Shown piece after piece: positions 1 to 64,000 of a stretch of DNA of 64,000 nt (its first letter is position 1; every line of letters starts with the position of its first letter). Source of the stretch: an uncultured Candidatus Saccharibacteria bacterium (GTDB taxonomy: Bacteria > Patescibacteriota > Minisyncoccia > Sungbacterales > HO2-52-23); contig CAZPDF010000001.1 in the NCBI GenBank assembly GCA_964585475.1, positions 81,337-145,336 on the forward strand. Reading direction: 5' to 3'. A program made the position numbers and the translations under genes. The notes below the pieces were generated by a model that saw only the letters and a list, made by a program, of their open reading frames with translations, searched no databases and was not told where the DNA came from.

Positions 1-110
1 GGTATTGGAGAAAGAGCCAGGAAACGCAAGCGTTATTTTAACCATAGAGGCGCTAAAAAAAGGAAGCGGTAGGTAGCACAATTGGACTGGTAGTGAGTAA
101 ACCCGCAAAC

Positions 111-241
111 GTCATTCTGAGCGTAGCGAAGAATCTGACGCGAAGCGTCATCCTGAGGCGTTAGCCGAAGGATCTCCTCCATATTTTAGGGGCCCCTTCG
201 CTTCGCTCAGGGCTCGCTCCGCTCGACTTCATTCAGGATGA
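111..241. repeat. Composite of two family-A palindromic elements upstream of the LTD-protein gene
   Basis: Two left arms (GTCATTCTGAGCGTAGCGAAGAATCT, GTCATCCTGAGGCGTTAGCCGAAGGATCT) are followed by matching right arms (CCTTCGCTTCGCTCAG, CATTCAGGATGAC). Confidence 0.55.
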
Positions 242-280
242 CAGCTAGAAACGCGCCATGTTACTCGCTACTAGTTCATT

Positions 281-1765
281 GTGTTTCAGGTTACAAAGAA
301 AGGCGCTTTTAGCGCCTTTCTTGTGTTTTTAGGAGGGTATTGCTACGAATATGGTATGTTTCGCAAGGCCGCTTTAATTTTCATATTAATCTTTGCGCCG
401 GCGCCTGCTTTGGCCTCAGGTGTTTTAATCAATGAAATCGCCTGGATGGGAACGGAAGTATCCACCGCCGACGAATGGATTGAACTGCGAAACGAGGGCA
501 CAGGTGATGTGGATTTGGCCGGGTGGCGGCTTGAATGGAGGGGTGGGGAGTACGGCATTACGTTCAGCATAGGAAACGGAACCGGAAAGTGTTCCACCAC
601 GCTGTTTCCTGCCAGCGGATACTTTTTGCTTGAGCGAACGGATGATACCACCCTCCCCAATGTTTCTGCTGATTGCCTTTATGCGGGGGCCCTTTCAAAT
701 GAGGGCGATATTGTAGTTTTGAAGGATCCATCCGGCACGGTTATAGATAGAATTGACGGTTCCAATGTCTGGAAGATCAACGGAGGAAGCGAGGTAGCAG
801 GAAATAATACTACTAAAGAAACCGCACAACGCAGTGCATCCGGTTGGATTACTGCCTCCCCCACGCCCCGTGCGCCAAATGCGGGAGTGCCTGCGTCATC
901 ATCCCCGTCGCCCCCTTCTTCATCCGGAACTTCAACGCCGGCCGCACCTGCTTCATCTTCTGCGCCGGCAATTGTTTATCCCGCGATTAAGGCCTATGCG
1001 GGGGAAGACCGCACGGCAATAGTGGGGGAGCTGGTTGAATTTGTTGGCCGGGCCGCAGGGATCGATAATAAGCCATTAGAGAACGCTCGATTTTGGTGGA
1101 ATTTCGGGGATGGTGAGGCCATCGAAGGCCGCGTCGTTTCCCATATTTTTAGGATTACCGGAACGTATACTGTGGGTCTTCACGTATCCTCTGCCGAATA
1201 CGCGGCATCGGATTATCTTAGAATAGAGGCCACTCCTAACCAAATTGTGGTAAAAAACGTTCTAATAGGAGAGGGCGGATCGCTCCGTCTTAAAAACGAA
1301 GGAAATACAGAGGTTGAGATCGGCGGATGGATTTTGGAGGATGCCGATGCAAATAGATTCCAAATTCCGCCTAAGACGCGGCTCGCAGAAGGAGCTGAAG
1401 TTTCGTTCGCCAGCTCCGTAACCGGCCTCTTTCGTTCCGGAGGGACGGCGCTTAAACTTTATTATCCGAATTCGAAGCTTGCGCTTGAATGGAAAGGAGA
1501 AAAAGCCAAAACTTCGCAGACGAGTACGTTCGTGGAGGAGAAAAAGTTGCCTGTCATGGCCGTTTCTCCGCCAGCGCCAATGCCATTCCAGAAAAATGTC
1601 GAGAGTGTTATAGTTGAAGAGACGAAGGCCGCGAGAGATAATAAAAATACAGCGCAAGTTTCAAATTTCTCCGCGTTCAATACGTCCGTCTTCTTTATTT
1701 TTGCTATAATTCTTAGCGTTGCAGCGGCGGTTGGATTCCTGGTTATTAAGAAGTTCTATTTCTAG
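281..1765 (+). CDS. Secreted or anchored surface protein with two lamin-tail (LTD) domains flanking a PKD-like domain, a Ser/Pro-rich linker and a C-terminal TM anchor
   Basis: N-terminal signal-like hydrophobic stretch. LTD-like motifs 'VLINEIAWMGT...DEWIELRN...GWRLEW' and 'IVVKNVLIGEGG...GWILED'. PKD-like 'FGDGE...GTYTVGLHVS'. PSS/PAP-rich linker. C-terminal hydrophobic tail. Confidence 0.55.
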   Translation: MFQVTKKGAFSAFLVFLGGYCYEYGMFRKAALIFILIFAPAPALASGVLINEIAWMGTEVSTADEWIELRNEGTGDVDLAGWRLEWRGGEYGITFSIGNGTGKCSTTLFPASGYFLLERTDDTTLPNVSADCLYAGALSNEGDIVVLKDPSGTVIDRIDGSNVWKINGGSEVAGNNTTKETAQRSASGWITASPTPRAPNAGVPASSSPSPPSSSGTSTPAAPASSSAPAIVYPAIKAYAGEDRTAIVGELVEFVGRAAGIDNKPLENARFWWNFGDGEAIEGRVVSHIFRITGTYTVGLHVSSAEYAASDYLRIEATPNQIVVKNVLIGEGGSLRLKNEGNTEVEIGGWILEDADANRFQIPPKTRLAEGAEVSFASSVTGLFRSGGTALKLYYPNSKLALEWKGEKAKTSQTSTFVEEKKLPVMAVSPPAPMPFQKNVESVIVEETKAARDNKNTAQVSNFSAFNTSVFFIFAIILSVAAAVGFLVIKKFYF

Positions 1766-1771
1766 CGGATA

Positions 1772-4252
1772 ATGGAAAAATCTAAAATTATCGTATTTTC
1801 CACCGCCTATCACCCATTTACAGGCGGTGCCGAGATTGCAATTCAGGAAGTATTGAGGCGGCTTCAAGACCGCTTTGACCCGCGCACAGAAAGGCCAAAT
1901 GAGCTAGGCGAGGCCAGCGGCCTTTTGTGCGGGGCTTCGCCCTCCGCACGGACCCCAAAAAGTAGTGGTAATACAAGGGAAAGTTCAAGCCCGTGCTCCG
2001 GGCTCCGTTTTTATATTGTAACTTCCCGTTTCAGGCGGGATTTACCAAAGATCGAAGAGCGACCCGAGGGAACCGTTATTCGGTTAGGGTTAGGGACACG
2101 TTTCGATAAATGGTTTCTCCCTTTTCTTGGTTTTTTTTCCGCCCGCAGAATCATTCGGTCAAATGTCAATGGTCAAACGTCAAATGTTGTCATGTGGGCC
2201 GTAGATATCGGGCAGGGGTCACTGGCAGCTGCGGTTTTCAAACTTTTTCATCCCCGCATCCCTTTAATTTTAACACTCCAATATGGATATGGAGCAGGAA
2301 GAGTTGTAGGGGGGCGACTTGGTCTTATTGGTGTGGCGTTTCGTTTCATGCTACGCCGCGCGGATTATGTCACAGCGATTTCAATATACTTATTAAATCT
2401 CGCGAAGAACCATGGATATAGAGGGTCGGGAAGCATAGTGCATAATGGAGTAGATATAGAAAAGTTCACCCCGTCATTCGACCGGGTGCCCCGTCGAATG
2501 ACGGGGCAAAATCCAAATTCTAAAACAGTAATCACTGTCTCCCGGTTGGTGCCCAAAAATGGCATAGATACGCTGATTAGCGCCATAGTCGAAGTTAAAA
2601 AATCAATCCCACAAATTCGTTGCCACATTCTTGGTGAAGGACCAGAAAAAGAAAGTTTAAAGTCACAAGTTAAAAGTTTAAAGTTGGATGAGAATGTCGA
2701 GTTTTTTGGGAATGTTCCGTATGACGAGATATCGAAATATCTTCACGAAGCCGATGTTTTTGTAAGGGCCTCGCGCTCGGAGGGCATGGGGAATGCATTT
2801 GTTGAAGCGTTGGCGGCAGGTGTCCCGATTATTGGCACGCCGGTTGAGGGAATACTTGATATTATTCAGGATGGCAAGACCGGTTTTTTTGCGCGGGTGG
2901 ACGATCCCAACGATCTTGCGCAAAAAATCGTCTATGTCCTTCAAAATGAAAAGGAGAGCGAGCAGAGCGTTACGGAAGGAAGACGAATGGTTGAAGAAAA
3001 ATTTTCCTGGAATGGGATCGCGCAAAAATACAGGTTTATTTTCGACCGCTACTATAGAGGCGAAACCTCTATAGTATCTATAGAGGTTTCGCCTCTCCGT
3101 ATAGTTATTGCCACCCCTCTTTATCCGCCACAGCTTGGGGGGCCAGCAATTTATGCAAAGAATTTAGGTGAGGAATTTTCTCGCTTAAGGCATCAAGTAT
3201 CCATTGTTTCCTTTGGTAAGTTTTTGCGTCTGCCGTCTTTGGTCAGGCATTTTCTTTATTTTTTTAAGGTTTTTCGTAGTTCCATTGGCGCGGATATTAT
3301 TTTTGCCCTGGATTATTTTAGCGTTGGGGCGCCGGCCGCCCTCGCCGCCCTGCTTTTATGTAAGCCACTCGTCATCCGCGTAGAAGGCGATTTTTTGTGG
3401 GAGAGTTATGTCGAGCGAAGAAGGAGCGATACAACTCTTTCTATGTTTTACCCCGCTAGAAGTCAGCCCCGACGTGACGTCGGGGCTGCCGTTCCGCCGG
3501 TGGCGGAACGGACTTCTAACGGGGCTTACCGGAATCTCCCGAGATTGTCGGCCAAAGAGCGAGTGATCCATTTTATAAGCCGGTGGGTACTTGGACGCTC
3601 GCGCATTCTTGTTTTTTCTTCGGAATGGCGCCGCGAGATGGTTGTCGGCTCACGCGGCCATCTCCGCAAGAAGTCGATAATTATCGGGAATGTATGGCCT
3701 CCGCTTCTCGAAAATCTTTCGGCAGTTTCTCAAGGATCTCGTGTAATTCTTTGGGCCGGCCGCATGCTTTATTTAAAAAATCTATATCGTCTGCTCCGCG
3801 CGTTTTCCCGACTAAAATCTGATTACGAACTGCATTTGGTAGGGGATGGTCCGGAAGCGGAACGGCTAAAAAACTTTGTCACGCAGGAACGGATCAAGAA
3901 AGTTTTCTTTTTTCCCAAACTCCCGCATGAGGCGCTGCTTAAGAAAATGCGTGAGGCGGCATTTTTTGTTCTGCCCTCGCTTTCCGAGGTGGGCCCGAAC
4001 GTGATTGCTGATGCGGCATCTTCAGGAACCCCTTTTATTATGACGAGAGAGTCGGGTTATGCCGAGTATGCCAAGGATTTTGGAATTTTCGTTGATCCGC
4101 TCAATGAAAATGAGCTCACGCAAAAGTTGGGGATGCTAATGGAGGAGACCGCGCGCTATAATATAAGAAAGGGAATTATTAAATTCTACAGCGCCTATAC
4201 ATGGGGCGAGGCTGCTCAAGAATGGATTCAAGTATTCTCAAAGGTTCTATGA
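1772..4252 (+). CDS. Tandem-fused GT4-family (GT-B fold) glycosyltransferase with two complete GT4 units
   Basis: Two N-terminal GT4 motifs ('FSTAYHPFTGGAEI', 'IATPLYPPQLGGPAIY'). Two Glycos_transf_1-type C-domains ('EGMGNAFVEALAAGVPIIGT', 'SEVGPNVIADAASSGTPFIMT'). Confidence 0.7.
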   Translation: MEKSKIIVFSTAYHPFTGGAEIAIQEVLRRLQDRFDPRTERPNELGEASGLLCGASPSARTPKSSGNTRESSSPCSGLRFYIVTSRFRRDLPKIEERPEGTVIRLGLGTRFDKWFLPFLGFFSARRIIRSNVNGQTSNVVMWAVDIGQGSLAAAVFKLFHPRIPLILTLQYGYGAGRVVGGRLGLIGVAFRFMLRRADYVTAISIYLLNLAKNHGYRGSGSIVHNGVDIEKFTPSFDRVPRRMTGQNPNSKTVITVSRLVPKNGIDTLISAIVEVKKSIPQIRCHILGEGPEKESLKSQVKSLKLDENVEFFGNVPYDEISKYLHEADVFVRASRSEGMGNAFVEALAAGVPIIGTPVEGILDIIQDGKTGFFARVDDPNDLAQKIVYVLQNEKESEQSVTEGRRMVEEKFSWNGIAQKYRFIFDRYYRGETSIVSIEVSPLRIVIATPLYPPQLGGPAIYAKNLGEEFSRLRHQVSIVSFGKFLRLPSLVRHFLYFFKVFRSSIGADIIFALDYFSVGAPAALAALLLCKPLVIRVEGDFLWESYVERRRSDTTLSMFYPARSQPRRDVGAAVPPVAERTSNGAYRNLPRLSAKERVIHFISRWVLGRSRILVFSSEWRREMVVGSRGHLRKKSIIIGNVWPPLLENLSAVSQGSRVILWAGRMLYLKNLYRLLRAFSRLKSDYELHLVGDGPEAERLKNFVTQERIKKVFFFPKLPHEALLKKMREAAFFVLPSLSEVGPNVIADAASSGTPFIMTRESGYAEYAKDFGIFVDPLNENELTQKLGMLMEETARYNIRKGIIKFYSAYTWGEAAQEWIQVFSKVL
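3451..3524. repeat. Family-B palindromic element (CCCCGCTAGAAGTC...GACTTCTAACGGGG) inserted in frame in the GT4 fusion gene
   Basis: 14-bp terminal inverted repeats enclose the hairpin GCCCCGACGTGACGTCGGGGC. It is about 75 bp (25 codons) with no stop and encodes PARSQ...ERTSNGA. Confidence 0.7.
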
Positions 4253-4325
4253 ATCCCGCACATAATTTGGACTACTAATTTGTAAGAGATCGGAGCGTTG
4301 TTACATATTTCATCGACCTTCAACC

Positions 4326-4399
4326 GTCATTCTGAACGCAGTGAAGAATCTCTATATATTTACTGGTGATTTGAGATCCTTCGCTTCGCTCAGGATGAC
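4326..4399. repeat. Family-A palindromic element (GTCATTCTGARCG-AGTGAAGAATCT ... GATCCTTCGCTTCGCTCAGGATGAC), intergenic
   Basis: Imperfect inverted repeat about 26 bp per arm. The same family occurs at 111-241, 11826-11939, 46158-46245 and 48679-48755. Confidence 0.7.
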
Positions 4400-4534
4400 G
4401 ATTAAATAAAGAATGTAAACAACACGATTAATTCCCACAACTAATTATCAAATAGCATATTTTATAATCATTGCTTGGCGTTCTGGGTTGTGTATAACTG
4501 CTAAGTCATCCACAGCTGCATAATTGTCTAAGTT

Positions 4535-5704
4535 ATGTGCGGGATGAAAATCCTTGTCATAGGGGGCGATCCGAGTATTTTTAATAAGGATTCGGAGAAT
4601 TTTTCCCGCATCAGCGAATATGCGGGGCTTTTTGACGAACTGCATATTGTCTCTTTTACTGCCCCCGGATTCAAAAAAGCCGAATTTAGCCCGAATCTCT
4701 TTCTTTATCCCACCAATACTTTTTTTGCGCCGTTGAGAGCATGGGATGCATACCGTATAGGGCGGAATATCGCCAAGGCCAGGCAGGTAGATATTATTGA
4801 TGCGCAGGATTCGGGGGAAGCGGGGCTTGTCGCATATCTCATTTCACGAATCACAAAAATTCCGTTTCGTATCCAAATCCACACGGATATTTTTAGCCCG
4901 TATTACCGTCGCGCATCGTGGAAAGAGCGCGTGCGTTTTATGCTGGCCAAATTTCTTATTCCGCGGGCAAATTGTATCCGGGTGGTGAGCGAGAGGATCA
5001 AAAGTTCGATAATTTCCAATTTCCCCGCCTTCGCCGAGGCTACGGCGGGCAGGCAATTTCCAATTTCCAAAATATCGGTACTCCCGATATTTACTGACAT
5101 ATCTAAATTCATTGAAGCAAAACCCGATCCGCGGATTGAGGATCGATTCCGCAATTACGATTTTAAGATGGTTGCGGTGGGGCGCCTGCTGGATAAAGAG
5201 AAAAATTTCAGCATGTTGATTGAAGTGATGCGGGATTTTATAAAGATATGCCCCAAAGCCGTCTTAGCGCTTGTGGGGAGTGGGTCTGATGAGGAAAAGT
5301 ACCGAATTCTTATCAAGCGGTATGGGCTTGAAAATCATGTTATCATAGAGCCATGGCGCGATGATTTGCCTTCGTTTCTCAAATCCTTTGACCTTTTCCT
5401 GCTTCCGTCTAACTACGAAGGGTGGGGCCGAGCGGTCACTGAAGCCATGGCCGCGGGTTTGCCGGTCGTAATGACCGACGTCGGGCTTGCCGGAGAAATA
5501 GTGAAAGAAGGGGTAAACGGTATCGTGGTTCCGGTGGGTGATAAAAAATCTTTTCTCCGCGTTCTCACCGAGCTTTATCAAAATCCGGGAAAAAGAAAAA
5601 ACCTGGCTTTGGCCGGAGAAAACTCGGTGAAGAATTTAAACCCCAAAACAAAAGAAGAGTACCTCGGCGCATATGAGAAAAGTATGCGCTCATGTCTTTT
5701 ATGA
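4535..5704 (+). CDS. GT4-family glycosyltransferase
   Basis: C-terminal motif 'LLPSNYEGWGRAVTEAMAAGLPVVMTDVGLAGEIV'. Confidence 0.75.
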   Translation: MCGMKILVIGGDPSIFNKDSENFSRISEYAGLFDELHIVSFTAPGFKKAEFSPNLFLYPTNTFFAPLRAWDAYRIGRNIAKARQVDIIDAQDSGEAGLVAYLISRITKIPFRIQIHTDIFSPYYRRASWKERVRFMLAKFLIPRANCIRVVSERIKSSIISNFPAFAEATAGRQFPISKISVLPIFTDISKFIEAKPDPRIEDRFRNYDFKMVAVGRLLDKEKNFSMLIEVMRDFIKICPKAVLALVGSGSDEEKYRILIKRYGLENHVIIEPWRDDLPSFLKSFDLFLLPSNYEGWGRAVTEAMAAGLPVVMTDVGLAGEIVKEGVNGIVVPVGDKKSFLRVLTELYQNPGKRKNLALAGENSVKNLNPKTKEEYLGAYEKSMRSCLL

Positions 5705-6768
5705 AACTTTTAATTGTAACTCAAAAAATTGATAGAAATGATGAACTGCTCGGCTCCTTCCACCGCTGGGTGCAAGAATTTGCGAAGCATGCGGAACGCG
5801 TTTCGGTCATCGCCGGTTTTGTCGGCGAGTACAACTTTCCTAAAAAAGTTGAAGTCTTCTCTCTTGGGAAGGAAGCGGGCCGCGGAAAAATAGGAAGGGT
5901 TTGGAGATTCTGGGAGTTATTTTCGAAGCAATATGCTTCTTCCGATGCTGTTTTTTTTCACATGTGTCCGGAATTTGTGCTTGCAGCTTTTCCGTTTCTG
6001 GCGTCTCTCAAGAGAACCACCGGTCTATGGTACGTTCATCGACTTGCTACGCGAAAATTAAAAATGGCTGAGAGGATGACCGATTTTATCTTCAGCGCAT
6101 CCGAGTCCACGTTTCTACTCCCTTCCAAGAAGGCGGTGATAACCGGCCACGCCATAGACACAGAATTTTTCAAGCCGGCCGAGGGCTCGCGGCTGCCAAG
6201 CGGAGGCTTGCAGCTTCTTACTGTCGGCCGGATCTCCCCTGTAAAGAATCTTGAAACCATAATTCATGCCGCCGCCATTCTTAAAAGTAAATTAGAGATT
6301 CCCTGGATCCTATCAATAGTCGGCGCTCCATTTATGCCTAGGGATCACGAATATTTTACTAAGATGCGGTCTCTTGCAAAAGAATATGGGCTTGAGGGCC
6401 GGGTGGTGTTCCAGGGCGCTCGGCCGTATGGCGAGATGCCCTCTCTTTACCGGGAGCACGATTTGCTGATTTCTCTTACCCCCACGGGGTCTTTTGACAA
6501 AGCAGCGCTTGAAGCGATGTCCTGCGGGCTTACGATCGTTACCGCGAGTGCGGGTTTTAAGGATTTCATACCTGCGCGTTACGTTTTAGAACACTCAAGC
6601 CCGGAATTTCTGGCTGAAAGGGTGTTGGCGCTCGCCAAAGAGAATAGGCCGAATGTAGTACTTCGCGAGGCGGTGCTGAAATACCATAGTCTTGAAAAAA
6701 CCGTAAAAAAGATCGTCGAGTCGCTCGCGTTATTTAATGTCCCGTATCCAAATTTGCCCTTGTCATGA
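5692..6768 (+). CDS. GT4-family glycosyltransferase
   Basis: 'GRISPVKNLETII', 'SLTPTGSFDKAALEAMSCGLTIVTA'. Confidence 0.65.
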   Translation: MSFMKLLIVTQKIDRNDELLGSFHRWVQEFAKHAERVSVIAGFVGEYNFPKKVEVFSLGKEAGRGKIGRVWRFWELFSKQYASSDAVFFHMCPEFVLAAFPFLASLKRTTGLWYVHRLATRKLKMAERMTDFIFSASESTFLLPSKKAVITGHAIDTEFFKPAEGSRLPSGGLQLLTVGRISPVKNLETIIHAAAILKSKLEIPWILSIVGAPFMPRDHEYFTKMRSLAKEYGLEGRVVFQGARPYGEMPSLYREHDLLISLTPTGSFDKAALEAMSCGLTIVTASAGFKDFIPARYVLEHSSPEFLAERVLALAKENRPNVVLREAVLKYHSLEKTVKKIVESLALFNVPYPNLPLS

Positions 6769-8138
6769 TCATGCCGCTTGAATTAAAAAGTAATTTCGGA
6801 GGAGACAGGACTATTTTTTATGACGAAAACCGCAGCTCCGATAATTTCGGCGTCTTTTTTAATTCGCATAAAGAAATTAATCAGGACTCAATATTTGATT
6901 TTTTGCTCTTTGGCACGATTTTGCCGCCATCTGCACCCCTAGAAGGGGTAAACGTACTTATGCCGGGTGAGACGAGGATAGGCGGGGAATCCATGTCCGA
7001 GTATGAGAATCTCGGGCTAAAAATCAAAAAACAGGGTATCGAAGGATTTGTAAAAGATTTTGAAGAGTTTTTGGGTGAATATTTCAAGGAGAATTCGGAG
7101 CCCAATCCCGCGGTTCTGCTTTCCGGCGGCATTGACTCGGCAATCCTCCTAAGTTTTTTAGGGGCAGGTGCCACGTGTGTTACCTGGGGCGGCTGGGGCA
7201 GGGAATCGAGCGACGTTATATACTCACGGGACACCGCCGCTAAATTTGGTGTTAAAAACCATCATTTCGTTTATGCAGATTATGACAAGGATTTGGAGAT
7301 TTATCTTGAGGCCGTGGAAGAGATAAAAATTCCCATTCTTTTTCAGAACTCGGTACCGCACCTCCGTATGGCCGAATTCGCTAGGAATTTGGGGATTAGA
7401 AATTGCTTTATGGGGCAGAACGCCGATACGGTTCTTGTATCTTATCCTGCGCCGTTTCTGGTAAATAGACTCGCACGACTTAATAGATTTTTGCCATTTA
7501 ACCCTGCTTGGTTTTTAAGATCAAGAAAGAAATATTTATTTTCCACCCCGAGTATCGTTCGTCTTTTTGCCTATTTTAAGTCGTCGGGCCTTTTCCCTGG
7601 TCCGTGGATTAGGTTACCCGAGGGTTATTTTGAAAGAAAGGAGGCGTTGCTAAATGGTTTGATCTTTCGAGGAACTTCGATGCAAAGAGTTATATTAACC
7701 GAGGAACTTTTGACCGAGGCGCGCCGCAACCAAATATGCCAGAATGAGATGCCCGCTCTTTACGGCATTCGGGTGAGATGCCCTTACTATGAAAAAAAAT
7801 TTGTGGAACTTGCCTTATCCATTCCTGGCCTGCTTCGTAAAAAAGACGGTTACGGCAAGGTGATATTCAAGGAATTGGCAAGGAAGAGGGGGGTGCCGGA
7901 GATCATAATTAATAAAGAGAAAAGGGGATTAACTTACGGCGCGCGCGAATTTATAAGTAGGAAAATGCATATTCCCGTATGGGACAAAATGGGAAAAGAC
8001 GATTTTCTCAACAAGTTTATAAATATAGCATTAGTAAGGAGAGAGAAAGAGAATAACTTTGAAACCTTTGATTGCCTGCGCAGTCTTTATTACTGGGGCG
8101 AGCTTGTTTACAAGAAGCGTAACTTAACTTTGAAATAA
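6765..8138 (+). CDS. Asparagine-synthetase-like ATP-pyrophosphatase domain protein (amidotransferase lacking the N-terminal Cys glutaminase nucleophile)
   Basis: PP-loop motif 'VLLSGGIDSAIL'. AsnB C-domain-like length. No N-terminal Cys2. Confidence 0.55.
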   Translation: MIMPLELKSNFGGDRTIFYDENRSSDNFGVFFNSHKEINQDSIFDFLLFGTILPPSAPLEGVNVLMPGETRIGGESMSEYENLGLKIKKQGIEGFVKDFEEFLGEYFKENSEPNPAVLLSGGIDSAILLSFLGAGATCVTWGGWGRESSDVIYSRDTAAKFGVKNHHFVYADYDKDLEIYLEAVEEIKIPILFQNSVPHLRMAEFARNLGIRNCFMGQNADTVLVSYPAPFLVNRLARLNRFLPFNPAWFLRSRKKYLFSTPSIVRLFAYFKSSGLFPGPWIRLPEGYFERKEALLNGLIFRGTSMQRVILTEELLTEARRNQICQNEMPALYGIRVRCPYYEKKFVELALSIPGLLRKKDGYGKVIFKELARKRGVPEIIINKEKRGLTYGAREFISRKMHIPVWDKMGKDDFLNKFINIALVRREKENNFETFDCLRSLYYWGELVYKKRNLTLK

Positions 8139-8149
8139 TTTTTGTATTT

Positions 8150-9244
8150 ATGGTGCATTCAGAGAATTTTGCCCCGGTGAAACTCTATGCTAACCGCAAG
8201 CTTGTTGGCGGGCGGAAAGATTATTCTCCGCTCCTTTTTCCGTTTTGGGGAGTTTCGGTTAGCCGAAGCGAGCCGTATCTTGAGGCGTTTTTCAAACGAC
8301 ACGGTTTTGATAAAAAATACTATACTCTGGTGCCGTCGCCGGCAGACGCAGACTTTGTATTCGTTCCCATAAATTACTGGCGTCTTAAGCAAAGCGACCC
8401 CGGCCTTCTTGATGCATTTGTGGCTGAATCCTGTCGTTTCAATAAACCCCTGCTCGTCGCCGCCTACGGCGACCCCATGGAAGATATTCTTATTGAGCGC
8501 AGTATTATTTTGCGCCTCGGCCACTATCGCTCGCGGCTTAAGGAAAGCGATGTCATAATGCCAACGTACAGCGAGGACCTTCTTGAGTCATACTGCGGAG
8601 GCGAACTTCGGCTTCTGCAAAAAAAAGAAATTCCCTCGGTTGGGTTTGCGGGCTGGGCGGATCTGCCGTTTTTAAAATATCCCAAAACTCATTTGCGGGA
8701 TTGGGGTATGCGTGCATGGAGTCTTTTAAGTCCAAAATACGAGGTGTTCCGCAAGGGCGTTTTTTGGCGTATAGAAGCGATCAAAGTTCTTGAGGAAACC
8801 TCCGGAATTAAGACAAATTTCATCAAACGAAGTTCGTTTTCCGGTCATCGCCAAACCATGGAAATAGACGCCGAAACCCTGCGCCGGGAATTCGTGCAGA
8901 ACCTGCTTTCTTCCGACTACAATCTTGATGTGCGGGGGGATGCAAATCAATCCACGCGCTTTTGCGAGATGTTGAGTTTAGGCCGCATACCGCTCTATCT
9001 TGATACGGAGCGGGTACAACCGCTGGAGCACCTCATTGACTATAAAAAAATTTGTGTATGGGTTGATTACCGTGAGATTGATCGAATCGGCGAGATTTTG
9101 CTGGATTTTCACAGAAGTGTAAGTCCGGAAGAGTTTGCGACTCGACAGAAACGCGCACGGGAAGTCTTTGAAAAGTATCTTCGCATCGATAGGTTTACCA
9201 AGTATTTGATGTCTACGTTAAAGGAGAAAGTACGCTCGTTATGA
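8150..9244 (+). CDS. Exostosin-like (GT47-like) putative glycosyltransferase
   Basis: C-terminal 'RFCEMLSLGRIPLYLDTERVQPLEHLIDYKKICVWVDYREIDRIGEIL' resembles the GT47 conserved C-terminal motif (RFxEAL..GCIPV..D...LPF...DW..FSV). Confidence 0.4.
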   Translation: MVHSENFAPVKLYANRKLVGGRKDYSPLLFPFWGVSVSRSEPYLEAFFKRHGFDKKYYTLVPSPADADFVFVPINYWRLKQSDPGLLDAFVAESCRFNKPLLVAAYGDPMEDILIERSIILRLGHYRSRLKESDVIMPTYSEDLLESYCGGELRLLQKKEIPSVGFAGWADLPFLKYPKTHLRDWGMRAWSLLSPKYEVFRKGVFWRIEAIKVLEETSGIKTNFIKRSSFSGHRQTMEIDAETLRREFVQNLLSSDYNLDVRGDANQSTRFCEMLSLGRIPLYLDTERVQPLEHLIDYKKICVWVDYREIDRIGEILLDFHRSVSPEEFATRQKRAREVFEKYLRIDRFTKYLMSTLKEKVRSL

Positions 9245-9298
9245 TATAACAGAAGGAGCGGAGTTTGTATAAGTGTAAAAATATGATTAATTTCAAAC

Positions 9299-9856
9299 AT
9301 GAACATACTTGTTTCGAGTTGGCGTAGACGTCAACTTCTTGAGGCCTATACCCTAGGAGGCGTTTTTTCCCCCGGCGTTTTGGTTTTGGACATCGGCTGC
9401 GGAAACGGAGAGATGGGGAGGGCCGTAGCCCAAGCTTTCGGGGTTCGCGTGGAAGGGGCGGACATCGTTAATCTATTGGAAGAGGACTTGTCATTCCATG
9501 CTTTGCCGGAAAGTTGGGAAAAGTGGCCAGTGCAGTATTTTGATGTGACCATGCTCAACGATGCCCTGCATCATATGAGTCCGGATACGCAAATATCTAC
9601 GCTAGGACATGCTTTGCGGGTCGGCAAAAAGGTTTTGATTTTCGAGACCCGCCCTACAATGCTCGCCAAGTTTCTTGACGTGGTCATGGGCCGCTTTGTT
9701 TACGGAGGCAGAGAGACGATAACATTGACCCATCGAGAGCCGGAGGCATGGACGCAGATATTAAAAGAGCTGGGATGGCGGACAAGATTGTATGATTTGC
9801 CAAGGCCCTTCTTTTATCCGTTACGTCATTTCGTTCTTGTGGTTGAACCTCGTTAG
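9299..9856 (+). CDS. Class I SAM-dependent methyltransferase
   Basis: Motif I 'VLDIGCGNGEMG'. Confidence 0.6.
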   Translation: MNILVSSWRRRQLLEAYTLGGVFSPGVLVLDIGCGNGEMGRAVAQAFGVRVEGADIVNLLEEDLSFHALPESWEKWPVQYFDVTMLNDALHHMSPDTQISTLGHALRVGKKVLIFETRPTMLAKFLDVVMGRFVYGGRETITLTHREPEAWTQILKELGWRTRLYDLPRPFFYPLRHFVLVVEPR

Positions 9857-9923
9857 AGAGAAACGCGGGGTGCCACTTTAAGAAACAGAGAAAATAAACA
9901 TCCGATGTTTCTCTCTAACGGGG
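9851..9923. repeat. Family-B-like palindromic element (CGTTAGAGAGAAAC...GTTTCTCTCTAACGGGG)
   Basis: Perfect 14-bp inverted repeat with a 42-bp spacer. It overlaps the stop codon of the methyltransferase gene. Confidence 0.6.
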
Positions 9924-9954
9924 CGAGCGCCAGCCTTAACGTAACTTTCTTTTT

Positions 9955-10674
9955 ATGTGGAAAAACAACAAGGTATCTGTAATTTTGACGAGTTATCGGG
10001 AGAAGAATTCAATCCGGAGTATAATTGAAGAATTTTTCGCAACCGGAGTAGTGGACGAGGTAATGGTTGTGGACAATAATGCAGAGGAGGGGAGCGTTGC
10101 GGAAGTTAAAAAAACAGGCGCCCGACTTATTTTTGAGAAAAAACAAGGGCACGGTTTTGCGCTCCGGCGGGGAATGACAGAGGCCCGGGGGGATTACGTA
10201 ATCCTTTGCGAGGCAGACGGATCTTTTGATCCAAGGGACGTCGAGAAATTCCTGGCCTATGCGCCAAGTTTTCCGGTCGTTCTGGGGACCCGCACTAATA
10301 CCAGCTTGATCCAGCCGGATTCTGCCATGTTCTTTCTACGCCGCCTGGCAGATATTTTTGAAGGCCGCCTTATTGAGCTTTTATTTATGTCCAGCACCAT
10401 TACGGATGTCGGGTGCACTTATAGATTATTTCATAGAGATATTATCCAGATGCTTTCCGGGGTTTGGCTGACCGGTGATTCGCATTTCGTTACGGAAACC
10501 ACTCTGCAAATTGCTGCGAGGAAAATTCCTTTTATTGAAATTCCCGTGGCCTTTCGAAAACGCGTGGGCGAATCCTTTATGACCGGAAATCTATTTAAAA
10601 TCGCCAAATGGGGAGTTAAACTTCTCATTTTCATAATAGTTTTCAGATTAAGATGGATTTTTAAGCGGAGTTAA
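9955..10674 (+). CDS. GT2-family polyprenyl-phosphate glycosyltransferase (DPM1/ArnC/GtrB-like)
   Basis: 'VSVILTSYREKNSI...VMVVDNNAEEGS...EADGSFDPRD'. C-terminal hydrophobic segment. Confidence 0.7.
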   Translation: MWKNNKVSVILTSYREKNSIRSIIEEFFATGVVDEVMVVDNNAEEGSVAEVKKTGARLIFEKKQGHGFALRRGMTEARGDYVILCEADGSFDPRDVEKFLAYAPSFPVVLGTRTNTSLIQPDSAMFFLRRLADIFEGRLIELLFMSSTITDVGCTYRLFHRDIIQMLSGVWLTGDSHFVTETTLQIAARKIPFIEIPVAFRKRVGESFMTGNLFKIAKWGVKLLIFIIVFRLRWIFKRS

Positions 10675-10757
10675 ACCCCGCCTTTGACCGCAGGGCATGC
10701 CAGGGCGGGGTAAGGGCGTAAAGAGTTAGCCGTAGGGTAGCGTTTTAAGAAATAAAT

Positions 10758-12401
10758 ATGCGCGAGAAAACTATTTTTTTTCTCATTATATTTTCCATCT
10801 CGTTTTTTTTCTCCACATATAAACTTACCGAGAGTCCGCCCACGTGGTATGATGAGGGTTTTTTCTTCAACGTCGCCAGAAGCTACGCAGAATTTAACGA
10901 ATATAAATTTCAGGTAGCTCCGGGTGAATTTGTGCCCATGGGAAGGTATCTTACGGTTGGGTATCCGGTTATTTTCCCGGTTAGTATCTCGATGAAATTA
11001 GCCGGAGTGGGCCTCTTTCAGGAGCGAGCAGTAATGGCGGCTTTTATTCTCCTCTTAGTATGCGCGGTCTTCTTCTTTTTCTTGAGGAGACATGCCCCTG
11101 CGGAGGCGTTTCTTTTCACCCTGTTTTTTATAAGTTTTGGGTCTCTTTATGGAAATGGGAAAAATTTACTGGGCGAGATACCGGGAATTTTCTTTCTCAC
11201 AGCATTTTTATTGTTCTTTAACCTGCTTTTGGAAAAGAATCGGGGAAAAATGTATTTTGCCCTGCTCGCCGGTACTGCCTTGGGCCTCGGCATACTCTGC
11301 AAGCCCATTTTTATACTGGTAATCCCCGCATTTATAATCACTTTTTTGATTTTACGAAAAGATATACTGTTGAAAATCACGCGTAAGCACCTGGTTTTAT
11401 TTTTAGCTGCCGTTTTGGTGCCGCTTCTGGCCGCTATTTTTATTCAGTTTAATCGCTCGGACGATTCTTTGCTGACGGCTATTTTATTTTATATGAATCC
11501 TGCCGGCTGGAGTGGTTTTTCTGAAGTGCCGTCTATAATAATGCAAAATCTCCTGCGTCTGGTAACCGGTGCCACACCCTTGCATTTTCTTCTGCTCCTC
11601 GCTATCTGGACTTGGTGGATAGTGAAAAGAGTTCGCTGCAATTCTATACATTCTTTGCCTCCTGGCGAGCTATTCACTTTTTTATTTGTTATTTTAGTGG
11701 GATTTGCTTATTTAAGGACCCTTGGATGGTATAAGTATTTCTTTCCCGCGCATATGATGGTTTTTCTCTATTTCCCCGCCGCTCTTAAGGCACTTATAGA
11801 ACTGATAACGAGCAAATCCGCAAATGTCATTCTGAGCGTAGCGAAGAATCTCCCGCTTTGGGCGCAAAAGATCCTTCACGGAGCCTACCCTGAGATTCTT
11901 CACTTCGTTCAGAATGATGATCGAAGGGTTCAGGATGACAGCGGAAAAAGTGTCTTACTCGCTACCAATTCTGAATCTTCCATACAATATCTAAGAGGAC
12001 GGTTTGGGTTTCCTAATTTATTTCAGTGGGCGTTCATCGTCATAATTGTGATACAATTTTATCACCTGGTGTTTTTATCCTGGGTTTCCGGTTACTATTC
12101 AAGTACGCAGTCCAAAGAATTATCTGATTATTTTTCCGGCATTTCGCACGAAGAGAGTGTTTTTATCCACAGCGCCCCGGAAGCGGTTCTTTTCGTCCCT
12201 TCCAGTAACTATTATTTGTATCTGGATGATGTAATGGTAAGAAATATTGGCGCAGAACAGCTCGAGAAACTCGCCAGTGGAGTTCCCGACGTCGTTATTA
12301 TTCCTACGGAGTTAATAGATAGCCAGAGACAGTACCTCGCGCATTATAGAAAAGAAAAAGAACTCGTGGGTCAGTACACTGTTTTGAGAAAAGCGCCATG
12401 A
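10758..12401 (+). CDS. GT39/ArnT-like (PMT_2-type) integral-membrane glycosyltransferase
   Basis: Multi-TM N-terminal two-thirds typical of ArnT/PMT family GT-C enzymes. Follows a GT2 gene. Carries an in-frame family-A repeat. Confidence 0.5.
   Translation: MREKTIFFLIIFSISFFFSTYKLTESPPTWYDEGFFFNVARSYAEFNEYKFQVAPGEFVPMGRYLTVGYPVIFPVSISMKLAGVGLFQERAVMAAFILLLVCAVFFFFLRRHAPAEAFLFTLFFISFGSLYGNGKNLLGEIPGIFFLTAFLLFFNLLLEKNRGKMYFALLAGTALGLGILCKPIFILVIPAFIITFLILRKDILLKITRKHLVLFLAAVLVPLLAAIFIQFNRSDDSLLTAILFYMNPAGWSGFSEVPSIIMQNLLRLVTGATPLHFLLLLAIWTWWIVKRVRCNSIHSLPPGELFTFLFVILVGFAYLRTLGWYKYFFPAHMMVFLYFPAALKALIELITSKSANVILSVAKNLPLWAQKILHGAYPEILHFVQNDDRRVQDDSGKSVLLATNSESSIQYLRGRFGFPNLFQWAFIVIIVIQFYHLVFLSWVSGYYSSTQSKELSDYFSGISHEESVFIHSAPEAVLFVPSSNYYLYLDDVMVRNIGAEQLEKLASGVPDVVIIPTELIDSQRQYLAHYRKEKELVGQYTVLRKAP
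11826..11939. repeat. Family-A palindromic element inserted in frame in the GT39-like gene
   Basis: GTCATTCTGAGCGTAGCGAAGAATCT...AGATTCTTCACTTCGTTCAGAATGAT plus a trailing GTTCAGGATGACAGC. Translates without stop as ANVILSVAKNLPLWAQKILHGAYPEILHFVQNDDRRVQDDSG. Confidence 0.65.
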
Positions 12402-13414
12402 CGGGATCTAATGCTTCAAAAATCATTTGTCCCATCTGCGGCCGGACAAGCGATATCCAAGAAAGCAGATTTGAGAATTTTCTCGTCTGCTTATTGTGTG
12501 GCGGACATTTTGCAAAAAAGACCGAAGCGCCCGCTTATCTCGAGGATTATTTTGAGGAAGAAGGCACATCCTTTATCCCCCCACCAAAAGACCACGGGTA
12601 CAGGCCCGTGGATGAATGGAATAGTAACCTGAAGGGTAAGGAAGGACACCATGGGCGTAAGCCCATGGTGGGGGGATTTATATACCTGGCAGCAAGACCC
12701 CTCGCTCGGCTTTTTCTCTGGATGCGGCTAAGAAAAATCTTTCGTCTGCCCAAAACCATCCGGATTTTGGATTATGGGGCCGGGGATGGTAAGTTAGTTG
12801 CCTATCTTCGCTCCCACGGGCTTGACGCTGTCGGCTTTGATCCGAGCCCGGCCGCAGTCAAAGTTGCTCGTAATCACGGACGGCCGGTGTACTCGCGGAT
12901 TGATGGCCCTCTTTTTGACTTAATGATGTTCTGGCATAGTTTGGAGCATGCGGAATGGCCACTCGAGGTTATTGCGGGCGCCCGAGAGCATTTGGGGACA
13001 GGAGGCCGGCTTTTGATTGCAGTGCCTAATGCCGCCAGTTGGGAGGCCAGGTTTTTTGGGTCTCTATGGTTCCATTATGATTACCCCTTTCATGTGGTCC
13101 AATTTACACCGGTCTCCCTCTCGTATATGCTGGAAAAAAACGGTTTTAAAATTACTTCATGGGATTTTTTTAGTCCGGAGTATACGTTATCAGGTCTAGT
13201 ACAGTCGTTCCTGAACCTTTTTTTCCCTAAAAACTTTCTTTATAGTTTATTTAGTCAACGCCGATTTGGAATTTCTCGAGCGTATGCGCGCCTGTATCTT
13301 GTTCCAGCCCTGCCTTTAATCGTAATTTTCTTGCCGTTTCTGGTGTTGTTTTTCTTTTTAGAACTGGTATGTAGGAGAAGTGGGGCCATGATTGTGATGG
13401 CGGAGCGCCAATAA
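12398..13414 (+). CDS. Class I SAM-dependent methyltransferase with N-terminal Zn-ribbon
   Basis: 'CPICG...CLLCGG'. Motif I 'ILDYGAGDGKL'. 'MMFWHSLEH'. Contains a family-E repeat in frame. Confidence 0.6.
   Translation: MTGSNASKIICPICGRTSDIQESRFENFLVCLLCGGHFAKKTEAPAYLEDYFEEEGTSFIPPPKDHGYRPVDEWNSNLKGKEGHHGRKPMVGGFIYLAARPLARLFLWMRLRKIFRLPKTIRILDYGAGDGKLVAYLRSHGLDAVGFDPSPAAVKVARNHGRPVYSRIDGPLFDLMMFWHSLEHAEWPLEVIAGAREHLGTGGRLLIAVPNAASWEARFFGSLWFHYDYPFHVVQFTPVSLSYMLEKNGFKITSWDFFSPEYTLSGLVQSFLNLFFPKNFLYSLFSQRRFGISRAYARLYLVPALPLIVIFLPFLVLFFFLELVCRRSGAMIVMAERQ
12575..12678. repeat. Family-E palindromic element (ATCCCCCCACCA...TGGTGGGGGGAT) in frame in the methyltransferase gene
   Basis: 12-bp perfect terminal inverted repeats. 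Encodes FIPPPKDHGYRPVDEWNSNLKGKEGHHGRKPMVGGFIY. Confidence 0.65.
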
Positions 13415-13427
13415 GAGGCTTCTAGGT

Positions 13428-14678
13428 ATGGATCCCGTTATACCTAACATGAAAGTGAATACAAATTGCCGCATGTGTAAAGGCAAATCTTTACGCATGT
13501 TTTTGGATCTCGGAAAAACGCCTCTGGCCAATGCCTTTTTGCGAGAGAAGGATCTTAACTCTCCGGAACAAACTTATCCTTTGCGGGTATTTTTTTGCGA
13601 GTCCTGCCATTTAAGCCAACTGGTTGATGTGGTTTCTCCGGAAGTTTTATTCCGGGATTATGTCTATTTCTCTTCCGGGGTTGCGAACGTGCCGGAGCAC
13701 TTCCGAAGATATGCGGAAAATGTCGTGGAGAGGTTTCTCCCCGGGCGTTCCGGATTCGTGGTTGAGATTGGCAGCAATGACGGGGTCCTGCTGGGCGTTA
13801 TTAAGAATTTGGGCATTAACGTATTAGGGGTGGATCCGGCGGAAAATATTGCCGTGGTTGCAAATTCCCGGGGAATTCCTACCCTTCCTGAATTTTTTAG
13901 CGTCCGTCTTGCCGACTCGATCGCCAGAGAACACGGCAAGGCAGATGCCATAATCGCCAATAATGTTTTTGCGCATATTGACGATCATTATGATCTTATC
14001 CGCGGAGTAAGAGCGCTTCTCAAACCCAAAGGCGCATTTATTTTTGAAGCGCCTTATATCGTTGATATGTTTGAGAACTTGGCCTTTGACACCATTTATC
14101 ACGAACATCTCTCATTTCTCTCGGTCAAGCCCCTCGTACAACTTTTTAATCAGTTTGGAATGGAAGTTTTTGACGTAGAGATTCATCCCGTTCATGGTAA
14201 TTCCATTCGAATCTTTGCGGGACATAAAGGAGCGCATCCCGTATCTTCCCGCGTTCATGATTTTCTTGAGAAAGAGCAAAGCATGGGACTTAGTTCTTTC
14301 TCCACGTATGAAGGGCTGGCCTCAGCTGTTTCTGCCCTTAAAGAAAAGCTTTTGTCGCTTTTGCAGGAACTTCATAGAGATGGGAAAAAAATTGCTGCCT
14401 ACGGCGCTCCAGCTAGAGGCAATACCATATTGAATTATTTAGGGGTTAATCGGGAATTGATATCTTTCGCAACCGAAGAACTGCCTTCCAAGATTGGTTT
14501 CTATACTCCCGGAACTCGCTTGCCGATTATTCCTATAGCAGAAGCCAGAAAGAATCCGCCGGATTATTTTCTGCTTCTGGCCTGGAGTTATAAAGACATG
14601 GTGCTTAAAAAGGAGCAGGCGTTCCGTGAACAAGGCGGCAAGTTTATTCTTCCGGTAGGAGATGTTAGCATTGTTTAA
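13428..14678 (+). CDS. Sugar C-methyltransferase (TylCIII/NovU-like: Zn-ribbon + Methyltransf_13/14-type)
   Basis: N-terminal 'CRMCKGKSL...FCESCHLSQL'. Class I methyltransferase core. C-terminal C-methyltransferase-like domain. Adjacent to rfbB. Confidence 0.55.
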   Translation: MDPVIPNMKVNTNCRMCKGKSLRMFLDLGKTPLANAFLREKDLNSPEQTYPLRVFFCESCHLSQLVDVVSPEVLFRDYVYFSSGVANVPEHFRRYAENVVERFLPGRSGFVVEIGSNDGVLLGVIKNLGINVLGVDPAENIAVVANSRGIPTLPEFFSVRLADSIAREHGKADAIIANNVFAHIDDHYDLIRGVRALLKPKGAFIFEAPYIVDMFENLAFDTIYHEHLSFLSVKPLVQLFNQFGMEVFDVEIHPVHGNSIRIFAGHKGAHPVSSRVHDFLEKEQSMGLSSFSTYEGLASAVSALKEKLLSLLQELHRDGKKIAAYGAPARGNTILNYLGVNRELISFATEELPSKIGFYTPGTRLPIIPIAEARKNPPDYFLLLAWSYKDMVLKKEQAFREQGGKFILPVGDVSIV

Positions 14679-14699
14679 TTACTTTGGGTTACGAAATAC

Positions 14700-14816
14700 A
14701 ACAATCAGCGTATGATTGGCGTGCCTATCGGCGTAAAATCAGCGTTGGCGCCGATAAAACGCCGAATTGTACGCTGAAGATGACGCTGATATACGGCATT
14801 TCGTAATTGAGGGTTA
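14700..14816 (+). promoter_or_regulatory. Leader/operator region upstream of rfbB: TCAGCG/CGCTGA dyads plus a conserved 30-nt 5' leader
   Basis: ATCAGCG x2 then CGCTGA(T) x2. The terminal 'CATTTCGTAATTGAGGGTTAACTATGGC' is near-identical to the rfbD leader. Confidence 0.45.
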
Positions 14817-14819
14817 ACT

Positions 14820-15872
14820 ATGGCATCGTTCAAAAATATTTTGATTTGTGGCGGATCGGGCTTCATGGGTTCGCATTTTGTACGCCATATGTACCAAAAA
14901 TATCCGGAATATCGGATCGTAAATTATGATTTACTGACCTACGCCGGAAATAATTTGAATCTTCAGGATATTGAGGAGGATGCGATGGGTTTTCAGGAAA
15001 GCGAGCGAAGGTATGAATTTATTAAAGGAGATATTTGTGATTATGAGTTTCTTAAAAAAGTTTTTGAGAAAAATAATTTCGCGGCGGTGGTCAATTTTGC
15101 TGCCGAATCGCACGTTGACCGATCCATTGTAGATGCGCATCAATTTGTTCGCACCAATATCCAAGGGGTGCATGTTTTGATTGAATTAGTGCGTTCTTTT
15201 CGTACTCCAAAATTTATCCAAATTTCTACGGATGAGGTCTTCGGCGACGTGCCGCAGGGCAATTCGAACGAGGAGAGTCCTTTTCAGCCATCCAGCCCTT
15301 ACTCTGCTTCCAAAGCGAGTGCCGATCTTCTGGTGCAGGCCTTTATCCGTACCCACAGGGTCCCGGCTATTATTCTCCGTAGTTCCAATAATTTCGGACC
15401 GTATCAATATCCCGAAAAGCTTATGCCTCTGGCTATTTCCTCATTCTTAGATGGCGAGAAACTACCTGTGCACGGAAGCGGGGAGCATGAAAGAAGCTGG
15501 ATTTACGTTAATGATTTTTGCCGGGCTTTGGATCTCGTTATGCACGAGGCCCGCCCCCATACCGTATACAATATTTCCGGGACACCCATGAAAAATCTTG
15601 AGGTGATTCGAGCGATTGCTTCTTTGCTCGGAAAAAATCCGCGTGATCACATTGTGCATACTAGTGATCGTCCGGGCGCGGATTTGCGCTACGCCCCCGA
15701 ATGTTCAAAAATTCAAAGAGAATTGAAATGGGCGCCCGTACACGATTTTGGCAGCGCTTTGATAAAAACCGTTGCTTGGTACGAAAATAACCGGGATTGG
15801 TGGCAGACGATAAAGCAGTCCGAAGTATTTAGAAATCATTTCGAGAAACAGTCGAAAGCGCAATACTATTAA
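14820..15872 (+). CDS. rfbB: dTDP-glucose 4,6-dehydratase
   Basis: 'ILICGGSGFMGSHFV'. 'YSASKASADLLVQAF' (YxxxK). RmlB-like length and C-terminus. Confidence 0.8.
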   Translation: MASFKNILICGGSGFMGSHFVRHMYQKYPEYRIVNYDLLTYAGNNLNLQDIEEDAMGFQESERRYEFIKGDICDYEFLKKVFEKNNFAAVVNFAAESHVDRSIVDAHQFVRTNIQGVHVLIELVRSFRTPKFIQISTDEVFGDVPQGNSNEESPFQPSSPYSASKASADLLVQAFIRTHRVPAIILRSSNNFGPYQYPEKLMPLAISSFLDGEKLPVHGSGEHERSWIYVNDFCRALDLVMHEARPHTVYNISGTPMKNLEVIRAIASLLGKNPRDHIVHTSDRPGADLRYAPECSKIQRELKWAPVHDFGSALIKTVAWYENNRDWWQTIKQSEVFRNHFEKQSKAQYY

Positions 15873-15894
15873 TCTACCTTTGATTATGAAATTA

Positions 15895-15999
15895 AATTTC
15901 AGCGTACCGTTCAGCGAAATATCAGCGGGGAGCCGCTGAAAAGACGCTGATTTAATACGCTGATCTGACGCGGATAACCCATTTCGTAATTGAAGGTAA
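15895..15999 (+). promoter_or_regulatory. Leader/operator region upstream of rfbD: 3x TCAGCG followed by 3x CGCTGA (large imperfect palindrome) plus the conserved leader
   Basis: 'TTCAGCGTACCGTTCAGCGAAATATCAGCGGGGAGCCGCTGAAAAGACGCTGATTTAATACGCTGAT'. 'CATTTCGTAATTGAAGGTAATCCATGGC'. Confidence 0.45.
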
Positions 16000-16002
16000 T
16001 CC

Positions 16003-16974
16003 ATGGCAAAGATAGCGATCATTGGCTCCACGGGACAACTTGGCTATGATCTTTTGCGTTATGCTCCCGAGTCGGACACCGTGGTGGGTTTGGGGCACGG
16101 GGATATTGAAATAACGGACGCCAAAAACGTTACCGCAGTTTTGGAAAAGATCCGACCGGATATCGTAATAAACGCGGCGGCTTTTAATGAAACAGAAGAG
16201 GGAGAAAAAAATCCGATATTGCCTTTCAGCATCAATGCGGTTGGCGCATATCATGTGGCCAAGATCGCCGCAGATATTGGCGCCGCGGTCGTTCTCTTAA
16301 GCACGGATTACGTGTTTGACGGCACTAAGCCCTCCTTTAGCGAGGAAGATATACCGAATCCCCTCAATGTTCACGGCGCGTCAAAATACGCGGGGGAAAT
16401 ATTGACGCGGATTGCCAACCCCCGCAATTTTATTATCCGCACCGGATGGCTATTTGGAAAAAACACCAGCCATAAAGGATACAATTTTGTAACCCTGATG
16501 CTTGAGAAGGCCAAAAGCGAGAAGGAAATTAAGGTAGTGAACGACCAGGCGGGCAAGCCGACTTATACCGTTGATTTGGCGATTAAGATCTATGAACTTC
16601 TTCACCCCGTTACTCCCATGAAGCTCCGGCTTTCGGGGCGGAGCGGAATGGAAGTTGAAGGCCATCTATCAGCTTCCTTGGGAGAATCCTTACCCTTTAG
16701 AGCGGGGAGTAACGGGGTTCATAAAAATCCGCCGCATGGAATTTATCATCTTACCAATGAAGGCCAGGCAAGCTGGTTTGATTTTGCAAGAGAAATTTTT
16801 GAGCTCTCGCATCTTTCGGTGAAAGTAACTCCCATCTCAACGCTTGAGAGCGGATCCAAAATCAGGAGACCTAAATTTTCTATTCTCGAGAACCGCGCCA
16901 TACAAAAAATTGGTTTAGCGCCTCTTAGGTCTTGGCAGGAAGCGCTCGCTCGCTATCTTGAAGAAATAAAATAA
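16003..16974 (+). CDS. rfbD: dTDP-4-dehydrorhamnose reductase (RmlD-like) carrying a roughly 38-aa in-frame repeat insertion
   Basis: 'KIAIIGSTGQLGYDL'. 'VLLSTDYVFDG'. 'YGASKYAGE'. 'IIRTGWLFG'. Confidence 0.75.
   Translation: MAKIAIIGSTGQLGYDLLRYAPESDTVVGLGHGDIEITDAKNVTAVLEKIRPDIVINAAAFNETEEGEKNPILPFSINAVGAYHVAKIAADIGAAVVLLSTDYVFDGTKPSFSEEDIPNPLNVHGASKYAGEILTRIANPRNFIIRTGWLFGKNTSHKGYNFVTLMLEKAKSEKEIKVVNDQAGKPTYTVDLAIKIYELLHPVTPMKLRLSGRSGMEVEGHLSASLGESLPFRAGSNGVHKNPPHGIYHLTNEGQASWFDFAREIFELSHLSVKVTPISTLESGSKIRRPKFSILENRAIQKIGLAPLRSWQEALARYLEEIK
16606..16717. repeat. Family-B-variant palindromic element (CCCCGTTACTCC...GGAGTAACGGGG) in frame in rfbD
   Basis: 12-bp perfect terminal inverted repeats. 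Encodes an extra HPVTPMKLRLSGRSGMEVEGHLSASLGESLPFRAGSNGV loop not expected in RmlD. Confidence 0.6.
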
Positions 16975-16999
16975 CTTTCCTAAAATATAATTCTTTCAT

Positions 17000-17398
17000 A
17001 TGTCATTCCATAACCATCGAATTCACGAAGACAATCGCCGCAAGGGTCATTATGACATAATCCCGGGCCTGGCCGGGGACATGAATTTCAGCGTTCAGAA
17101 TCCGAACATATATCCGGACGAATTACACATGCATAAAATTCATACGGATTATTTTACCGTGGCCAAGGGCAGGGCCGTTTTCCGCATGGTACATGAGGAC
17201 GGGAAGGAAGAGCACGCCGTATTGGAAGAAAAAGACGGGAAAACCCTGATTATTCCACCCGGCATCTGGCATAATTACGTGGCATTGGAGCCCACCATCC
17301 TTGTTTTTTACACTGATCGTAAATTCGACCCTAAGGATGAGTTCCGTAAAAAGATCGACCCCAAAGAATGGCAAAAAATAGTTAAAACAAAACCATAA
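17000..17398 (+). CDS. Cupin-fold sugar epimerase/isomerase-like protein (RmlC/WxcM-like)
   Basis: Small beta-rich protein with His-containing motifs 'HMHKIHTDYF' and 'IPPGIWHNY'. Located in the dTDP-sugar module. Confidence 0.35.
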   Translation: MSFHNHRIHEDNRRKGHYDIIPGLAGDMNFSVQNPNIYPDELHMHKIHTDYFTVAKGRAVFRMVHEDGKEEHAVLEEKDGKTLIIPPGIWHNYVALEPTILVFYTDRKFDPKDEFRKKIDPKEWQKIVKTKP

Positions 17399-17479
17399 CT
17401 TTGGTCAACTCCCGGTGTTGACCAGGGGTGTCAGCTGCCCTTGACTGATGTGGGGGTTTATTATACTCTGTGTTAAGAA

Positions 17480-18166
17480 TTGCTGCGGATAGGGGGAGTA
17501 ATGGGAAGCTCAAGCCCGTTCTTTACGAACTTGGACGATAATTTGGTGTTTATGGCGCGAGTGTTTAAGGATGCCGAGCCAGCCGGATTTATTGCAGACG
17601 TGGTGTATCTTTTCGGGCAGACCTCCGATAATGAGGATTCTCCGATTGAGGTTGGGGCAGAACTCTGGCATACGGGGCGTGCGGCTTTAGTTGGAATCGG
17701 CGATTGCGAAACCGGACATGGCTATCCGGGATTTGCCGTGTGGCACGCTAAGCTTAGGAAGCTTGGTGTTCCACCTACGAATATTGTTCCCGTCAAGATT
17801 TCTTCAGGAGTGAACGTGAATACACTTACCGAATCCATCACGCTTGTACTCGAAGCAAAAAAGCAAGGATGGAGAAAGATATTCATGAGTGCGGCTCCAG
17901 TTCATCAGCTTAGGGCATTTCTTACGGTGGTGAATCAGGCCGTCAACTTGTATCCGGAGGTTCTGATTTACAATAAGGCCGGTAGGGAGCTATGGTGGGA
18001 CGAGTATGTGAGCCATTCCCAGGGCATTACCGAGGGCAAGCGATCAGGGATTTTGTATGGAGAGTTTGACCGTATCAGGGATTATTACGTGAAGGGACAT
18101 CTTAGCTCTTTTCCCGAGACACTTTCATATATTCATAGCCGGGATCACTACGCCAAAATTTTGTAA
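17480..18166 (+). CDS. DUF218 (YdcF/ElyC/SanA-family) protein
   Basis: 'IFMSAAPVHQLRA' matches the DUF218 'vTSayHmpRA' motif. Paralog of 43402..44094. Confidence 0.45.
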   Translation: MLRIGGVMGSSSPFFTNLDDNLVFMARVFKDAEPAGFIADVVYLFGQTSDNEDSPIEVGAELWHTGRAALVGIGDCETGHGYPGFAVWHAKLRKLGVPPTNIVPVKISSGVNVNTLTESITLVLEAKKQGWRKIFMSAAPVHQLRAFLTVVNQAVNLYPEVLIYNKAGRELWWDEYVSHSQGITEGKRSGILYGEFDRIRDYYVKGHLSSFPETLSYIHSRDHYAKIL

Positions 18167-18310
18167 GCGGGCAGCAATGTCCGCTTGTTTGTTACTTGCG
18201 GCAGACCTGTTGACTCAGCTTAGCAAACCATTTATCGTATAAAAGTGGTTACATATGAATAGGAGATGATTGGGCTGTCCGAAATTAACCTTTTTGATTA
18301 TATAAGGACA

Positions 18311-18324
18311 GACTTCTAACGGGG
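18311..18324. repeat. Solo family-B half-site (GACTTCTAACGGGG) abutting the start codon of the next gene
   Basis: Identical to the right arm of family-B elements. No left arm found within 150 bp upstream. Confidence 0.4.
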
Positions 18325-18755
18325 TGGAAATAACTAAAGGCATAAAACCGGAATTTGCGGATATAAGAGGCGCCATTACCAAAATTCTGGACGATGGCAG
18401 GACGAATATAAAAAGCGTCCTTTTGATCACTTCCAAAAAAGGAGCTATCCGCGCGAATCACTATCATAAAAAAGATACGCACTACTGTTATATGCTTTCG
18501 GGAAAAATGGAGTATTTTGAAAAGCCGGTCCCTAGGTCGCTTGATGCGACCGGGATTCCGGCCGAAGGTTTAGGGATTGACGGAGGAAAGATTGAATCGG
18601 CAGTGCTTGAAGTTGGCGATATGGTTTTTACCCCATCGATGCACGTCCACGCCTTTAAATTTCTTGAAGACACCGTGTGGGTTACGCTTGCCACCGAGTC
18701 AAGGTCGCAGGCCGATTACGAGGCGGACACGGTAAGGGTTAAATTCATAGAATAA
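18324..18755 (+). CDS. WxcM/FdtA-like cupin (dTDP-4-keto-6-deoxyhexose 3,4-ketoisomerase-like)
   Basis: 'ADIRGAITKIL...VLLITSKKGAIRANHYHKK...YMLSGKMEY' resembles the FdtA/QdtA core. GTG start. Confidence 0.5.
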   Translation: MEITKGIKPEFADIRGAITKILDDGRTNIKSVLLITSKKGAIRANHYHKKDTHYCYMLSGKMEYFEKPVPRSLDATGIPAEGLGIDGGKIESAVLEVGDMVFTPSMHVHAFKFLEDTVWVTLATESRSQADYEADTVRVKFIE

Positions 18756-18783
18756 GCACAAAATTCAAAGCACAAAATCCAAA

Positions 18784-19857
18784 ATGCACCCCATCATACA
18801 AGAAGATTTAGAGAATATAGTCGTGGCCATTAAAAGCGAGGCCGGGGCTTTGGAGGGAAAAACCCTGCTTATTAGCGGCGGAGCTGGCTTTTTGGGTTCT
18901 TATTTTTTGGGCACTTTGGATTTGCTCAACCGGAGCGTTTTCAAAAAACCCTGCACGGTCGTTTCCCTGGATAATTACATAACCGCTTCAAGAAAAGGTT
19001 TTATTCAGGAAATTCAGGGTCCGAACGTGCGTCTTATTGAAGGCGACGTGACGGCGCCGATTAATATAGACGGCCCGGTGGATTATATTATCCATGCAGC
19101 CGGATTAGCTTCCCCCTTTTATTATAAAAAATATCCGCTGGAGACCATAGAAGCTGCGATTGCTGGAGCCAAGAATCTTCTTCGACTCGCGCTCGAGAAA
19201 CATGCGAAAAGTTTTCTTTTATTCAGCTCCAGTGAAATTTATGGAGACCCTGACCCCAATTTCATCCCGACTCCGGAAAGTTATAAAGGCAGTGTTTCCT
19301 GTATTGGTCCGCGGGCCTGTTACGATGAATCAAAACGTCTGGCCGAAACCATAGGCACGACTTATTTTGAAATCCACGGCGTACCTATTAAAATCGTGAG
19401 GCCCTTTAACGTTTACGGCCCAGGCATGAAGTCCGACGACTATAGGGTTATCCCCGCTTTCATCACGAAGGCCATCCGAGGTGAGTCCTTAAACGTCCAC
19501 GGGAGCGGAAATCAGACCAGGACTTTTTGCTATGTCAGTGATGCGATTACCGGGTTTTTAAAAGTTCTTTTATCTGAAAAGAACGGAGAGGCGTACAACG
19601 TTGGAACGGCGGGCCCCGAGGTAAATATGGTGACGCTGGCCAATATGATTACGGGATTTTTCGAGAATAAAATGAGAATTGAGCTTATAAGCTACCCCGA
19701 ATCTTATCCTGCCGACGAACCAAATCGCCGCTGCCCGGACCTTACCAAGATTCGATCCAGGTTGGGGTATGAACCGAAGATTGATTTGAAAACCGGACTT
19801 GAGCGAACCATCCGGTGGTTTCGCGATACGCTTCCTCCGTCAACCAATTTAGTTTAG
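18784..19857 (+). CDS. NAD-dependent epimerase/dehydratase, UDP-glucuronate decarboxylase (UXS/ArnA C-domain)-like
   Basis: 'LLISGGAGFLGSY'. 'SEIYGDP'. 'YDESKRLAE'. 'RPFNVYGPGM'. Confidence 0.7.
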   Translation: MHPIIQEDLENIVVAIKSEAGALEGKTLLISGGAGFLGSYFLGTLDLLNRSVFKKPCTVVSLDNYITASRKGFIQEIQGPNVRLIEGDVTAPINIDGPVDYIIHAAGLASPFYYKKYPLETIEAAIAGAKNLLRLALEKHAKSFLLFSSSEIYGDPDPNFIPTPESYKGSVSCIGPRACYDESKRLAETIGTTYFEIHGVPIKIVRPFNVYGPGMKSDDYRVIPAFITKAIRGESLNVHGSGNQTRTFCYVSDAITGFLKVLLSEKNGEAYNVGTAGPEVNMVTLANMITGFFENKMRIELISYPESYPADEPNRRCPDLTKIRSRLGYEPKIDLKTGLERTIRWFRDTLPPSTNLV

Positions 19858-19860
19858 CTT

Positions 19861-20856
19861 ATGCAAGCACCTTTGCGTTTTGGAATAGTCGGACTCGGTT
19901 ATTTTGGAAAAAATTACGCGCGGCTCTTGCGTAAAATGCCGGGTGTGACTTTAAAGGCGGTTTCGAGCCGGTCGCAAGCGGCGTTCCGAAAATACGCCGT
20001 TTTTCTTTCTCCTTTAGTTCGAAAGCATACATCCGCCGGTGAAATTTTTCGCGCCAAAGACATTGACTGCGTAATTATTGCTACTCCGCCCTCGACCCAT
20101 TTTGCCATGGCGCGTGAAGCCCTGAAGCACAAAAAGCACGTCCTGGTGGAGAAGCCGTTTGTCCTGCGAGTAAAAGATGCTTTGGCTCTTGGTCGTCTCG
20201 CCAAGGCCGAGAAGCGCACTATAATGATTGGTCATCAGTATTTGTATAATGACCACGTTCGCTACCTAAAGCACGAACTCGCTAAGGGTAAGTTAGGAAG
20301 AATTCGCTATGTCTTGGCCGAGCATTTTTATCCGGGACCTATTCGCTCCGATGTCGGATGTTTTTGGGAGACGGCCACGCATGAACTTGCTATCCTGGAT
20401 TATCTTTTTGGTCCGTTGAAAGTTAGTCGTGTGGCCGGCGGATCTGTCAGCTTGAGTACGAAAAGTAGAGACGATTTTTCCTCTGCGTTTGTCCGATTTA
20501 GGAAGGGGCCCGCGTTGGCGCTCGCCGTATCTTGGTTTTCTCCTGAAAAAATCCGGCGGATGATATTTGCCGGTGAAAAAGGGTGGACCGTGTTTGACGA
20601 TCGGGCGGAAGTTAAGCTTAAATTTTATCTCCATCCTTACCCGCGCATTCCTCGCCAAGCCAAATCCTCTTCATATTTTTTTGATCCAAGAAAAATAAGG
20701 TTTTTTGTTCCGCGAATCCGGGCAGGAGAGCCGCTCCGGAATGAACTGGAGCATTTCGTATCGTGTGTACGCAAAAATAGGGTCCCGCTTACTGACGCTT
20801 CGCACGGAGTCCGTATCACACGAATGCTTGAGAATATTCAGTCAAAGTTGAAGTAA
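19861..20856 (+). CDS. Gfo/Idh/MocA-family NAD(P)-dependent sugar oxidoreductase
   Basis: 'RFGIVGLGYFGKNY'. 'VIIATPPSTHF'. 'HVLVEKP'. Confidence 0.7.
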   Translation: MQAPLRFGIVGLGYFGKNYARLLRKMPGVTLKAVSSRSQAAFRKYAVFLSPLVRKHTSAGEIFRAKDIDCVIIATPPSTHFAMAREALKHKKHVLVEKPFVLRVKDALALGRLAKAEKRTIMIGHQYLYNDHVRYLKHELAKGKLGRIRYVLAEHFYPGPIRSDVGCFWETATHELAILDYLFGPLKVSRVAGGSVSLSTKSRDDFSSAFVRFRKGPALALAVSWFSPEKIRRMIFAGEKGWTVFDDRAEVKLKFYLHPYPRIPRQAKSSSYFFDPRKIRFFVPRIRAGEPLRNELEHFVSCVRKNRVPLTDASHGVRITRMLENIQSKLK

Positions 20857-20898
20857 TTTCGCAACCGTGCACCCTAAAAATACGTTAGATAAGGTAGA

Positions 20899-22083
20899 AT
20901 GGACATAAAAAACAGAAAAATCATATACGTCTCGCATTGGCGTTATCCTTCGGAGAAAGCAAGTCCCCGGATAGCTATGCAGACCTGTGAGGAACTTGGC
21001 AGGCGCGGATTTAGGGTTGAACTCTGGGCTCCGTGGCGTCAAAACCCGCAGTTCCCGAGGGCCGACCCCTTTATTCATCATCGCGTCAAGAAGAATTTTA
21101 CTCTCCGGCGCTTGCCCGCAATTGACCTTATGACGATTTTCACCGGGAAGTTTGGATTTTTTCTGATGCTTACAAGTTTTAATATTTCCGTTGCTGTTTA
21201 TGCTATTCTACGGGGCATTACCCGGAAGGCGATTTTTTACTCTCTGGATATACGGGACATAGTGCTTCTTAATATTTTGGGCCCTATAGTATTCACCGAA
21301 ACCCATGATTTCTACAAAACCCCGTTTCATTGGCTGAATCGCTGGAGTTTTAGGCGCGCGAAGGGGGTTATTCCAACCAATCGCATCAAAATGCAATCTT
21401 TGGAAAAAGAGTTTGGCATCCCGCCCGACAAAATGATACACAAGCCCTGTCCGGTTAATGCATCCGCTTTTCGTATTTCCGCGACGAGGGAGGAGGCACG
21501 GCATACCCTTCGTCTCCCTGAAGACCAGACCATCATTCTTTACTGCGGACAGGTTATACTATGGAAAGGCGTTGATACCTTGCTTGACGCGCATGCGCTT
21601 CTTAGACCAAAAGAGATGATTTATTTTATCGTCGGCGGGGATAATAAGTCTATTGAGGAGTTTAAGGAAAAAAGCCGGACCGTCGATGCAAAAAATGTGA
21701 TAGTAGTCGAAGGACAGGCCCATAAAGATATTCCCTTTTGGCTACGGGCGGCGGATGTTCTTGTCCTTCCGAATACCGCGCGAGACCATACCTCAAAATA
21801 TGACACGTCGCCGTTGAAGCTTTTGGAATATATGGCTTCCGGCAGGCCAATTGTTTCCTCCGATCTTCCTTCCATCCGCAATATTGTGGATGAGAGCATG
21901 GTCTGGTTTTTTGAACCGGATAATCCTGAATCTTTGGTAGAAGCGGTGCATACTGCGCTAAGAGATCCTCGCGCTTCAGAAGAAAAAAGCGCCCGTGCCA
22001 ATTCAGAAGTGGAGAAATACACGTGGGAGAGGAGATTTGACGATATTACCCGGTTTATGGAGGTAAGAATAGGCGGCGTATAG
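20899..22083 (+). CDS. GT4-family glycosyltransferase
   Basis: 'LYCGQVILWKGVDTLL'. 'TSPLKLLEYMASGRPIVSSDLP'. Confidence 0.7.
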   Translation: MDIKNRKIIYVSHWRYPSEKASPRIAMQTCEELGRRGFRVELWAPWRQNPQFPRADPFIHHRVKKNFTLRRLPAIDLMTIFTGKFGFFLMLTSFNISVAVYAILRGITRKAIFYSLDIRDIVLLNILGPIVFTETHDFYKTPFHWLNRWSFRRAKGVIPTNRIKMQSLEKEFGIPPDKMIHKPCPVNASAFRISATREEARHTLRLPEDQTIILYCGQVILWKGVDTLLDAHALLRPKEMIYFIVGGDNKSIEEFKEKSRTVDAKNVIVVEGQAHKDIPFWLRAADVLVLPNTARDHTSKYDTSPLKLLEYMASGRPIVSSDLPSIRNIVDESMVWFFEPDNPESLVEAVHTALRDPRASEEKSARANSEVEKYTWERRFDDITRFMEVRIGGV

Positions 22084-22098
22084 CAGCCCACGAGCAAC

Positions 22099-24648
22099 AT
22101 GCAGACATTTAGTTATTTACTTTTATCTTGGGTTAAACGATGTTGGCCCCTTCTTTTATTGGGCTTGGTGGTTTTTGCGTCTTTCGCGCCCCTCTTTTTT
22201 GGATACATGTTTTCCGATGATGAACAGATTGGGTTTTACTACCCGCAAAGTTTTTTCTATCAAAAATCTCTGCAGGAGGGCGCATCTACCCTCTGGAATA
22301 ATGCCTACTACGGCGGCGTATCCGTCAGTTTGGACCAATTCGTCAGCTCCTATTACCCCCTGCACCAGATTCTTTTCAGGATTTTTAACTTTTTTACCGC
22401 GCACCATTTAAGTATCTTGATTGCGGTGGTTCTCGGCTGTTTTTTTGCCTATTGGTTCGGGAGAGCGAATGGATTCGCGCGATCCTCTTCTTTCGTTCTT
22501 GCGGTATCGTACTTTACGGCGACAACTTTTGACTGGCTCTCCATCGGAACCCTGGCCGCGCACGCATTTATAGTCCTGCCCGCCATGCTTCTCTCGCTAC
22601 TTCGGGTGCATCAGGGGAAAAATTCTTTCGCGTTTGCGATTCTTGGGGGCGCCGCGCTTGGCGTCGGGTTTCTGGCCGGTTTCATGCAGATTATTTTCTA
22701 TATTTGCGCGGCTGTTTTTTTCTACGCCCTGTTTTTGGATTGGCAGAGAAGAAAAGAGCCAACCCTCCAAGGAGTTTCCCGTCTGGGTAAATTTTGCGGG
22801 CGTTTCCGCGTCACCCTTGTCTTAGCCGCCATGGTTCTGGTAGCCCTCCTCATCGGCGGGCGCCAAATTCTGCCTTCGATATTTTTTATTGATCTCACTA
22901 TTCGTTCCTCAACTTATGCTTTGCAGCGCCACGATTTGCCGAGTATCTCGCAAATTTTCACGGTTATCTTCCCGCCTCATGTGCGGATACCTTTTTTGGA
23001 TACTGGCTTGACCGGGGTCTACATCGGGACTTTGCCGCTTCTTGCGACAATATTAGGGATTATTTTTTCGAGGACCATATTTTCGAGGTTTTTCTTGTGT
23101 CTCTACCTGATTTTCTTGGGTCTTGCTTTTCACGCTCCGGTTATTTCTTTATTCAATGACTATATACCGCCTTATTCTCATATGGGGCATCAGGCACGCT
23201 GGCTTCTGCCGGGAGCTCTCTTTTTGGGGTTTCTTGCCGCTCAAGGATTTGAAGGGCTGATTTCCGGGAAAATTGTCTTTAAGCAGGCGCGGTCCATTTT
23301 AAAAGTTTTTGGGTGGGCCGTGCTCTTTATTTTTGCGTTCGTCGTAGCTGCCAATATTTTTTTTCAGATGTTGGATGCGCGGCCCGATACCCAACAGAAA
23401 ATTATTGAATGGCATTTTGGGGAAAGAACTAAAATATATTCTAACGAGCATTATTTAAATGTACTGGGTCTTGCTATAAAAAACGGGGCAGCGGCCATAT
23501 CTTTGCTGAATTGGAGATTTACACTTCCGCTTTTCTTGATTCCTCTTTCTTATTTTCTTATCCGGTACTTTTTGGAAAATAAAATCTCTTTGAAAATATT
23601 CCAGTTTCTTTCGATCGCCATGATTTCCTTAAGCGCATTTATCTCATATGCGGGGAATTTTTATAAATTTGTTCCTCAGGGCGTGGTGGTAAGGGAGCCG
23701 CAGGTCGTCCAGGAAATCAAAAAGCGGGAGCAAAACCCATCTGAGTTTCGGATTATAGGATTTTTGATTGCGGACTCGCTTTTTTGGAAGTTATCAAGTA
23801 AAACTTCGTTAAGCCCGGCGGAATTGGCCCCGATCCTAAAGGAGGTTCTGGCCGGCAACAGCAACGTCTTCTACGGCCTTGAGAGAATTGACGGTTTTGA
23901 GCCTTATCGTACACTCCGTCACAACGGCCTTTTGGATACGGTGCTTCTTCCCGGGCGTCCCCAGATTTTGGATACCAACTCTGTCGCTTTTCGCGAGGGC
24001 ACTTTTGGCAAGTTTCTTAATAAGGATGTCTGGAAAAATGCGACGCTGGAGGAGAAAATCGGCGATTTCACGTCGCGTATCCCTTTGCTCTCCATGCTCA
24101 ATGTAAAGTATATTTACTCTTTGGTTCCTTTGGCGGATCCGCGTCTCGAAGAGATCGGATTGTCGTCCAATGCCTATGTTCCGGTTCCGCTGTATTTATA
24201 CCGAAATAAAGAAGTTATGCAGCGAATTTATTTTTCTCGAGACGTCCGATTTTTTTCCGGGAGGGATTCTGATCTCCTGCGGGAGATTGAAAAAACCAAA
24301 GATTTCAGAGCTAAGACCTGGATCGAGTGTCCCGACTGCATTTTGGCTGGTGCCGCAACCCCAGGCGATTCTGTGGTGATAGAGCATTACGAAAGCGGGC
24401 GGGTTTTGGTGCGCGCGAGGACCGAAAAAGGTCAGTGGCTTGTTTTTAGCGAATCTGCCATGCCCGGTTGGATTGCAGAAATTGACGGGGCCGATACTCC
24501 CATCTATAATGCTAATTATATTTGGCAATCGGTGTATGTCCCGCCGGGGGAGCACAGAATAGAATTTAAATATTATGACATTACTATCCTCAAATGGAAG
24601 GAACTGCAGGAGAAAATAAAAGAAAAAATTTCAACCCCTTTAAATTAA
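22099..24648 (+). CDS. YfhO-like large polytopic membrane protein (glycan/teichoic-acid glycosylation GT-C-like)
   Basis: About 850 aa. More than 12 TM segments. C-terminal soluble domain ending '...MPGWIAEIDGADTPIYNANYIWQSVYVPPGEHRIEFKY', typical of YfhO. Confidence 0.5.
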   Translation: MQTFSYLLLSWVKRCWPLLLLGLVVFASFAPLFFGYMFSDDEQIGFYYPQSFFYQKSLQEGASTLWNNAYYGGVSVSLDQFVSSYYPLHQILFRIFNFFTAHHLSILIAVVLGCFFAYWFGRANGFARSSSFVLAVSYFTATTFDWLSIGTLAAHAFIVLPAMLLSLLRVHQGKNSFAFAILGGAALGVGFLAGFMQIIFYICAAVFFYALFLDWQRRKEPTLQGVSRLGKFCGRFRVTLVLAAMVLVALLIGGRQILPSIFFIDLTIRSSTYALQRHDLPSISQIFTVIFPPHVRIPFLDTGLTGVYIGTLPLLATILGIIFSRTIFSRFFLCLYLIFLGLAFHAPVISLFNDYIPPYSHMGHQARWLLPGALFLGFLAAQGFEGLISGKIVFKQARSILKVFGWAVLFIFAFVVAANIFFQMLDARPDTQQKIIEWHFGERTKIYSNEHYLNVLGLAIKNGAAAISLLNWRFTLPLFLIPLSYFLIRYFLENKISLKIFQFLSIAMISLSAFISYAGNFYKFVPQGVVVREPQVVQEIKKREQNPSEFRIIGFLIADSLFWKLSSKTSLSPAELAPILKEVLAGNSNVFYGLERIDGFEPYRTLRHNGLLDTVLLPGRPQILDTNSVAFREGTFGKFLNKDVWKNATLEEKIGDFTSRIPLLSMLNVKYIYSLVPLADPRLEEIGLSSNAYVPVPLYLYRNKEVMQRIYFSRDVRFFSGRDSDLLREIEKTKDFRAKTWIECPDCILAGAATPGDSVVIEHYESGRVLVRARTEKGQWLVFSESAMPGWIAEIDGADTPIYNANYIWQSVYVPPGEHRIEFKYYDITILKWKELQEKIKEKISTPLN

Positions 24649-25499
24649 AGGAGACGCTGGCTTGTCCTATTTGTCGGGGCGCGCTTAATCAAAAGGGCGA
24701 GGAGATGATTTGTGTGGACGCACAGCACGGCCCATTTTTGATTGACGGGGCGCATAGACTCCACTTGATGGCTGGTGGCGACGAGGATAAGTATTCAAAA
24801 GCGCATCAGGGGGGGATTAATTGGCTGAAGTCGTTTCTCAAGCAATATCCCAAGCTATATTATTTTACCTGGAACTTATTTTGTCCGGTGCTTTTGAGTG
24901 GAAAGGGGCCGCGTGCAGTACTGGCACTCCTTACCGGTCATGCGCCCATAATATTGAATCTCGGCTCGGGCCCCAGGCGCTTGGGAGAGGAATTTATTAA
25001 TATTGATGTATTTCCTTTTCCGGAGGTGGATATAGTTGCCGATGCCGCGCATCTTCCGTTTGTAGATAATTCGGTTGACGCGGTTGTCAGCGAATCCCTG
25101 CTGGAGCATGTCCCGGATCCTCACGCTGTGGTGCGCGAGATGACAAGGGTTCTGAAGCCGGGCGGTATTCTTTATACGAATACTCCGTTTCTTACGCCCT
25201 ATCACGCATCCCCCGATGATTTCAGCCGTTGGACGCAAAGCGGACTGCGTTCTCTTTTCTCCGAATTCGCCGTAATTGAGGAAGGGGTAAGCGCCGGCCC
25301 TTGGAGCGCGTTACTCGTATTTCTTGCTTATTGGCTGGGAGTTCTTTTCTCTTTTGGCTCGCGCCGGCTTGCCCCTGTTTTGGGAGTACTTTTTATGATT
25401 CCGCTCGGCCCGTTAAAATTTCTTGATTTTCTTTTTGCCCGTATTCCCGGAAGCGAAGCGGTGGCGGCGCAACTTTATTTTATCGGTAAAAAAAAATAA
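24594..25499 (+). CDS. Trm112-like Zn-ribbon fused to a class I SAM methyltransferase with a C-terminal membrane segment. The start is uncertain and overlaps the upstream gene by 55 nt.
   Basis: 'LACPICRGAL'. Motif I 'ILNLGSGPRRLG'. 'LLEHVPDP'. 'LKPGGIL'. Hydrophobic C-terminus. Confidence 0.5.
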   Translation: MEGTAGENKRKNFNPFKLKETLACPICRGALNQKGEEMICVDAQHGPFLIDGAHRLHLMAGGDEDKYSKAHQGGINWLKSFLKQYPKLYYFTWNLFCPVLLSGKGPRAVLALLTGHAPIILNLGSGPRRLGEEFINIDVFPFPEVDIVADAAHLPFVDNSVDAVVSESLLEHVPDPHAVVREMTRVLKPGGILYTNTPFLTPYHASPDDFSRWTQSGLRSLFSEFAVIEEGVSAGPWSALLVFLAYWLGVLFSFGSRRLAPVLGVLFMIPLGPLKFLDFLFARIPGSEAVAAQLYFIGKKK

Positions 25500-25502
25500 T
25501 TT

Positions 25503-25575
25503 ATGCTTTTGTCAGTCGTCATCCCGGCATATAACGAGTGGAAAACCATTCGTGCGATTGGAGCTAGTGACCCCG
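25503..25575 (+). pseudogene. Orphan 5' fragment of a GT2 glycosyltransferase gene (MLLSVVIPAYNEWKTIRAIG...) truncated by a palindromic element
   Basis: Near-identical to the N-terminus of the intact GT2 at 26299 ([19 protein letters not shown]). The frame runs into repeat 25571..25764. Confidence 0.5.
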
Positions 25576-25764
25576 TTAGAAATCCAGCCATGGCTATATT
25601 ATTAAGAAGGTAGAAAGGCGAAGCCCCGTTTGAAAGCTCGCATTGCAAGCATCTCGAAGTAAAAAATTGCCTGCGGTTTGACAAACAACTTTCTGACGAG
25701 GCGAAGCCGACTTACGTCTATCCGCTTCTTTAAACGAAGTACCTTTTTAAGATTTCTAACTGGG
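25571..25764. repeat. Family-B palindromic element (CCCCGTTAGAAATC...GATTTCTAACTGGG), 194 bp
   Basis: 14-bp terminal inverted repeats. Lies between the GT2 fragment and the TA cassette. Confidence 0.55.
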
Positions 25765-25771
25765 TTGACGT

Positions 25772-26038
25772 ATGGCCAAGGTAGAGTATGCTGATAACAT
25801 GAATACTTCTGCAATTATTGCAGTTCGTCTTCCAAGGGAAGAAAAGAAGCGGTTGGGCCGTTTGGCTTTGCGCTACGGTCTTTCTCTCCCGGAATTTTCC
25901 CGCCGCGTGCTGACTGAACTTGCGGCAGAGATTCCCGAAGAATCCCTCAAGGATTATGAGAATCCAAGGAAACTTAGCGCCTCGTATCAACGCGCGCTCC
26001 GTGATTGGAAAACTGGCCGTGTGCGCACCCGAATATGA
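25772..26038 (+). CDS. Ribbon-helix-helix (CopG/RHH-like) antitoxin
   Basis: 'IIAVRLPREEKKRLGRLALRYGLSLPEF'. ATGA overlap with the downstream RelE-like gene. Confidence 0.55.
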   Translation: MAKVEYADNMNTSAIIAVRLPREEKKRLGRLALRYGLSLPEFSRRVLTELAAEIPEESLKDYENPRKLSASYQRALRDWKTGRVRTRI

Positions 26039-26292
26039 ATATTGTCTACGCAGAGGAGTTTGTGAAGCGATTGGACAAACTTTCTTCAGAAATTCAGCGG
26101 CTTTACCGCAGACAGGAAGCCCGATTTCGAAATAATTGGCGCGATCCGCGTCTGCATATTAAGAAGTTGAAAGATCATCCGTTTCCCTTCTCATTCCGCA
26201 TCACCCGTAGATACCGGGTGCTTTTTACGTTTGTAGCAGTCGATACTGTTCTTTTTGCAACCATCGGCCATAGACGCGGTAGTTACCGCTAA
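26035..26292 (+). CDS. RelE/ParE-family type II toxin
   Basis: 'FSFRITRRYRVLFTFVAVDTVLFATIGHRRGSY' matches the RelE/ParE C-terminal signature. Confidence 0.7.
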   Translation: MNIVYAEEFVKRLDKLSSEIQRLYRRQEARFRNNWRDPRLHIKKLKDHPFPFSFRITRRYRVLFTFVAVDTVLFATIGHRRGSYR

Positions 26293-26298
26293 CCTCAC

Positions 26299-27027
26299 AT
26301 GTTTATCTCCGTCATAATCCCAACCTACAATGAGGAAAAAACTATTCGCGAGATCGTTGCGCGGGTTAAAAAGGTTTCCATTCCAAAAGAGATTGTTATT
26401 GTGAATGACGGCTCGACAGATGCCACCCCGAAGATTTTGGAAGAATTGAAGGCGACCGCAAAAACGGATCAGAATTTTCTAGGGATTGTCGTTATAAATA
26501 AAAAAAACAACGGCAAGGGTTCGGCACTCAAGAAGGGGATTGAAGCTGCTCGCGGCGACATTATTATTTTTCAGGACGCCGATCTTGAATATGACCCCGA
26601 AGATTACCACAATCTTATCCGTCCGATTCTTGAGGGGCATGCGCGCGTGACAATGGGTTCTCGAATGTTGATCAAGCAAAACATATGGACGGCTGGCAGG
26701 CACTACCTTGTTTATCTTCGAAATCATATAGGGGTTCGCACCATGACGTTTCTGACCAATTTTTTATATCGGCAAAACGCTACCGATTATTGGGGATGCT
26801 ACAAGGCGTTTCGCGCAGATATTTTAAAAAGCATTCCGATCGAAGCCGACGGTTTTGCGTTTGATAATGAACTTGTCTGTAAGATTCTTCGTAGAGGTCA
26901 TACCATCCATGAGGTCTCTATTCGGTATCGACCCCGAAGCTATGAAGAGGGGAAAAAAGTAAAGATGCGGGATGGCCTGAAGAGCTTGTGGACAATTTTA
27001 AAATGGCGCTTTGTGCCATTTAAGTGA
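26299..27027 (+). CDS. GT2-family polyprenyl-phosphate glycosyltransferase (DPM1-like)
   Basis: '[14 protein letters not shown]'. '[10 protein letters not shown]'. '[11 protein letters not shown]'. Confidence 0.8.
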
Positions 27028-27050
27028 AAACTTTATTTCTCTGGCAGAAA

Positions 27051-27085
27051 ACCCCGCCCCTTGGGGCGGGGAAGCGGTTATTTTT
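27051..27085 (+). terminator. Rho-independent terminator-like hairpin (CCCCGCCCC-TTG-GGGCGGGG + T-run)
   Basis: Perfect 9-bp GC stem followed by 'TTATTTTTG'. Confidence 0.5.
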
Positions 27086-27148
27086 GTTAACCGGCGCTCG
27101 CACGTTTTCGCAAAAGTTGGGTAAACCCCGCCCTTTGACCGTGGGGCA

Positions 27149-28774
27149 TTACACCTCGCGGCAAAGTAGCGCCGAAGAAATCTTGCGCCAAGAGCGTAGG
27201 GTATTCCCAAAGAGCGGGGTAAAACCGTAACTGGCGAGGATAAATATGAAGGCGTTTACGGGGTAGCGGAAGCGGCCCTGGTCGCTGAAGCCGGCCACCG
27301 TACTCGTCAGAGCATAAGTGAAGATTATGGCGCTCATGATAAGCGCTATTTTTCTTTCCTGCCCGCCGCGTTTTATGGCGTAAGCCGCGCCCAAGACCCA
27401 TAAGACATTAAAAACGATCCATAGAGCCCGTCCGGCAACTGGAATGGGGGCGAACCATCCGATTCGTTCCCAGACAAGTTTTGCGAGTTTCATCGGCCCT
27501 TCCTGAAATAGGGTCACCGATGGGGAAAAATCAATCTGGAAACGGGGTACTGCGTGAAAATGTTGTAGATAAGTGAGATAGAGGTCTTGGGCAAAGAAAG
27601 TGGACATGCTGATTAAGACGACCTGTGCAGTCTCTTTTGGATAAGTAATGATGGTTTGCAGGCCCTCTTTTGCAAGCGCGGTGCCTATGCTCGGATTTTC
27701 TCCTATATCGCGGATTTCCAGGCCATGTCTTGCGGAAAAATCGCGGTTAAGCTCATTTTTTACTTCTCCGATGGGTCTTCCGGTGTTGAGAGAAAGAATT
27801 GAAGATCCGATGGAGGAGTAGACATTGCGGAGGCCGGTGGTGGCGATATTGAGGGTATTGAATTGATAGTAATTGCGGATGAGCCAGGGAGAAAGCACGA
27901 CGAAGAAAGCAAGGGTAAAAGCCAGCAATATGCGACTTCCTCGGTATTTTGCTTCTCCGGCACGCTCATCCGCTCCAGCGGCGGATTCGCTAAGGGTCGG
28001 TCGAGCCGCCCCGCCTTCGGCGGGTACCGAGCCGGCTCTACCTCCCATTACCGGCGAAGCAAAATACCTCGGCAGTATTTTAGATCGCCGCCACCTTAGG
28101 AGAAGGATGGAGAGAAGAAAGAAGAAGCCGAGTATAAAAAGAAATTGCGCGTGAGGGCGCGTTAGGGTGGAGAGCGCGAGGAAGATTCCGGCGAGAGCCG
28201 CATAGCGCATTCCCCAATCATCAACCCCGTTAGAAGTCTGTTCCGCCGAAGGCGGAACAGCAGATGCCTGTGGCATCTGACTTCTAACGGGGTCAAGGGT
28301 TTTTAAAAAAAAGTATGTCGCAAGAAGTAGAAAAAAAACCGCAACCGTTTCGGTAAGAACAAGAATGCTCCATACAGCACCCATCGGCTCAAACGCCATG
28401 AGTCCTGCGGCCAAAAGCGGTACCCCCCCCGACTTAGCAAGAAATTTAGCGATCGCGTATACCAGAATCGGCATAAGCGAAGAAAGAATTATTTGTAGTA
28501 TAAGTAGGGGCAGCATTGATCCGGAAAGTTTGAGGGAGCCCGCCATGAGCAAGGGAAAGATCGGAGGAAAATGGGCGCTTGGCTGGAAAGGTAGCGCTTC
28601 GCTTCCACTGAATCCGTTTCCGGCGACGATGTTCTTTGCCGTTAGAAGAAATCCGTAGGAATCGGATGTAAAAGTTTTTTCTTCGCCAAGCGTGTGGATA
28701 ATAGTAAAAAGCAGTGCAGCCCTTAAGACAAAAGTTGCGACAACGATAATGAGAAGTGTTCGCGGCAAATTCAT
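27149..28774 (-). CDS. GT39/ArnT-like integral-membrane glycosyltransferase with an in-frame family-B repeat and a C8/G8 homopolymer
   Basis: Multi-TM. 'LTAKNIVAGNGFSGS' ArnT/PMT-like N-region. Convergent with the GT2 at 26299. Confidence 0.5.
   Translation of the reverse strand: MNLPRTLLIIVVATFVLRAALLFTIIHTLGEEKTFTSDSYGFLLTAKNIVAGNGFSGSEALPFQPSAHFPPIFPLLMAGSLKLSGSMLPLLILQIILSSLMPILVYAIAKFLAKSGGVPLLAAGLMAFEPMGAVWSILVLTETVAVFFLLLATYFFLKTLDPVRSQMPQASAVPPSAEQTSNGVDDWGMRYAALAGIFLALSTLTRPHAQFLFILGFFFLLSILLLRWRRSKILPRYFASPVMGGRAGSVPAEGGAARPTLSESAAGADERAGEAKYRGSRILLAFTLAFFVVLSPWLIRNYYQFNTLNIATTGLRNVYSSIGSSILSLNTGRPIGEVKNELNRDFSARHGLEIRDIGENPSIGTALAKEGLQTIITYPKETAQVVLISMSTFFAQDLYLTYLQHFHAVPRFQIDFSPSVTLFQEGPMKLAKLVWERIGWFAPIPVAGRALWIVFNVLWVLGAAYAIKRGGQERKIALIMSAIIFTYALTSTVAGFSDQGRFRYPVNAFIFILASYGFTPLFGNTLRSWRKISSALLCREV
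28225..28292. repeat. Family-B palindromic element in frame in the GT39-like gene
   Basis: CCCCGTTAGAAGTC...GACTTCTAACGGGG. Encodes DPVRSQMPQASAVPPSAEQTSNGVDD on the minus strand. Confidence 0.7.
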
Positions 28775-28914
28775 GATTTAACAGTAGTAAAATTTCTGTT
28801 ATTATTCAAAGGTATGTCCTCGACAGGCTCGGACAATGGCATTTATTCCCTGAGCTTGTCGAAGGGTATACCTTATTGTGCGCCTTCGACAAGCTTAGGC
28901 AATGATGTATACGT

Positions 28915-29646
28915 ATGCTTCGTAAAATTATAACCTTTTTTCTTATACGTCCGTTTCATTTCTTCTTATCCCGGCCGTGGGTGAGATATTCGTTGGTTGG
29001 CGCCCTATATCATAACTCTTTGAGTCCGCGAGACAAGATGCTTTATATTGCCATGCACTACGCTTGGGCATCTAAATTGACGGGAGATTATTTTGAGTTT
29101 GGAGTGTATAAAGGTTCAAACATGATAGCGGCTTTCCACATTTCTAAACGCTACTTGCCAAACCTTAATTTTTACGCTTTTGATTCGTTTGAGGGCTTGC
29201 CGGAGCCGAAGGAAGATAAAGATGGGTTTCGTCCCTTTGAGAAAGGGCAATTTTCCTGCAGCAAGGAGCATTTTCTTGCTAACTTAAAGAGAAAGGAAGT
29301 GGACATGTCGCGCGTGCATACGATCGCCGGGTGGTACAAAGATACCCTGAATGAACAAACTCGCGCTTCGCTTCCTGCAAAGTCGGCCGCGATTGTATAT
29401 ATAGACTGCGATTTATACGAATCGGCGCTAAGTGTCCTTGATTTTATTGTTCCTTACCTTGAGGACGGTTCGCTCATTCTTTTTGACGAGTGGTTCGCGT
29501 ATCGTGGTGATCCTGCTAAAGGGGAGCAGAAAGCGTTTCGCGAATGGCTAGGGGGGGGGCGCAACCCGCAGATTTCGGCAACCGAATACCAAAAATTCGG
29601 CTGGAGCGGAAATTCGTTTATTATTCACGTTAGGAATAAGTCATGA
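28915..29646 (+). CDS. TylF/MycF-family SAM-dependent sugar O-methyltransferase
   Basis: 'EFGVYKGSN'. 'DSFEGLPEP'. 'IDCDLYESALSVLDFIVPYLEDGSLILFDEW'. Confidence 0.6.
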   Translation: MLRKIITFFLIRPFHFFLSRPWVRYSLVGALYHNSLSPRDKMLYIAMHYAWASKLTGDYFEFGVYKGSNMIAAFHISKRYLPNLNFYAFDSFEGLPEPKEDKDGFRPFEKGQFSCSKEHFLANLKRKEVDMSRVHTIAGWYKDTLNEQTRASLPAKSAAIVYIDCDLYESALSVLDFIVPYLEDGSLILFDEWFAYRGDPAKGEQKAFREWLGGGRNPQISATEYQKFGWSGNSFIIHVRNKS

Positions 29647-29647
29647 T

Positions 29648-30433
29648 ATGACTTTAGACTTTTATAGAAAAATTAGACATGTTCCAGCCGGTATTCTTGC
29701 AAAATTCTTTGAAAGACAGGCGGAAATGACGCTCCGAAAAAATCGTCCTTTGTGGGGTTTACTGCAGGATTATCTTAAAAATTCGCCCTCAACCGGATGC
29801 GCCTATTCTGATTATCTTCTTCTCTATAATTACATCAGAAACAGAAAGCCCAAGGAAGTTCTTGAGTGCGGTACGGGGGTTTCCACAGTTGTTATTGCGT
29901 ATGCGCTGAAAGAGAACGAACGGGATTATGGGATTAAGGGCAGGGTTACTTCAATGGAAGAATCGCCTAATTATTACAATGTAGCGCTAAAGCTGTTTCC
30001 AGAGAGAGAGAGCCTTAAAAGCTATGCAGAGATAGTATTGAGTCCGGTGATGGAAGATACTTATCATTTCTTTCGCGGCATACGTTATAAAGATGTTCCT
30101 TTGCGGCCATATGATTTTGTATTTGTGGATGGCCCTGATTATTTGTGCGATCCAAAAGGCGAGATAATTTTATTCAATTTTGATTTTGTGGATATAGTTA
30201 GAAAATCAGAAAAACCCGTAGGGGCCCTGATAGATACCAGAACCACCACCTGTTTTGTGTACTCACTGCTTTTTGGAGATGAGTTTAGATATGACTATGT
30301 GCGAAAAGTGGGAATCGTGGAGCCGGTTACGAAAAACGATCTCGCGCCGGTCCAAAAAATTGTCGCAAGGTCAATGAGGGCGCATTCATTCAAAAGGCCG
30401 CCTTTCCTGAATTTCATACGAGGAACTTATTGA
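29648..30433 (+). CDS. Class I SAM methyltransferase (Methyltransf_24/CmcI-like)
   Basis: 'VLECGTGVSTVVIAYAL'. 'DFVFVDGPD'. Confidence 0.45.
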   Translation: MTLDFYRKIRHVPAGILAKFFERQAEMTLRKNRPLWGLLQDYLKNSPSTGCAYSDYLLLYNYIRNRKPKEVLECGTGVSTVVIAYALKENERDYGIKGRVTSMEESPNYYNVALKLFPERESLKSYAEIVLSPVMEDTYHFFRGIRYKDVPLRPYDFVFVDGPDYLCDPKGEIILFNFDFVDIVRKSEKPVGALIDTRTTTCFVYSLLFGDEFRYDYVRKVGIVEPVTKNDLAPVQKIVARSMRAHSFKRPPFLNFIRGTY

Positions 30434-31905
30434 ATACAGGTATGAAAACAATTTTTATTACTATTGATGATCCGGCGGCACTAAAGAACATTTTCGGCAC
30501 CAAAGCATGGCCCGAGGTTTTGCGATCTTCCGCGGATGCCAAACTCGTGCTTTTGACGAGGCCTAGCAAAAAGGAAGCACACGAGAAGTTCTTTGTTGCG
30601 CCGAACATCGTGGTTGAAGCGCTTGATCCTGCGTTTGATTCTCTTATGTCGGGCGTAATTGCGTCTCTGGCCCGCAGCGGGATTAGAACCCATACCAATC
30701 TTTGGTCTAAAATGCGCTCTTACGAACGGGGTGATTCTGGGTTTTTGGTGACAATGTTCAAGCGGGCATATACTTTTCTTTTGGGCGGATCGTCTCTCAA
30801 TAAGAGGTTTTTGCGTCGTATCTTTCTGGGGCTTGCGCCGGCCAAAGCGACGGCCGCACTCTTTGAAAAATATCAGCCCTCGCTTCTTTTTGCGACCTCG
30901 CTCACCAACATTGATTTTGACGTGCCTATCGCGGTTGAGGCGAAAAGGCGCGGCATACGGATCGTCGGCATGGTGCGAAGCTGGGATAATTTTTCGAGCC
31001 ACGGGCTCACTCGTGTAATCCCGGATCGGTTGATCTTGCAAAATAAGTTTTTAAAAGATATGGCCGAGCGGCACCAGGCTATCACCGAAAAAGACGTGCC
31101 GATCGATATCGTTGGTTTGCCGCACTATGACATGTATGTCGGTTTTGAAAAAATGCTTGAAAGCAGAGAATCATTTTTCCAAAGGATGGGGCTCGACCCT
31201 TCAAAAAAACTGATTCTTTACGGGGCAATGGGGGATTTTCTTTTTCCGAATGAGGGGGGAATGGCCGACGTGCTTGAGGAACTGATTGACCCCGTTAGAA
31301 GTCAGACGCCAAAGGCATCTGCTTATTCCCAAGGGAATCAGACTTCTAACGGGGTTGAATCGCGGGCTATTCAAGAGCCAGCCCAAGTTCTTTTCCGCGC
31401 CCACCCAAAATTCAATAGTCCCCTTGAAAGGATGAAAGGAATGAAACATGTTAAGCCGGACAAAGACGTGTCCAATAGTACGGGCGATTTCATGAAGCAT
31501 CTTATAAATTCCATTTACCATAGTGATATTGTTGTTGCTGGCGCATCTACGATCGTGATTGATTCTATAATGTTGGCAAAACCCGTGATTTGCGTTGGTT
31601 TCGATGGCCTTGAAAAAAAGGTTCCCTATTGGACTTCGGTAAAGCGTTTTTATGACTGCTACACGCATTTTGAAGCGTTAATGGAAACAGGCAATATACC
31701 GCTTGCGAATACCAAAGCAGAATTGGCGCGTTTAATAGATGAGGCCCTCCGGCAGAAATCCTACGACCAAGAGCCGCGCCAAAAAGTGATTGATCTTTTC
31801 GTGGCGCCATTTGATGGACATTCAAGCGAGCGGCTCGCCCAAATCTTAGTCAAAGAATTTACTAGTATACGAGATGGACAGCGGATTCAACCAAAAATTC
31901 ATTGA
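30430..31905 (+). CDS. GT-B-fold polysaccharide biosynthesis protein (CDP-glycerol glycerophosphotransferase TagB/F-like or capsule-synthesis KpsS-like) with an in-frame family-B repeat
   Basis: Two Rossmann-like halves. 'FRAHPKF...IVVAGASTIVIDSIMLAKPVICV'. The family assignment is uncertain. Confidence 0.35.
   Translation: MNTGMKTIFITIDDPAALKNIFGTKAWPEVLRSSADAKLVLLTRPSKKEAHEKFFVAPNIVVEALDPAFDSLMSGVIASLARSGIRTHTNLWSKMRSYERGDSGFLVTMFKRAYTFLLGGSSLNKRFLRRIFLGLAPAKATAALFEKYQPSLLFATSLTNIDFDVPIAVEAKRRGIRIVGMVRSWDNFSSHGLTRVIPDRLILQNKFLKDMAERHQAITEKDVPIDIVGLPHYDMYVGFEKMLESRESFFQRMGLDPSKKLILYGAMGDFLFPNEGGMADVLEELIDPVRSQTPKASAYSQGNQTSNGVESRAIQEPAQVLFRAHPKFNSPLERMKGMKHVKPDKDVSNSTGDFMKHLINSIYHSDIVVAGASTIVIDSIMLAKPVICVGFDGLEKKVPYWTSVKRFYDCYTHFEALMETGNIPLANTKAELARLIDEALRQKSYDQEPRQKVIDLFVAPFDGHSSERLAQILVKEFTSIRDGQRIQPKIH
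31290..31354. repeat. Family-B palindromic element in frame in the TagF-like gene
   Basis: CCCCGTTAGAAGTCAG...GACTTCTAACGGGG. Encodes DPVRSQTPKASAYSQGNQTSNGVE. Confidence 0.7.
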
Positions 31906-33238
31906 AGGCGGCGTATGGCTTACGTTAAGCTCTTTTTTGATACGAGCAGTCGGCTTCTTTTCCGTATTCATTGTGTTGTCCAATACCGAGGTAAAAGATT
32001 ACGGACTCTACAAGCTTGTTCTTGCCGCTTTTGCTTTTCTTACCGGATTTTTTTTCAGCGGATTTGATAATCTTGTCATCAGTGATCTTGCGCGCGAGCG
32101 GGGTGAGGGAAGAATGGATCGGGTAAAGCGGCTGTTCCTCGAATACAGCGGAGTTAAGCTCCTGATCGGCGCGATCCTTTTTCTTGCGGCTTTTTTTGGA
32201 GCTCCACTGCTCGGACGCTTCGTGGATCCGGAGGTCATGCAATTTCTGCCCCTTGTATCAATTCTTTTTATTTTTTATGCCCTGGAGCGGCCGCTCAATT
32301 ATCTCTTTAATACGTATCTTAAATTCAAATACCTTGCGTTATACACTCTTGTCGAAGAGATAGGAAAGTTAGGTCTTATTCTCATATTCGTATTTTTTTT
32401 GGAGATGGGGGCCAAGGGGATTATCATTGCCGACGTATTTTCATCCGGCATTGCTTTTGTGGCGCTTCTTCCGGTGGGCGTGATCTTATTAAAAGACCTC
32501 CTGCGTTATGAAATAAGCGTCGAGAAAATGCTTTTGCCCATTATCCGGCTTCACGGAAAATGGGGAATTGCCACGCGTTATCTCGACGAAATTAAAAAAT
32601 CTATCCGGCCGTGGCTGATTAAATATTTTGTCGGAATAGAGGCCGTCGGCTTATATTCCATGGCCGAGGGCATCTATGGCCAGATAACGAATCTTTTCCC
32701 GCTGTCCAATATTCTCCTGCCCCTTCTCCCGGGCGAGATTGGTAATCATAAGAAAATTCGCGAAATACTGGTATTGGGGCTTAAATTCGGCACCCCGTTT
32801 TTTATTCTGCTGGGGGCGTCCGCGAGCGTAGCCGTAACTATACTCGTGCATCTCTTGTTTCCGAATTATATCCCGGCTTTGACCATTTTTTATATCATGC
32901 TGGGACACCTTCTCATAGCCGCGTTTGCCAATGTTCTTACCGCAATTCTTTATGCGGAGCGGCAACAGCGCGCGCAATTTGCAATAACTGCGGTTACGAT
33001 CGCTTTTATGGCAGCTACCGGAGCGTTGATGCTTTATTCTTTCGGGATTATAGGAATTGCCTTTGAATTCCTTCTGACCGCCTTTTTCTATACAGCTCTT
33101 CGAGCACGGTTTATTTTCCGCATGCGCCCGGAATTCCGCTTCTCATTGGTTGAAACTATTTTTTGGAGAAAGGCGGACCTTGATATTATCCGTCGGAGTG
33201 TTAAAATTGCTTTATACAATTTTACTAAAATCATATAG
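31874..33238 (+). CDS. Wzx-type oligosaccharide flippase (MOP superfamily)
   Basis: About 12 predicted TM helices. 'GVWLTLSSFLIRAVGFFSVFIVLS' N-terminal motif. Confidence 0.65.
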   Translation: MDSGFNQKFIEGGVWLTLSSFLIRAVGFFSVFIVLSNTEVKDYGLYKLVLAAFAFLTGFFFSGFDNLVISDLARERGEGRMDRVKRLFLEYSGVKLLIGAILFLAAFFGAPLLGRFVDPEVMQFLPLVSILFIFYALERPLNYLFNTYLKFKYLALYTLVEEIGKLGLILIFVFFLEMGAKGIIIADVFSSGIAFVALLPVGVILLKDLLRYEISVEKMLLPIIRLHGKWGIATRYLDEIKKSIRPWLIKYFVGIEAVGLYSMAEGIYGQITNLFPLSNILLPLLPGEIGNHKKIREILVLGLKFGTPFFILLGASASVAVTILVHLLFPNYIPALTIFYIMLGHLLIAAFANVLTAILYAERQQRAQFAITAVTIAFMAATGALMLYSFGIIGIAFEFLLTAFFYTALRARFIFRMRPEFRFSLVETIFWRKADLDIIRRSVKIALYNFTKII

Positions 33239-33241
33239 ATT

Positions 33242-33643
33242 ATGTATAAGGTAACAGTTGAGCAAGCGATTGTAGAAGCGTTTCGTTCCGTACCTACCGG
33301 GAATAAAAAATCGGTGATTCTTTCCGGGTCCAAGGAGGGTCCATATTCGGTCATGGCCGTAGTGGTGGACAATGTTTTATCAAAGGCAGAAGTGCATGAT
33401 GAATCCGCGGATATATGGCACGTGGTAAACGGAGAGGCGATTTTTATGATCGGGGGAGAAGTGGAAAATCCAACTCTTCATAAATCCAAAGAATGGGTGG
33501 CCGATTCAATTCGCGGCGGAATTGAATACCCGGTTAAGCCCGGCGATGTGATTGATATTCCTCCTGGCACTCCGCACCAGATTGATGCGCGCGGCAGAAG
33601 GGCAGAATTTATAATTGTTAAAGTCGATAATATTAAGTCATAG
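33242..33643 (+). CDS. Cupin-domain protein
   Basis: 'WHVVNGEAIFMIGGE...VKPGDVIDIPPGTPHQIDARG'. Confidence 0.5.
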   Translation: MYKVTVEQAIVEAFRSVPTGNKKSVILSGSKEGPYSVMAVVVDNVLSKAEVHDESADIWHVVNGEAIFMIGGEVENPTLHKSKEWVADSIRGGIEYPVKPGDVIDIPPGTPHQIDARGRRAEFIIVKVDNIKS

Positions 33644-33645
33644 TC

Positions 33646-34368
33646 ATGATTCAAAACTATAACGTATTCGCATTGATTCTTGCACGGGGTGGATCAAAGC
33701 GCGTACCGCGTAAAAACATAAAAGAGCTTGCGGGTAAGCCCTTGATTGCATATTCTATCGAGCAGGCCAAGGCCTCGCGTTACCCTGATCGTTTCATAGT
33801 ATCAACCGACGATGAGGAGATTGCGAAAGTGGCGCGAGAGTATGGCGCGGAAGTCCCTTTTATGCGGCCGGCAGAACTGGCCGGAGATGCGGTGACGGAT
33901 TTTCCGGTATTTGTGCATGCGCTTGAATGGCTCCGTGATAATGAAGGGTACCGGCCGGATATTGTCGTGCAGCTCCGGCCAACTCATCCCTTGCGAAAGC
34001 CTGAAGACATTGATCGCGCCATTGAACTTCTGGCTTCACATCCCGAAGCGGATTCGGTGCGTACCGTGAAAGAACCGGACCAGACGCCATATAAAATGTA
34101 TAAAATTGATAAACAAGGATTTCTTGAGCCGTTACTTCCAATTAAGGGCATACCGGAATCGTTTAACCTTCCGCGCCAGAAACTTCCTAAAGCGTACGAG
34201 CATGTCGGGGTAGCGGATGTTATGTGGTACAAGACCCTAATGGAGAAAAATCAGATGACCGGATCAAAAATAATCCCACTTGTGCTTGAGAATTATCCCT
34301 ATAGCGGAATCAATACTCTTGAAGATTGGGAACGTTATGAATATTGGCTAGGGAAGCACGCGATATGA
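33646..34368 (+). CDS. CMP-nonulosonic acid cytidylyltransferase (NeuA/PseF/KdsB-like)
   Basis: 'ALILARGGSKRVPRKNIKELAGKPLIAYSI...FIVSTDDEEIA'. Confidence 0.7.
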   Translation: MIQNYNVFALILARGGSKRVPRKNIKELAGKPLIAYSIEQAKASRYPDRFIVSTDDEEIAKVAREYGAEVPFMRPAELAGDAVTDFPVFVHALEWLRDNEGYRPDIVVQLRPTHPLRKPEDIDRAIELLASHPEADSVRTVKEPDQTPYKMYKIDKQGFLEPLLPIKGIPESFNLPRQKLPKAYEHVGVADVMWYKTLMEKNQMTGSKIIPLVLENYPYSGINTLEDWERYEYWLGKHAI

Positions 34369-34979
34369 TAATTTATCTTGTTCGTCACGCCGAATACGTG
34401 CCGGTCCAGGGAGGAAGTCATTTGGATAATGAAAAAGCTCCGCTGTCTTCTTTGGGGAAGAAACAGGCGTTTGCGCTCGGACGGAAGCTTAAGCGGTACA
34501 AAATCGACAAAATTTATTCAAGCGTTCTTGCCCGCGCCAAGGAAACGGCATCTTTTATCGTATCTTCCACCGGCGTGCCGGTTGTTTATGATGAGCGCCT
34601 GAATGAGCAGATAATCTCCCTTCATTCAACCGATCGGTCCGCCATAAAAAAAATGAAGCGAAGGGTGAGGGAGGATCATGCGTTCGCTCCACCCGATGGG
34701 GAATCATTAAATCAGGCGGCAGATCGATTTATCCGTGTTCTTCACGAAGTTGTTCGATCGGGCTTATCGCAGGTGGTTTTTGTGTCTCACTGCAATGTAA
34801 TTCAAAGCGCTCTTATCACGCTTTTTTCGCTAAATGAGATTCCAAAGATTGATGAGGCCTCCGTCACCGCGTTTTCTTACGAGAGCGGGAAATTTTCTAC
34901 TCTCTTCGTCAATAAAAAGACATTTTCCTTACCCGTTATTTTTAGGAAAATAAGGCGGAAATTAGGGCTTCGGGAGTAA
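34365..34979 (+). CDS. Histidine-phosphatase (phosphoglycerate-mutase-like) family protein
   Basis: 'MIIYLVRHAEY' RHA motif. 'VSHCNVI'. ATGA overlap with the upstream gene. Confidence 0.5.
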   Translation: MIIYLVRHAEYVPVQGGSHLDNEKAPLSSLGKKQAFALGRKLKRYKIDKIYSSVLARAKETASFIVSSTGVPVVYDERLNEQIISLHSTDRSAIKKMKRRVREDHAFAPPDGESLNQAADRFIRVLHEVVRSGLSQVVFVSHCNVIQSALITLFSLNEIPKIDEASVTAFSYESGKFSTLFVNKKTFSLPVIFRKIRRKLGLRE

Positions 34980-35017
34980 AACTTTTTTCTCTTCAAACCA
35001 GTTTTAAATAGTGTAAC

Positions 35018-36109
35018 ATGCATATAAAAGAAAAGCTTAAAAGGATTCTTAACGGCTTGCCCTCAAGAGTTAAGATCGGAAAGCGCTTTGTCGGGCCGCA
35101 CGAGCCCATATTTGTGATTGCGGAAGTTGGCATAAACCATAATGGCGATGTTGCCACCGCAAAAAAACTTATTGACGCGGCTAAAGAAGCTGGCGCCGAT
35201 GCGGTTAAGTTCCAGAAGCGGACCACCGAGGAAATTCTTACTAAAGAGGGTCTGGAAAAACCGTATACTTCTCCGCATGCGTTTGCTCCGACTTACGGAG
35301 AGCATAGAAAGAAGCTGGAATTTTCGGAAGATCAGTATCAGGAACTGACAGCTTACGCAGAGTCGCGTAGCATCCAGTTTTTTGCAAGCGTGTGGGACCA
35401 GAAAAGCGCGGATTTTATGGGTGCGCTCAATGTGGATGCATATAAAATTCCGTCCGCGGATGTAATCAATACGCCGCTGCTTGAGTACGTCGCAAAAAAG
35501 CAAAGGCCGGTTCTTCTTTCGACCGGCATGTCCACTTTTGATGAGATTGAGGAAGCGGTGGACGCGGTCCTAAAACATAACGAGCGCCTGATTATTTTCC
35601 ATTGCCTTTCGCTTTATCCTTCGCCGGAGGATAAAATAAATCTTGATTTCATGGACGTGCTTCGCGAAAGATTTAAACCTCTGCCCGTGGGTTACTCTGG
35701 GCATGAGACGGATCTTTTACCCACGATTGCCGCTGTCTCTCGCGGCGCATGTATTGTCGAGAGGCATCTTACTCTTGATAAAAAAATGAAGGGATCGGAC
35801 CATGCGGCATCCCTTGAGCCGCAGGAGCTGAAGGAACTTGTTACCTCTGTAAGGCGGATTGAGAAAATCCGGGGGATGCCGGAGAAGATAATGTATAGCG
35901 AACTGATTCCGCTTCGCGAGAAACTTGCTAAAAGCGTTGTGGCAAAAACCCTGATCCCGGCGGGGATGGTCATAACTTACGAGATGCTTGCTGTAAAAGG
36001 CCCCGGGAGCGGCATTAAGCCGAGTTTGATGCAAAATCTCGTCGGGCGAGCGGCAAAACGCGATATCGCCGCGGATACGCATCTTCCGCAGGATGCCCTC
36101 AATTGGTGA
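35018..36109 (+). CDS. neuB: N-acetylneuraminate (nonulosonic acid) synthase, NeuB/PseI/LegI family with SAF domain
   Basis: 'FVIAEVGINHNGDVATAKKLIDAAKEAGADAVKFQ'. C-terminal SAF 'AKTLIPAGMVITYEMLAVKGPGSGIKP'. Confidence 0.8.
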   Translation: MHIKEKLKRILNGLPSRVKIGKRFVGPHEPIFVIAEVGINHNGDVATAKKLIDAAKEAGADAVKFQKRTTEEILTKEGLEKPYTSPHAFAPTYGEHRKKLEFSEDQYQELTAYAESRSIQFFASVWDQKSADFMGALNVDAYKIPSADVINTPLLEYVAKKQRPVLLSTGMSTFDEIEEAVDAVLKHNERLIIFHCLSLYPSPEDKINLDFMDVLRERFKPLPVGYSGHETDLLPTIAAVSRGACIVERHLTLDKKMKGSDHAASLEPQELKELVTSVRRIEKIRGMPEKIMYSELIPLREKLAKSVVAKTLIPAGMVITYEMLAVKGPGSGIKPSLMQNLVGRAAKRDIAADTHLPQDALNW

Positions 36110-36120
36110 AGTCCCCCAAA

Positions 36121-36290
36121 GACGAAATTTAATAAAAGGGGGCGATGCCCCTTTTGTGATTCGTCTATTTTGACTTGTCCCATTAGAAACGGAGTTTCTA
36201 ATGGGATTGCCAGCGATGCCCCACGCTTTCTTCAAGACGTTTGGTGACGTGTGCGGCGGCTTGATCGCTACCGCCAAATTGTTTGATTTT
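36121..36290. repeat. Left copy of a roughly 100-bp direct duplication (terminator hairpin + 3' end of the radical-SAM gene) flanking the DUF5678/protease cassette
   Basis: Matches 37255..37420 at about 85% (AAAAGGGGC-ATCGCCCCTTTTGTGATTC...ATTGCCAGCG.TG.CCCACGCTTTCTTC.AGACGTTT..TGACGTGT). Carries the frame of pseudo-ORF 36198..36440(-), which ends '...HVTKRLEESVGHRWQSH' versus the intact '...HVRKRLEESTGHRWQSK'. Confidence 0.55.
36124..36145 (+). terminator. Rho-independent terminator hairpin after neuB
   Basis: GGGGGC-GAT-GCCCC followed by TTTT. Confidence 0.55.
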
Positions 36291-36311
36291 GTTTCTTAGT
36301 TCTGGTAATAT
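36283..36311 (+). promoter_or_regulatory. Sigma70-like promoter (TTGATT-17-TAATAT) for the DUF5678-like gene
   Basis: Located 7 nt upstream of the ATG at 36318. Confidence 0.4.
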
Positions 36312-36317
36312 CATAAT

Positions 36318-36515
36318 ATGGCGATTGATTGGACCAAAATTTACGAAAAATATAAGGGTCTCTGGGTTGCGCTTCTTGATGATGAAAAGACGGTCGTAGG
36401 AAGCGGCAGGACGGCCAAAGTAGCATGGGAAGAGGCCCAAAAAAAAGGGTACAAAAAGCCCATCCTTACTCGTATGCCAGAAAGGTTGGTCACGTACGTA
36501 GGTTTTGGATTATGA
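36318..36515 (+). CDS. Small DUF5678-like protein (65 aa)
   Basis: 'MAIDWTKIYEKYKGLWVALLDDEKTVVGSGRTAKVAWEEAQKKGYKKPILTRMPE' resembles DUF5678 family members from memory. ATGA overlap with the downstream protease gene. Confidence 0.4.
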   Translation: MAIDWTKIYEKYKGLWVALLDDEKTVVGSGRTAKVAWEEAQKKGYKKPILTRMPERLVTYVGFGL

Positions 36516-36907
36516 GATTTCAATACAAGAAATACGGCCCGGGCGTTTTACGTCCGGTGATACCTGTTGAAATATCATATAAAGGCCGCTCCGTTCCCTA
36601 CGAGGTGCTTGTAGATTCCGGAGCGGATTTTTGTATTTTTGATGCAGAGATAGGCGAGCTTCTTGGTATCAATATTGCAGACGGTGAACCGCAAACAGTT
36701 GGCGGGATCACCGGGGCCCTAGAAACTTATTATGTACACATGGTTACTTTGAAGGTCGGCGGATGGCCGCATCCTGTAAAAGTTGGTTTTCTTCCAAATA
36801 TTGCCCGTCTCGGTTATGGCGTAGTGGGACAAAGGGGCTTTTTTGATATTTTTGTCGTGAAGTTTGATCTGCTCAAAGAGGAGATTGAGCTTAAAGAGAG
36901 AAAGTAA
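36512..36907 (+). CDS. Retropepsin-like (clan AA) aspartyl protease
   Basis: Active-site motif 'VLVDSGADFCIF' (D-S/T-G-A). About 130 aa single-domain. 'GINIADG...GGITG' flap-like segment. Confidence 0.6.
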   Translation: MRFQYKKYGPGVLRPVIPVEISYKGRSVPYEVLVDSGADFCIFDAEIGELLGINIADGEPQTVGGITGALETYYVHMVTLKVGGWPHPVKVGFLPNIARLGYGVVGQRGFFDIFVVKFDLLKEEIELKERK

Positions 36908-36923
36908 GAATAACCTGAATACC

Positions 36924-37136
36924 ATGAGAGATAAAACAACTCTTCAGCTTGTTAAACAGTTTAAAATTGATATTCAGAAAGGATTTGGAAAAAGGGTTTG
37001 TAAAGAGCTTCACCTTGAATGTGCAAATTGTAAAGCACAGGTTTTGATAGGGCATCTAAACTGGTATATTGATCTTCTGGACTGGAGCATTACTCAAGAG
37101 AAAAAGAAGAGGCAGCCCCAAAAGAAGAGAAGTTAA
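36924..37136 (+). CDS. Hypothetical small basic protein (70 aa) in the cassette
   Basis: ORF with ATG at 36924. Lys-rich C-terminus. No recognised motif. Confidence 0.25.
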   Translation: MRDKTTLQLVKQFKIDIQKGFGKRVCKELHLECANCKAQVLIGHLNWYIDLLDWSITQEKKKRQPQKKRS

Positions 37137-37257
37137 ATAGGTCCCTCTACCAAGGTCTTTCATTATGGACATGGGATGGGCACCTGAAATCTCTTGCTTT
37201 CTTGGCTTTTTACTAACTGATACCCAGGAGACCAACTTCTCGGCTATTGGAGAATTT

Positions 37258-37282
37258 AAAAAAGGGGCATCGCCCCTTTTGT
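37258..37282. terminator. Bidirectional terminator hairpin (GGGGC-ATC-GCCCC flanked by A/T runs)
   Basis: AAAAAAGGGGCATCGCCCCTTTT sits between the cassette and the 3' end of the minus-strand radical-SAM gene. Confidence 0.55.
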
Positions 37283-37297
37283 GATTCTTAATGGAAT

Positions 37298-38842
37298 TTA
37301 TTTGGATTGCCAGCGGTGACCCGTGCTTTCTTCCAGACGTTTCCTGACGTGTTCCGGTGGATTAACCGTCTCCCAAAACCAGTCGCGGATTTCCACAATC
37401 ATTTCTTTCGGCACGGTGGTATTTATCATAACTCCGTTTTTCCAGTTCATGATATCGGGGTCGAAATCAGACGGTAAATGTTTTCCTTTACAATCTGGGC
37501 AATCGAGCGCCATGTCATGTAGCTGACTTCCGGGAAAAGGAATGGGTATGAAAGGTGTGACGTACGCTGCACCCGCATCAATCAGTTTTCGTGCGAGTTC
37601 AACCGACATCATAATTTCCTTGAAGCTTTCATGTGGGAATCCGATCATCATATTGACCGGGCAGATGATGCCGATTTCTTTGGCGATGCGGGTGAGTTTC
37701 AACACGTCATGCTTCTCGAGCGTGAGTTTAGCGGTCGCGTATTTATCAAGAATCCTCTGTGATCCGGATTCTACCGGAAAGACAATCTGTCGAAACTTAG
37801 AATCATAGAAAAGCTGCAAATACTCGCGGTCCGGCTCAAGCGTTCCCGCTTTGGTCTTCTGGAATATGTGGACTAGATTCACGCCATTTACATCCGCAAT
37901 AGTAAAGTCAAAATCTCGCACCAGGGTGAAGATTTCTTTAGTCCGTGGTTTCTTGGCAAGCAAACTGTCGTCTTCGACAAGGACCATTTTTACGCCTAGT
38001 CTGCGAAGTTCTTCGAATTCAGCGATTACTCGGGAAACTGATTTCAAGCGAAGTTCGCCAATATCACCCGAAAGCTCACCCCTGCCGAAACGCTCTTTTG
38101 AAATGTGGCAGTAGGTGCATTGGAAAGGGCATCCGCGCGAGGTCATTATAGGCGCATAGCGGTATTGATTCCCTGTGAGGTTCACGCCGTGCGGGGAGGC
38201 AATGCGTTCGTACTTATCAAAAGGAAGTTTGTCCCAGGCAGGCATCGGCAAATCATCAAGGTTGGTGTAGGTGGTATCCGGTTTGGCCCGCGAGATTAGC
38301 GGTTTACCCGCGCGGAAATAAATGGTTCCGTCGATGTTCTCATAGGATGACCCTTGCATGAAGCGCCTGGCGATTTCTTGCATCGGTTTCTCGCCTTCGG
38401 TAGTGCAGACAAGATCGAAAGACCCGTTCTTCATGAAGCGCGGCCAGAGATTTCTCGCGTTTACTCCGCCGGTCACGACCAAAGTTTCCGGATTCACGCG
38501 CTTGGCGATCTCCGCCACCCTGAATGCCATATTGGTCTGCGGCGTGAAATTGGAGTTGATGCCCACGATATCGTAATTTTTCTTCGCCAGAAATTCTTCA
38601 ATTCGTTCCCACGACATTCCGATTCTCGTAAGACCATTTGGCTGCATAACCGAATTGTAGAATGTATTCTCAAGCGTATCCTCGGGCGTACCAACCGTTG
38701 CGTCCACTATATCCGAGTCAATTCCTATTTGGCGCAAGGCCCCGGCAAGATAGAGCGGCCCGAGCGAGCCGTCAGGGCGAGGCGTCTCAATAGGCATTAA
38801 CTGATTTGGAGGGTAGATGAAAAGAACCTTCGGCTCGCGCAT
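37298..38842 (-). CDS. B12-binding radical SAM enzyme (class B radical-SAM methyltransferase-like)
   Basis: N-terminal B12-binding 'NYDIVGINSNFTPQ...LVVTGGV'. CxxxCxxC 'SRGCPFQCTYCH'. Confidence 0.75.
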   Translation of the reverse strand: MREPKVLFIYPPNQLMPIETPRPDGSLGPLYLAGALRQIGIDSDIVDATVGTPEDTLENTFYNSVMQPNGLTRIGMSWERIEEFLAKKNYDIVGINSNFTPQTNMAFRVAEIAKRVNPETLVVTGGVNARNLWPRFMKNGSFDLVCTTEGEKPMQEIARRFMQGSSYENIDGTIYFRAGKPLISRAKPDTTYTNLDDLPMPAWDKLPFDKYERIASPHGVNLTGNQYRYAPIMTSRGCPFQCTYCHISKERFGRGELSGDIGELRLKSVSRVIAEFEELRRLGVKMVLVEDDSLLAKKPRTKEIFTLVRDFDFTIADVNGVNLVHIFQKTKAGTLEPDREYLQLFYDSKFRQIVFPVESGSQRILDKYATAKLTLEKHDVLKLTRIAKEIGIICPVNMMIGFPHESFKEIMMSVELARKLIDAGAAYVTPFIPIPFPGSQLHDMALDCPDCKGKHLPSDFDPDIMNWKNGVMINTTVPKEMIVEIRDWFWETVNPPEHVRKRLEESTGHRWQSK

Positions 38843-38997
38843 GTGTCACCTCCTATCAAGTCAAGGTACTTGGCAAAAATGTACTATAAATAGAACGTTT
38901 TGTAAAGAAATTAAGTTGCCAAAAATTTTTATGCCCAGTAATACGACTTTCAGCGGTTATTTGTAATTTTCATTCCATTTGTGGTAGTATTGGAGAG

Positions 38998-39216
38998 ATG
39001 AATACCATAACAATTCCTAAAAAAATAGCATCCCGAGATGATCTTATAGTTATTCCACGCAGGGAGTACGAGGCGCTTTTGGAATCGAGAAAGTTTAAAG
39101 AGTTTTCGCCAACTGGGGTACAAAAAAAAGCATTGGCAAGGGCAGAACAGAATTTTCGTAAAGGAAAAACCCTCTCGTATTATGGACTTGTCAAAAAGTT
39201 GGGGTTTGCAGATTGA
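38998..39216 (+). CDS. AbrB/MazE/SpoVT-type antitoxin
   Basis: 'TITIPKKIASRDDLIVIPRREYEALLE' swapped-hairpin-like. Precedes and overlaps the RelE-like gene. Confidence 0.45.
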   Translation: MNTITIPKKIASRDDLIVIPRREYEALLESRKFKEFSPTGVQKKALARAEQNFRKGKTLSYYGLVKKLGFAD

Positions 39217-39451
39217 CCCAGGTGTTTTTAAAACTTTCAAGCGGACACCTCGGCATGACGCCGAGGTTCTTCTTGAAGTAATGCGGCTTCTGCCAGTCAA
39301 TCCTTACTTCGGTGATATTCAGAAGATGAAAGGCGAAGATAACGCGTGGCGCCGCCGCATAGGTTCATATAGGATTTTCTATCGAATCAAAATCACCGAA
39401 AAAGTAATCCTGGTATTTCACCTCGAACGGAGAACTTCAAAAACGTATTGA
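39182..39451 (+). CDS. RelE/ParE-family type II toxin
   Basis: 'NAWRRRIGSYRIFYRIKITEKVILVFHLERRTSKTY' is a classic RelE C-terminus. The true start may be internal. Confidence 0.7.
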   Translation: MDLSKSWGLQIDPGVFKTFKRTPRHDAEVLLEVMRLLPVNPYFGDIQKMKGEDNAWRRRIGSYRIFYRIKITEKVILVFHLERRTSKTY

Positions 39452-39461
39452 GTGAGTTCCT

Positions 39462-40610
39462 ATGGGAAATAAAAAAGGACACATTTTGATTACCGGAGGG
39501 GCTGGGTTTATCGGCTTTTATCTTGCCGAATTATTTCGAGAATCCGGATTTTCAGTAAGAATCCTGGACGTTGCTTCGCGTCCTGATGGTTTAGCGAAAG
39601 ACATTGAATACTTCCAGGGTGATGTAACAAGCAAAGGATCATGGAGCCGCGCACTTCAGGGAATAAGCCACGTGTTCCATCTTGCGGCCTATGGCGATAA
39701 CCGTCCGGACTTTCACAAGTGTTTTACCGTAAATGCCGCGGCGTCCGCGCTTCTTTATGAAGTTATAAGAGATGAAAAGTTGCCGGTTAAGCAGATAATT
39801 GTCGCGTCTTCCCAGTCGGTGTACGGAGAAGGGAAATATCTTTGTAAAACTCACGGGGTATTTTATCCCGTCTCAAGAGTAAAGAAAGATTTAGAATCAG
39901 GACTGTGGGATATTCATTGTCCGGAAGACGGCTTGCTGGCAGAAGTTCTGCCGTCCGCAGAAGAAGATAAGCTCTGTCCAGTTTCCCCTTACGGCATATC
40001 GAAGATGGCGGTTGACCACATTGCGCTTACCCTGGGCAGGGAGTTAAACATTCCTTCTGTGGCCCTGCGTTATTCCATGGCAAGCGGAGCGTATCCTTCC
40101 ATGCGCGCAATTTATCCCAATGCCATTAAATATTTCACGGAGCAGGCATTGAAAAATGAATCGATTTCTCTGCATGAAGACGGAAATCAGTCGCGCGATT
40201 TTATAGATATCCGCGACCTTGGAAAAGCCCACCTTGCGGTTTTGGATAATCCGGCTGTATATTTTCAGGCCTTCAATATAGGAAGCGGCAAGTCAATTAA
40301 AATTCGCGATCTTGCAGAGATGGTGTATAAAATTGTCGGAGTCGAATTTACCCCCCCACCAGAAAGACGCACCCAGAAAGACGAAAGCGATTGGCAAAAA
40401 AAGGCGAAGCGTAGAATAGGGGTGCATAGGTATAAACTTATGGTGGGGGGGTTTAAGCCGGTTTTCCGAAATGAGTTCCGTCCCTTTACTCCGCGTCATA
40501 TGGTAATGTCTATTAAAAAAATTAAAGATGTCCTCGGCTGGCGCCCCGTACATACTTTGGAAGAAAGTATCACAGAATATATAACGGCGGTCAAAAATAA
40601 AAGCGCATAA
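39462..40610 (+). CDS. NAD-dependent nucleotide-sugar epimerase/dehydratase (extended SDR), with an in-frame family-E repeat
   Basis: 'ILITGGAGFIGFYL'. 'YGISKMAVDH' (YxxxK). Paralog of 44969..46090(-). Confidence 0.7.
   Translation: MGNKKGHILITGGAGFIGFYLAELFRESGFSVRILDVASRPDGLAKDIEYFQGDVTSKGSWSRALQGISHVFHLAAYGDNRPDFHKCFTVNAAASALLYEVIRDEKLPVKQIIVASSQSVYGEGKYLCKTHGVFYPVSRVKKDLESGLWDIHCPEDGLLAEVLPSAEEDKLCPVSPYGISKMAVDHIALTLGRELNIPSVALRYSMASGAYPSMRAIYPNAIKYFTEQALKNESISLHEDGNQSRDFIDIRDLGKAHLAVLDNPAVYFQAFNIGSGKSIKIRDLAEMVYKIVGVEFTPPPERRTQKDESDWQKKAKRRIGVHRYKLMVGGFKPVFRNEFRPFTPRHMVMSIKKIKDVLGWRPVHTLEESITEYITAVKNKSA
40350..40452. repeat. Family-E palindromic element (ACCCCCCCACCA...TGGTGGGGGGGT) in frame in the epimerase gene
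   Basis: 12-bp perfect terminal inverted repeats. Encodes FTPPPERRTQKDESDWQKKAKRRIGVHRYKLMVGGFKP, absent from the paralog at 44969. Confidence 0.65.
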
Positions 40611-40632
40611 AAAGCCTGCATAAAGTTTGTTT

Positions 40633-40667
40633 TAACATTATTGATGCGGTCGCATCATCGATGTTAA
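40633..40667. promoter_or_regulatory. Palindromic operator TTAACAT-N3-TGATGCGGTCGCATCA-N3-ATGTTAA upstream of the wHTH regulator gene
   Basis: Nested dyad symmetry. A second copy lies at 41234..41269. Confidence 0.5.
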
Positions 40668-40682
40668 AATAAATTTATCCCC

Positions 40683-41210
40683 ATGGCAAAGTCATTAGTC
40701 CGGGAAATACTGGAACATTTAGCTATCTGTGCCCCCCGCCTGATGGTGGACTCGCTTTTTATTCCTTATGGCCAAAGTTTAGGACGGACTTTGCGGCAGA
40801 TTGAAAAGTTGGCGGCCCTCTGTCCCCACGATTTTTCAGGTCATTCCAGGGGCACCGTCTCGGTCACGCTCCATAGAATGAAAAAGAACAAGTTGGTATC
40901 CATAAGCGGCCCCAAGAAAAAAGCGATATGGCGTATTACGCAGAAAGGAAAAAGCCATTTCAAAAATATAGAAAAGGGAATTAGTCTTCCGCCCGAGGAC
41001 GGAAAGACGCGGGTGATAATGTTCGACATACCCGAAGACAGGCGAGTAGAAAGAAACTGGTTACGCGGGGAATTGTCGGCTTGTGATTATACTCCCCTTC
41101 AAAAGAGTGTTTTTATGGGCACAAGACCGTTGCCGACAAGATTGTTGGAAGAACTCGAGAGTCGGGGGTTGCTTTCTCATATACACGTGGTCGGACTGGA
41201 GAGCGATTAG
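40683..41210 (+). CDS. Winged-HTH transcriptional regulator with a PaaX-middle/Cas2-like C-terminal domain (mini PaaX-like repressor)
   Basis: wHTH 'GTVSVTLHRMKKNKLVSISGPKKKAIWRITQKG'. C-terminal 'RVIMFDIPEDRRVERNWLRGELSACDYTPLQKSVFMG' resembles the PaaX_M/Cas2-like fold. Confidence 0.35.
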   Translation: MAKSLVREILEHLAICAPRLMVDSLFIPYGQSLGRTLRQIEKLAALCPHDFSGHSRGTVSVTLHRMKKNKLVSISGPKKKAIWRITQKGKSHFKNIEKGISLPPEDGKTRVIMFDIPEDRRVERNWLRGELSACDYTPLQKSVFMGTRPLPTRLLEELESRGLLSHIHVVGLESD

Positions 41211-41233
41211 AGTCCAAGATTTTATTTTAAATT

Positions 41234-41269
41234 TTAACATCAAATATGCGGTCGCATGATAGATGTTAA
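41234..41269. promoter_or_regulatory. Second copy of the palindromic operator (TTAACATC-N4-ATGCGGTCGCAT-N4-GATGTTAA) upstream of the PP2C gene
   Basis: Near-identical to 40633..40667. Confidence 0.5.
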
Positions 41270-41343
41270 AATAAAGTGGTTTCTCTCAAAAGCTTGTAGC
41301 CAGGGTATCTTGTTTACATTGACAGAGGCGGTTCTTAGCGTTA

Positions 41344-42198
41344 ATGTCGATAAGGTCCTTAACGGCGAGATTAGACATGCACAATTTCAGATATATCGAA
41401 TCTTTATGCGATCTTACGCCCAAAAAAGAAGATGCCCTGCTTCTGGGCGAAGATTTATTTGGGGTTTTTGATGGAGCCGGAAGTTTGGTAAAGTTCGTTG
41501 ACCCCAAAAGAGGAACGGGCGGAAGAATCGCATCCACCATAGCTCGCGACACTTTCTCTCTCCAAGAAGGACCTCTTCGAGATCTTGCTGCGGCGGCTAA
41601 TCGGGAGATCGGGACGCAGATGGTCGCAGCCGGAATTGATATAAGCAAAAAAGTCAATTTGTGGTGCACCACCGCTGCGGTGATAAGGATGCAGGAGGAT
41701 TCGTTCGAGTGGCTGGAGATCGGCGATTCGGCCGTACTTTTGATCAAGGGTGACAGACAGTTTGAACTGCTGGTTGACTATCAAGATCATGACCAGGAAC
41801 TTCTGGCGATTTGCAAAGAACTTGCAGAGAAAGGGGAGAAAGATCCTCATTCTGTAATTGTTGCCAATGGCCAAGCCCAAGCGCTAAAAGAAGATATTAA
41901 CGTAACATACGGTTGCCTGACAGGTGAGGACGAAGCCATGCGATGGGTTAAGTCCGGCACGAGATCTCTTGAGGGGATTGACCACATTCTAATGTTTACC
42001 GATGGCCTGCTGATTCCCAAGGAAGACCCCAAGGCACCGAACGATTGGGAAACGCTTGTACGGCTTTTTCTGGACGGTGGTCTGCGGAACACTGTAAATT
42101 ATGTGAGGGACTTGCAGAACAAAGACCCCTTCTGTTCTAAATATATCCGGTATCATCCGTATGACGACATTGCCGCGATTGCTCTTTCAAGAAAGTAA
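41344..42198 (+). CDS. PP2C-family (PPM) Ser/Thr protein phosphatase
   Basis: 'LLGEDLFGVFDGAGS' (PP2C motif aVfDGhGG). 'ILMFTDGLL' (DG metal-binding motif). Confidence 0.55.
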   Translation: MSIRSLTARLDMHNFRYIESLCDLTPKKEDALLLGEDLFGVFDGAGSLVKFVDPKRGTGGRIASTIARDTFSLQEGPLRDLAAAANREIGTQMVAAGIDISKKVNLWCTTAAVIRMQEDSFEWLEIGDSAVLLIKGDRQFELLVDYQDHDQELLAICKELAEKGEKDPHSVIVANGQAQALKEDINVTYGCLTGEDEAMRWVKSGTRSLEGIDHILMFTDGLLIPKEDPKAPNDWETLVRLFLDGGLRNTVNYVRDLQNKDPFCSKYIRYHPYDDIAAIALSRK

Positions 42199-42253
42199 TC
42201 GCCATTTTCAGCCAGCGCCGTTTAAAAGCGGCGACTTTTCACAAAGAGACGCT

Positions 42254-42790
42254 ATGCAAGGACGAGGATACTCACTTTGGTTAATACCTAACGATAGGAA
42301 CCGTGATATTTTCTCGGAAATAATAAAAAAGATTGCCGAGAAAGCCCGCACCCCTTCATTTGCTCCACACATAACGCTTCTGGGTGGAGTTTTGGGCTCC
42401 GAAGATGAGTTGAGAAAGAAAACTAGGTTCTTGATCAAAGAACAATCCGAGTTCCAGATTTCTTTTTCAGGAATTGATTACGAAGATTATTACTTCCGAG
42501 CTTTATTTGTGAGAGCAGAATTAAACGAGTCCCTACGTTTGTTAAATATCCGCGCCAAAGAGATTTTCGGTATGAAAGACGCTCCTTCTTTTTATACGCC
42601 GCACCTGAGTTTGCTATATGGGGACTTCCCTTTAAACTTCAAAAAAGAACTTACCCGTTTTGCTGGAGGAATACCTGCCAGTCTTATCGTGCAAAGAGTA
42701 GATTTGTACAGAACAGAAGGGGAAGTAATCGGATGGCAAAAAGTAGAGGAGTTTCCTTTTCACTTTCAAAACACGACCCAAAATTCTTAA
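42254..42790 (+). CDS. 2H phosphoesterase superfamily (LigT/CPDase-like) protein
   Basis: Two H-x-T/S-x motifs 'PHITLLG' and 'PHLSLLYG' about 80 aa apart. ATG at 42254 within the track ORF 42161..42790. Confidence 0.55.
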   Translation: MQGRGYSLWLIPNDRNRDIFSEIIKKIAEKARTPSFAPHITLLGGVLGSEDELRKKTRFLIKEQSEFQISFSGIDYEDYYFRALFVRAELNESLRLLNIRAKEIFGMKDAPSFYTPHLSLLYGDFPLNFKKELTRFAGGIPASLIVQRVDLYRTEGEVIGWQKVEEFPFHFQNTTQNS

Positions 42791-42919
42791 AGGATTAAAC
42801 TTGATCTAATCTAAAGTGTGTAGGATTATAAAATATGTGTGCACATTACCCGGAGCTCTTGACAAGATGATGGTAGGTGATGTAATCTTGGTTCGGTGCG
42901 CAGAAGGAGACATGCGGCG

Positions 42920-43315
42920 ATGAAATTCCGCGATACGAGCAGATTTGAGCTGAGAATGTGGGGACAGTTGGTTGACGCTCTTTGTCCCATGCGGTTTGAA
43001 AGGGATGCGAACGACAAGGGTCTTTATCATTTTTATAATCAGGATGGTTCATTGTTTGTATCGATCAGACTGACCCGGCAGATGTTTGATGGCGATACCG
43101 GTGGCGAGGTATTTACCGACATGATAGTTGAGGTGATCTCGCCCGACGGGACTTCTATACGTGAGTCCTTTGTGGATGTTCGACGATTCCAAGATGATCC
43201 GCAGCATCCCCTCTGTGATCTTTTTGACTTGGTGCTGTGGCCAAACGATGTAGTTACGCCCAAAGCTCTTTCCCTGCATGCGTTTTTGGGATCGCTAAAT
43301 TTGACGGCGCGATAA
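42920..43315 (+). CDS. Hypothetical protein (131 aa)
   Basis: ORF with SD AAGGAGA 9 nt upstream of the ATG at 42920. No recognised motif. Confidence 0.3.
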   Translation: MKFRDTSRFELRMWGQLVDALCPMRFERDANDKGLYHFYNQDGSLFVSIRLTRQMFDGDTGGEVFTDMIVEVISPDGTSIRESFVDVRRFQDDPQHPLCDLFDLVLWPNDVVTPKALSLHAFLGSLNLTAR

Positions 43316-43401
43316 CATCAAGCCGTTTTTATTTTGCCAAAAATTGACAAAGCCGGTACTATTGTGTTACTTTAGTTCAAGGTCATTGGCAGGGGGTTTT
43401 A

Positions 43402-44094
43402 ATGCTAGAATGGCAGCCGACTCCGCTTGAGATGATGTCTGCAATGATGTTTGTTCTTTCCGAAGAACCGGTACCTTCAGACGCTCTATACGTGTTCGGT
43501 TCTATGGCGGATAGAGATCTTGATGCGAGAGAACTTAAAGCCGCGAGCGATCTTTACCAATCGGGGTTCGCTTCAAAGATAGTTGTGCATGGTGCTACCA
43601 TTGCAGAGGTAAGCGAATTATTTGATCTTGAGGGCTACGGATACGAATTCCTGAAAGCTGAACTTGTTAAGCTGGGAGTTCCTGAAGGCGACATTTTGTC
43701 TAATCCTCGTTCTTCTCATACTGCTGGCGAAGCAAGAAACTTCCTGCTTTTGGCTAAAGAGCAGGGATGGGAAAAGGTGACCATTATGGCGTATCCCTTC
43801 CATCAGTTGCGCTGCTTTTTACAGATGATCACGCTTATGGAAGAAACCGGGATACGGCTGAAAGTGTATAACAGAAGTTTTACCCTTCGCGGAGTTGATT
43901 GGCAAAGATCAATTAAGAGAGCCATACGGAAGGGCGCAAATCTTTTGGGTATGATGGACATAAATGAGCCGATGGAAATCCATGCAGCCGCGGATTACGA
44001 GCGCATAGTCAAGTACGCTCAAGATCCGGCCTTAACCGGCGAGCATTATACGCGTCATGCCACGATTCCTGAAATGTTTCGTTACGTTGCATAA
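43402..44094 (+). CDS. DUF218 (YdcF/ElyC/SanA-family) protein
   Basis: 'IMAYPFHQLRCFL' DUF218 motif. Paralog of 17480..18166. Confidence 0.45.
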   Translation: MLEWQPTPLEMMSAMMFVLSEEPVPSDALYVFGSMADRDLDARELKAASDLYQSGFASKIVVHGATIAEVSELFDLEGYGYEFLKAELVKLGVPEGDILSNPRSSHTAGEARNFLLLAKEQGWEKVTIMAYPFHQLRCFLQMITLMEETGIRLKVYNRSFTLRGVDWQRSIKRAIRKGANLLGMMDINEPMEIHAAADYERIVKYAQDPALTGEHYTRHATIPEMFRYVA

Positions 44095-44235
44095 CGCGAC
44101 GCCATCAAGAGTTAGATCAAGACCAAGATACTCCATCTCAGATGGAGTTTTTTTAGTCCCTGGTTAAAATTTAGCCGAGCCGTTTCAAAAATTTAAAAAG
44201 CCGCTCCTTCGGAGCGACCGTGCGTTTTCTGGATC

Positions 44236-44919
44236 CTAGTATCTTCCAGCAAGAAGGCAGTTGATGCCGTTAATCTCGCGGCTGAAGTTTCGCATGAAAG
44301 CATCGGATCTATGCATCGCAACAATTCGCGGTCTATATGCTTTGGGGTCGGCTTTGAGCACGACGTCTTCGCTGGCAAAGAACTGCAGTTCAAGGTGAGA
44401 AAACTCCGGCTTCACGAGGTGGCGCTGTGCCATGAGAAGGGCGCGTGCGTAGTGGACTGCAACCGTTACTACCCCAACTTTGGTAAAACCGCGTTCCACT
44501 GCTAATTCAAGTATATTCTGGAGCTCGCGGTTGGTATTTGATGGACCATCTACCACCCTATCACGAAGCCACACCAGGATTTCCGGTTTATCTTTGCCGA
44601 TGAGCTGGATGGTAAGCCATTCGCTCATCACTTCACTTTCGCTAGGTGCGTTAATAGATTGAAGATACGGGGAGCGCTGGCCGTAGGCGCAAACCACAAC
44701 CTGAAGTTTTTTTCGGTAATCTTTGCAAAGCTCGAGGCCCGCCAGAAGATTAAGTTCTCCGCCGCCGATCAGGCAGCGTGGATTGCTGTCATCAGCAGGT
44801 GCGCGTACCGGAAGGTGTGCTCCTTTCTCGTCGCAAACCTCCAAATTTTCGGTTAAAACCCATGGTCCATTCGGAGTTAATCTTTGAATGCCTCGTCCAA
44901 GAATGCCAAGTAGCTCCAC
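44236..44919 (-). CDS. DUF218 (YdcF-family)-like protein
   Basis: 'CLIGGGELN'. 'VGVVTVAVHYARAL' DUF218 motif. Confidence 0.4.
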   Translation of the reverse strand: MELLGILGRGIQRLTPNGPWVLTENLEVCDEKGAHLPVRAPADDSNPRCLIGGGELNLLAGLELCKDYRKKLQVVVCAYGQRSPYLQSINAPSESEVMSEWLTIQLIGKDKPEILVWLRDRVVDGPSNTNRELQNILELAVERGFTKVGVVTVAVHYARALLMAQRHLVKPEFSHLELQFFASEDVVLKADPKAYRPRIVAMHRSDAFMRNFSREINGINCLLAGRY

Positions 44920-44968
44920 CCACGATCTCCTCTGCCTTTAGAGCTTGAAATACTCTATCATGGCTCTA

Positions 44969-46090
44969 TCAAAAAAGCAACCCCTTCTTTTTCATGTCCT
45001 TATCGGTCTTTTCAAGAAATTTTTTTGCTTCGGGATAGTTTTTAACCCACTCAACGTATTCGCGCACGCTCTCTTCCACGTTTCGCTTTGGCCTCCAGCC
45101 AAGTTTCTTTAATTTGGATATGTCCATGATGGAGTGGCGCGTGGTTGCCCAGCGGAAATGCCCTCCGGCATAGATTTTTTTGCGCGGCACGCCCAATGCC
45201 TTTCCTATGGTACGTGCAAGCTCAATCACCGGTATTGATTTTCCGGAACCCACATTAAACGCCTGATAATTTGCGCGGGAATCGCGAAGGACTGTTAGGT
45301 GCGCATCCACGACGTCGTGTACGTTTACGAAGTCGCGAAGCTGTCCTCCGTCCTCATGTGTTATTATGGCTTGGCCCGAAAGACCCATTACAATATAGGC
45401 GCGAATTGCTCCTGAATAAAAATGTCTGAAGGATTGATGAGCCCCCTGCACAATTGAGTAGCGGAGTGCTACCGACGGGATTTTATATAATTTGCCAAGG
45501 GCAAATAGCGCATGCTCGAGTGCCGCTTTCGATGCTCCATAGGCGTGGATTGGTTTTAAGACGTCGTCTTCCTTTTCCGGTAGGGGAGTTACTCGGTGGT
45601 TATCGTAGGGACAAAGAATTTCCCACTGCTTATTTTTAAGAGTTTTTATGGATCGGAAATCTGGATAGATAACCCCGTGTTTTTTGCAACTGTATTTTCC
45701 TTCGCCGTAAACCGATTGGGACGAGGCGGCCACGATTTTTTTAACCGGAAATTTGCTCTTCATGATCGTTTCGTACATCAAGGCGGTTCCCGCGGCGTTC
45801 GTCTCAAAATAAGTGCTGAAGTCGGAAAAAATATCCGTATAGGCCGCAAGGTGAAAAATATAATCAACGCCCTTTAACGCTTTTTCCCAGTCCTTGCGAT
45901 TGCGGACATCCCCATGCAGGAATTCCGCATGCGCATTAAACCACGGAGGCAATTTGCCGTTATGGGCTGGGGGCAAGAGGTTGTCTAAGACGCGGACGCG
46001 GTAGCCGTCTTTAATTAACCTATCGACAAGATGCGAGCCGATGAATCCCGCTCCTCCGGTAACCAAAATTGTTTCTTTCCTTTTGGCCAT
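44969..46090 (-). CDS. NAD-dependent nucleotide-sugar epimerase/dehydratase (extended SDR)
   Basis: 'ILVTGGAGFIGSHLVDRL'. 'YGASKAALEH'. Confidence 0.75.
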   Translation of the reverse strand: MAKRKETILVTGGAGFIGSHLVDRLIKDGYRVRVLDNLLPPAHNGKLPPWFNAHAEFLHGDVRNRKDWEKALKGVDYIFHLAAYTDIFSDFSTYFETNAAGTALMYETIMKSKFPVKKIVAASSQSVYGEGKYSCKKHGVIYPDFRSIKTLKNKQWEILCPYDNHRVTPLPEKEDDVLKPIHAYGASKAALEHALFALGKLYKIPSVALRYSIVQGAHQSFRHFYSGAIRAYIVMGLSGQAIITHEDGGQLRDFVNVHDVVDAHLTVLRDSRANYQAFNVGSGKSIPVIELARTIGKALGVPRKKIYAGGHFRWATTRHSIMDISKLKKLGWRPKRNVEESVREYVEWVKNYPEAKKFLEKTDKDMKKKGLLF

Positions 46091-46157
46091 TTTTGAACCT
46101 TATCAGGAAATTATTGAAAAGGCAAATAATTTAGGACTTACGCGTTTGGCCAATTTC

Positions 46158-46245
46158 GTCATTCTGAACGAAGTGAAGAATCTCGTTAACCAGACTTTTC
46201 TCGTTATACTGCCATCCGAGATCCTTCGCTAGCGCTCAGGATGAC
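46158..46245. repeat. Family-A palindromic element, intergenic
   Basis: GTCATTCTGAACGAAGTGAAGAATCTC...GAGATCCTTCGCTAGCGCTCAGGATGAC. Confidence 0.65.
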
Positions 46246-46326
46246 TAAACGCGTAAGTTCTATAACTGTTATGGTGGATCGTCTTTTTCGGTTGTTTTTT
46301 AGCCCCAAAATGCTATATTAAATGCT

Positions 46327-47634
46327 ATGTTTAAGGCGCAAAAGATAGCCGTTATTGGATTGTGGCATTTGGGGGAGACGTTTTCCGTGGGTCTTGCTGA
46401 ATTGGGACACAACGTAACGGGTTTCGATCCGAACCGCGAGGTTGTTGAGAATCTGGAGAAAGGTGTATTGCCGCTCGAGGAGCCCGGGCTTTCTGATCTG
46501 CTTAAGAAAAATCTTAAGGCAGGGCGTTTAAAATTCAGTACTGATTTTAGCGAGGTGGACAGTTGCAATGTTGTCTGGATCACTTTTGATACGCCGGTTA
46601 ATGACGAGGACGAGGCAGATATATCTGTGATATTAAAAACGGTTGAGGACATCCTGTCGTTCCTGCCCGACGGCGTCTTGATCATTTTGTCCAGTCAGTT
46701 GTCGGTCGGAACCTCGGGGCATATAAAAGAGATGATTAAAAAAGGCCGACCGTCTCTTAATTTTGACCTGGCTTACGTTCCGGAAAATCTGCAACTGGGT
46801 CGCGCATTGCAAAGTTTCTTTGAGCCGGAGCGAATTGTAATCGGGGCAGAAAATGAAAAAGTATTTTCTAATATTGAAAGCATCCTCGCGCTTCCCAACA
46901 CTATATTTTTGAGAATGAATTTGGCTTCGGCCGAAGTCGCTAAACACGCCCTGAATGCATTTTTAGCTACCTCGCTCACATTTATTTATGACATTGCTGA
47001 TCTTTGCGAGAAAGTGGGGGCAGATGTTGTGGAAGTTGCCCGCGCTCTTCGTTTGGATCCGCGCATCGGGCCCAGCGCTTACTTGGACGCCTCTATCGGC
47101 TTCTCAGGGGGAACGCTCGGCCGGGATCTTCAAGCCCTTTTGAAAAGAGCTAAGGAAGAGAGCGTTGAATTGCCTGTCATTGCGAGCGTTCTTGCCAAAA
47201 ACAAGTCGCGGCGCGATCTGGTTATAAAAGTGTTGGAGAGGGGTCTGGGGGATTTAGAAGGCAAGACCGTGGGGATCCTCGGCCTTACCTATAAAGCAGG
47301 AACCCCAACTTTAAGGAGGTCTTTGGCTCTTGAGATAGCCGGCAAGCTTAAGGAGGCGGGGGTTATCGTCCGCGCCTCCGATCCACAGGCACGGCGTGAG
47401 GAAGTAAGGAATAAAGGCATCGTTTTTTTCGCCGACCCCTACGAGATGGCGCGAGGCTGCGAAGCCCTGATTTTGGTAACCGCCTGGCCGCAGTTTGGGG
47501 AGATAGACCCGGCAAAACTCCGGGAATTATTGGAAGATCCCAAAATATTTTTTGACACCCGTAATTTTTTAAAAGGAAAAGAAAAAGAGTTTAAAGATGC
47601 CGGGATAAAGTATATTGGTATTGGCCGAGGTTAG
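46327..47634 (+). CDS. ugd: UDP-glucose/GDP-mannose 6-dehydrogenase family nucleotide-sugar dehydrogenase
   Basis: 'IAVIGLWHLGE' NAD-binding. 'GFSGGTLGRD' catalytic-region-like. C-terminal UDP-binding domain. Confidence 0.75.
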   Translation: MFKAQKIAVIGLWHLGETFSVGLAELGHNVTGFDPNREVVENLEKGVLPLEEPGLSDLLKKNLKAGRLKFSTDFSEVDSCNVVWITFDTPVNDEDEADISVILKTVEDILSFLPDGVLIILSSQLSVGTSGHIKEMIKKGRPSLNFDLAYVPENLQLGRALQSFFEPERIVIGAENEKVFSNIESILALPNTIFLRMNLASAEVAKHALNAFLATSLTFIYDIADLCEKVGADVVEVARALRLDPRIGPSAYLDASIGFSGGTLGRDLQALLKRAKEESVELPVIASVLAKNKSRRDLVIKVLERGLGDLEGKTVGILGLTYKAGTPTLRRSLALEIAGKLKEAGVIVRASDPQARREEVRNKGIVFFADPYEMARGCEALILVTAWPQFGEIDPAKLRELLEDPKIFFDTRNFLKGKEKEFKDAGIKYIGIGRG

Positions 47635-47642
47635 ATTTAAGG

Positions 47643-47780
47643 GCGTCGTTTACACTTTTTCGACACGTCTCGCGGATTCCAGCGATCCGCTCGCTAAGGG
47701 TCGGCAACGGTTTCGTCCCGACTAGTCGGGACGAACCAAGCAACCGTCGTCTCCCATTGTCGAAAAAGTGTAAGCAACGC
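47643..47780. repeat. Family-C MITE-like element with roughly 22-bp terminal inverted repeats (GCGTCGTTTACACTTTTTCGACA...TGTCGAAAAAGTGTAAGCAACGC)
   Basis: GC-rich interior with the perfect hairpin GTCCCGACTAGTCGGGAC. The terminal inverted repeats are related to the element at 57845..58265. Confidence 0.6.
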
Positions 47781-47793
47781 TCGCTGTTCTTAG

Positions 47794-48645
47794 ATGATGC
47801 TAAAGAATAAAAAAGCGATTATAACCGGAGGAGGTCGGGGAATTGGCAAGGCGGTGGCTGAAGCATTCGCTAAAGAAGGAGCGGATATTTTGTTGATTTC
47901 CCGTACCCGACAGGAGCTGGAGGCGACTAGTCGCGAATTGAGTCGTCAGGACCAGAGCGTAATAGTCGAGTCAGCCGATGTATCTAAAGTGGAGGACGTA
48001 GAAAACATCCGTAGAATTGTGCAAGAATCCTGGGGCCGAGTTGATATTTTAGTGAATGCGGCCGGCATATACGGACCCATAGGTTGCCTGGAGGATCTTG
48101 ATCTAGAGAATTGGATGCAAACTTTTTCGGTAAATATTTTCGGCACCGTACTTATGTGCCGTATGGCGCTGCCATTTATGAAAAAGCAAAAATGGGGGAG
48201 GATTATTAATTTTTCCGGAGGAGGTGAAGGCCCTCTGCCTAGATTCACCGCTTACTCTTCGTCCAAGGGAGCGGTGGTAAGGTTCACGGAGTCCTTGAAT
48301 GAGGAGGTCAAGGGGGACAATATTTGTGTAAACGCCATAACTCCCGGGCCCGTAAATACTGCCTTTTTGGAGGAGGTGCTCAAGGCCGGTTCGGAGCATG
48401 CAGGGGAAGATTTTTATCGCCAGGCCTTGGAGCAAAAAAAAGAGGGCGGGATTCCTCCGGAAAAAGCTGCGCGGCTTTGCTTATTTTTAGCAGGCGAGGA
48501 GGCCCACGGAATTGGCGGCAAAGTTTTGAGTGCCGTCTGGGATAATTGGCAGGATATTCCTAAGCATTTGAAGGAAATCATGGGATCGGATATATATAAT
48601 TTTAGAAGGATTAAACCAAGTGATCGCGGATATACCGGGTGGTGA
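47794..48645 (+). CDS. SDR-family oxidoreductase
   Basis: 'ITGGGRGIGKAVAEAF'. 'YSSSKGAV' YxxxK. Confidence 0.7.
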   Translation: MMLKNKKAIITGGGRGIGKAVAEAFAKEGADILLISRTRQELEATSRELSRQDQSVIVESADVSKVEDVENIRRIVQESWGRVDILVNAAGIYGPIGCLEDLDLENWMQTFSVNIFGTVLMCRMALPFMKKQKWGRIINFSGGGEGPLPRFTAYSSSKGAVVRFTESLNEEVKGDNICVNAITPGPVNTAFLEEVLKAGSEHAGEDFYRQALEQKKEGGIPPEKAARLCLFLAGEEAHGIGGKVLSAVWDNWQDIPKHLKEIMGSDIYNFRRIKPSDRGYTGW

Positions 48646-48646
48646 A

Positions 48647-48825
48647 CCCCGTTAGAAGTCTCAGCCCGTCCGAAAACTGTCATCCTGAGTGCTAACGAAG
48701 GATCTCTACCGTAGAAAATGGCTTAAATATTAGATTCTTCGCTTCGCTCAGAATGACAAAAATGTATTTTTAGGAGTTTTCGGACGGGCTGAGCAGATGC
48801 CTGCGGCATCTGACTTCTAACGGGG
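48647..48825. repeat. Composite nested palindromic element: family-B outer arms, a second inner inverted repeat (TCAGCCCGTCCGAAAAC/GTTTTCGGACGGGCTGA) and a family-A element at the core (48679..48755)
   Basis: Outer arms CCCCGTTAGAAGTC / GACTTCTAACGGGG. Inner family-A arms GTCATCCTGAGTGCTAACGAAGGATCTC / AGATTCTTCGCTTCGCTCAGAATGAC. Confidence 0.65.
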
Positions 48826-48833
48826 TGAAAATT

Positions 48834-49847
48834 ATGGCTGGTCATAAAAATAGAATAAATGTGGTGTTGGTTGGTGCGGGCGGTATGGGCCGGCGGTGGG
48901 CCGGTGTTGTGGCGAATCATAGTGCCGCGCGACTCGGCGCAGTAATTGATATTGATCTCAAAAAAGCGGAGGATCTTGCTAAAAATTTTGGCGCGAAGTC
49001 CTATAGTTCCCTGGAGGATTTAAAAAATATGCCGGATATAGATGCGGCGGTTATCGCTCTTCCCAATAAGTTCCTCGCCGAAGCAAGCAAATTTGCTCTT
49101 CTATCCGGCAAGCATGTTTTGGTGGAAAAGCCCGGGGCGACGTCCGTTCGGGAATTGCAGGAAGTGCTTGATCTTGCCTTGTCTCGAGACCTACGGATAG
49201 CCGTCAGTTACAATCACCGCTTTCATCCAGGGCCCAGGGAGGCAAGAAAATTGCTGGACAGCGGGTTTCTGGGGGAGCTTATGTTTATCCGGGCCCTTTA
49301 CGGTTTTGGCGGGCGCCCGGGATATGAGAAAGAGTGGCGTCACTCCCGGGAAATTTCTGGCGGGGGGGAGCTGATTGATCAGGGTGTGCATTTGATTGAT
49401 TTAGCCCGCTGGTTTCTGGGGGACGTGGCAGACGCCAAGGGTTTTATTGAAAGTGCTTTTTGGAAGTCCGAAGTTGAAGACAACGCTTTCCTGTTACTTA
49501 AAAATAAGGAAGGCAAGATTGCTTCTCTGCATGCTTCTTGGTCGCAGTGGAAGCCGACTCATACCCTCGAGATATACGGAACCGAGGGTTACGCTATAGT
49601 TGAGGGTCTTGGAAAAAAATATGGCGGACAAGAACGGGTTTTTTATGCGAAGCGCAAGGCGGATTTTTCTTTGCCCGAGGAAAACGTCATTGAATGCGAC
49701 AATGATGCGGATAAATCTCTATCGCGAGTCCTTGATGAATTTATCTCCTCTATTCAAGAGAAAAGAGAACCAAGCCCCGGCTCAAAAGACGCGCTTGAGG
49801 TTTTGAAGATCGTAGAAAAAGTTTACAATGACGTAGGGTCGCGCTAA
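48834..49847 (+). CDS. Gfo/Idh/MocA-family oxidoreductase (WbpB-like sugar dehydrogenase)
   Basis: 'INVVLVGAGGMGRRW'. 'HVLVEKP'. ATG at 48834 (the track starts at the GTG at 48825 inside the repeat). Confidence 0.7.
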   Translation: MAGHKNRINVVLVGAGGMGRRWAGVVANHSAARLGAVIDIDLKKAEDLAKNFGAKSYSSLEDLKNMPDIDAAVIALPNKFLAEASKFALLSGKHVLVEKPGATSVRELQEVLDLALSRDLRIAVSYNHRFHPGPREARKLLDSGFLGELMFIRALYGFGGRPGYEKEWRHSREISGGGELIDQGVHLIDLARWFLGDVADAKGFIESAFWKSEVEDNAFLLLKNKEGKIASLHASWSQWKPTHTLEIYGTEGYAIVEGLGKKYGGQERVFYAKRKADFSLPEENVIECDNDADKSLSRVLDEFISSIQEKREPSPGSKDALEVLKIVEKVYNDVGSR

Positions 49848-49874
49848 TAGATTAATTTGTCTGACAACCTTGTT

Positions 49875-50810
49875 ATGATTTCCATTGTATTTCCAGCCTA
49901 TAATGAGGAGGATAACGTTGCGGAACTGCATCGGCAGATTGTGGCGTCCATGCGACTTCAGAAGGACTCCTACGAGATTATAGCCATTGATAACGGTTCA
50001 ACGGACAAGACGTTAGCGCGCCTTAAGGGGCTTTCTCCCATAAAAATTATTGTATTTCCCAGAAACTTCGGGCAGACCTCGGCCTTGGATGCGGGAATTC
50101 ATTCGGCGCGGGGAGACATAATAGTGACTCTGGATGCTGATTTGCAAAATGACCCTGCAGACATTCCCCGCCTTATCGAGAAACTTGACGAGGGGTATGA
50201 CTGCGTGGTCGGTTGGAGAAAGAGTCGGCATGATTCTTTGGGAAGAGTGATACTTTCTCGCGCGGCCAATTGGCTTACCCGGCGGGTGAGCGGGCTCGAC
50301 CTCCACGATTTTGCCTGCGCTCTTAAAGCATTCAAAAAAGAATACATGAAAGATGTTCATTTATACGGCGAGATGCATGTTTTTCTGCCGGCGATTTTAT
50401 TTGCCCGCGGAGCGAAGATTGCCGAGATTCCCGTGCGGCATAGCGAGAGGAAGCATGGCGTCTCAAAGCACTATTTTTTTAAGGCCGTAAAAGACATTGC
50501 CGACCTTTTCACAGTTAAGTTCCTTTTTAGCTACACGGCGCGTCCCCTTATATTTTTTGGCGGGCCGGGGATCTTGAGCGTGTTGCTCGCCTTTGCATTT
50601 GCCGCATTGGCGGTTATATCAACTTTTATGGAAGGAATTCATATTATAGAATCTCCCTATACCTATTTAGCCATGACTTTTTTTCTGGCCGGTTTCATTC
50701 TGCTCATGATGGGATTTATGGTGGAGATGCTGGTACGCGTGTATTATGAGGGGCGCTATATGCTGCCTTATGTGGTAAGCGATATAGTAGAGAATAAACC
50801 CCGCCCTTGA
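49875..50810 (+). CDS. GT2-family polyprenyl-phosphate glycosyltransferase with C-terminal TM helices (GtrB/ArnC-like)
   Basis: 'ISIVFPAYNEEDNV'. 'IIAIDNGSTDKT'. 'LDADLQNDP'. Two C-terminal TMs. Confidence 0.75.
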   Translation: MISIVFPAYNEEDNVAELHRQIVASMRLQKDSYEIIAIDNGSTDKTLARLKGLSPIKIIVFPRNFGQTSALDAGIHSARGDIIVTLDADLQNDPADIPRLIEKLDEGYDCVVGWRKSRHDSLGRVILSRAANWLTRRVSGLDLHDFACALKAFKKEYMKDVHLYGEMHVFLPAILFARGAKIAEIPVRHSERKHGVSKHYFFKAVKDIADLFTVKFLFSYTARPLIFFGGPGILSVLLAFAFAALAVISTFMEGIHIIESPYTYLAMTFFLAGFILLMMGFMVEMLVRVYYEGRYMLPYVVSDIVENKPRP

Positions 50811-50886
50811 TTGTGGAGCATTAAGCCCTGCTGTAAGGACTACTATCAACGCTTCGGTAATCCTGCGTCACGACCGCGAGACATTC

Positions 50887-50913
50887 ACCCCGCCCTTTTC
50901 CGAAAGGGCGGGG
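50887..50913 (+). terminator. Terminator-like hairpin (CCCCGCCCTTTTCCGAAAGGGCGGGG) inside the family-D GC-rich motif
   Basis: Perfect 10-bp stem. There is no strong T-run, so confidence is low. Confidence 0.35.
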
Positions 50914-50964
50914 TTCAAGAGCGGGGTAAAGAAAAAGTTTAAGACAACAATTTTTTACCGGAAA

Positions 50965-51708
50965 ATGGAAGAATATGAATATAGTAATTTGGCGCGTAGA
51001 GAATCTTTCTATTTTTGGAATATAGGCAGGAGAGAGATTCTGCGGGATGCGTTGCGGAGGCACCTTTCCCCTTCTTTGACGCGCGAGATCTTGGACATAG
51101 GATGCGGCCCCGGCGGAAACATTTTGATTTTGCAGGAATTCGGACGGGTGACCGGCCTCGATATATCGGAATCGGCTCTTTCTTTTGCCAAAAACCGGGG
51201 CTTTGCCCGGTTGATTAGCGCTTCGGCCGAGAATATTCCTTTTCCGGATGCATCTTTTGATATGGTGAGCGCCTTAGATATGTTGGAACATGTTGAAGAA
51301 CAAGAAAAAGTTCTGGCGGGTGCGTTCAGGATTTTAAAGACCGGCGGGATCTTTTTGGTAACTGTTCCCGCGCATCCTTGGCTTTGGAGCGCTCATGATG
51401 AGGCCCTGCACCATCTTAGGAGATATGCGCAAAAAGACATAATTCTCAAATTGGAGAAGGCGGGTTTTCGGGTGCTCGAAAAAAGCCATTTTGTAACCGT
51501 GGCTGTTCTGGTGAATTATTTGCGGTTGTTTCGTGATAAGATTTTTTCCGGCGCTCAAAAAAAGGATAAAGCTAAGACCTATGACGTCGAATTTCCGGTT
51601 CTTCTTAATTCCCTGCTTTTATTTATCTTGCGCTGTGAGAAAGTATTTATCAGATTTTTCTCGATCCCACTGGGAAGTTCTCTTATGTTGGTCGTCCAAA
51701 AACCATGA
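50965..51708 (+). CDS. Class I SAM-dependent methyltransferase
   Basis: 'ILDIGCGPGGN'. 'LKTGGIFLVTVP'. Confidence 0.6.
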   Translation: MEEYEYSNLARRESFYFWNIGRREILRDALRRHLSPSLTREILDIGCGPGGNILILQEFGRVTGLDISESALSFAKNRGFARLISASAENIPFPDASFDMVSALDMLEHVEEQEKVLAGAFRILKTGGIFLVTVPAHPWLWSAHDEALHHLRRYAQKDIILKLEKAGFRVLEKSHFVTVAVLVNYLRLFRDKIFSGAQKKDKAKTYDVEFPVLLNSLLLFILRCEKVFIRFFSIPLGSSLMLVVQKP

Positions 51709-51710
51709 GT

Positions 51711-51826
51711 CCCGTTAGAAGCCGCGATCGCATATCAAAAATAACAAATATCTATAATGTACAACACTTTAGTTATAAATAACCCACGTGGATCGGATCA
51801 CTTGATCGCGATCTGCTTCTAACGGG
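51711..51826. repeat. Family-B-variant palindromic element (CCCGTTAGAAGC...GCTTCTAACGGG) with nested inner inverted repeat (CGCGATCG) and an AT-rich core containing TATAAT
   Basis: 12-bp terminal inverted repeats. Fills the intergenic gap exactly between the methyltransferase stop and the GT39 start. Confidence 0.6.
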
Positions 51827-53344
51827 ATGAGATTAGAAAAAAAAGAGGCGTTCCTCATCATTTTTACGATCGTTTCCGTGTCAGCTCTATTTTTGCTGAT
51901 TTATTTTTATTTCGGTCCGGAAAATTATTACTGGGGCGGATTTGACTTCATAGAGTACGACATCCTAGGAAAGAATCTCGCTGAAGGCAACGGTTTTTCT
52001 TTGCGGGAGGCGCCTCCTTATTTGCCGAGCGCCACCCGTCTGCCCGGCTACCCGCTGCTGCTCGCTTTATCCAAAATACTAATTGGCAGCAACGTTTTGG
52101 TTTTGGCGCTGCAGATCATTTTTCTTGGCTTGATTGCTCTCCTAACTTATAGAATTTCGTTTTACCTTTTTTCCAGTGTAACTCTTTCGATGCTAGCGGC
52201 TTTGTTTATGGTTTTTGACCCGGACCATCTTCTTAATACTTTAATGCTTATGAGCGATTTGATTGCCGCTGGATTTTTACTGCTCTCTTTATATTTTTTG
52301 CTTAAATTTGCGGAGCGTAATCCGCCGAGCGAAGGAGAGGCGGGGTTTAAATATTTCTATTTAGCCGTAGCAAGTTTGGTTCTTTCGTCTTTCATAAGAC
52401 CCACGCCGCTATTGCTGATTTTCTTGTACGGCTCTATGTTTTTATGGGTTAGTTTCCGAATCAAAGTTCCAATGCGAAAAATCATTTATGGCGGGTGCTT
52501 AGTGTTTTTGATCGTAGCGCTCCCTTTTGGTTTCTGGCTTGGACGCAATTATAAAGCTTTTGGCATATTGTCTCTGACCTCTTCCGGCGGAATAGCACAG
52601 TTTCTCTCCATCTCCCCTGCGGTAAGAGCCCTTGGAGAGGGCATATCTCAAGGGGAAGCAAGGAAGAGGTCCTTTGCGGAATTTCGCAGAGAAATGAATT
52701 TGGAGCCGTTTCCCGACTTTCCCAATGTTTTTTATAGGCAGGACCTTGACTCGCTGACCTGGTTTATGATCACGGAGAATTTTTCCTACGGTGATTGGGC
52801 CTTGAAACATGCGCGTGCCATTTTCCGCAAATACCCCGGAGAGTATTTAAGGGTTTCTGCCGTATCGGGCCTTGACTTTCTTACCGAGGCCAACTGGTCT
52901 AATTTATTGGAGCAGTACGGCCTGCTTCGTTTTTACGATCGGCCCTCGCAGCCCTTGCGCGAGATTTTAGCCATGGCCAATTGGGGGGAGTTGGGATCGG
53001 CCCTGAAGGAAAGATTTTTTTGCAGTTTTAGATGCGTAACGGCTTTTATTCTGACAACCATAGGCAGAGTTTATTGGATAGCGATGACTATCGGCGCGGT
53101 TTTTGGCTTTTATTATTTTTTCCGCGACCGGAAATTAATTAATAAAAGATTGCCTGCACTGATTATTTTATTCTGCATTCTTTATACGGTGGCAGTACAC
53201 GTTTATTTAATTGGACCGTCTACCCAGCCGCGCTATCGTCTGCCTATAGCGCCCTTCCTCGTCATGTTCGGCTTGTACGGAGTGTGGTTTATGAAGAAGC
53301 GGATTTTTACAAAACGCGCGCTTGACGAATTTCAAATAGTGTGA
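51827..53344 (+). CDS. GT39/ArnT-like integral-membrane glycosyltransferase
   Basis: Multi-TM. 'LGKNLAEGNGFSL' N-region similar to 27149(-) 'LTAKNIVAGNGFSGS'. Confidence 0.5.
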   Translation: MRLEKKEAFLIIFTIVSVSALFLLIYFYFGPENYYWGGFDFIEYDILGKNLAEGNGFSLREAPPYLPSATRLPGYPLLLALSKILIGSNVLVLALQIIFLGLIALLTYRISFYLFSSVTLSMLAALFMVFDPDHLLNTLMLMSDLIAAGFLLLSLYFLLKFAERNPPSEGEAGFKYFYLAVASLVLSSFIRPTPLLLIFLYGSMFLWVSFRIKVPMRKIIYGGCLVFLIVALPFGFWLGRNYKAFGILSLTSSGGIAQFLSISPAVRALGEGISQGEARKRSFAEFRREMNLEPFPDFPNVFYRQDLDSLTWFMITENFSYGDWALKHARAIFRKYPGEYLRVSAVSGLDFLTEANWSNLLEQYGLLRFYDRPSQPLREILAMANWGELGSALKERFFCSFRCVTAFILTTIGRVYWIAMTIGAVFGFYYFFRDRKLINKRLPALIILFCILYTVAVHVYLIGPSTQPRYRLPIAPFLVMFGLYGVWFMKKRIFTKRALDEFQIV

Positions 53345-53377
53345 TAGCGTCACCCCAGTACACTAGAGGATTGATAT

Positions 53378-53782
53378 ATGGATCAGCTTCTAATTGCGGT
53401 AGTTGCATGGGCACTCAGCAATTTCTTTATGAAGCTCTCATTGTTTTATCTCAACGGAATCTCTGCAGTGAGCTGGCAGGTTTTGGGAATTATAGTAATG
53501 ATGAGTTTCATCCTTGGGTGGGAAGGTTTTAGCATCGAGCGAAATGTTCGTGGAGCGTCTTGGGCTTTTGCCTCTGGATTACTCACTATATTTGCTGCAT
53601 ACATTTTCTGGCAAGCTCTTCGATCAATAAAACTATCCGTTGCGATGCCCTTTGTAACATTAAACTACGGATTGACTGCGCTTTTGGGCATCGCTATTCT
53701 TCGCGAAGCCCTCATGCCTATACAGTTGGCTGGGGGTGCACTTATGCTGATTGGCGCAGTACTATTAAGTATGCAAAAATAA
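53378..53782 (+). CDS. Small 4-TM EamA/SMR-like transporter (ArnE/ArnF-like lipid-linked sugar flippase subunit)
   Basis: 134 aa with four hydrophobic helices. Immediately downstream of the ArnT-like gene. Confidence 0.45.
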   Translation: MDQLLIAVVAWALSNFFMKLSLFYLNGISAVSWQVLGIIVMMSFILGWEGFSIERNVRGASWAFASGLLTIFAAYIFWQALRSIKLSVAMPFVTLNYGLTALLGIAILREALMPIQLAGGALMLIGAVLLSMQK

Positions 53783-53870
53783 AAAATACGGGCTCTGCCC
53801 GTTTTTGTTTTTTACCCCGTTTCGTTCTATACTGAAATATACTCAGCAAATTATTTTGATAGAATGCAAA

Positions 53871-53926
53871 CCCCGTTACTTGACCGCAGTCGAGTCAGAC
53901 TCGACCACAGGGCATTCAAGTAACGG
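53871..53926. repeat. Family-B-variant palindromic element (CCCCGTTACTTGA...TCAAGTAACGG) with inner hairpin GTCGAGTCAGACTCGAC
   Basis: Lies in the 5' leader of the IMPase-family gene. Confidence 0.55.
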
Positions 53927-53957
53927 AGTAAATAACTGCATTCTCAATAATTTCTTT

Positions 53958-54743
53958 ATGGACTACAAAAAGTTTATTCTGGGTCTTGCCAAAGAGGCAG
54001 GAACGGTTATTAAAAAAAACTTTACGCGCGGCATGAAAAAAGAATGGAAAGATGGCGTTTCGGTGGTTACCGAGACTGATCGCATCATAAATCAGATGGT
54101 TATTGACAGCGTGAAAAAAACCTTCCCAGGGCATAGTATTCTTGCCGAGGAGAACAGTGATTTATCCGGTGATAATGAATTTATTTGGGTATGCGATCCA
54201 GTAGACGGGACAAAACCATTTGCACATGCCATACCCACTTGTGTATTTTCACTGGCTCTTACGCGACGAGGACAGAGTATCGCGGGAGCCGTCTACGATC
54301 CATTCATGGAAAGAATGTTTTTTGCGGAAAAAAATAAAGGAGCCTCTTTGAACGAAGAAAAGATAAAAGTTTCTTCGCAAAATACAATTAAAAATTCCTT
54401 GTTTGGAGTCTGCTATGGATGGAGAGATGAACCATTTGATTTTTCCGCACTGGGCCAAGCGCTGAAAACCGAATCTGGAGAGATCATAGACGTAGGTTCA
54501 ATAACCTATATGGGCGTTTTGGTGGCAGCGGGTGAATTAGCGGGTACGATGTTTCAAGGCACTAAACCATACGACACCGCAGCGCTAAAAGTGATCGTGG
54601 AAGAAGCTGGCGGGAAAGTTACTGATCTTTTCGGCAATGACCAACGTTATGATAGAGACATTCGCGGGCACCTCATTTCAAACGGATTACTGCACGATCG
54701 ACTACTTGAGATGCTGCGTACAACAGTCAGAGAAATTGAATAA
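53958..54743 (+). CDS. Inositol-monophosphatase/CysQ-family phosphatase
   Basis: 'WVCDPVDGTKPF' (DPxDGT). 'ILAEENSD'. 'VTETDRIINQ'. Confidence 0.6.
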   Translation: MDYKKFILGLAKEAGTVIKKNFTRGMKKEWKDGVSVVTETDRIINQMVIDSVKKTFPGHSILAEENSDLSGDNEFIWVCDPVDGTKPFAHAIPTCVFSLALTRRGQSIAGAVYDPFMERMFFAEKNKGASLNEEKIKVSSQNTIKNSLFGVCYGWRDEPFDFSALGQALKTESGEIIDVGSITYMGVLVAAGELAGTMFQGTKPYDTAALKVIVEEAGGKVTDLFGNDQRYDRDIRGHLISNGLLHDRLLEMLRTTVREIE

Positions 54744-54850
54744 TAATACATATCTAAGTTTATCTGCTCGGGATAAATTCTCTTTACAGTTCTGGATAAC
54801 GAATCCTTGACTTTTTATCATAAAATCAGTACACTGCACACAGTTCTTCA

Positions 54851-55648
54851 TTGGGGCATGCCATGGAGCGAATGACTGCAATCGATAGAGAGATCCATAT
54901 GCTAACTGGCCATGTAAACGCCGGTAAATCTACTTATTTTGGGTTCTTGAGCAAATTGCCAGAATACCAAGGATCAGATGTCTTTAAGACTTCGACAGAC
55001 ACGGTTCGCGTGCGTCACTACGCCAACCGCGTCTCGCCTCCGGCAGAAGACAACACCCTTGGTCATCTTGCTCTTTATAATTTGCTTACCAACTGGGAAA
55101 CGTGCGTTTACAATGACGAGCTTTTGTACGTTGACACGGAACGGGCCGTCCTAGTAGATCAGGTGAACAAAGTATTGCTAGATACAGTGGTACGAAGCAG
55201 GAAACTGCATCAAAGAAAACTGGCAGACATGGTTAAAAGAGTCGAATATGGATTACGCCGGATTGAGAAAGAACTAGCGGCAAAACGCGGAGTATTACCG
55301 CCTGACCCGCCCTCAAAGGTGAATTTGCGCGTAGTGCTGCTCTTCTGTGACTTTGAGACTGCCAGACGTAGAATGCTAGCACGATTCGAGCACGCCGTGG
55401 AGAAGGAGCAGGCACTCGTTGCTCTTGCAGAAAGCATAATACCTTACGAGGTGCCTACTGCTTATCCGTTTCTTGCGATCGACACTTCGGACGAAAGTTC
55501 TTCTGCTTCCGAGAAAAGGAAGCTGGAAATACTGGACTTTTTTGCAGGTCATGCGCCCGACCTATCGCTAATGGCCGCGCGCGCAAAAGAAGCAAAACAA
55601 TGTATCGCTGCCGCTAAAATAACAGCTAGAAAATGGTTTAAGAAATAG
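54851..55648 (+). CDS. P-loop NTPase/kinase-like hypothetical protein
   Basis: Walker A 'GHVNAGKST' near the N-terminus. No further family assignment possible by eye. Confidence 0.3.
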   Translation: MGHAMERMTAIDREIHMLTGHVNAGKSTYFGFLSKLPEYQGSDVFKTSTDTVRVRHYANRVSPPAEDNTLGHLALYNLLTNWETCVYNDELLYVDTERAVLVDQVNKVLLDTVVRSRKLHQRKLADMVKRVEYGLRRIEKELAAKRGVLPPDPPSKVNLRVVLLFCDFETARRRMLARFEHAVEKEQALVALAESIIPYEVPTAYPFLAIDTSDESSSASEKRKLEILDFFAGHAPDLSLMAARAKEAKQCIAAAKITARKWFKK

Positions 55649-55751
55649 ATATCCCTTGAAGGAAAAACCTGCCTGTATTACCGGGCAGGATTTTTGTTAC
55701 TTAAAATATATGTGCTGTGTTGAGATATCTAAACGTATCCAGTAGGTGAGC

Positions 55752-55780
55752 TTGACAAGATGGCCGCTTTTTAGTATTAT
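55752..55780 (+). promoter_or_regulatory. Sigma70-like promoter TTGACA-17-TATTAT upstream of the second IMPase-family gene
   Basis: 'GAGCTTGACAAGATG' resembles the sequence at 42855 upstream of the hypothetical gene 42920. Confidence 0.4.
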
Positions 55781-55810
55781 CCGTAGAGTTCCACGTAGAG
55801 GTAAATATTC

Positions 55811-56752
55811 ATGCAGGTACGGTTGGGTCTTTTTTCTCCTCTTGTGCAGAATGCCGCAAACGCAGTTATACTGGCCGGAATTACGGCTTCTCGCATCGGA
55901 TTTTCCAAAAAGCCGCTCAAGTCAGAAAAAAAATTCGATGCGGGATATGGCCACGTTGCGACAACTACGGCGGCGGATCACATTGCACAAAGAATGATTC
56001 TGCGGTTTCTAAGCCGTAGATCTCATCAAGCCAGGTTTCTTACGGAAGAGAAGGCGGAGAAGATGGATGCCAAGATCGTTCAAGGAGTTATTACTGCAAA
56101 AGATTTTCATACCATCGCCCAAGGTGTTGTCTACGGCATTGATCCTATTGACGGAACGAGCATGTTCAAGAATCGTCTTTGGGAGTGGAGCAGTTCGGTC
56201 GGGGTCATGGTGGATGGGCAGCACATCGGAGGCGCAATATTTGCCCCGATGCTTCGTGGAGGAATTCTCTTGGTGGGTGAGAGAGGAAAAGGAGTTATGA
56301 TGTTTGAAAATAGCGGCAAGGTGAAAAGCAGGCCCGTGGTACCCTTTAATCAAAAGCCAAAGGACAGCGTTGTTTATATCGGGCCGGACATTTTCTTTCT
56401 GAATAAATTTGCCCCGTTTATGTCCGAGATTGGGCCGCAGTTGAGAACCATGAATTGTACTGGTTCCTGCGCCGTTGGCTTGGCGTATGTTGCAGCCGGA
56501 AGGATTGATGCTCTTATCCAACCCGCTCAGAAGGCCTGGGATTGGTTTGCCGGGTATCCCTTGGTTGAAGGAGTAGGGGGCAAGATGCAATGTTACCATT
56601 ATAGAGACGGAGCCATTGTGCCGCTTAATGCCCCGGATATTGCAAGTTACGACCCTAGTTGTCCCAACATGGCTTTTATTGCCGGAGTTCCTTCATTGGT
56701 GGATTTTCTTTTTGAAACTCTTAAGAAGACGTATCAAGTCTCAGCCGCTTAA
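55811..56752 (+). CDS. Inositol-monophosphatase-family phosphatase (paralog)
   Basis: 'GIDPIDGTSMF'. 'FLTEEKAE'. 'ATTTAADHIAQ'. Confidence 0.5.
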   Translation: MQVRLGLFSPLVQNAANAVILAGITASRIGFSKKPLKSEKKFDAGYGHVATTTAADHIAQRMILRFLSRRSHQARFLTEEKAEKMDAKIVQGVITAKDFHTIAQGVVYGIDPIDGTSMFKNRLWEWSSSVGVMVDGQHIGGAIFAPMLRGGILLVGERGKGVMMFENSGKVKSRPVVPFNQKPKDSVVYIGPDIFFLNKFAPFMSEIGPQLRTMNCTGSCAVGLAYVAAGRIDALIQPAQKAWDWFAGYPLVEGVGGKMQCYHYRDGAIVPLNAPDIASYDPSCPNMAFIAGVPSLVDFLFETLKKTYQVSAA

Positions 56753-56812
56753 CCAGCGGCTTTTTTACTGTAAAACAAAATGGTATGGTAGTTTCGTTAT
56801 ATTATAAAATCT

Positions 56813-57820
56813 ATGAGGGCATTTAAAAAATCAATTGCGGTTTCAAAAACTCCGTATAGGATTAATCTTGCCGGCGCGACAGATCTTATTCCGTATGTCA
56901 AGCGGTTTGGAGGAGACGCTCTTTCGGGAGCCATTGATAAATATGTGACGATTGTGGCTCAGCGTAGGGGCGACAGAAAAATTGTATTCCATAATGCTTT
57001 GAAGACGGAGGAGGCGCTGGAGGCGCGCCGGATTAACCAGCCGCACGTGCGCTCTGTCTTGGAGCACGTCGGAATAAATTCGGGAGTGGATATTGCGTCT
57101 TTCACCGATGCGCCTTTGGCTTCCGGTCTCGGATCCTCCGGGTCTTTTGTGGTAGGGCTTCTTAATGCCCTCTGGACGCTTCAGGGGCGGAAAAAAGACC
57201 CGCGCGACCTCGCGGAAGAAGCTGCGCATATCGAGATTAAGAAACTAAATTCTCCCATAGGAAAGCACGATCAGTATCTCGCGGCCTACGGCGGGATTTG
57301 TAAACTCTCGTTCCTTCGGAACGGGAGCGTTGAGGTTAAGAAGGTTGTTTTTAAGAAAAATGAGAAAGAAGTTTTCGAAAAAATGGTTCTCCTTGTATAC
57401 AGCGGAGTATCGAGGCCGGCCAACCAAATGCTAAGTCCGGTCGAGCGTAAGCTCCAAGAACTAAATCCTAAAATTGTCACTGCTATGCATTCTTTCCGTG
57501 AGATTAGCAGTCAAACCGCCGGACTCCTGGTGCAAAGAGATTTTTCGTCATTCGGGGCGAGTTTAAACGATCTTTGGGAGGTTGAGAAAAAAACTTTTTC
57601 CAACAGCAACGAGCGGCTGGACGAGCTTATCAATGCCGGAAAGAAGCAGGGCGCCATAGGCGGGCTTGTGGTGGGTGCCGGAGGAGGCGGCTTTTTGTAT
57701 CTGGTCTGCCCGGACCAGAGGACCAGATTACAGGTTTCGCGGACACTTGAGCGCATGGGTGCGACCGAATATCCTTTTTCTTTTGCGGAAGAGGGAAGCA
57801 AAATAATTTTTTCCCAATAG
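56813..57820 (+). CDS. GHMP-family sugar kinase (D-glycero-D-manno-heptose 7-phosphate kinase HddA-like)
   Basis: 'PLASGLGSSGSFVVGLLNAL' GHMP motif 2. 'GGLVVGAGGGGF' motif 3. Confidence 0.65.
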   Translation: MRAFKKSIAVSKTPYRINLAGATDLIPYVKRFGGDALSGAIDKYVTIVAQRRGDRKIVFHNALKTEEALEARRINQPHVRSVLEHVGINSGVDIASFTDAPLASGLGSSGSFVVGLLNALWTLQGRKKDPRDLAEEAAHIEIKKLNSPIGKHDQYLAAYGGICKLSFLRNGSVEVKKVVFKKNEKEVFEKMVLLVYSGVSRPANQMLSPVERKLQELNPKIVTAMHSFREISSQTAGLLVQRDFSSFGASLNDLWEVEKKTFSNSNERLDELINAGKKQGAIGGLVVGAGGGGFLYLVCPDQRTRLQVSRTLERMGATEYPFSFAEEGSKIIFSQ

Positions 57821-57844
57821 ATTCTTTTATAATAAGAAATAGCT

Positions 57845-58265
57845 GCGTTGTTTACACTTCCTATTTCCACCACCGCGCGGGAATCCCTCGGCGTATACCT
57901 TCTCTCGGTACGGCTATCGCCCCGACCAGCGTCGGGGCTCACCTCCCGTGCGCTTCCTCGCTCTCCCGCTTAGAGCGGGAACCATGCCCGCTCGGTCGCG
58001 CAAGGCCCTCGATAAGGCATACGCCTCGGCCCGCGCGGGAGAGAATGTAGATAGAGGATTTTCTCATCGCGGTCGAGCTCCGCTCTTGAGAAAAAGAATC
58101 AGAAGGGACGCTGAAGTGAGGGGCCGGTGATAAGATATTGTCCTGTTGCGGCCCGGATGCTTAGCGAGGCGGAGATTAAAAAAGTTTAAACTTGCCCAAA
58201 GCCCGCCGAGCGTCTTTTTCTCAAGGGCGGGGCGAGGGGGCCGCGATGAGAAGTGTAAACAACGC
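57845..58265. repeat. Family-C MITE-like GC-rich structured element (421 bp) with 16-bp perfect terminal inverted repeats GCGTTGTTTACACTTC / GAAGTGTAAACAACGC
   Basis: The interior is clearly GC-rich, with hairpins GCCCCGACCAGCGTCGGGGC, CCCGCTTAGAGCGGG and CGCGCGGG/CCCGCGCG. Sits between the kinase and nucleotidyltransferase genes. Confidence 0.55.
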
Positions 58266-58283
58266 AACCATTTTTATAATGAT

Positions 58284-58961
58284 ATGAAAGCAGTTATTCT
58301 TGCGGCAGGGGAGGGAAGAAAAATGCGGCCTCTTACGCTCACGGCCCCAAAACCACTGCTTGAGGTGCAGGGTAAAAAACTGATCGATTATGTATTTGAC
58401 GCCCTGCCCCCAGAAATAGACGAGGTGATTGTCTCGGTTAAATATCTTGCGGATAAAATCAAATCGTATCTTGGCGATTCGCATAAAGGGAGGAAAATTC
58501 ATTACGTTGAAGGTTCGGAGAAGGGGAACGCGGTTGGACTTCTGAATGCGCGGGAATTTTTTAAAGAAGGGGAGAGGTTTTTCATTTTTTATGGAGATGA
58601 GCCCCAGCGGCGGGAAGAAATCGAGGAATGTCTCGCTCATAAGTTTGCGTGGGTATGCTCACGGGTTTCTGATCCCCGTACGAGCGGCGTTGCGATAACC
58701 GATGTCCAAAGAAGGATCCTTGAAGTTATTGAAAAACCGGAGCTTCCGAAGTCAAACTGGTCAGCTATGGGGACGATCCTGGTTAACACGGACATTTTTT
58801 CCTACCAGCCGGAGTTGCATTCAAGCGGCGAGTATCATCTGTCCTCAATGCTCAATCGTTTTATAAAGGACCATTCGGTCTTTATGGTGTTCGGAAAACC
58901 GAGGCCCCCGTTTCGTTCCCCGGGCGATATCAACTGGAACATGGAGGATTTTTTAACATGA
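58284..58961 (+). CDS. Sugar-1-phosphate nucleotidyltransferase (HddC/RmlA-like)
   Basis: 'MKAVILAAGEGRKMRPLTLTAPKPLLEV'. Confidence 0.7.
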   Translation: MKAVILAAGEGRKMRPLTLTAPKPLLEVQGKKLIDYVFDALPPEIDEVIVSVKYLADKIKSYLGDSHKGRKIHYVEGSEKGNAVGLLNAREFFKEGERFFIFYGDEPQRREEIEECLAHKFAWVCSRVSDPRTSGVAITDVQRRILEVIEKPELPKSNWSAMGTILVNTDIFSYQPELHSSGEYHLSSMLNRFIKDHSVFMVFGKPRPPFRSPGDINWNMEDFLT

Positions 58962-59036
58962 AACTTGTGCCTTTCGCCGTTATGTTATAGAAATAGGAAA
59001 GCAACTCGTTCTTTTGAGGGAAAAGTAATGGCGGAA

Positions 59037-59729
59037 ATTCATCCTAAAGTGAGAGCAGTCGCATTTGACCTCGAAGGACCGCTCATTGATCTCGAGCATC
59101 TTCATCATGGAGGCCACGTTCTGGCGTCAGAAGATGTGGGTCTGGATCTTACGATTGAAGAGTGTTTGGTTAGAATCCCGCACTTTATCGGTGGACCCGA
59201 CGAGAAGATTGCCGAAGAGATGGCTAAACTTGTCGGAGCTGACCCTGGATTTATTCTCAAGCGTAGCCGGTTTCATTATCAGCGCCTTTTAGATGGGGCC
59301 GAGATAGTTTTGCGTCCGGGAGCGGATAATTTTATCTTGTGGCTTCTCGAGCGGGGATATAAAATTTCCATAGGTTCTGCAGTCGATCCGGAAAAGGGAA
59401 AGATGCTTGTTTCTCGATCCGGTCTTTCGCGGTTTTTTCCGACGGACTTGATTATTTTCGCCGGTGACGTAGTTAATACGAAGCCCGCTCCGGATGTGTA
59501 TCTGGAGACGGCGCGGCGTATGGGAGTTGACCCGAGCGAACAGCTTGTATTTGAAGATTCTCCTCGCGGAGTCAAAGCTGGCGTTGCGGCCGGATCGCCC
59601 GTTATCGGTATGCCGATCTACTGGAAGCCGCATACCGTTGCCGAGCTCATTGAGGCCGGTGCTCGACGTATTTTCAGAGATTGGCGGGAGATCAATAGGG
59701 AAGAGGTCATATCTGCCAGGAATTTATGA
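59037..59729 (+). CDS. HAD-superfamily hydrolase (beta-phosphoglucomutase/phosphatase-like)
   Basis: Motif I 'VAFDLEGPLID'. Motif III/IV 'VFEDSPRGVKAGVAAGSPVIG'. Confidence 0.55.
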   Translation: MHPKVRAVAFDLEGPLIDLEHLHHGGHVLASEDVGLDLTIEECLVRIPHFIGGPDEKIAEEMAKLVGADPGFILKRSRFHYQRLLDGAEIVLRPGADNFILWLLERGYKISIGSAVDPEKGKMLVSRSGLSRFFPTDLIIFAGDVVNTKPAPDVYLETARRMGVDPSEQLVFEDSPRGVKAGVAAGSPVIGMPIYWKPHTVAELIEAGARRIFRDWREINREEVISARNL

Positions 59730-59835
59730 CAAGAGCGTAGAGCCGCGTGAAAAACGCGGCCCTTTTTTTGATACCTTTACAGAGTGTGGTTAGTTTTATA
59801 TAAGAGAAAACAGCACCTTGATAGCGGAGGGATAA

Positions 59836-60495
59836 ATGTTCAATTCGCAGCGGTATATAGATCAGTATCTAGCATATGCGGAAGGGATTACGCGTTACTT
59901 CAGGTTCAAAAGCGAAGAGAAAAAGATTAATACAGTTGTAGATATATTGTTCACCGCCTGGCTTTCCAATACTCCGGTGTTTCCGTTGGGTAATGGCGGA
60001 TCCGAATCAACAGCCAAGCACTTTGCGGCAGATCTTGCCAAGACAGTAAACGATAAGCCGGGTCACCGGGGTCTGCGGGCCTATACGCCTTGGGATAATG
60101 ACCCCCTCATTAGCGCCATAGTTAACGATCGCCCGAAAGAGGACATTTTTACTGCATGGCTTGATACTTATTACCAGCGCGGCGGCATAGGGATTGGCAT
60201 CAGTGTTCATGGCGGTTCGGGTTCCGATGTCGGAGGAAAATGGTCGCAGAATCTTCTAAAGGGTCTTCAATACATCAAGGATCGCGGCGGAAAGACGATC
60301 GGTTTCTCTGGTTTTGACGGAGGACCCATGAAGGATCTGGTTGACGTCTGCCTTGTTGTTCCGGTTGCGGATCCAGAATTTGGCACGCCGCTGGTAGAGT
60401 CCTTCCACGTGGTATTGCATCATCTTGTTGTTTTCACTCTTAAGGGATTAATCGCGGAAGAGGAAGAAAAGTCCTTCGACAACGGGGTGCACTAA
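59836..60495 (+). CDS. gmhA: SIS-domain sedoheptulose-7-phosphate isomerase
   Basis: 'VFPLGNGGSESTAKHFAADL'. 'GISVHGGSG'. Confidence 0.65.
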   Translation: MFNSQRYIDQYLAYAEGITRYFRFKSEEKKINTVVDILFTAWLSNTPVFPLGNGGSESTAKHFAADLAKTVNDKPGHRGLRAYTPWDNDPLISAIVNDRPKEDIFTAWLDTYYQRGGIGIGISVHGGSGSDVGGKWSQNLLKGLQYIKDRGGKTIGFSGFDGGPMKDLVDVCLVVPVADPEFGTPLVESFHVVLHHLVVFTLKGLIAEEEEKSFDNGVH

Positions 60496-61031
60496 TGAGT
60501 AGGCGGGCGGTTTTTATCGACCGCGACGGCGTCATCGTGCGGCCTGTTTTGCGAGATGGAATTCCCAAGGCCCCTTTCAAGCGTGAAGAATTTGCGTTCT
60601 ACCCCGATGTTGCGCGGGCCCTTGCGATTTTAAGGATTCTGGGATTCTTACGGATTCTGGTTACGAACCAACCCGATGTTGCCCATGGATACCTTGCGGA
60701 GGAAGAGTGGAGATGGATGCAGGCGAGCGTCGAGGAACTTGATTTTGATGACGTTTATATCTGTCGCCATATCCGGGAAGATGGCTGCGAATGCAAAAAG
60801 CCAAAGCCCGGAATGCTTTTTGCCGCGGCAAAGAAATGGGGTATTGATATTCGCGCCTCATACATGATCGGCGATACGGTGAGCGATACCGGTGCGGCAC
60901 AAGCCGCGGGCTGCAAAAGCATTCTTATCCGGGCCTCGTACAATGAAAGCGTCAGGAGCGATTATGTTGCGTCAAGTTTGTATGATGCGGTACTGTTAAT
61001 AAAACGTCTTGAAGGGGGGAGGATACGATGA
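60495..61031 (+). CDS. gmhB: D,D-heptose 1,7-bisphosphate phosphatase (HAD-IIIA)
   Basis: 'RAVFIDRDGVI'. 'CRHIREDGCECKKPKPGML' Zn-binding motif. 'MIGDTVSD'. Confidence 0.7.
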   Translation: MSRRAVFIDRDGVIVRPVLRDGIPKAPFKREEFAFYPDVARALAILRILGFLRILVTNQPDVAHGYLAEEEWRWMQASVEELDFDDVYICRHIREDGCECKKPKPGMLFAAAKKWGIDIRASYMIGDTVSDTGAAQAAGCKSILIRASYNESVRSDYVASSLYDAVLLIKRLEGGRIR

Positions 61032-61771
61032 AGATATTCGTTGACACTGCGAATTTGCAGGATATTGAGGAGGCACTCAAGCGCGGCTTCATTCGGGGCA
61101 TTACTACTAACCCCTCGCTTCTTTCCAAAGAACCCAAGACCGAATTTAAGGCGCACATTGGACGGATCATTGAGCTTATCCGAAGACATAAGGTTTCACT
61201 TATGGGGAAACCGCATCTTTCGGTCGAGGTATTCTCACGAAATCCAGACGAGATCTTACGCCAGGCAATGGATTTCCGCGAAACCTTTCAATACGATGCA
61301 CTTTCAGTGAAGGTACAGATTGGATGGGATGAACTCGAAGTCATCCGTCAATTAAATGAACGCGGCTTTTCTGTAAACTGTACATGTTGCATGAGTGTGA
61401 ATCAGGCGATGCTTGCCGCGGCTGCCGGTGCGCGTTACGTCTCGCTTTTTTGGGGTAGAATCCGTGATGGCGCAAACGACAAGAGTATTAATGATCGTGC
61501 CAAAGCAATAGAGAATGGTGTTCTTGATGAGAGTGACTTCGATCCGGCCCAAGTAGTTAGTAGGACTCGAAAACTCCTGCATGTATCGTATCCCAGGGTG
61601 GAGATTATTGCGGGAAGCATACGCACGGCAACTGATATTCGGGATGCGGCGCTTGCCGGTGCTCATATCGTTACCGTCCCGCCCAAGTTCTTTCCACAGA
61701 TGGTCTCGCATTTCAAAACCGATGAGGTAGTAAATCAGTTCCTCACCGATTTTGAGAGATGGCTAAGTTAA
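61028..61771 (+). CDS. Transaldolase/fructose-6-phosphate aldolase family (type 3B)
   Basis: 'MKIFVDTANLQDIEEALKRGFIRGITTNPSLL'. Confidence 0.7.
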   Translation: MKIFVDTANLQDIEEALKRGFIRGITTNPSLLSKEPKTEFKAHIGRIIELIRRHKVSLMGKPHLSVEVFSRNPDEILRQAMDFRETFQYDALSVKVQIGWDELEVIRQLNERGFSVNCTCCMSVNQAMLAAAAGARYVSLFWGRIRDGANDKSINDRAKAIENGVLDESDFDPAQVVSRTRKLLHVSYPRVEIIAGSIRTATDIRDAALAGAHIVTVPPKFFPQMVSHFKTDEVVNQFLTDFERWLS

Positions 61772-61830
61772 CGGGGCTTCGAAACCTCGTTATTTATTTA
61801 GCAGAAATAATGCTTTTTAGGGGGCAACGG

Positions 61831-62454
61831 TTACCCTCGTTCGAAAATCACAATATTCCAAAAAGTTGAGGTCTTAGCAGTTATTATCCGGCCGTAGCCG
61901 CTAAGAAGCCGGATAAGCTCCGGTTTGGTCCAATGGTTGATGTGCCCGGGAGTATTGCCTAAATTCTTAATATATTTCCCGCGCAGAAAATTCGCTATGC
62001 GAAACCACGGTTCATTGGGAACAGAAATTAGGACTAGGCGTTTGGACAGGCGGCAAAATAGTTCGAGGGCCGAGCGGACATCCGGCAGATGTTCCAAAAG
62101 TTCATTGGCCATTACGCAAGCATACTGGGGACTCGTCGTATTGGGCATGGCAAAAAGATCCTCCATTTGATAGGTGATATTGGGACGCGCGGAGTATTTT
62201 CTGGCATATTCTATGAATTCTTTTTCTATATCTACACCAACGATTTGGGAATCCGACAGGGAGGAGGCAATCTCTCTCGTAGTAAATCCTTCTCCGCACC
62301 CTACGTCCAGAAGGGTTTTGGGGTTCTGGGATTTTAGCAAGTTTACCACATCCCGGTTGAACTTCCGCAATAAAAATTTAAGCAAGGGGTTCTTGCTCAA
62401 ATGTTTTTTTTTATTCCCCTCCCAAATTTCATTGGCGCTCTCCTTTTTAACCAT
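61831..62454 (-). CDS. Class I SAM-dependent methyltransferase
   Basis: 'LLDVGCGEGFTTREIA'. 'LISVPNE'. Confidence 0.6.
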   Translation of the reverse strand: MVKKESANEIWEGNKKKHLSKNPLLKFLLRKFNRDVVNLLKSQNPKTLLDVGCGEGFTTREIASSLSDSQIVGVDIEKEFIEYARKYSARPNITYQMEDLFAMPNTTSPQYACVMANELLEHLPDVRSALELFCRLSKRLVLISVPNEPWFRIANFLRGKYIKNLGNTPGHINHWTKPELIRLLSGYGRIITAKTSTFWNIVIFERG

Positions 62455-63394
62455 GGTGTTCTTCCAGAATTTCGTAAAGTTTTTTCTCGCCGTAGGATAC
62501 GCGGATAATCATCTCGGCAACTATGCCAAGAAGAATCAAGAGAATCCCCACCACAGTAAAAATTGCAATTAAAACCGGAAGAGGAGTCCTAGAAAAATGG
62601 GTGCTATCCACGACTCTTAGATAAATTGCCCAGAGGGAGGAGGCCAGCGCGAGAAAGATGCTGATAAAACCGGTGTATCCAAAAAAATGCATGGGTCTTG
62701 AAGCGTACTTCATGAAGAAGCGGAATGCGATTATGTCCAGTATAACGCCGAAAGTGCGGGAAAACCCGAATTTCGATTTGCCGTATTTGCGGGGCTCGAA
62801 AGAAATGGGAATTTCTGCAATTTTTGCTCCGTGGAGTACGGCAGAAGCCGCAAGAAATCTATGCATATCGCCCAAAAACACTACGGGCCTCAAACTTTCT
62901 TTACGAAAAAGTTTAAACATACATCCGTGGTCGTGTAGAGAAACGCCCGTGATTTTGGAGATAAGGAAATTGGCCGCCGCAGACGGAAGACGGCGGGTTA
63001 GCCATTGATTGGTCCAGCGATTTTTTCGCCAGCCGGAAACTACATCATATCCTTCTCCAAACTTTTTTATAAAAAACGGAATATCCTCCGGCTTATTTTC
63101 CAAATCTCCGTCCATAGTGATTATGACGTCCCCGGAAGAATTTTGAATACCGCAGGCCAGAGCCGCGGTTTTTCCGTAGTTACGCAGGAAACGGTATGCT
63201 TTGACCGAGGGAAGGGAGCGCAAAATATCGAAAGTTCCGTCAGTCGATCCGTCGTCAACAATTATGATTTCATAAGGCACGCGTATCTCGGTGAGCACGC
63301 CTAGCAATCTTCGATGAAGTTCGGGAAGCGATTCTCGTTCATTCAATACCGGTATTACCACCGATAGCTTCTCCACCTTATTTGCTTGAGACAT
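62447..63394 (-). CDS. GT2-family polyprenyl-phosphate glycosyltransferase with C-terminal TMs (GtrB-like)
   Basis: 'LSVVIPVLNERESL'. 'IIIVDDGSTDGT'. 'MDGDLENKPED'. Confidence 0.75.
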   Translation of the reverse strand: MSQANKVEKLSVVIPVLNERESLPELHRRLLGVLTEIRVPYEIIIVDDGSTDGTFDILRSLPSVKAYRFLRNYGKTAALACGIQNSSGDVIITMDGDLENKPEDIPFFIKKFGEGYDVVSGWRKNRWTNQWLTRRLPSAAANFLISKITGVSLHDHGCMFKLFRKESLRPVVFLGDMHRFLAASAVLHGAKIAEIPISFEPRKYGKSKFGFSRTFGVILDIIAFRFFMKYASRPMHFFGYTGFISIFLALASSLWAIYLRVVDSTHFSRTPLPVLIAIFTVVGILLILLGIVAEMIIRVSYGEKKLYEILEEHHG

Positions 63395-63645
63395 AGTTAA
63401 AGTATACGATAAATTCAGCCATAATCCAAATAACGCTCCGCGCTGCAGAGCAGCACGGTATCAAAGGAGACTCCTCGACTCGCTTCGCTCGCTCGGAGAA
63501 TATTGTTCGAGCTTGTCGAGAACCTTCCTAAGGTAACCGCGCAGCAGAGCTGATGCGGAATTAGCCAGTTCACCCTCATCATTAAAACCAGCTTTTTACT
63601 AAAATCGTTACATAGTTTGTATTTGAAGGATACGATATAAGTGTT

Positions 63646-63900
63646 ATGGAGAATCCTCCGCGCAACACGTTTTCGGAAACTGCATCCTGGGCGAAAAAGA
63701 TTCCATTTTTGGGATATTTTTTCGAAAAAAGCTTTTTCCATTATCTTTGGGTGAGCGGCATTTTTTCGGCCGCCAACATTTTTTTGCTCTGGTTTTTTAT
63801 TGATGTTCTGGAAATCCCAACCTTGGTTGCGAGTACCGGGGTTATCGGGGGAACATTTTTGTTGCGTTACGTACTTTTCCGTTTGACAAAGGTTATTTAA
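63646..63900 (+). CDS. GtrA-like small membrane protein (possibly partial), divergent from the GT2 gene
   Basis: Hydrophobic helices. 'IGGTFLLRYVLFR' resembles the GtrA C-terminal motif. Confidence 0.3.
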   Translation: MENPPRNTFSETASWAKKIPFLGYFFEKSFFHYLWVSGIFSAANIFLLWFFIDVLEIPTLVASTGVIGGTFLLRYVLFRLTKVI

Positions 63901-64000
63901 GTCACCTTGCAATTATTGACAGCTTCGCATAGTATAGTTCTTATGCGTCTTTCCGTTGCAGAGAATATAATGCTCTGGATTGTGAAGATTGGGCTCTGGA

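Follow-up and report, generated by a model that had tools for sequence, protein, structure and literature searches.

The DNA analyzed here, a stretch of 64,000 nt from Candidatus Saccharibacteria (GCA_964585475.1 CAZPDF010000001.1:81337-145336, hereafter the window), raises the question of how the same short palindrome came to lie in frame in three unrelated enzyme genes. An earlier note on this sequence had placed palindromes of a "family B" in these genes, and when they were re-located in the sequence, the coordinates proved exact (E1, E4, and E5 in Table 1). All three host frames indeed stay open across the element, and the copies share their phase (C-CCC-GTT-AGA-AGT...ACT-TCT-AAC-GGG-G) and their internal orientation. 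The encoded peptides had also been quoted correctly but were attributed to the wrong genes; DPVRSQMPQASAVPPSAEQTSNGV belongs to the GT39-like protein, DPVRSQTPKASAYSQGNQTSNGV to the TagF-like protein, and PARSQPRRDVGAAVPPVAERTSNGA to the GT4 protein.

Table 1. Host genes and copies of the family B element in the window.
Feature	Position	Strand	Length	Product or context	Arms	Flanks
Host gene 1	1772..4252	+	826 aa	Two-module GT4 glycosyltransferase (GT4-GT4)		
Host gene 2	27149..28774	-	541 aa	GT39/PMT_2-like membrane glycosyltransferase		
Host gene 3	30430..31905	+	487 aa from ATG at 30442	CDP-glycerol glycerophosphotransferase (TagF/Glyphos_transf)-like		
E1	3451..3524	+	74 bp	In frame in host gene 1, aa 561-585, PARSQPRRDVGAAVPPVAERTSNGA	One mismatch in left arm (CCCCGCTAG)	TTTA/CTTA
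Solo right arm	18311..18324			Adjoins GTG of ORF 18324..18755; left arm not recognizable	GACTTCTAACGGGG	
E3	25571..25764		194 bp	Degenerate; preceded by a 22-codon fragment resembling the 5' end of a GT2 gene	CCCCGTTAGAAATC / GATTTCTAACTGGG	GTGA/TTGA
E4	28225..28292	-	68 bp	In frame in host gene 2, aa 161-184, DPVRSQMPQASAVPPSAEQTSNGV	Perfect	TCAA/TCAA, perfect (coding strand TTGA)
E5	31290..31354	+	65 bp	In frame in host gene 3, aa 287-309, DPVRSQTPKASAYSQGNQTSNGV	Perfect	TTGA/TTGA, perfect
E6	48647..48825		179 bp	Intergenic; duplication holds stop codon of ORF 47794..48645	Perfect	TGAA/TGAA
E7	51710..51827		118 bp	Intergenic; duplication holds stop of ORF 50965..51708; last base of E7 plus TG forms ATG of ORF 51827..53344	Variant, TCCCGTTAGAAGC / GCTTCTAACGGGA; two changes mirrored in both arms	TGAG/TGAG

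A search of the window with the arm pair CCCCGTTAGAAGTC/GACTTCTAACGGGG, allowing ≤2 mismatches, gave 12 matches versus 0.33 expected, a number that was reached by none of 100 shuffled windows. The resulting inventory comprises three in-frame copies, three paired intergenic copies, and one solo right arm, which is probably a truncated copy. E6 (RNA fold of −97.9 kcal/mol) contains in its interior a long hairpin, into which a palindrome from another family (GTCATCCTGAG...CTCAGAATGAC) is nested, as well as a CAGATGCC..GGCATCTG hairpin module. Family B is part of a wider set of CCCC...GGGG/TNNA elements in the window.

The earlier note had set an alignment to insertion-free orthologs as a test. 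The segment was missing from all homologs aligned: 23/23 for the TagF-like protein, 15/15 for the 24-aa insert of the GT39-like protein, and 9/9 for the 26-aa insert of the GT4-GT4 protein, that is, 47/47 for the three hosts together. Homologs with the architecture of the GT4-GT4 protein have about 750 aa, and this double-GT4 architecture is ancestral and widespread; hence, the element is not the source of the "GT4 fusion" by which this gene had been labeled. At the DNA level, the E5 site of the window reads TTGA-element-TTGA, whereas a 75%-identical ortholog (L053) contains only one TTGA there, a textbook empty site. This ortholog bears its own copy of the element at a different site, and both insertions must therefore postdate the split. 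A structure model had been asked for as well, and the AlphaFold2 model of the TagF-like protein (mean pLDDT of 86.8) puts the insert in a disordered loop, as a coil with pLDDT <50 leading from helix 272–282 to strand 314–319. The insertion site in the GT39-like protein lies between predicted membrane helices.

Beyond the window, the exact arm pair occurs at 52 loci of species-representative genomes, compared with approximately 5 × 10⁻⁴ expected by chance (estimated from 28 fixed bases). The survey set consists of 57 copies from about 45 metagenome-assembled genomes (MAGs), which, by the labels of the MAG records, belong to many CPR lineages and to Nitrospirota, Nitrospinota, Deltaproteobacteria, Omnitrophota, and others. 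The copies end in perfect terminal inverted repeats (TIRs) of 13 to 14 bp with the consensus (C/T)CCCGTTAGAAG(T)C; the exact-arm set was chosen on perfect arms, and arm conservation is not readable from it. They are flanked by a target-site duplication (TSD) of exactly 4 bp (TNNA), which is perfect in 30/57 copies, with T at −4 and A at −1 in 51/57. Other duplication lengths between 1 and 8 bp gave at most three perfect matches each, and shifted 4-mers gave none. In a second sample of 12 copies not selected by arm sequence, duplications were perfect in nine copies, and 10/12 arm deviations were mirrored in both arms. Carry-over of donor overhangs, as in piggyBac-type transposition, was considered for the imperfect duplications that keep the outer T and A but dropped because inner mismatches are in excess only in coding copies; in these, the outer duplication positions are second codon positions, and noncoding copies lack the pattern.

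The typical short element measures 62 to 84 bp (62 to 194 bp including the intergenic copies of the window). CPR copies (62–75 bp in total) consist of a 13 to 14 bp outer stem and two GC-rich inner hairpins, and most non-CPR or low-GC genomes carry an AT-rich, mostly unstructured form of 79 to 84 bp. With an interior of hairpins or AT-rich filler, the short element cannot encode a transposase. It is multicopy, with six paired copies and a solo arm in the window and second copies in 12 related loci.

Almost half of the surveyed copies (26/57, 46%) lie inside long ORFs. When 20 of the host ORFs were tested, Pfam domains of genuine genes, unrelated to one another, were recognized in 19. Hosts include DnaE, SMC, GDH, PGI, G6PD, Rpe, SOD, Trp/Tyr-RS, Acs, CarB, GatC, AtpG, AtpC, trigger factor, Mfd, and LepA, so that essential proteins (DNA polymerase, ATP synthase, and tRNA synthetase) are affected in many uncultured bacteria. 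The three hosts in the window are all sugar-pathway enzymes, but the link to surface-glycan enzymes drawn earlier did not hold, because the hosts elsewhere include housekeeping genes. Among the noncoding copies, six short ones, in addition to E6 and E7, have a stop codon positioned exactly inside the duplication.

The intragenic copies show a bias in reading frame and orientation. The phase reading PVRS...TSNG is used in 25/26 copies and the other open phase in 1/26, whereas TNNA sites for these two phases occur at a ratio of 1475:893 in the window ORFs (binomial p ~8 × 10⁻⁵). Hence, target-site availability does not explain the 25:1 bias. In all 26 coding copies, the combined length of element and duplication is divisible by three, with no stop in the host frame, and the third phase is closed by TAG/TAA within the arms. 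The peptide of the favored phase is small, hydrophilic, and rich in Pro, Ser, Thr, Ala, and Gly (PVRSQTPEASADAQAHRTSNG); that of the other open phase is strongly basic (PLEVRRQRRLPMRKRIGLLTG). These frame statistics suggest that the inserts are translated.

The explanation we favor, with a probability of roughly 0.85, is a non-autonomous, miniature DNA transposon of the cut-and-paste type (MITE): family B would be served in trans by a putative transposase and resembles the Rickettsia palindromic elements (RPEs) in behavior without being homologous to them. Four features expected of a MITE are seen: a short element without transposase-coding capacity, TIRs, a TSD with an empty site, and multiple copies. 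The transposase would insert the element at TNNA and thereby duplicate those 4 bp. One of three phases would be lost through the TAG/TAA in the arms, and two would remain open. In genomes that are ~90% coding, and with one benign open phase, copies would then survive in two kinds of place: in surface loops that tolerate them, provided that phase and orientation are the benign ones, and at stop codons or gene junctions, with the stop being regenerated by the duplication. Purifying selection would act as the filter on copies. The suggestion that a selfish hairpin had settled in a translatable frame fits the 4-bp duplications, the frame bias, and the disordered-loop location. The present data go further, in that the element is a true transposon with TIRs and TSDs, occurs in several phyla, and inserts into housekeeping genes.

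NCBIfam includes domain models for RPEs, and none of these matches the insert peptides, which have no sequence relationship to RPEs by this search; the likeness to RPEs that had been pointed out is one of behavior only. According to PMC10969869, nearly half of the copies of RPE-1 to RPE-10 lie in unrelated protein genes (Ogata et al. 2000), and RPEs are likewise short and palindromic, inserted in frame in a gene-dense small genome, with a common peptide and a predicted fold-compatible site. RPEs measure about 100 to 150 bp, so that the present element (62–84 bp) is about half as long. Unlike RPEs, it has clear 13 to 14 bp TIRs and a 4-bp TNNA duplication, and it occurs in many phyla (by MAG labels) rather than in one genus. 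Bacterial MITEs (Correia/NEMIS, ERIC, BOX, RUP, Coxiella QMITE, and Anabaena elements) are likewise noncoding and multicopy; they have TIRs and target duplications, their transcripts form hairpins, and in-frame fusions occur occasionally (PMC10969869, PMC11602168). They are mainly intergenic, and 97.4% are genus-specific (PMC11602168). In contrast, 46% of copies are intragenic here, and the same ends occur in many phyla (by MAG labels). Correia elements duplicate TA, whereas the duplication here is the 4-bp TNNA. No description of such elements was found in the literature on CPR/Patescibacteria. At a threshold as lax as E ≤ 10, neither Pfam nor NCBIfam contains a model that matches the peptides; a query of two peptide variants in tandem (47 aa) gave no candidates in a set of 5.8 billion proteins, and Rfam 15 gave no matches at gathering score over the whole window.

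As to the source of the transposase, we infer a DDE-type enzyme, with IS1380/piggyBac-like enzymes being only a lead based on resemblance. IS1380 elements have CC ends and 4 to 5 bp duplications. PiggyBac duplicates 4 bp, TTAA or rarely TCAA, TAAA, or TTAG, its repeats begin with CCC, and IS1380 is its prokaryotic relative, used as an outgroup (PMC10813416). The elements described here likewise combine repeats starting with CC(C), in this case CCCCG, with a T..A tetranucleotide target, although this is relaxed to TNNA compared with the TTAA of piggyBac (PMC10813416). In the window and related loci, no transposase of piggyBac/IS1380 or any other family was found beside these ends. The 17 large ORFs of the window all encode glycan-pathway or housekeeping proteins, with no transposase or autonomous copy among them, and 53 related loci and viral contigs likewise yielded neither. 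Long-range arm pairing in the window and the 53 loci returned only combinations of separate small copies, and an all-against-all comparison of locus ORFs of at least 250 aa revealed no common mobile gene. In viral contigs, no paired copy was found; 11 solo-arm matches there, within chance in number, were phage coding sequence from a few groups and had no partner arm. It is conceivable, though we would sooner bet against it, that the family is a branch of a CCC-ended, TNNA-targeting piggyBac/IS1380-like superfamily of bacterial transposons that has crossed phyla between groundwater bacteria that occur together (CPR symbionts and possible hosts), whose miniatures evolved a benign frame and a length of 3n−4 and hence could colonize essential genes in ultra-small genomes; the arms and hairpins may, in addition, be held by nucleotide-level selection as functional structures in ORFs rather than being neutral passengers.

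Selection on structure is also at the heart of the strongest alternative, which we nevertheless consider unlikely. Here, the element would be kept, not merely tolerated, its stem and three-way junction being under nucleotide-level selection, within ORFs as well as at gene junctions, as a functional RNA or DNA structure (possibly a translation pause site, an mRNA stabilizer or terminator, or a protein-binding site), with mobility as the means of spread. Compensatory changes are strong in the arms and in both inner hairpins, where 11 pairs changed on both sides and 98% of cells are paired, versus about 40% with the partner slid; the observed value was reached in 0/500 shuffles. Several phyla share identical 14-bp arms, but the exact-arm search favors intact arms, and copies whose arm variants are mirrored and whose duplications are perfect resemble recent offspring of variant master elements rather than old copies under constraint. 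The position of intergenic copies is exact, between the stop codon of one gene and the start codon of the next. On the other hand, close orthologs lack the insert, hosts are unrelated and sites differ, the interior sequence is not conserved, and neither is structure in the AT-rich class. In CarB, two orthologs (L033 and L044) carry copies at the same site with identical arms, although four-fold sites in the adjoining gene sequence have reached saturation (33% identical); this would not be expected of a selfish element under pure neutrality, unless it re-inserted or was homogenized. However, the seven metagenome CarB genes with an insert at this site, from other lineages, all hold quite different palindromic families (eukaryotic intron-containing genes were also found). 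The site is an insertion hot spot, so that permissive TNNA sites are commonly hit more than once by independent insertions.

Repetitive extragenic palindrome (REP/BIME)-type repeats, moved as single-stranded hairpins by an HUH tyrosine transposase (RAYT/IS200-like) instead of a DDE enzyme, would be in keeping with the small size and perfect symmetry of the palindromes, their many sequence families, and the strong maintenance of their hairpins. IS200/IS605 and REP/RAYT systems insert beside a specific tetranucleotide and are not known to duplicate their target, whereas a fixed 4-bp duplication flanks most copies here, the empty site has one copy of it, and about half of the copies are intragenic, making this mechanism very improbable. 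We give slightly less credence still to removal of the segment at the RNA level or by ribosome skipping (intron-like or bypass), which would leave the host proteins without the peptide. RNA folds within ORFs have very high stability (−33 to −60 kcal/mol), and RNA genes of Patescibacteria contain introns unusually often (PMC13011429). If the segment were removed, however, its length and phase would not matter, yet both matter in the intragenic copies, while noncoding lengths vary (64, 66, 69, 70, 75, 79, 81, and 84 bp, among others), and no Rfam family matches. Two outcomes had been named earlier as refutations, and neither occurred. Ancient variable loops are ruled out by the 47 insert-free homologs and the empty site, and assembly or polishing artefacts by the same sequence recurring in unrelated genes and intergenic DNA of dozens of independent assemblies from many projects; we found no point in favor of either, and their probability is negligible.

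A MITE of this kind accounts for a class of otherwise unexplained inserts, 20 to 30 residues long, that proteins from CPR and further uncultured bacteria carry and that interfere with homology searches, structure models, and domain calls (by splitting Pfam hits). The 13 to 14 bp ends common to different phyla can be used for following gene flow between episymbiotic CPR and other members of their communities, and presence or absence of copies provides fine-scale strain markers. If a piggyBac/IS1380-like transposase is indeed involved, the family would represent a natural bacterial system for seamless transposition into 4-bp targets. Selfish DNA can persist in streamlined genomes inside genes, even essential ones, and convergence independent of the Rickettsia case suggests that this may be a general outcome of high coding density.

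With up to two mismatches allowed, the 14-mer CCCCGTTAGAAGTC gave 12 arm matches on both strands of the window, compared with 0.33 in shuffled sequence, and this number was equalled by none of 100 shuffles of the window. Pairing of the arms yielded six complete copies of family B, the short palindromic element studied here, and one solo arm (see the table). Three copies (E1, E4, and E5) lie within genes. Pfam searches assigned two tandem GT4 modules to the host of E1, a PMT/PMT_2 (GT39-type) membrane transferase to that of E4, and a Glyphos_transf (TagF-like) enzyme to that of E5. The reading phase relative to the element and the order of the inner hairpins are identical in all three, in agreement with an earlier note, made by a model from the sequence alone, that an in-frame peptide is common to three unrelated enzyme genes. 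Its description of the three element sequences matches ours, and its peptides stand as quoted; the sole correction is that the first and third had been assigned to the wrong genes. An example of a predicted tryptic peptide spanning a host–insert junction is SQTPEASADAQAHR.

Palindromic elements in the window (copies E1 and E3–E7 belong to family B; peptides are predicted)
Feature	Position	Length	Flanking duplication	Context	Peptide
E1	3451-3524	74 bp		within ORF 1772..4252 (GT4 protein, aa 561-585)	PARSQPRRDVGAAVPPVAERTSNGA
E3	25571-25764	194 bp		intergenic, degenerate	
E4	28225-28292	68 bp		within ORF 27149..28774, minus strand (GT39-like protein, aa 161-184)	DPVRSQMPQASAVPPSAEQTSNGV
E5	31290-31354	65 bp		within ORF 30430..31905 (TagF-like protein, aa 287-309)	DPVRSQTPKASAYSQGNQTSNGV
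E6	48647-48825	179 bp		intergenic	
E7	51710-51827	118 bp		intergenic, arms TCCCG.../...CGGGA	
Solo arm	18311-18324	14 bp		right arm alone	
CCCC...GGGG element	16605-16717		TTCA/TTCA	in frame in ORF 16003..16974	HPVT...SNGV
CCCCCCACC... family	12577-12675			in frame in ORF 12398..13414	
CCCCCCACC... family	40351-40451			in frame in ORF 39462..40610	
CCCC...GGGG element	2469-2506	38 bp		in frame in ORF 1772..4252	
CCCC...GGGG element	50799-50926	128 bp	TAAA/TAAA		
Nested element	50888-50913	26 bp	TTCA/TTCA (own)	within 50799-50926	
CCCC...GGGG palindrome	27126-27219			terminator-like	
Variants with CCCCGTTA... or CCCATTAGAAAC arms	53871-53928, 9848-9923, 36178-36206				
TCATTCTGAGCG...CGTTCAGAATGA, a different family	11827-11917			in frame in PMT_2-like ORF 10758..12401	NVILSVAKNL...ILHFVQND
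TCATTCTGAGCG...CGTTCAGAATGA, a different family	48679-48790			nested within E6	
Perfect 19-bp palindrome	3056-3096			linker between the two GT4 modules	

Comparison with homologs shows that all three intragenic copies in the window are insertions. The alternative, that orthologs already hold the segment, finds no counterpart in the alignments: the 23 residues in the TagF-like protein are lacking in 23 homologs, one of them 75% identical, which pass directly from ...ELI to ESRAI...; the 24 residues in the GT39-like protein, located between two hydrophobic helices, are absent from 15 of 15 homologs; and the 26 residues in the GT4 protein are absent from 9 of 9 aligned homologs. For E5, there is a DNA-level empty site in L053, the locus of the 75%-identical ortholog, where both flanks of E5 align and overlap on a single TTGA (positions 1210–1213); in the window, one TTGA stands on each side of the 65-bp element. 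Deletion of E5 and one TTGA in silico gives CTG ATT GAA TCG (L-I-E-S), which is the L053 sequence. L053 carries its own copy of family B elsewhere (1460–1527, with PVRSQMPQASAVLPKAEQTSNGV between GFD and GG) and, because this copy sits at a different site, both insertions postdate the split of the two lineages. When the TagF-like protein was modeled with AlphaFold2 (mean pLDDT 86.8), residues 287–305 have a pLDDT below 50 and form a coil between a helix (272–282) and a strand (314–319); this coil coincides with the insert (residues 283–305 in model numbering), which supports the suggestion that the insert occupies a loop. The idea that the element had created the GT4 “fusion” does not hold, since the GT4 alignment shows the two-module architecture (about 750 aa) to be widespread.

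Other inserts were seen in the same proteins. The TagF-like family has a second hot spot, where the conserved GFD motif is followed by a different insert in each of three homologs (P0002, P0007, and P0012; columns ~495–522 of alignment A1), one of the inserts being family B (L053 1460–1527). The GT39-like gene contains a second in-frame palindromic insert (27935–28076; 26-nt arms, RNA fold energy −73.5 kcal/mol); a similar insert (..RYF.S....KYRG..) is found at this site in homolog P0129, and unrelated ones in several further homologs. The GT4–GT4 protein has a 43-residue N-terminal insert (aa 40–82; window ~1889–2017) that is absent from nine homologs.

Outside the window, the exact arm pair, with arms 30 to 60 bases apart, was found at 52 loci in a one-genome-per-species collection, against a chance expectation of about 5 × 10−4 as estimated from the 28 fixed bases. 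By record title, in which every taxon is the label given by the submitter, the CPR carriers are Saccharibacteria, Staskawicz-, Sung-, Doudna-, Yanofsky-, Kaiser-, Taylor-, and Kerfeldbacteria, and Parcubacteria; the other carriers include metagenome-assembled genomes (MAGs) labeled Deltaproteobacteria, Nitrospinota, Nitrospirota, Omnitrophota, Thermodesulfobacteriota, Dehalococcoidales, and Beta- and Gammaproteobacteria. One carrier is a 949-kb Doudnabacteria contig (CAVYGQ010000001.1), and groundwater sites such as Rifle and Northern California were the source of many MAGs. In a set of 57 copies, the four bases preceding the left arm equal those following the right arm in 30, whereas other duplication lengths (1–8 bp) match in at most three copies and shifted 4-mers in none. 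The duplicated bases follow the consensus TNNA, in which the T and the A are each conserved in 51 copies. Twelve additional copies in the same loci, which were not chosen by arm sequence, included nine with perfect duplications, and 10 of 12 departures from the consensus at their arm positions 1–13 were present in both arms. The duplications, taken together with the empty site, show that family B transposes with a 4-bp target duplication.

The interior of the element falls into two classes. Class I copies (62–75 bp, mostly CPR) comprise an outer stem and two GC-rich hairpins, with RNA fold energies of −33 to −60 kcal/mol, and class II copies (79–84 bp, mostly from non-CPR or low-GC genomes) are AT-rich with little structure. 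Among 13 class I copies of equal length, 11 inner-helix pairs were changed on both sides. In these helices, 98% of the cells were paired, as opposed to 34 to 44% with the partner slid, a control that is somewhat flattering because the structure was derived from the same sequences, although the distinct stem sequences are still many; none of 500 shuffles reached the observed value. No Rfam family matched anywhere in the window.

Intragenic copies, defined as those in an ORF that stays open for 40 or more codons to each side, account for 26 of the 57. All are in the PVRS...TSNG phase except one (G6PD in L013), which is in the PLEV...LLTG phase; only these two phases are possible because the third is closed by a TAG within the left arm and again by a TAA within the right one. 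Element plus duplication is a multiple of three in every intragenic copy, and noncoding copies have lengths that include 64, 66, 69, 70, 75, 79, 81, and 84 bp. Target availability does not account for the bias, since TNNA sites in the ORFs of the window are distributed 1475:893:965 over the PVRS, PLEV, and stop phases, which gives the 25:1 split a binomial probability of about 8 × 10−5 (slightly higher if two orthologous pairs are counted once). The predicted class I consensus peptide is PVRSQTPEASADAQAHRTSNG in the favored phase and orientation, PLEVRRQRRLPMRKRIGLLTG in the other open phase, and PVRSPMRLRIGRRLWRLTSNG in the favored phase in reverse orientation. Judged from these translations, the simplest reading is that loops would tolerate only the small, hydrophilic, uncharged version; the element may have been either shaped to offer this frame or merely filtered.

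The hosts are not restricted to surface-glycan enzymes. Outside the window, they are of other kinds and include DNA polymerase III alpha, SMC, a class I tRNA synthetase, GatC, trigger factor, Mfd, and LepA; the metabolic enzymes glutamate dehydrogenase, phosphoglucose isomerase, ribulose-phosphate epimerase, superoxide dismutase, acetyl-CoA synthetase, and carbamoyl-phosphate synthase; and ATP synthase gamma and epsilon. Six short noncoding copies, as well as E6 and E7, sit exactly on a stop codon inside the duplication, so that the upstream gene keeps its stop. The target of E7 was evidently an overlapping ATGA stop/start, and the last base of its variant arm (A) together with TG forms the ATG of the downstream gene. 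Duplication mismatches are concentrated in coding copies (34 in 26 copies vs. 11 in 31 noncoding copies), which suggests that intragenic copies are kept longer. In the region 25503–26298, a 22-codon fragment (MLLSVVIPAYNEWKTIRAIGAS) that looks like the beginning of a GT2 gene stops at the flank of E3. The stretch from E3 to the intact GT2 gene (26299..27027) contains two small ORFs; by eye, one resembles a ribbon-helix-helix antitoxin and the other a RelE/ParE-like toxin.

In the CarB genes of L033 and L044, family B occupies one and the same site, and the arms of the two copies are identical. The proteins share 79% identity; synonymous sites are saturated, with matches at only 35 of the 106 four-fold sites. 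The two copies have one inner hairpin in common, the other being wholly different; neither duplication is perfect, and the two differ slightly (TTAA/TGAA and TTAA/TAAA). Repeated insertion at a hot spot is a plausible explanation: a metagenome scan for CarB with any insert in this loop found seven bacterial genes with in-frame inserts of 20 to 30 residues at the same TTAA/TAAA/TTGA site, all from other palindromic families with C-rich ends. Permissive loops are therefore hit repeatedly and independently. The identical arms could also reflect nucleotide-level constraint on the arms or replacement of a copy through recombination with other copies; the exact-arm search favors intact arms, which bears on the choice among these readings.

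In the CarB loop after ..QFALNP, at least six palindromic families occur in frame in different metagenomic lineages (L065, L067, L069, L079, L083, and L085/L086), one insert yielding the peptide SFPRRRESI. The scan also caught eukaryote-type carbamoyl-phosphate synthase genes with an intron nearby, unrelated to family B (L066, L068, L070–L078, L080–L082, L084, and L087).

Other, related elements accompany family B in the window. A search for CCCC...GGGG palindromes whose arms reach 11 bp or more returned 16 hits, a few of them overlapping calls for one element, versus 0 to 1 in shuffles, and many are flanked by TNNA duplications. Two of the four in-frame elements of these related families have perfect duplications (TTCA and TTTA). 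GC-rich terminator-like hairpins (CCCCGCCC...GGGCGGGG), found in the 128-bp element, in the palindrome starting at 27126, and at 10676–10710, have TNNA direct repeats as flanks, and mobile elements may account for some of the apparent terminators of this genome. One variant (9848–9923, CCTCGTTAGAGAGAAAC arms) overlaps the end of ORF 9299..9856, which enters the arm in the stop-containing phase and terminates at its TAG; the C terminus of this ORF may have been replaced. The Pfam domain of an epimerase/dehydratase ORF (44969–46090, minus strand) was matched in two separate stretches, a possible sign of one more internal insert.

Taken together, the short inverted repeats, the 4-bp duplication of fixed length, the empty sites, and the large number of copies mark family B as most likely a non-autonomous element that depends on a DDE-type cut-and-paste transposase acting in trans. 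No candidate transposase was found among the 17 large ORFs of the window, between distant arm pairs in related loci, among ORFs common to these loci, or in viral contigs. IS1380 elements have CC ends and 4- to 5-bp duplications in the ISfinder family table. PiggyBac, for which IS1380 serves as prokaryotic outgroup, is characterized by ends that start with CCC and by duplication of a 4-bp T..A target (PMC10813416). Given the resemblance of ends and duplication, a transposase of the IS1380/piggyBac type is a tentative lead, possible rather than probable.

As in Rickettsia palindromic elements (RPEs), nearly half of the copies lie in frame in unrelated ORFs and encode a common peptide (PMC10969869). 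The likeness drawn in the earlier note is one of behavior; family B does not belong to the RPEs, since no RPE or other protein model matches its peptides. Family B fits the structural definition of a MITE, save for the parent element, but is atypical compared with the MITEs in a survey of 183,232 genomes, which are mainly intergenic and 97.4% genus-specific (PMC11602168). Full-text searches of a partial literature collection turned up no account of elements like these in CPR/Patescibacteria. The finding is genuine, and the interpretation first given to it is upheld: family B is a new family within a known kind of element. Its unusual features are its taxonomic breadth, its very strong frame preference, and the presence of essential genes among its hosts.

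Follow-up and report, generated by a model that had tools for sequence, protein, structure and literature searches.

A probable in-frame insertion of a composite palindromic repeat in a membrane glycosyltransferase gene of an uncultured Patescibacteriota bacterium

A palindromic repeat lies within the reading frame of a membrane glycosyltransferase gene of an uncultured Patescibacteriota bacterium. Its position raises the questions of what kind of element it is, how it came to be there and what became of the enzyme. The window analysed was a stretch of 64,000 nt on contig CAZPDF010000001.1 (GCA_964585475.1), and all coordinates are window positions. The reading considered likely is that a composite palindromic repeat of about 180 nt, with arms of a variant NTS/SRM type, was copied into a loop of the glycosyltransferase, where it is tolerated and translated.

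The composite unit and its host gene

The host protein was affiliated with the GT-C glycosyltransferases of the PMT_2/GT39 type by its PMT_2 domain (PF13231, E 1.1e-9), by an acidic motif that follows the first membrane helix and does not vary among 19 sequences (W30-Y31-D32-E33-G34), and by a fold of many helices with a soluble domain at its C-terminus. Homologues were named GT39 and the AlphaFold model (mean pLDDT 82.4, pTM 0.84) was ArnT-like, in agreement with the GT39-like enzyme of the original prediction. The best PDB matches to the model were ArnT 5F15 and 5EZM, and the top list also held ALG12/ALG9, AftA, STT3/PglB and PMT1/2. The gene and the repeat parts within it were located as follows:

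10758–12401, + strand: host gene, 547-aa GT-C membrane glycosyltransferase, PMT_2/GT39-like, ArnT fold
11796–11975, + strand: inserted composite repeat unit, about 180 nt or 60 codons, I347 to about E406
11796–11815, + strand: left outer inverted repeat, ATAGAACTGATAACGAGCAA, shared with 81–100
11826–11851, + strand: arm 1, with the G·A strand on the coding strand; 0 pattern mismatches, covariance model 46.0 bits, E 1.1e-10
11852–11892, no strand: non-conserved inter-arm spacer, holding a degenerate arm fragment (GATCCTTCAC..., read from the sequence)
11893–11918, - strand: arm 2, inverted relative to arm 1; covariance model 37.7 bits, E 2.6e-8
11926–11939, - strand: remnant of a third arm, GTTCAGGATGAC, aligning with the right-arm end of the sister copy (227–241)
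11955–11976, + strand: right outer inverted repeat, TTACTCGCTACCAATTCTGAAT

An element of 114 nt had been predicted at 11826–11939. It was indeed in frame within the open reading frame 10758–12401, with the translated stretch ...SANVILSVAKNLPLWAQKILHGAYPEILHFVQNDD..., and its description as an insertion held. Its boundaries were corrected to about 11796–11975 (180 nt) because the outer inverted repeat on both sides is common to an intergenic copy at 81–288. The gene-borne unit was homologous end to end with this sister copy, at about 76% identity. Outer inverted repeats of ~20 nt were common to these two units and were missing from the other three window copies. The partner motif of the left repeat, TTACTCGCTAC, was present only at 261 and 11955, plus an imperfect copy at 90. 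Arm 2 was 88% complementary to arm 1, and the two form an inverted doublet. Tryptic peptides predicted from the insert are NLPLWAQK and ILHGAYPEILHFVQNDDR.

The insert was absent from all 110 homologues of the host protein, which come mostly from Patescibacteria, have a median length of 483 aa and are about 58 aa shorter at that site. Between two conserved motifs, the host protein held 111 residues compared with 42–61 in 69 homologues. Arm-derived peptides were found in none of the homologues. By these comparisons, one copy of the repeat has genuinely inserted in frame and is read through. The composite unit would have been copied, with no duplication of the target site, into the loop that separates the last two helices encoded by the ArnT-fold gene, and would be translated as a poorly structured excursion of 60 residues. 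The model showed pLDDT values of 54–74 across the insert versus 87–95 in the flanks. A repeat-induced assembly chimera could also place an element inside a gene. Repeats do break the assemblies of this organism, with a Logan contig ending within the sister copy, and the NCBI and ENA contigs are not independent, as both probably stem from one set of reads. A chimera would, however, join unrelated sequence, whereas both flanks here belong to one gene in one frame and align with homologues on each side, which makes such an artefact extremely improbable.

Of all loops in the family, the one that received the insert varies most in length; it lies between the last two membrane helices. Whether this loop is periplasmic or cytoplasmic was answered in part by topology prediction: the helix count was ambiguous (12 or 13), and the cytoplasmic side was assigned only via the analogy to ArnT and the positive-inside rule. 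By this analogy, the insert-bearing loop is probably cytoplasmic. The insertion would survive because its length is a multiple of three, the frame used holds no stop and the loop is short, variable and probably cytoplasmic.

The insertion may instead have inactivated the glycosyltransferase, in which case the open frame would be due to recent chance and the gene would be decaying into a pseudogene. Sixty residues between the membrane helices of a polytopic enzyme are a large perturbation, and many neighbouring glycosyltransferases might compensate for a loss. Approximately one in ten random insertions would be in frame and free of stops, as estimated from one open frame in six and a length divisible by three. 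The identity of ~76% to the sister copy indicates, however, that the insertion is not very recent, yet the unit is free of stops while its sister is stopped in all six frames. Downstream of the insert, the invariant and near-invariant residues were all kept (S441, V443, Y447, Y488, G498, Y530 and others), and the site is the loop in which the family varies most in length. Inactivation is thus quite unlikely. The glycosyltransferase with its insert is presumably still active, and the consequence for the enzyme is probably one tolerated loop insertion of small effect.

The proposal that in-frame colonisation of coding sequences is a trait of the repeat family did not hold. Only one of the five window copies lies in a coding sequence, and very few of the 539 arms in 1.1 Mb of other genomes were inside credible genes. 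Of the NTS repeats of Neisseria, which are related, about 2% lie inside genes (PMC11893778). Nor is the unit inherently open to translation. Only the host gene's own frame of 11796–11975 was free of stops; because the other five of its six frames and six of six frames of the sister copy (81–288) hold stops, the in-frame survival looks like a selection filter and not like design.

Structure and distribution of the hairpin arm

The arms belong to a genuine repeat family, here termed family A, which was distinct in sequence from the CCCCGTTAGAAGTC family, as predicted. The 26-nt arm GTCATYCTGARCGNAGYGAAGRATCT was represented by 11 arms in the window, restricted to five loci, with a chance expectation of 0. 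Searching for the arm pattern with up to 3 mismatches yielded 7 matches in the window versus 0.00 expected from 100 shuffles. A covariance model was trained on arms from other genomes and the window was scanned with filters off. It returned 11 significant arms (E 5e-11 to 4e-4), and the next-best match had E = 0.31. The arms started at 111/147/194, 4326/4374, 11826/11893, 46158/46219 and 48679/48732. Pattern and covariance matches were thus found at the five loci originally listed and nowhere else in the window. The four copies outside the glycosyltransferase gene were:

81–288, + strand: intergenic sister copy of the composite unit (alignment with 11796–11975, covariance model)
111–136 (+), 147–175 (+), 194–212 (-) and a remnant to 241: arms of the sister copy, more than in the gene-borne copy
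4326–4399: intergenic arm doublet, 4326–4351 (+) and 4374–4399 (-) (pattern, covariance model)
46158–46245: intergenic arm doublet, 46158–46183 (+) and 46219–46245 (-) (pattern, covariance model)
48679–48757: intergenic arm doublet, 48679–48705 (+) and 48732–48757 (-) (pattern, covariance model)

A Logan contig of the same organism terminates within the sister copy, at about window position 201. The doublet at 46158–46245 was enclosed by a perfect 12-nt inverted repeat (ACTTACGCGTTT/AAACGCGTAAGT). The doublet at 48679–48757 lay within a 16-nt inverted repeat, itself inside an element of a second family, family B, at 48647–48825. The opposite-strand ORF 48723–48920 with an HSERSEES-like peptide, reported previously, is present and ends ...CHSERSEESNI. 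Spacers differed in length and sequence among the five copies and were unrelated among most of them, a diversity that argues against recent amplification from one master copy.

The family A arm is an oriented hairpin motif of 26–29 nt. It comprises, in this order, a T-GTC tag, a 5-bp stem ATYCT/AGRAT, tandem G·A/A·G, a GCGNAGC mini-hairpin and C-T at the 3' end. Exact arms were found in about 20 bacterial phyla. The hairpin was examined in 37 distinct arms from loci picked solely by protein similarity. Of the cells in this alignment, 99.2% were paired, compared with 18–53% in slid controls. Compensatory changes on both sides (UA/CG/GC/AU) occurred at four of the seven arm pairs, which was equalled by none of 500 shuffles. 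T2, C3 and C25 were invariant in these arms and G1 was conserved in >90%. In a set of 150 arms drawn from about 20 phyla, Watson-Crick pairs were present at positions 6/22 in 144 arms and at 11/17 in 143, with strong covariation (Fisher 7e-35 and 2e-24, respectively), and the two pairs varied independently. Other positions were unpaired yet fixed: of 94 arms, 93 had GA/GA, and the TGTC tag preceded the stem in 92 of 97. Outside the arm, conservation ended abruptly and was gone beyond position -1 and about +2.

The apical seven nucleotides of most arms were exactly GCGNAGC, with any N. They are the same as in the d(GCGNAGC) mini-hairpin (Hirao; PMC13037366), which is a physico-chemical motif and not a genetic element. 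By analogy, the high stability of this mini-hairpin may also apply in the context of the arm.

Conserved hairpins of this kind might act as RNA (terminator, stabiliser or regulatory hairpin) or as dsDNA binding sites kept for host benefit, with the gene copy being an exapted mRNA structure or a useful loop. Tandem G·A pairs and GNA loops occur in RNA too, and REP elements stabilise mRNA. The predicted transcript of 11790–11980 folds strongly (-60.4 kcal/mol, z -3.9), and in other genomes upstream arms lie 9–35 nt ahead of the start codon of a nuclease gene. For REP elements, mRNA stabilisation is given as a hypothesised role only (PMC3733652). The whole window, however, had no Rfam match at gathering thresholds, the best match reaching 20.8 bits versus 97, and arms of either orientation occurred, in intergenic contexts of all kinds. 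GCGNAGC is an extraordinarily stable mini-hairpin as DNA (PMC13037366), and the Neisseria enzyme that recognises related repeats binds neither RNA nor duplex DNA (PMC11893778). A role of the arms as RNA or duplex binding sites is therefore very improbable. The permissive Rfam matches, AaHKsRNA41 (20.8 bits, threshold 97) and a plant miRNA (15.2, threshold 100), were rejected as generic long-hairpin matches. On inspection, a hammerhead-like ribozyme was also rejected: CUGA...GAA recalls part of the core, but the arm has neither the CUGANGA box nor the three-way junction.

GIY-YIG nuclease genes beside the arms

Ssn is a stand-alone GIY-YIG enzyme of ~94 aa in Neisseria and Wolbachia that binds its repeats solely as ssDNA, on one strand only, and cuts a few nucleotides upstream of the repeat (PMC11893778). 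In the Ssn-related motifs (SRM), three conserved nucleotides 5' of the palindrome are needed for cutting and the C just 3' of it for binding (PMC11893778). An Ssn homologue, defined by tblastn E < 1e-10, is present in 81% of genomes with >200 SRMs (PMC11893778). Most of what is described of the system comes from Neisseria and Wolbachia (Chenal et al., Nat Commun 2025; PMC11893778); that work shows only cleavage and an influence on transformation, with mobility put forward as a hypothesis.

Sequence comparison linked this exact arm type with Ssn-type genes in other genomes. At all four loci selected by their arms, a GIY-YIG gene was flanked by an arm and a reverse-complement arm. Among 80 metagenomic loci chosen by protein similarity alone, an arm in bracketing orientation was present beside the gene in 56, and on both sides in 26. 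These 80 loci held 263 arms, whereas shuffles of all 80 gave about 2.5. Up to 100 nt from the gene there were 7.6 arms per kb, dropping to 0.03–0.25 per kb beyond 700 nt. The commonest layout was an arm at -20/-35, the gene and a reverse arm at +10/+50. The encoded protein is a stand-alone GIY-YIG domain of ~93 aa (PF01541, E 5e-17), 46% identical (E 1.7e-25) to the SsnA orthologue of N. gonorrhoeae, which is encoded amid NTS repeats. The pairing of arm and Ssn-type gene was also found in cultured Planktothrix and Spirosoma and in Hymenobacter glaciei. Carriers of GA-type arms include H. glaciei JCM 17225 and plasmid p1 of Planktothrix agardhii No.66. When ORFs within 250 nt of arms were clustered for 120 loci, GIY-YIG was the sole recurrent credible family plausibly tied to the arms. 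The remaining recurrent clusters were unrelated host genes or spurious arm-derived ORFs, and no recurrent transposase family, Y1/RAYT included, was found among these ORFs.

Across ~73 kb, made up of the 64-kb window and the adjoining 9.4 kb on its right, no Ssn-type gene was found, and these 9.4 kb contained no family A arm. The nuclease had no match among 50,697 phage records. Literature searches with the arm sequence or arm-derived peptides (HPERSEGS, LRCAQDD and others) returned nothing relevant. Keyword searches for GIY-YIG with REP, MITE or palindromes returned nothing either. Architecture and gene association place the family A arms as a variant within the Ssn-related motifs (NTS/SRM). 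We infer that a cognate Ssn exists in this genome and that Ssn cleavage spreads or maintains the repeats.

Relation to known repeats and route of insertion

The element is a known kind, an Ssn-type hairpin repeat, in an unusual place. Like NTS/SRM repeats, including dRS3/NIME of Neisseria, family A arms have a 5' GTCAT tag, a stem ATTC.../...GAAT and a C just after the palindrome. Both occur in hundreds of intergenic copies in many phyla, rarely lie inside genes and form a repeat-gene-repeat arrangement around a single-domain GIY-YIG gene of ~93 aa. The arms also agree with the SRM definition in being oriented (upstream tag, C after the palindrome), in being inverted repeats of 20–50 nt able to form a hairpin, as indicated by covariation, and in flanking SsnA-homologous single-domain GIY-YIG genes in other genomes. 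In contrast to the perfect CCCGC/GCGGG stem of NTS, the stem of family A has a fixed tandem G·A and a GNA triloop. Its arms are also usually inverted doublets with variable spacers, in some genomes within larger composite units, and one unit is translated inside a gene. The published SRM search string, HGTCWYN(0-2)YYVSBRHN(0-5)WNVSBRGN(0-2)RNCYNB, matched none of 259 GA-type arms around Ssn-type genes and none of the window arms, while it did match Neisseria NTS, with 8 matches in an N. gonorrhoeae locus. It misses the family A arms because the tandem G·A breaks the V-S positions, and for this reason the arms form a variant class.

This is a second, very widespread class of Ssn-associated hairpin, with tandem G·A and a GNA mini-hairpin. 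Current counts of SRM-type repeats are underestimates because the published pattern misses it. GA-type arms are present in Patescibacteria (CPR), there as larger composite units that can insert into genes in frame. What the cognate nuclease reads can be predicted precisely from the nucleotides that are fixed although unpaired, which is of practical interest as Ssn enzymes are under development as sequence-specific ssDNA cutters.

REPs are lineage-specific, whereas the family A arm sequence is common to about 20 phyla. Otherwise, REP/REPIN-RAYT elements are alike in several respects: their hairpins are short, imperfect and carry a conserved single-stranded tag, they form inverted doublets with a spacer, copies flank the gene of an enzyme that recognises them as ssDNA, a target-site duplication is absent and copies occasionally lie within genes (PMC3733652). 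The family A tag is, however, (T)GTCAT and the enzyme is a GIY-YIG nuclease instead of an HUH tyrosine transposase, which places the arms outside the REPs. Classical MITEs, which derive from DDE insertion sequences, combine terminal inverted repeats with a target-site duplication. Family A has the inverted arms, but direct repeats of 2–8 nt at the ends of 143 doublets were at or below chance, indicating no target-site duplication. RPE and in-frame MITEs (ERIC, Correia, QMITE1) are described as palindromes of ~100–200 nt in frame in unrelated genes, where they are translated and lie at surface or loop positions that tolerate them (PMC10969869), as is probable here. RPE are frequent in genes and confined to Rickettsia, whereas one of five family A copies here is intragenic. 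Rickettsia is among the genomes with >300 SRMs (PMC11893778), so a link between RPE and SRM is possible.

The unit might still be an ordinary MITE- or REPIN-like one, moved by Y1/RAYT or another system that reads the outer repeats ATNGRACTGRTAGYGAGTAA. The GTCAT arms would then have been carried along or have inserted secondarily, with no relation to a GIY-YIG nuclease of this genome. The ~20-nt outer repeats on the gene copy and its sister, missing from the other three window copies, fit such a unit. Whole doublets carrying lineage-specific outer repeats were ~90% identical across contigs of an Acidobacteriota genome, which resembles the amplification of MITEs. The lack of an Ssn gene in ~73 kb points the same way, and the doublet layout is REPIN-like (PMC3116915). 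However, the 143 doublets lacked a target-site duplication, the outer repeat was present just twice with no sign of a family of its own, and across 120 loci the sole plausible arm-tied protein family was GIY-YIG, with no transposase family. The tag is GTCAT and not GTAG or CGTC of the REP super-families (PMC3733652). A MITE- or REPIN-like origin is accordingly rather unlikely.

In the preferred reading of an Ssn-type repeat, the arms of a doublet face opposite strands. Cuts of the Ssn type would thus hit one strand at one arm and the other strand at the second, and would yield no single-strand excision of the IS200/IS605 style. Given its outer inverted repeats, the gene-borne unit could have been moved by another system with the arms as passengers. 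A general location of the elements in the loops of pre-existing hairpins was rejected, as flank complementarity was only slightly raised (6.87 of 14 versus 6.35 in controls). It was strong in a subset of elements that includes three of the five window copies.

An unrelated repeat brackets another small GIY-YIG gene in the same genome, suggesting that the arrangement is wider than one family. The repeat is family B, and the gene, of 86 aa, lies between CCCCGTTAGAAGCC and GGCTTCTAACGGGG, about 5 kb outside the window. As a tentative and rather doubtful proposal, families A and B may both be non-autonomous derivatives of minimal IS-like units with a single GIY-YIG gene of ~90 aa, A with the Ssn-type and B with the 86-aa enzyme. 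If true, GIY-YIG single-strand nucleases would mobilise pan-bacterial hairpin elements that leave no target duplication, in at least two unrelated pairings of repeat and enzyme, and the class could remodel proteins by in-frame insertion. Family B includes the motif CCCCGTTAGAAGYC.

A repeat unit inside a glycosyltransferase gene

The ORF at 10758-12401 held the family A copy at 11826, which was read through as ...SANVILSVAKNLPLWAQKILHGAYPEILHFVQNDD..., bearing out the original prediction that this copy is in frame and translated inside a GT39-like glycosyltransferase. The ORF gave a PMT_2 domain match and had 110 homologues, most of them from Patescibacteria and several named GT39. The AlphaFold model of its product had a mean pLDDT of 82.4, with ArnT and other GT-C enzymes as nearest structures. 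In an alignment with 18 homologues, an extra segment was present in the query only. It was located between the helix after the AYLRTxGWYRYFFPA motif and the final membrane helix, and the conserved residues downstream of it were all retained. Both flanking motifs could be located in 70 sequences; among these, the motif spacing was 111 residues in the query versus 42-61 (median 53) in the homologues, and arm-derived peptides were absent from all homologues in this comparison.

The element limits first proposed, 11826-11939, were too narrow. The inserted DNA comprised 11796-11975 (180 nt, 60 codons) and aligned end to end with the intergenic copy at 81-288, showing that a composite unit also present outside genes had been copied into this gene. 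The alignment included outer inverted repeats of ~20 nt, and the core TTACTCGCTAC was found only in these two copies. The insert was free of stops only in the frame of the gene, with 1-5 stops in each of the other five frames; the sister copy at 81-288 had stops in all six. In the AlphaFold model, the pLDDT of the insert was 54-74 versus 87-95 in both flanks. One composite unit was positioned in frame within a variable loop. All homologues had a short loop with abundant Lys/Arg at the insertion site, and the insert itself contained eight Lys/Arg. Together with the C-terminal domain of ArnT, which is reportedly periplasmic, this suggests a cytoplasmic location of the insert.

Family A arms in the window and in other genomes

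The 26-nt pattern GTCATTCTGAGCGNAGCGAAGAATCT had seven matches in the window at ≤3 mismatches, with none expected by chance. A covariance model trained on arms of unrelated metagenomic loci and applied to the window with filters off returned 11 significant arms (E 5e-11 to 4e-4), confined to five loci. The next best hit had E = 0.31, so the earlier inventory of five family A loci is complete for the window. At every locus, an arm was followed by a reverse-complement arm across a non-conserved 22-41-nt spacer, forming an inverted doublet. The opposite-strand ORF with an HSERSEES-like peptide noted previously at 48723-48920 exists and ends with CHSERSEESNI. A Logan contig of SRR8863434 (L202), from an independent assembly of the same organism, ended at about window position 201, within the 81-288 copy; such breaks are expected at dispersed repeats.

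Exact matches to the degenerate 26-mer originated from at least ~20 phylum-level groups by genome-record label and included isolates of Hymenobacter, Pedobacter and Mucilaginibacter as well as closed long-read chromosomes. The arm is therefore neither an artefact nor lineage-specific. Positions 6/22 formed Watson-Crick pairs in 144 of 150 arms and positions 11/17 in 143 of 150, the two pairs varying independently. In a set of 37 distinct arms drawn from loci selected by protein similarity alone, 99.2% of cells were paired and four of seven pairs showed both-sided changes. None of the shuffles of this set matched the observed pairing and covariation, and slid controls were only 18-53% paired. 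The unpaired nucleotides were fixed all the same, with a tandem G·A/A·G internal loop in 93 of 94 arms. The tag TGTC was found 5' of the stem in 92 of 97 arms, and a C followed the stem. At the apex was GCGNAGC (any N) or a longer GC hairpin; GCGNAGC is a DNA mini-hairpin of extraordinary stability (PMC13037366). Conservation dropped off sharply one base beyond the arm. The tandem G·A reads as C·T on the complementary strand, which gives the motif one functional strand. These data show the arm to be a single-strand hairpin under selection, its tag nucleotides being fixed.

Small GIY-YIG nuclease genes beside the repeats

Clustering of all ORFs ≤250 nt from arms in 120 loci identified one recurrent, credible protein family with a plausible link to the arms, a GIY-YIG protein of ~93 aa. 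Other recurrent clusters were discarded as unrelated host genes or spurious arm-derived ORFs. Within this arm-selected set, four loci carried the gene, and in all of them it was bracketed by an arm and a reverse arm. Among 80 metagenomic loci retrieved by protein similarity alone, an arm in the expected orientation was detected beside the gene in 56 and on both sides in 26. These loci held 263 arm matches versus ~2.5 after shuffling, and arm density decreased from 7.6 per kb at ≤100 nt from the gene to 0.03-0.25 per kb at >700 nt. Most frequently, the gene had an arm at -20/-35 and a reverse arm at +10/+50, and further complete doublets were often adjacent. Relatives from cultured bacteria were annotated merely as 'GIY-YIG nuclease family protein'. 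Those of Planktothrix and Spirosoma had the same arms around the gene, and those of Sinorhizobium and Neisseria gonorrhoeae were surrounded by variants that shared the GTCAT tag but had a perfect stem. The GA-type arm, with its tandem G·A stem, is physically tied to Ssn-type genes.

On plasmid p1 of Planktothrix agardhii No.66 (L205, 17347-20613), the Ssn-type gene was located amid dense arms and half-arms in a defence island, flanked by a type IIL MmeI-like restriction-modification gene and DISARM drmA. Sinorhizobium meliloti (L206, 1703672-1706929) had tandem Ssn-type genes, each followed by GGATCCTCGGGTCAAGCCCGAGGATGACA, which may correspond to the known rhizobial intergenic repeats (RIME).

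The Neisseria arm variant is the dRS3/NTS repeat. Its nuclease SsnA is a single-domain GIY-YIG protein of 94 aa that binds the NTS hairpin solely as ssDNA, on one strand, and cuts a few nucleotides upstream; the three nucleotides 5' of the palindrome are important for cutting, as is the following C for binding (Chenal et al., Nat Commun 2025, PMC11893778). Ssn-related motifs (SRM) were reported near 71% of Ssn homologues, and on both sides for 42% (PMC11893778). The arm-associated protein was 46% identical to the N. gonorrhoeae orthologue (E 1.7e-25), and the window arm resembles NTS/SRM in its tag, stem start and 3' C; the association of GIY-YIG proteins with hairpins, arrived at independently here, is thus already published. 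The GA-type arm differs in that it falls outside the published degenerate SRM string, which matched NTS but failed on all 259 GA-type arms and had no match in the window. Other defining SRM features were present in GA-type arms of other genomes. No cognate Ssn-type gene was detected in the 64-kb window and 9.4 kb beyond. Family A would best be classed with the Ssn-related hairpin repeats, as a variant. The arrangement NTS-ssnA-NTS resembles an insertion sequence, and a domesticated REP/RAYT-like element was raised as a possibility (PMC11893778). For family A, a REP/RAYT system was ruled out by the different tag and the lack of an associated Y1 gene among the ORFs near arms in the 120 loci, and a classical MITE by the absence of target duplication in 143 doublets.

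The family B repeat, CCCCGYTAGAAGYC ... GRCTTCTARCGGGG, was represented by 11 half-sites in the window versus 0.06 expected.

Family B half-sites in the window and the GIY-YIG ORF to its right
3451-3524, family B
18311-18324, family B
25571-25584, family B
28225-28292, family B
31290-31354, family B
48647-48825, family B
51710-51723, family B
L203 (contig continuation) 4297-4557, window-equivalent ~68840-69100, minus strand, uncalled 86-aa GIY-YIG ORF (PF01541, E 8e-15)

The 86-aa ORF lies ~5 kb past the right window end. It is bracketed by CCCCGTTAGAAGCC, located 5 nt upstream of its ATG, and by GGCTTCTAACGGGG, which spans its stop codon. Both are family B half-sites, so that both repeat families are tied to small GIY-YIG nucleases. 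The protein had 621 close relatives in Patescibacteria. The same bracket was also present in a closed Sungiibacteriota genome (L217, CP066690.1) and in further contigs, L218 among them, where it adjoined a diversity-generating retroelement. Several metagenomic contigs (L218-L225, e.g. L218 863-1799) had two tandem small GIY-YIG genes of 86 and 91 aa, flanked on one side by an Lcl_C-domain gene and on the other by a diversity-generating retroelement's bAvd and reverse-transcriptase genes. In the window, the family B pair 31290/31341 was located within ORF 30430-31905, and the pair 48647/48812 surrounded the family A doublet at 48679, forming nested palindromes.

Frequency of in-frame insertion and spread of the repeats

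Among 539 arms in ~1.1 Mb of other genomes, ~20 elements were located in ORFs ≥200 aa, most of which were rejected as spurious products of high G+C.

Credible in-gene elements in other genomes
Bacteroidales NtrC-type regulator, insert between AAA lid and HTH_8
Parcubacteria NlpC/P60 protein
EamA transporter, C-terminal tail

All were positioned at domain boundaries or termini, and the frames used by in-gene elements were simply those without TGA. The proposed in-frame colonisation of coding sequences holds for one true insertion but not as a preference, with one of five window copies within a gene and few credible cases elsewhere. In-frame insertion is occasional tolerance. Two percent of NTS repeats are in genes (PMC11893778), and the Rickettsia palindromic elements are, in behaviour, the closest precedent for insertion in frame (PMC10969869). 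The in-gene position of an Ssn-related repeat is unusual but precedented. An NtrC-type sigma-54 regulator of a Bacteroidales MAG (L052, 1639-3000) had two separate in-frame arm-derived segments, one in the linker joining receiver and AAA domains (PSPPERSEESMF) and the other between AAA lid and HTH_8 (VILSEAKNL...GLRMTG).

Composite units with arm doublets were duplicated within genomes, here and in one Acidobacteriota genome. A putative cognate Ssn may read each arm's G·A strand in ssDNA and nick just outside the arm; this activity, or the repair it provokes, could spread or maintain the repeats. The insertion would have persisted through a simple filter, namely that its length is a multiple of three, that it lacks stops and that the loop tolerates it. 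Because each doublet has one arm per strand, one-strand excision of the IS200/IS605 type does not follow, which counts against a simple model. Interest in the system would rise if GIY-YIG nucleases prove to be mobilising enzymes.

Six Acidobacteriota loci (L018, L022, L037, L062, L073 and L082) had family A doublets enclosed by an outer inverted repeat that recurs in this phylum, GGCTGCGGAAAAAC...GTTTTTCCGCAGCC, and two units on different contigs of one genome were ~90% identical throughout. The window also contained a 45-nt palindromic sequence (TTTTAACAT...GCGGTCGC...ATGTTAAAA) at 40626-40673 and 41231-41275, flanking ORF 40683-41210 and unrelated to families A and B. The stretches 36134-36252 and 37259-37352, ~1.1 kb apart, showed 83-86% identity and included a terminator-like hairpin, AAAAGGGGC...GCCCCTTTT.

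Follow-up and report, generated by a model that had tools for sequence, protein, structure and literature searches.

A short palindromic element, here called family E, lies in frame within two unrelated enzyme genes of the window, that is, the entire 64-kb stretch of DNA that was analyzed. We consider it probable that family E is a MITE-type, non-autonomous element with a mode of action like that of the Rickettsia palindromic elements (RPEs), translated and tolerated by its hosts. In this analysis, the reading is backed by the insertion status of both copies, their ends and flanks, the conservation of their hairpins, copies at other sites, and the host folds in structure models. The two enzymes are most likely encoded by intact genes with a tolerated 35-residue hitch-hiker and not by pseudogenes or misassemblies.

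The 10-mer CCCCCCACCA has exactly four perfect matches in the 64-kb window, and these are the four arms of the two copies, designated E1 and E2 (Table 1). By our own estimate (128,000 positions × 4^-10), about 0.1 perfect matches would be expected by chance. Both copies have a core of the form CCCCCCACCA…TGGTGGGGGG with a length of 99 bp (12577-12675 in E1 and 40352-40450 in E2). Together with one extra base per side, the core yields a perfect 12-bp inverted repeat, ATCCCCCCACCA/TGGTGGGGGGAT in E1 and ACCCCCCCACCA/TGGTGGGGGGGT in E2, as an initial annotation of this DNA had proposed. Since TTTA directly flanks E1 and E2 on each side, the net addition per site is 105 nt (35 codons). These direct flanks are a detail that was absent from the initial annotation. 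The two interiors, compared in a gapless register, are identical at 37 of 79 positions, with 22.9 expected from shuffles (P = 4e-4); judged by their sequences, they are diverged yet related. Both copies are on the plus strand, which bears almost all genes, and share an identical codon phase. With its 101 bp, family E is small and has no transposase open reading frame (ORF), its longest reading being 33 to 35 codons in the frame of the host.

Table 1. Coordinates of the family E copies, their hosts, and related features (window positions unless a locus is named)
Feature	Position	Strand	Remark
Host gene 1, SAM-dependent methyltransferase	12398..13414	+	Pfam Methyltransf_23, E = 1.4e-19
E1 left TTTA flanking repeat	12572..12575	+	Putative target-site duplication; TTT = codon F59
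E1	12576..12676	+	101 bp = T + 99-bp core CCCCCCACCA...TGGTGGGGGG + A
E1 arms	12577-12586 / 12666-12675	+ / -	Perfect CCCCCCACCA matches
HP1 of E1	12592..12611	+	Subterminal hairpin CCACGGGT-ACAG-GCCCGTGG; from fold and pair counts
HP2 of E1	12648..12669	+	ACCATGGGC-GTAA-GCCCATGGT; 3' arm overlaps right terminal repeat
E1 right TTTA flanking repeat	12677..12680	+	TTT = codon F94
Host gene 2, NAD-dependent sugar epimerase/dehydratase, extended SDR type	39462..40610	+	Pfam Epimerase, E = 5.5e-37
E2 left TTTA flanking repeat	40347..40350	+	TTT = codon F296
E2	40351..40451	+	101 bp = C + 99-bp core + G; diverged copy
E2 arms	40352-40361 / 40441-40450	+ / -	Perfect CCCCCCACCA matches
HP2 of E2	40425-40442		Kept as CATAGGT-ATAA-ACTTATG
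E2 right TTTA flanking repeat	40452..40455	+	TTT = codon F331
Paralogous epimerase without insert (P0080)	44969..46090	-	Internal empty-site control
ORF with other in-frame palindromic element	10758-12401
ORF with other in-frame palindromic element	27149-28774	-
ORF with other in-frame palindromic element	30430-31905
Sungbacteria-like copies	L015 1059-1157 and 3024-3122		Between/adjoining ftsB-like, miaA, and thrS genes
Third Sungbacteria-like site	L128/L136/L142
Omnitrophota pilin-like ORF with relative of family E	L118 3524-4042	-	Relative in frame at TTTA

The initial annotation had placed the element in frame in two unrelated enzymes, and the Pfam assignments (Methyltransf_23 versus Epimerase) confirm this. 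The methyltransferase has an N-terminal CxxC...CxxC zinc-ribbon, and E1 makes up its residues 60 to 94. In the second host, assigned to Epimerase/GDP_Man_Dehyd, the Pfam Epimerase match is broken into two stretches, and E2 makes up residues 297 to 331. Catalytic and cofactor motifs are intact in both enzymes: alignment with homologs gave C11, C14, C31, C34, D125, G127, G129, and G131 as invariant columns of the methyltransferase, and G12/G15/G18, S117, Y177, and K181 are conserved in the epimerase. Both hosts probably retain their activity, and both genes belong to one glycan-biosynthesis island.

The predicted peptides read F-IPPP...MVGG-F in E1 and F-TPPP...MVGG-F in E2, which matches the PPP...MVGGF translation given earlier. 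They have a GRAVY of -1.7 and 10 to 14 charged residues, and the likeness is still visible in the diverged E2 as PPPE..K....W...AKR....H..K..VGG. This resemblance of the peptides is due to the resemblance of the DNA. Family E is free of stops in four of the six frames, which does not exceed the expectation from base composition (P = 0.07 to 0.38), and we found no evidence in the sequence that would mark it as built for coding. An intein or mini-intein was considered and rejected. Inteins need an N-terminal Cys or Ser, a C-terminal His-Asn followed by Cys, Ser, or Thr, and a Hint fold of at least approximately 130 aa; the insert is 35 aa long, starts with I/T-P-P-P, and ends with V-G-G-F followed by I/K.

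Alignment of the epimerase at 39462 with the paralog at 44969 and with other epimerases, a comparison the initial annotation had called for, delimited the insert to 35 residues. The paralog proved to be without the segment, as claimed, and the 35 insert columns contain zero residues in any of 117 epimerase homologs. The closest orthologous epimerase, with 74 to 75% identity (P0002), is likewise without the segment. Its empty-site DNA is GAA TTC AGA CCA, compared to GAA TTT AAG CCG for the reconstructed empty epimerase site of this genome; epimerase orthologs have a single F (a single TTY codon) where E2 has the flanking TTT pair. The segment is also absent from all 11 of the closest methyltransferase representatives aligned (30 to 46% identity). 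Conservation of the segment across distant orthologs was looked for as well, and it was found in no homologue aligned. These alignments support the earlier view that the segment was inserted and is not ancestral.

AlphaFold2 models indicate that both enzyme folds are kept despite the inserts. The epimerase model has a mean pLDDT of 92.7, with values of 54 to 81 in the insert region, and its top Foldseek matches are UDP-sugar 4-epimerases, mostly with a target-normalized TM of 0.82 to 0.90. The methyltransferase model has a mean pLDDT of 84, and residues 55 to 91, which are located between two confident domains, are below 50. As modeled, the inserts are low-confidence excursions, in a loop of the epimerase and in the inter-domain linker of the methyltransferase. 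An in-frame insertion whose added peptide is compatible with the fold is a hallmark of RPEs, and it is what we observed, with the fold being judged on models.

The DNA of family E contains two subterminal hairpins, HP1 and HP2, at distances of 15 nt (left end) and 7 nt (right end), respectively. HP1 is eroded in E2. Across copies, compensatory (two-sided) changes occur in four of the nine HP2 pairs, with 94% of cells paired, and the structure as a whole is 91.5% paired compared to 43 to 49% in slid controls. The predicted RNA folds have energies of -53.5 kcal/mol for E1 (z = -5.35) and -43.3 kcal/mol for E2 (z = -5.71). The z-scores of the copies range from -5.3 to -6.5, with the exception of one Sungbacteria copy (z = -2.5). 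In Rfam 15, the window had no match at gathering score, and the hits at the two sites did not rise above chance level (E at least 0.2); no curated covariance model of a known structured RNA family, group I/II introns included, was matched.

A search for further copies, suggested by the initial annotation, was successful in other DNA, revealing three sites in Candidatus Sungbacteria-like DNA; in approximately 74 kb of this genome it yielded none beyond the two in the window. The family is therefore small, with five insertion sites in total. The Sungbacteria-like copies share 58 to 61% interior identity with E1. When the 10-mers were left out, the match of the E1 interior to these copies had a blastn E of 3.7e-5 (46/79 in a gapless comparison). 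Neither of the two Sungbacteria-like sites that were checked is inside a conserved gene. Occurrence at unrelated sites, with those two outside conserved genes, indicates a DNA element and not a protein module. Filled sites are dispersed, and empty ones were observed in the orthologs and the paralog. TTTA is symmetric on both sides at four of the five independent sites (TTAT at the fifth), and since it is the same at nearly all sites, a duplication is indistinguishable from an element-borne TTTA beside a TTTA target. The L118 relative in Omnitrophota has an interior as in family E and a different terminal repeat (CCCCGTTACACC); its interior is more conserved than its ends. No transposase domain was detected by Pfam among the approximately 50 ORFs of the window, and no longer element with family E ends was found in the window or in approximately 1 Mb of further loci. 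Because there are two copies in approximately 74 kb and five sites in total, the mobility of family E would follow from its anatomy rather than from presence/absence polymorphism within a population.

Family E is not the only such element in the window. At least three palindromic families are found in frame in its cell-surface glycan genes. Among these, the CCCCGTTAGAAGTC elements exhibit variable 4-bp duplications (TCAA, TTGA, TGAA, and TGAG) and nested insertions.

In the mechanism that we propose, an element of 101 bp with G/C-rich terminal inverted repeats of 11 to 12 bp and two subterminal hairpins would insert at TTTA, probably after 4-bp staggered cutting by a trans-acting transposase. 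It would leave TTTA on each side and add 105 nt, or 35 codons; this length is divisible by three, so the frame downstream of an insertion is always preserved. Family E contains no stop codon when in its present orientation and the phase TTT|A and would then be read as a very hydrophilic peptide bracketed by Pro and Gly (PPP...VGG). The landing places, a surface loop in the epimerase and the linker from zinc-ribbon to Rossmann domain in the methyltransferase, would have been permissive, so both insertions would have been retained and the element transcribed and translated along with the host gene.

An unlikely alternative is that family E is a single-strand, IS200/IS605-type derivative similar to PATE and REP/RAYT elements and moved by a Y1 HuH transposase. 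Insertion would then take place 3' of TTTA and the element would end in TTTA, leaving no true target duplication, and the transposase would bind to the two hairpins. Features indeed shared with PATE and REP/RAYT are the conserved hairpins located subterminally at each end and the insertion beside a fixed, invariant tetranucleotide, and the common orientation of both window copies on the strand with almost all genes, as well as the better conservation of the interior than of the ends in the L118 relative, would fit. However, elements derived from IS200/IS605 are characterized by an associated Y1 gene (TnpA/RAYT) and lack both terminal inverted repeats and a target duplication. Family E has an apparent 4-bp duplication and a perfect 11- to 12-bp terminal inverted repeat, which is not known as a feature of IS200/IS605 ends, and the window contains neither a TnpA/TnpB-like ORF nor a Y1 (TnpA/RAYT) transposase gene. 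The neighboring CCCCGTTAGAAGTC family, with similar C-rich ends, has variable 4-bp duplications, which are typical of DDE transposition. Quite improbable, in our estimation, is a cross-phylum guild of approximately 100-nt "clamped hairpin" elements in ultra-small uncultured bacteria (Patescibacteria, Omnitrophota, and others) with a G/C-rich clamp such as CCCCCCACCA/TGGTGGGGGG and interchangeable interiors, in which the clamp would also bracket bona fide tRNA genes and a TTTA-directed mechanism would operate without a classical insertion-sequence partner, or, alternatively, in-gene copies would be neutralized post-transcriptionally, e.g., by ribosome hopping between TTT codons.

It is very unlikely that the structure (closing stem and two hairpins, as RNA or DNA) or the hydrophilic peptide has been co-opted for a host function such as control of mRNA stability, pausing of translation, or an interaction surface loop in the glycan-synthesis machinery. 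The strong folds with significant z-scores, the compensatory change in HP2, the peptide likeness lasting in E2, and the location of both hosts in one island would be expected from such a role, but recognition by a transposase predicts conservation of the hairpins equally. Moreover, the checked Sungbacteria copies are outside conserved genes, the hosts are unrelated enzymes with the inserts in low-confidence regions of the models, and there is no Rfam family match. We give hardly any credence to translational bypassing, by which the ribosome would hop from the TTT before the hairpin to the identical TTT after it and produce the ancestral protein. As in the T4 gene 60 gap and the mitochondrial byps, identical codons surround the insert and a stable hairpin is present at take-off: both inserts have the same TTT-A take-off and landing contexts, with a very stable stem one base after the first TTT. 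A bypass gap, however, is untranslatable, has a stop after the take-off codon, and is not bound to triplets in length, whereas both inserts are open, exact triplet multiples, which bypassing does not require, and have no stop after the take-off codon. Transposition is also the simpler account of the doubled TTTA, and related copies are outside genes. Finally, the reading without any insertion, i.e., a low-complexity loop of ancestral or convergent origin, or an artifact of assembly at the poly-C/poly-G tracts, is effectively refuted. Runs of a single base are prone to error, and in one Sungbacteria copy, two assemblies (L015 versus L140) disagree by one G. Yet none of the 117 and 11 homologs has the segment, and two unrelated genes share one structured sequence, relatives of which are present in the DNA of other organisms. 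In a second assembly, the Logan contigs of SRR8863434, a run from which the deposited genome may itself be derived, the sequence of both regions (250 bp each) is identical, and an artifact would not yield in-frame, 99-bp copies with conserved hairpins.

The preferred reading, a MITE-type element, has precedents in the bacterial MITEs Correia/CREE, ERIC, Nezha, and Coxiella QMITE1/2 (PMC10969869, PMC5896051). Family E resembles these in being small, in having terminal inverted repeats and short direct repeats at its flanks, and in its strong predicted hairpin, missing capacity to encode a transposase, and occasional in-frame intragenic copies. In contrast to them, it has no matching autonomous insertion sequence among the window ORFs and in approximately 1 Mb of further loci, and its flank is fixed (TTTA) rather than variable. 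MITEs usually have conserved ends and a free interior; family E and the L118 element show the reverse, sharing the interior (HP1 and GATGAATGG) and differing in their ends. As summarized in PMC10969869, RPEs (Ogata et al. 2000, 2002) are palindromic repeats of approximately 100 to 150 bp that are found in frame in unrelated housekeeping and metabolic genes, translated, and judged compatible with the fold, and also outside genes. Family E is likewise palindromic and located both in frame in unrelated genes and outside genes. Unlike RPEs, it is bounded by a 12-bp terminal repeat rich in G/C and flanked by TTTA, occupies 5 known sites compared to dozens per genome, and belongs to another phylum than Rickettsia (probably Patescibacteria, with the nearest named homologs being from Sungbacteria/Parcubacteria and the relative in Omnitrophota). 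Judged by its features, family E would thus work like RPEs (RPE-1 to RPE-10), and it is not classed as an RPE member.

In-frame "selfish DNA inside proteins" is a textbook oddity of Rickettsia. The in-frame insertion of palindromic elements has long been known from there; we found no description of it for this bacterial group. The same phenomenon is now seen in an uncultured organism with a small genome, probably of the Patescibacteria type, and a relative of family E is located in a pilin-like gene from a different phylum. If this is general, such elements would supply these organisms with lineage-specific protein loops and repeatedly give rise to split domain matches and odd "insertions" in metagenome annotation, and they may help to track down the transposases active in these lineages.

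Four perfect matches to the G/C-rich 10-mer CCCCCCACCA, the clamp that forms the arms of family E, were found in the window, where by our own estimate about 0.1 would be expected by chance. They form two inverted pairs and delimit two palindromic elements, E1 and E2, both with a core of exactly 99 bp and the end-to-end pattern CCCCCCACCA...TGGTGGGGGG. After extension by 1 base per side, the inverted repeat of each element is perfect over 12 bp, in agreement with the initial annotation, which had also placed them in frame within two unrelated enzymes. Both lie on the plus strand in the same codon phase, one in a methyltransferase (Pfam Methyltransf_23) and the other in an extended-SDR epimerase. 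Because TTTA directly borders each element on both sides, the net gain is 101 + 4 = 105 nt, or 35 codons. With the bordering Phe residues included, the inserts read F-IPPPKDHGYRPVDEWNSNLKGKEGHHGRKPMVGG-F in E1 and F-TPPPERRTQKDESDWQKKAKRRIGVHRYKLMVGG-F in E2. Their interiors are related, though diverged: in gapless register, 37 of 79 bases were identical (22.9 in shuffles; P = 4e-4). A near-match, TGGCGGGGGG at 49358, was rejected as a further copy since it has no partner arm.

Coordinates of family-E elements, clamp-bearing loci, and other palindromic families (L-numbers denote fetched genome or metagenome loci)
Feature	Locus	Coordinates	Remark
E1 arm pair	window	12577-12586 / 12666-12675	inverted; exact CCCCCCACCA matches
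E1 bordering TTTA	window	12572-75 and 12677-80	
E1 host gene	window	12398-13414	methyltransferase
E2 arm pair	window	40352-40361 / 40441-40450	inverted; exact CCCCCCACCA matches
E2 bordering TTTA	window	40347-50 and 40452-55	
E2 host gene	window	39462-40610	epimerase
E-like insert host	L118	3524-4042 (-)	pilin-like ORF; in-frame 31-residue insert
Clamp-bracketed tRNAs	L006, L018, L066, L082, L119	4615-4725, 4871-4979, 3552-3654, 4143-4245, 2046-2157	Saccharibacteria/Parcubacteria-type MAGs
Long-stem clamp families	L003, L004, L013, L019-L021, L027, L060		and ~35 other Omnitrophota/Planctomycetia loci
GGAGACGAAGTCGGCTTCGCC-type group	L040, L050, L078, L036, L041	2545-2654, 6004-6114, 58-166, 5262-5375, 1207-1320	
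CCCCGTTAGAAGTC...GACTTCTAACGGGG elements	window	28225-28292, 31290-31354, 48647-48825, 51710-51827	also 3451-3524 and 25571-25764
CCCCGTTAGAAGTC family, in frame	window	28216-28297 and 27935-28076	ORF 27149-28774(-); ..DPVRSQ..QTSNGV...
CCCCGTTAGAAGTC family, in frame	window	31281-31359	ORF 30430-31905
GTCATTCTGAGCG...CGTTCAGAATGA family, in frame	window	11816-11918	ORF 10758-12401; ..NVILSVAKNL..EILHFVQND...

The segment had been taken for an insertion, on the ground that a paralogous epimerase in the window lacks it. Querying 5.8 billion proteins with the epimerase returned orthologues of 342 to 371 aa with 56 to 68% BLAST identity. Alignment of the ORF 39462 product with the 44969 paralogue and database epimerases delimited a 35-residue insert, and its columns were empty in 17 of 17 and then in 117 of 117 homologues. 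These include the closest orthologue, P0002 (74 to 75% identity in the alignments), and the paralogue itself (44969-46090), which has no residue in the 35 columns. The empty site in P0002 DNA is GAA TTC AGA CCA, and removal of the 105 nt from the window epimerase leaves GAA TTT AAG CCG; the reconstructed empty-site sequences of the two host genes are GAATTTAAGCC and TCCTTTATATAC. For the methyltransferase, 1.84 billion representatives were searched exhaustively with HMMER, and the segment was missing from all 11 of the closest relatives aligned (30 to 46% identity, 280 to 324 aa). An insertion is therefore confirmed in both hosts. The anatomy of the element and the homologue alignments led us to reject an ancestral loop, an intein, and an intron.

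Both host proteins retain their motifs and, in the models, their folds. The AF2 model of the epimerase (mean pLDDT, 92.7) superposes on UDP-sugar 4-epimerases with target-normalized TM scores mostly between 0.82 and 0.90, and its GxxGxxG, Ser, and YxxxK residues are conserved; in the blocks that cover the insert (residues 297 to 331), pLDDT drops to 54 to 81, and the segment is modeled as a single short helix plus a disordered part. In the methyltransferase, whose SAM motif is intact, residues 55 to 91 are modeled at a pLDDT below 50 between a confident zinc ribbon and Rossmann domain. The insert peptides are strongly hydrophilic (GRAVY, -1.7). The inserts are probably translated and tolerated. 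Adaptation of the element to be coding found no support: it is stop-free in four of six frames, and same-composition shuffles often equal it (P = 0.07 to 0.38), so that simple purifying selection on the places and the manner in which copies persist suffices to explain two open in-gene copies.

The initial annotation had proposed a search of the genome for other copies. No further family-E copy was detected with an nhmmer family-E profile in the window and all fetched loci, nor within ~10 kb past the right end of the window (L162); relatives were found at Sungbacteria-like sites. Arms 65 to 95 nt apart, sought in one genome per species, gave at least 118 loci, mostly of other families, and two true relatives with 99-bp cores in opposite orientations in Candidatus Sungbacteria RIFCSPLOWO2_01_FULL_47_10 (L015). 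Both are located outside conserved genes, in the neighborhood of ftsB-like, miaA, and thrS genes. A subfamily-specific metagenome pattern, CCCCCCACCA-N20-28-GATGAATGG, yielded 42 loci; 9 were real relatives and the remainder chance matches. All nine are resamplings of three Sungbacteria-like sites, namely, both L015 sites and a third (L128/L136/L142). One L015 copy differs between assemblies in its poly-G arm (7 G at L015 3115-3125, 6 G at L140 4615-4625), a difference that may be real variation in homopolymer length or an error of sequencing. With the common ends removed, E1 matched the Sungbacteria copies at a blastn E value of 3.7e-5, with 46 of 79 bases identical without gaps and interior identities of 58 to 61%. 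Five independent insertion sites are thus represented among the matches listed, four flanked as TTTA(T/C)-core-(A/G)TTTA and the fifth as TTAT-C-core-TTAT. Searching for other host proteins with a padded 44-aa peptide profile gave one word-sharing candidate and no matches. Family E is thus a DNA element rather than a protein module.

Weak nhmmer matches led to a more distant relative in an Omnitrophota MAG (L118). Its interior is that of family E (CAGAAAGCCGCGG...CCGCGGATGAATGG) and TTTA borders it on both sides, whereas its ends differ (CCCCGTTACACC/GGTGTAACGGGG) and resemble those of the abundant window family CCCCGTTAGAAGTC. The insert directly precedes the FTLVEIMI motif of its host, which reads ...SEAF[TPLHPESRGLQAADEWLCNGTRPLGRGVTGF]TLVEIMIT.... 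The element places a Gly immediately before this Phe (..GVTG|FTLVE..); without the insert, the sequence would run ..SEA|FTLVE...

Single-strand folds of family-E elements reached -43 to -60 kcal/mol (z = -5.3 to -6.5), with a weaker fold in one Sungbacteria copy (-35 kcal/mol; z = -2.5). The terminal repeats pair as a closing stem around two subterminal hairpins, of which the left (CCACGGGY...GCCCGTGG) lies 15 nt from the left end and the right (CCAYGGRC-NNNN-GYCCRTGG) abuts the right repeat. In a six-row alignment, 91.5% of cells were paired, compared with 43 to 49% for slid partners; both sides changed in four of nine pairs of the right hairpin, and the outermost pair of the element covaries between T-A and C-G. 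Because so few sequences are available, this evidence is supportive rather than conclusive. A tRNA scan gave nothing at the element sites.

The exact clamp was considered as proof of a superfamily spanning many families, and viral-contig controls did not bear this out. The real clamp had no match there, and two composition-matched control clamps had 1 and 11; other G/C-rich clamps therefore form families too, and the superfamily idea stays unproven. Several other clamp-bearing groups were observed. Real tRNA genes (Ala-GGC, Pro-CGG, and Val; ARAGORN) are bracketed by a perfect inverted repeat of 13 to 20 bp beginning with CCCCCCACCA, as in CCCCCCACCAATT-[tRNA-Val]-AATTGGTGGGGGG; a pre-tRNA processing stem and an element-captured tRNA are candidate readings. 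Large families of ~105-nt elements carry the clamp inside a much longer stem (..CGAATTNAA-CCCCCCACCACTTTT...AAAAGTGGTGGGGGG-TNAAATTCG..), and in the Omnitrophota/Planctomycetia loci these lie outside open frames. Two near-identical copies in L060 (4911-5015 and 5642-5743), with further conserved flanking structure, bracket one gene whose translated sequence, judged by eye, resembles ribosomal protein S7. Another group is marked by a GGAGACGAAGTCGGCTTCGCC-type hairpin at its center (L040, L050, and L078 clustered; L036 and L041 added by eye), and its MAG labels (Caldithrix, Humimicrobiaceae, Saccharibacteria, and Methylomirabilis) are unusually wide for one small element.

The whole window forms a single large island for glycan biosynthesis, encoding glycosyltransferases, methyltransferases, SDR enzymes, NeuB, and PMT-like proteins, and palindromic elements are numerous in it. 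Members of the CCCCGTTAGAAGTC...GACTTCTAACGGGG family have perfect 4-bp flanking duplications of varied sequence (TCAA, TTGA, TGAA, and TGAG), and one (48647-48825) is a nested triple stack, with a GTCATCCTGAG-type within a CTCAGCCCGTCCGAAAACT-type within a CCCCGTTAGAAGTC element. Duplications and nesting directly show that transposition with staggered cuts of 4 bp has taken place in this genome. The CCCCGTTAGAAGTC and GTCATTCTGAGCG families also have copies that lie in frame in glycan genes (PMT-like glycosyltransferases and a glycerophosphotransferase-like protein), and we infer that these are insertions. Among fetched loci, the end motifs of both families occurred only in candidate-phyla-radiation genomes and the contig itself (L083, L108, L072, L115, and L162), and the nearest named epimerase homologues are from Sungbacteria and Parcubacteria; together these point to a patescibacterial host.

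Other features of the region were recorded. In a 301-aa methyltransferase ORF (24594-25499), Pfam methyltransferase profiles match only from profile position ~47 onward, at residues 147 to 194; a further insertion or an extended N terminus may account for the first ~146 residues. Two copies of a terminator-like hairpin (AAAAGGGGGCGATGCCCCTTTT) with its adjoining 54 nt lie ~1.1 kb apart with 83 to 86% identity (36134-36252 and 37259-37352), one copy just downstream of a NeuB-like ORF (35018-36109) and the other entering the 3' end of a radical-SAM ORF (37298-38842, minus strand). Just past the right end of the window, L162 1-4284 codes for a giant protein; its reading frame continues beyond the fetched locus, and the part covered is already 2,868 aa long.

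The best-supported reading, which we consider probable, is that family E is a non-autonomous MITE-type element, that is, a small palindromic transposable element, behaving like a Rickettsia palindromic element (RPE). That MITEs can insert in frame is well documented, with RPEs, ERIC, and QMITE among the examples (PMC10969869, PMC5896051). No transposase was found in the window (Pfam, ~50 ORFs), and clamp pairs 200 to 4,000 bp apart, sought in all loci as an autonomous partner, were only adjacent small elements. The main mechanistic rival is a derivative of a single-strand IS200/IS605-type element; its subterminal hairpins and its unvarying flanking tetranucleotide would fit such an origin, but family E has perfect terminal repeats and its sister family CCCCGTTAGAAGTC shows DDE-like duplications, which argue against it.

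The remaining explanations are progressively less likely. Foremost among them is co-option of the element for a function as RNA or as peptide; Rfam gave no family match. Translational bypass between the two TTT codons follows, and then the ancestral loop. An artefact comes last: Logan contigs of run SRR8863434 are identical to both sites across 250 bp, so neither is a quirk of a single assembly.

The literature searched offered nothing relevant linking MITEs with the candidate phyla radiation and no mention of the motif. Family E is new, although its kind is already known; that several families lie in frame within a single window, and that a relative occurs in another phylum, somewhat raises its interest.
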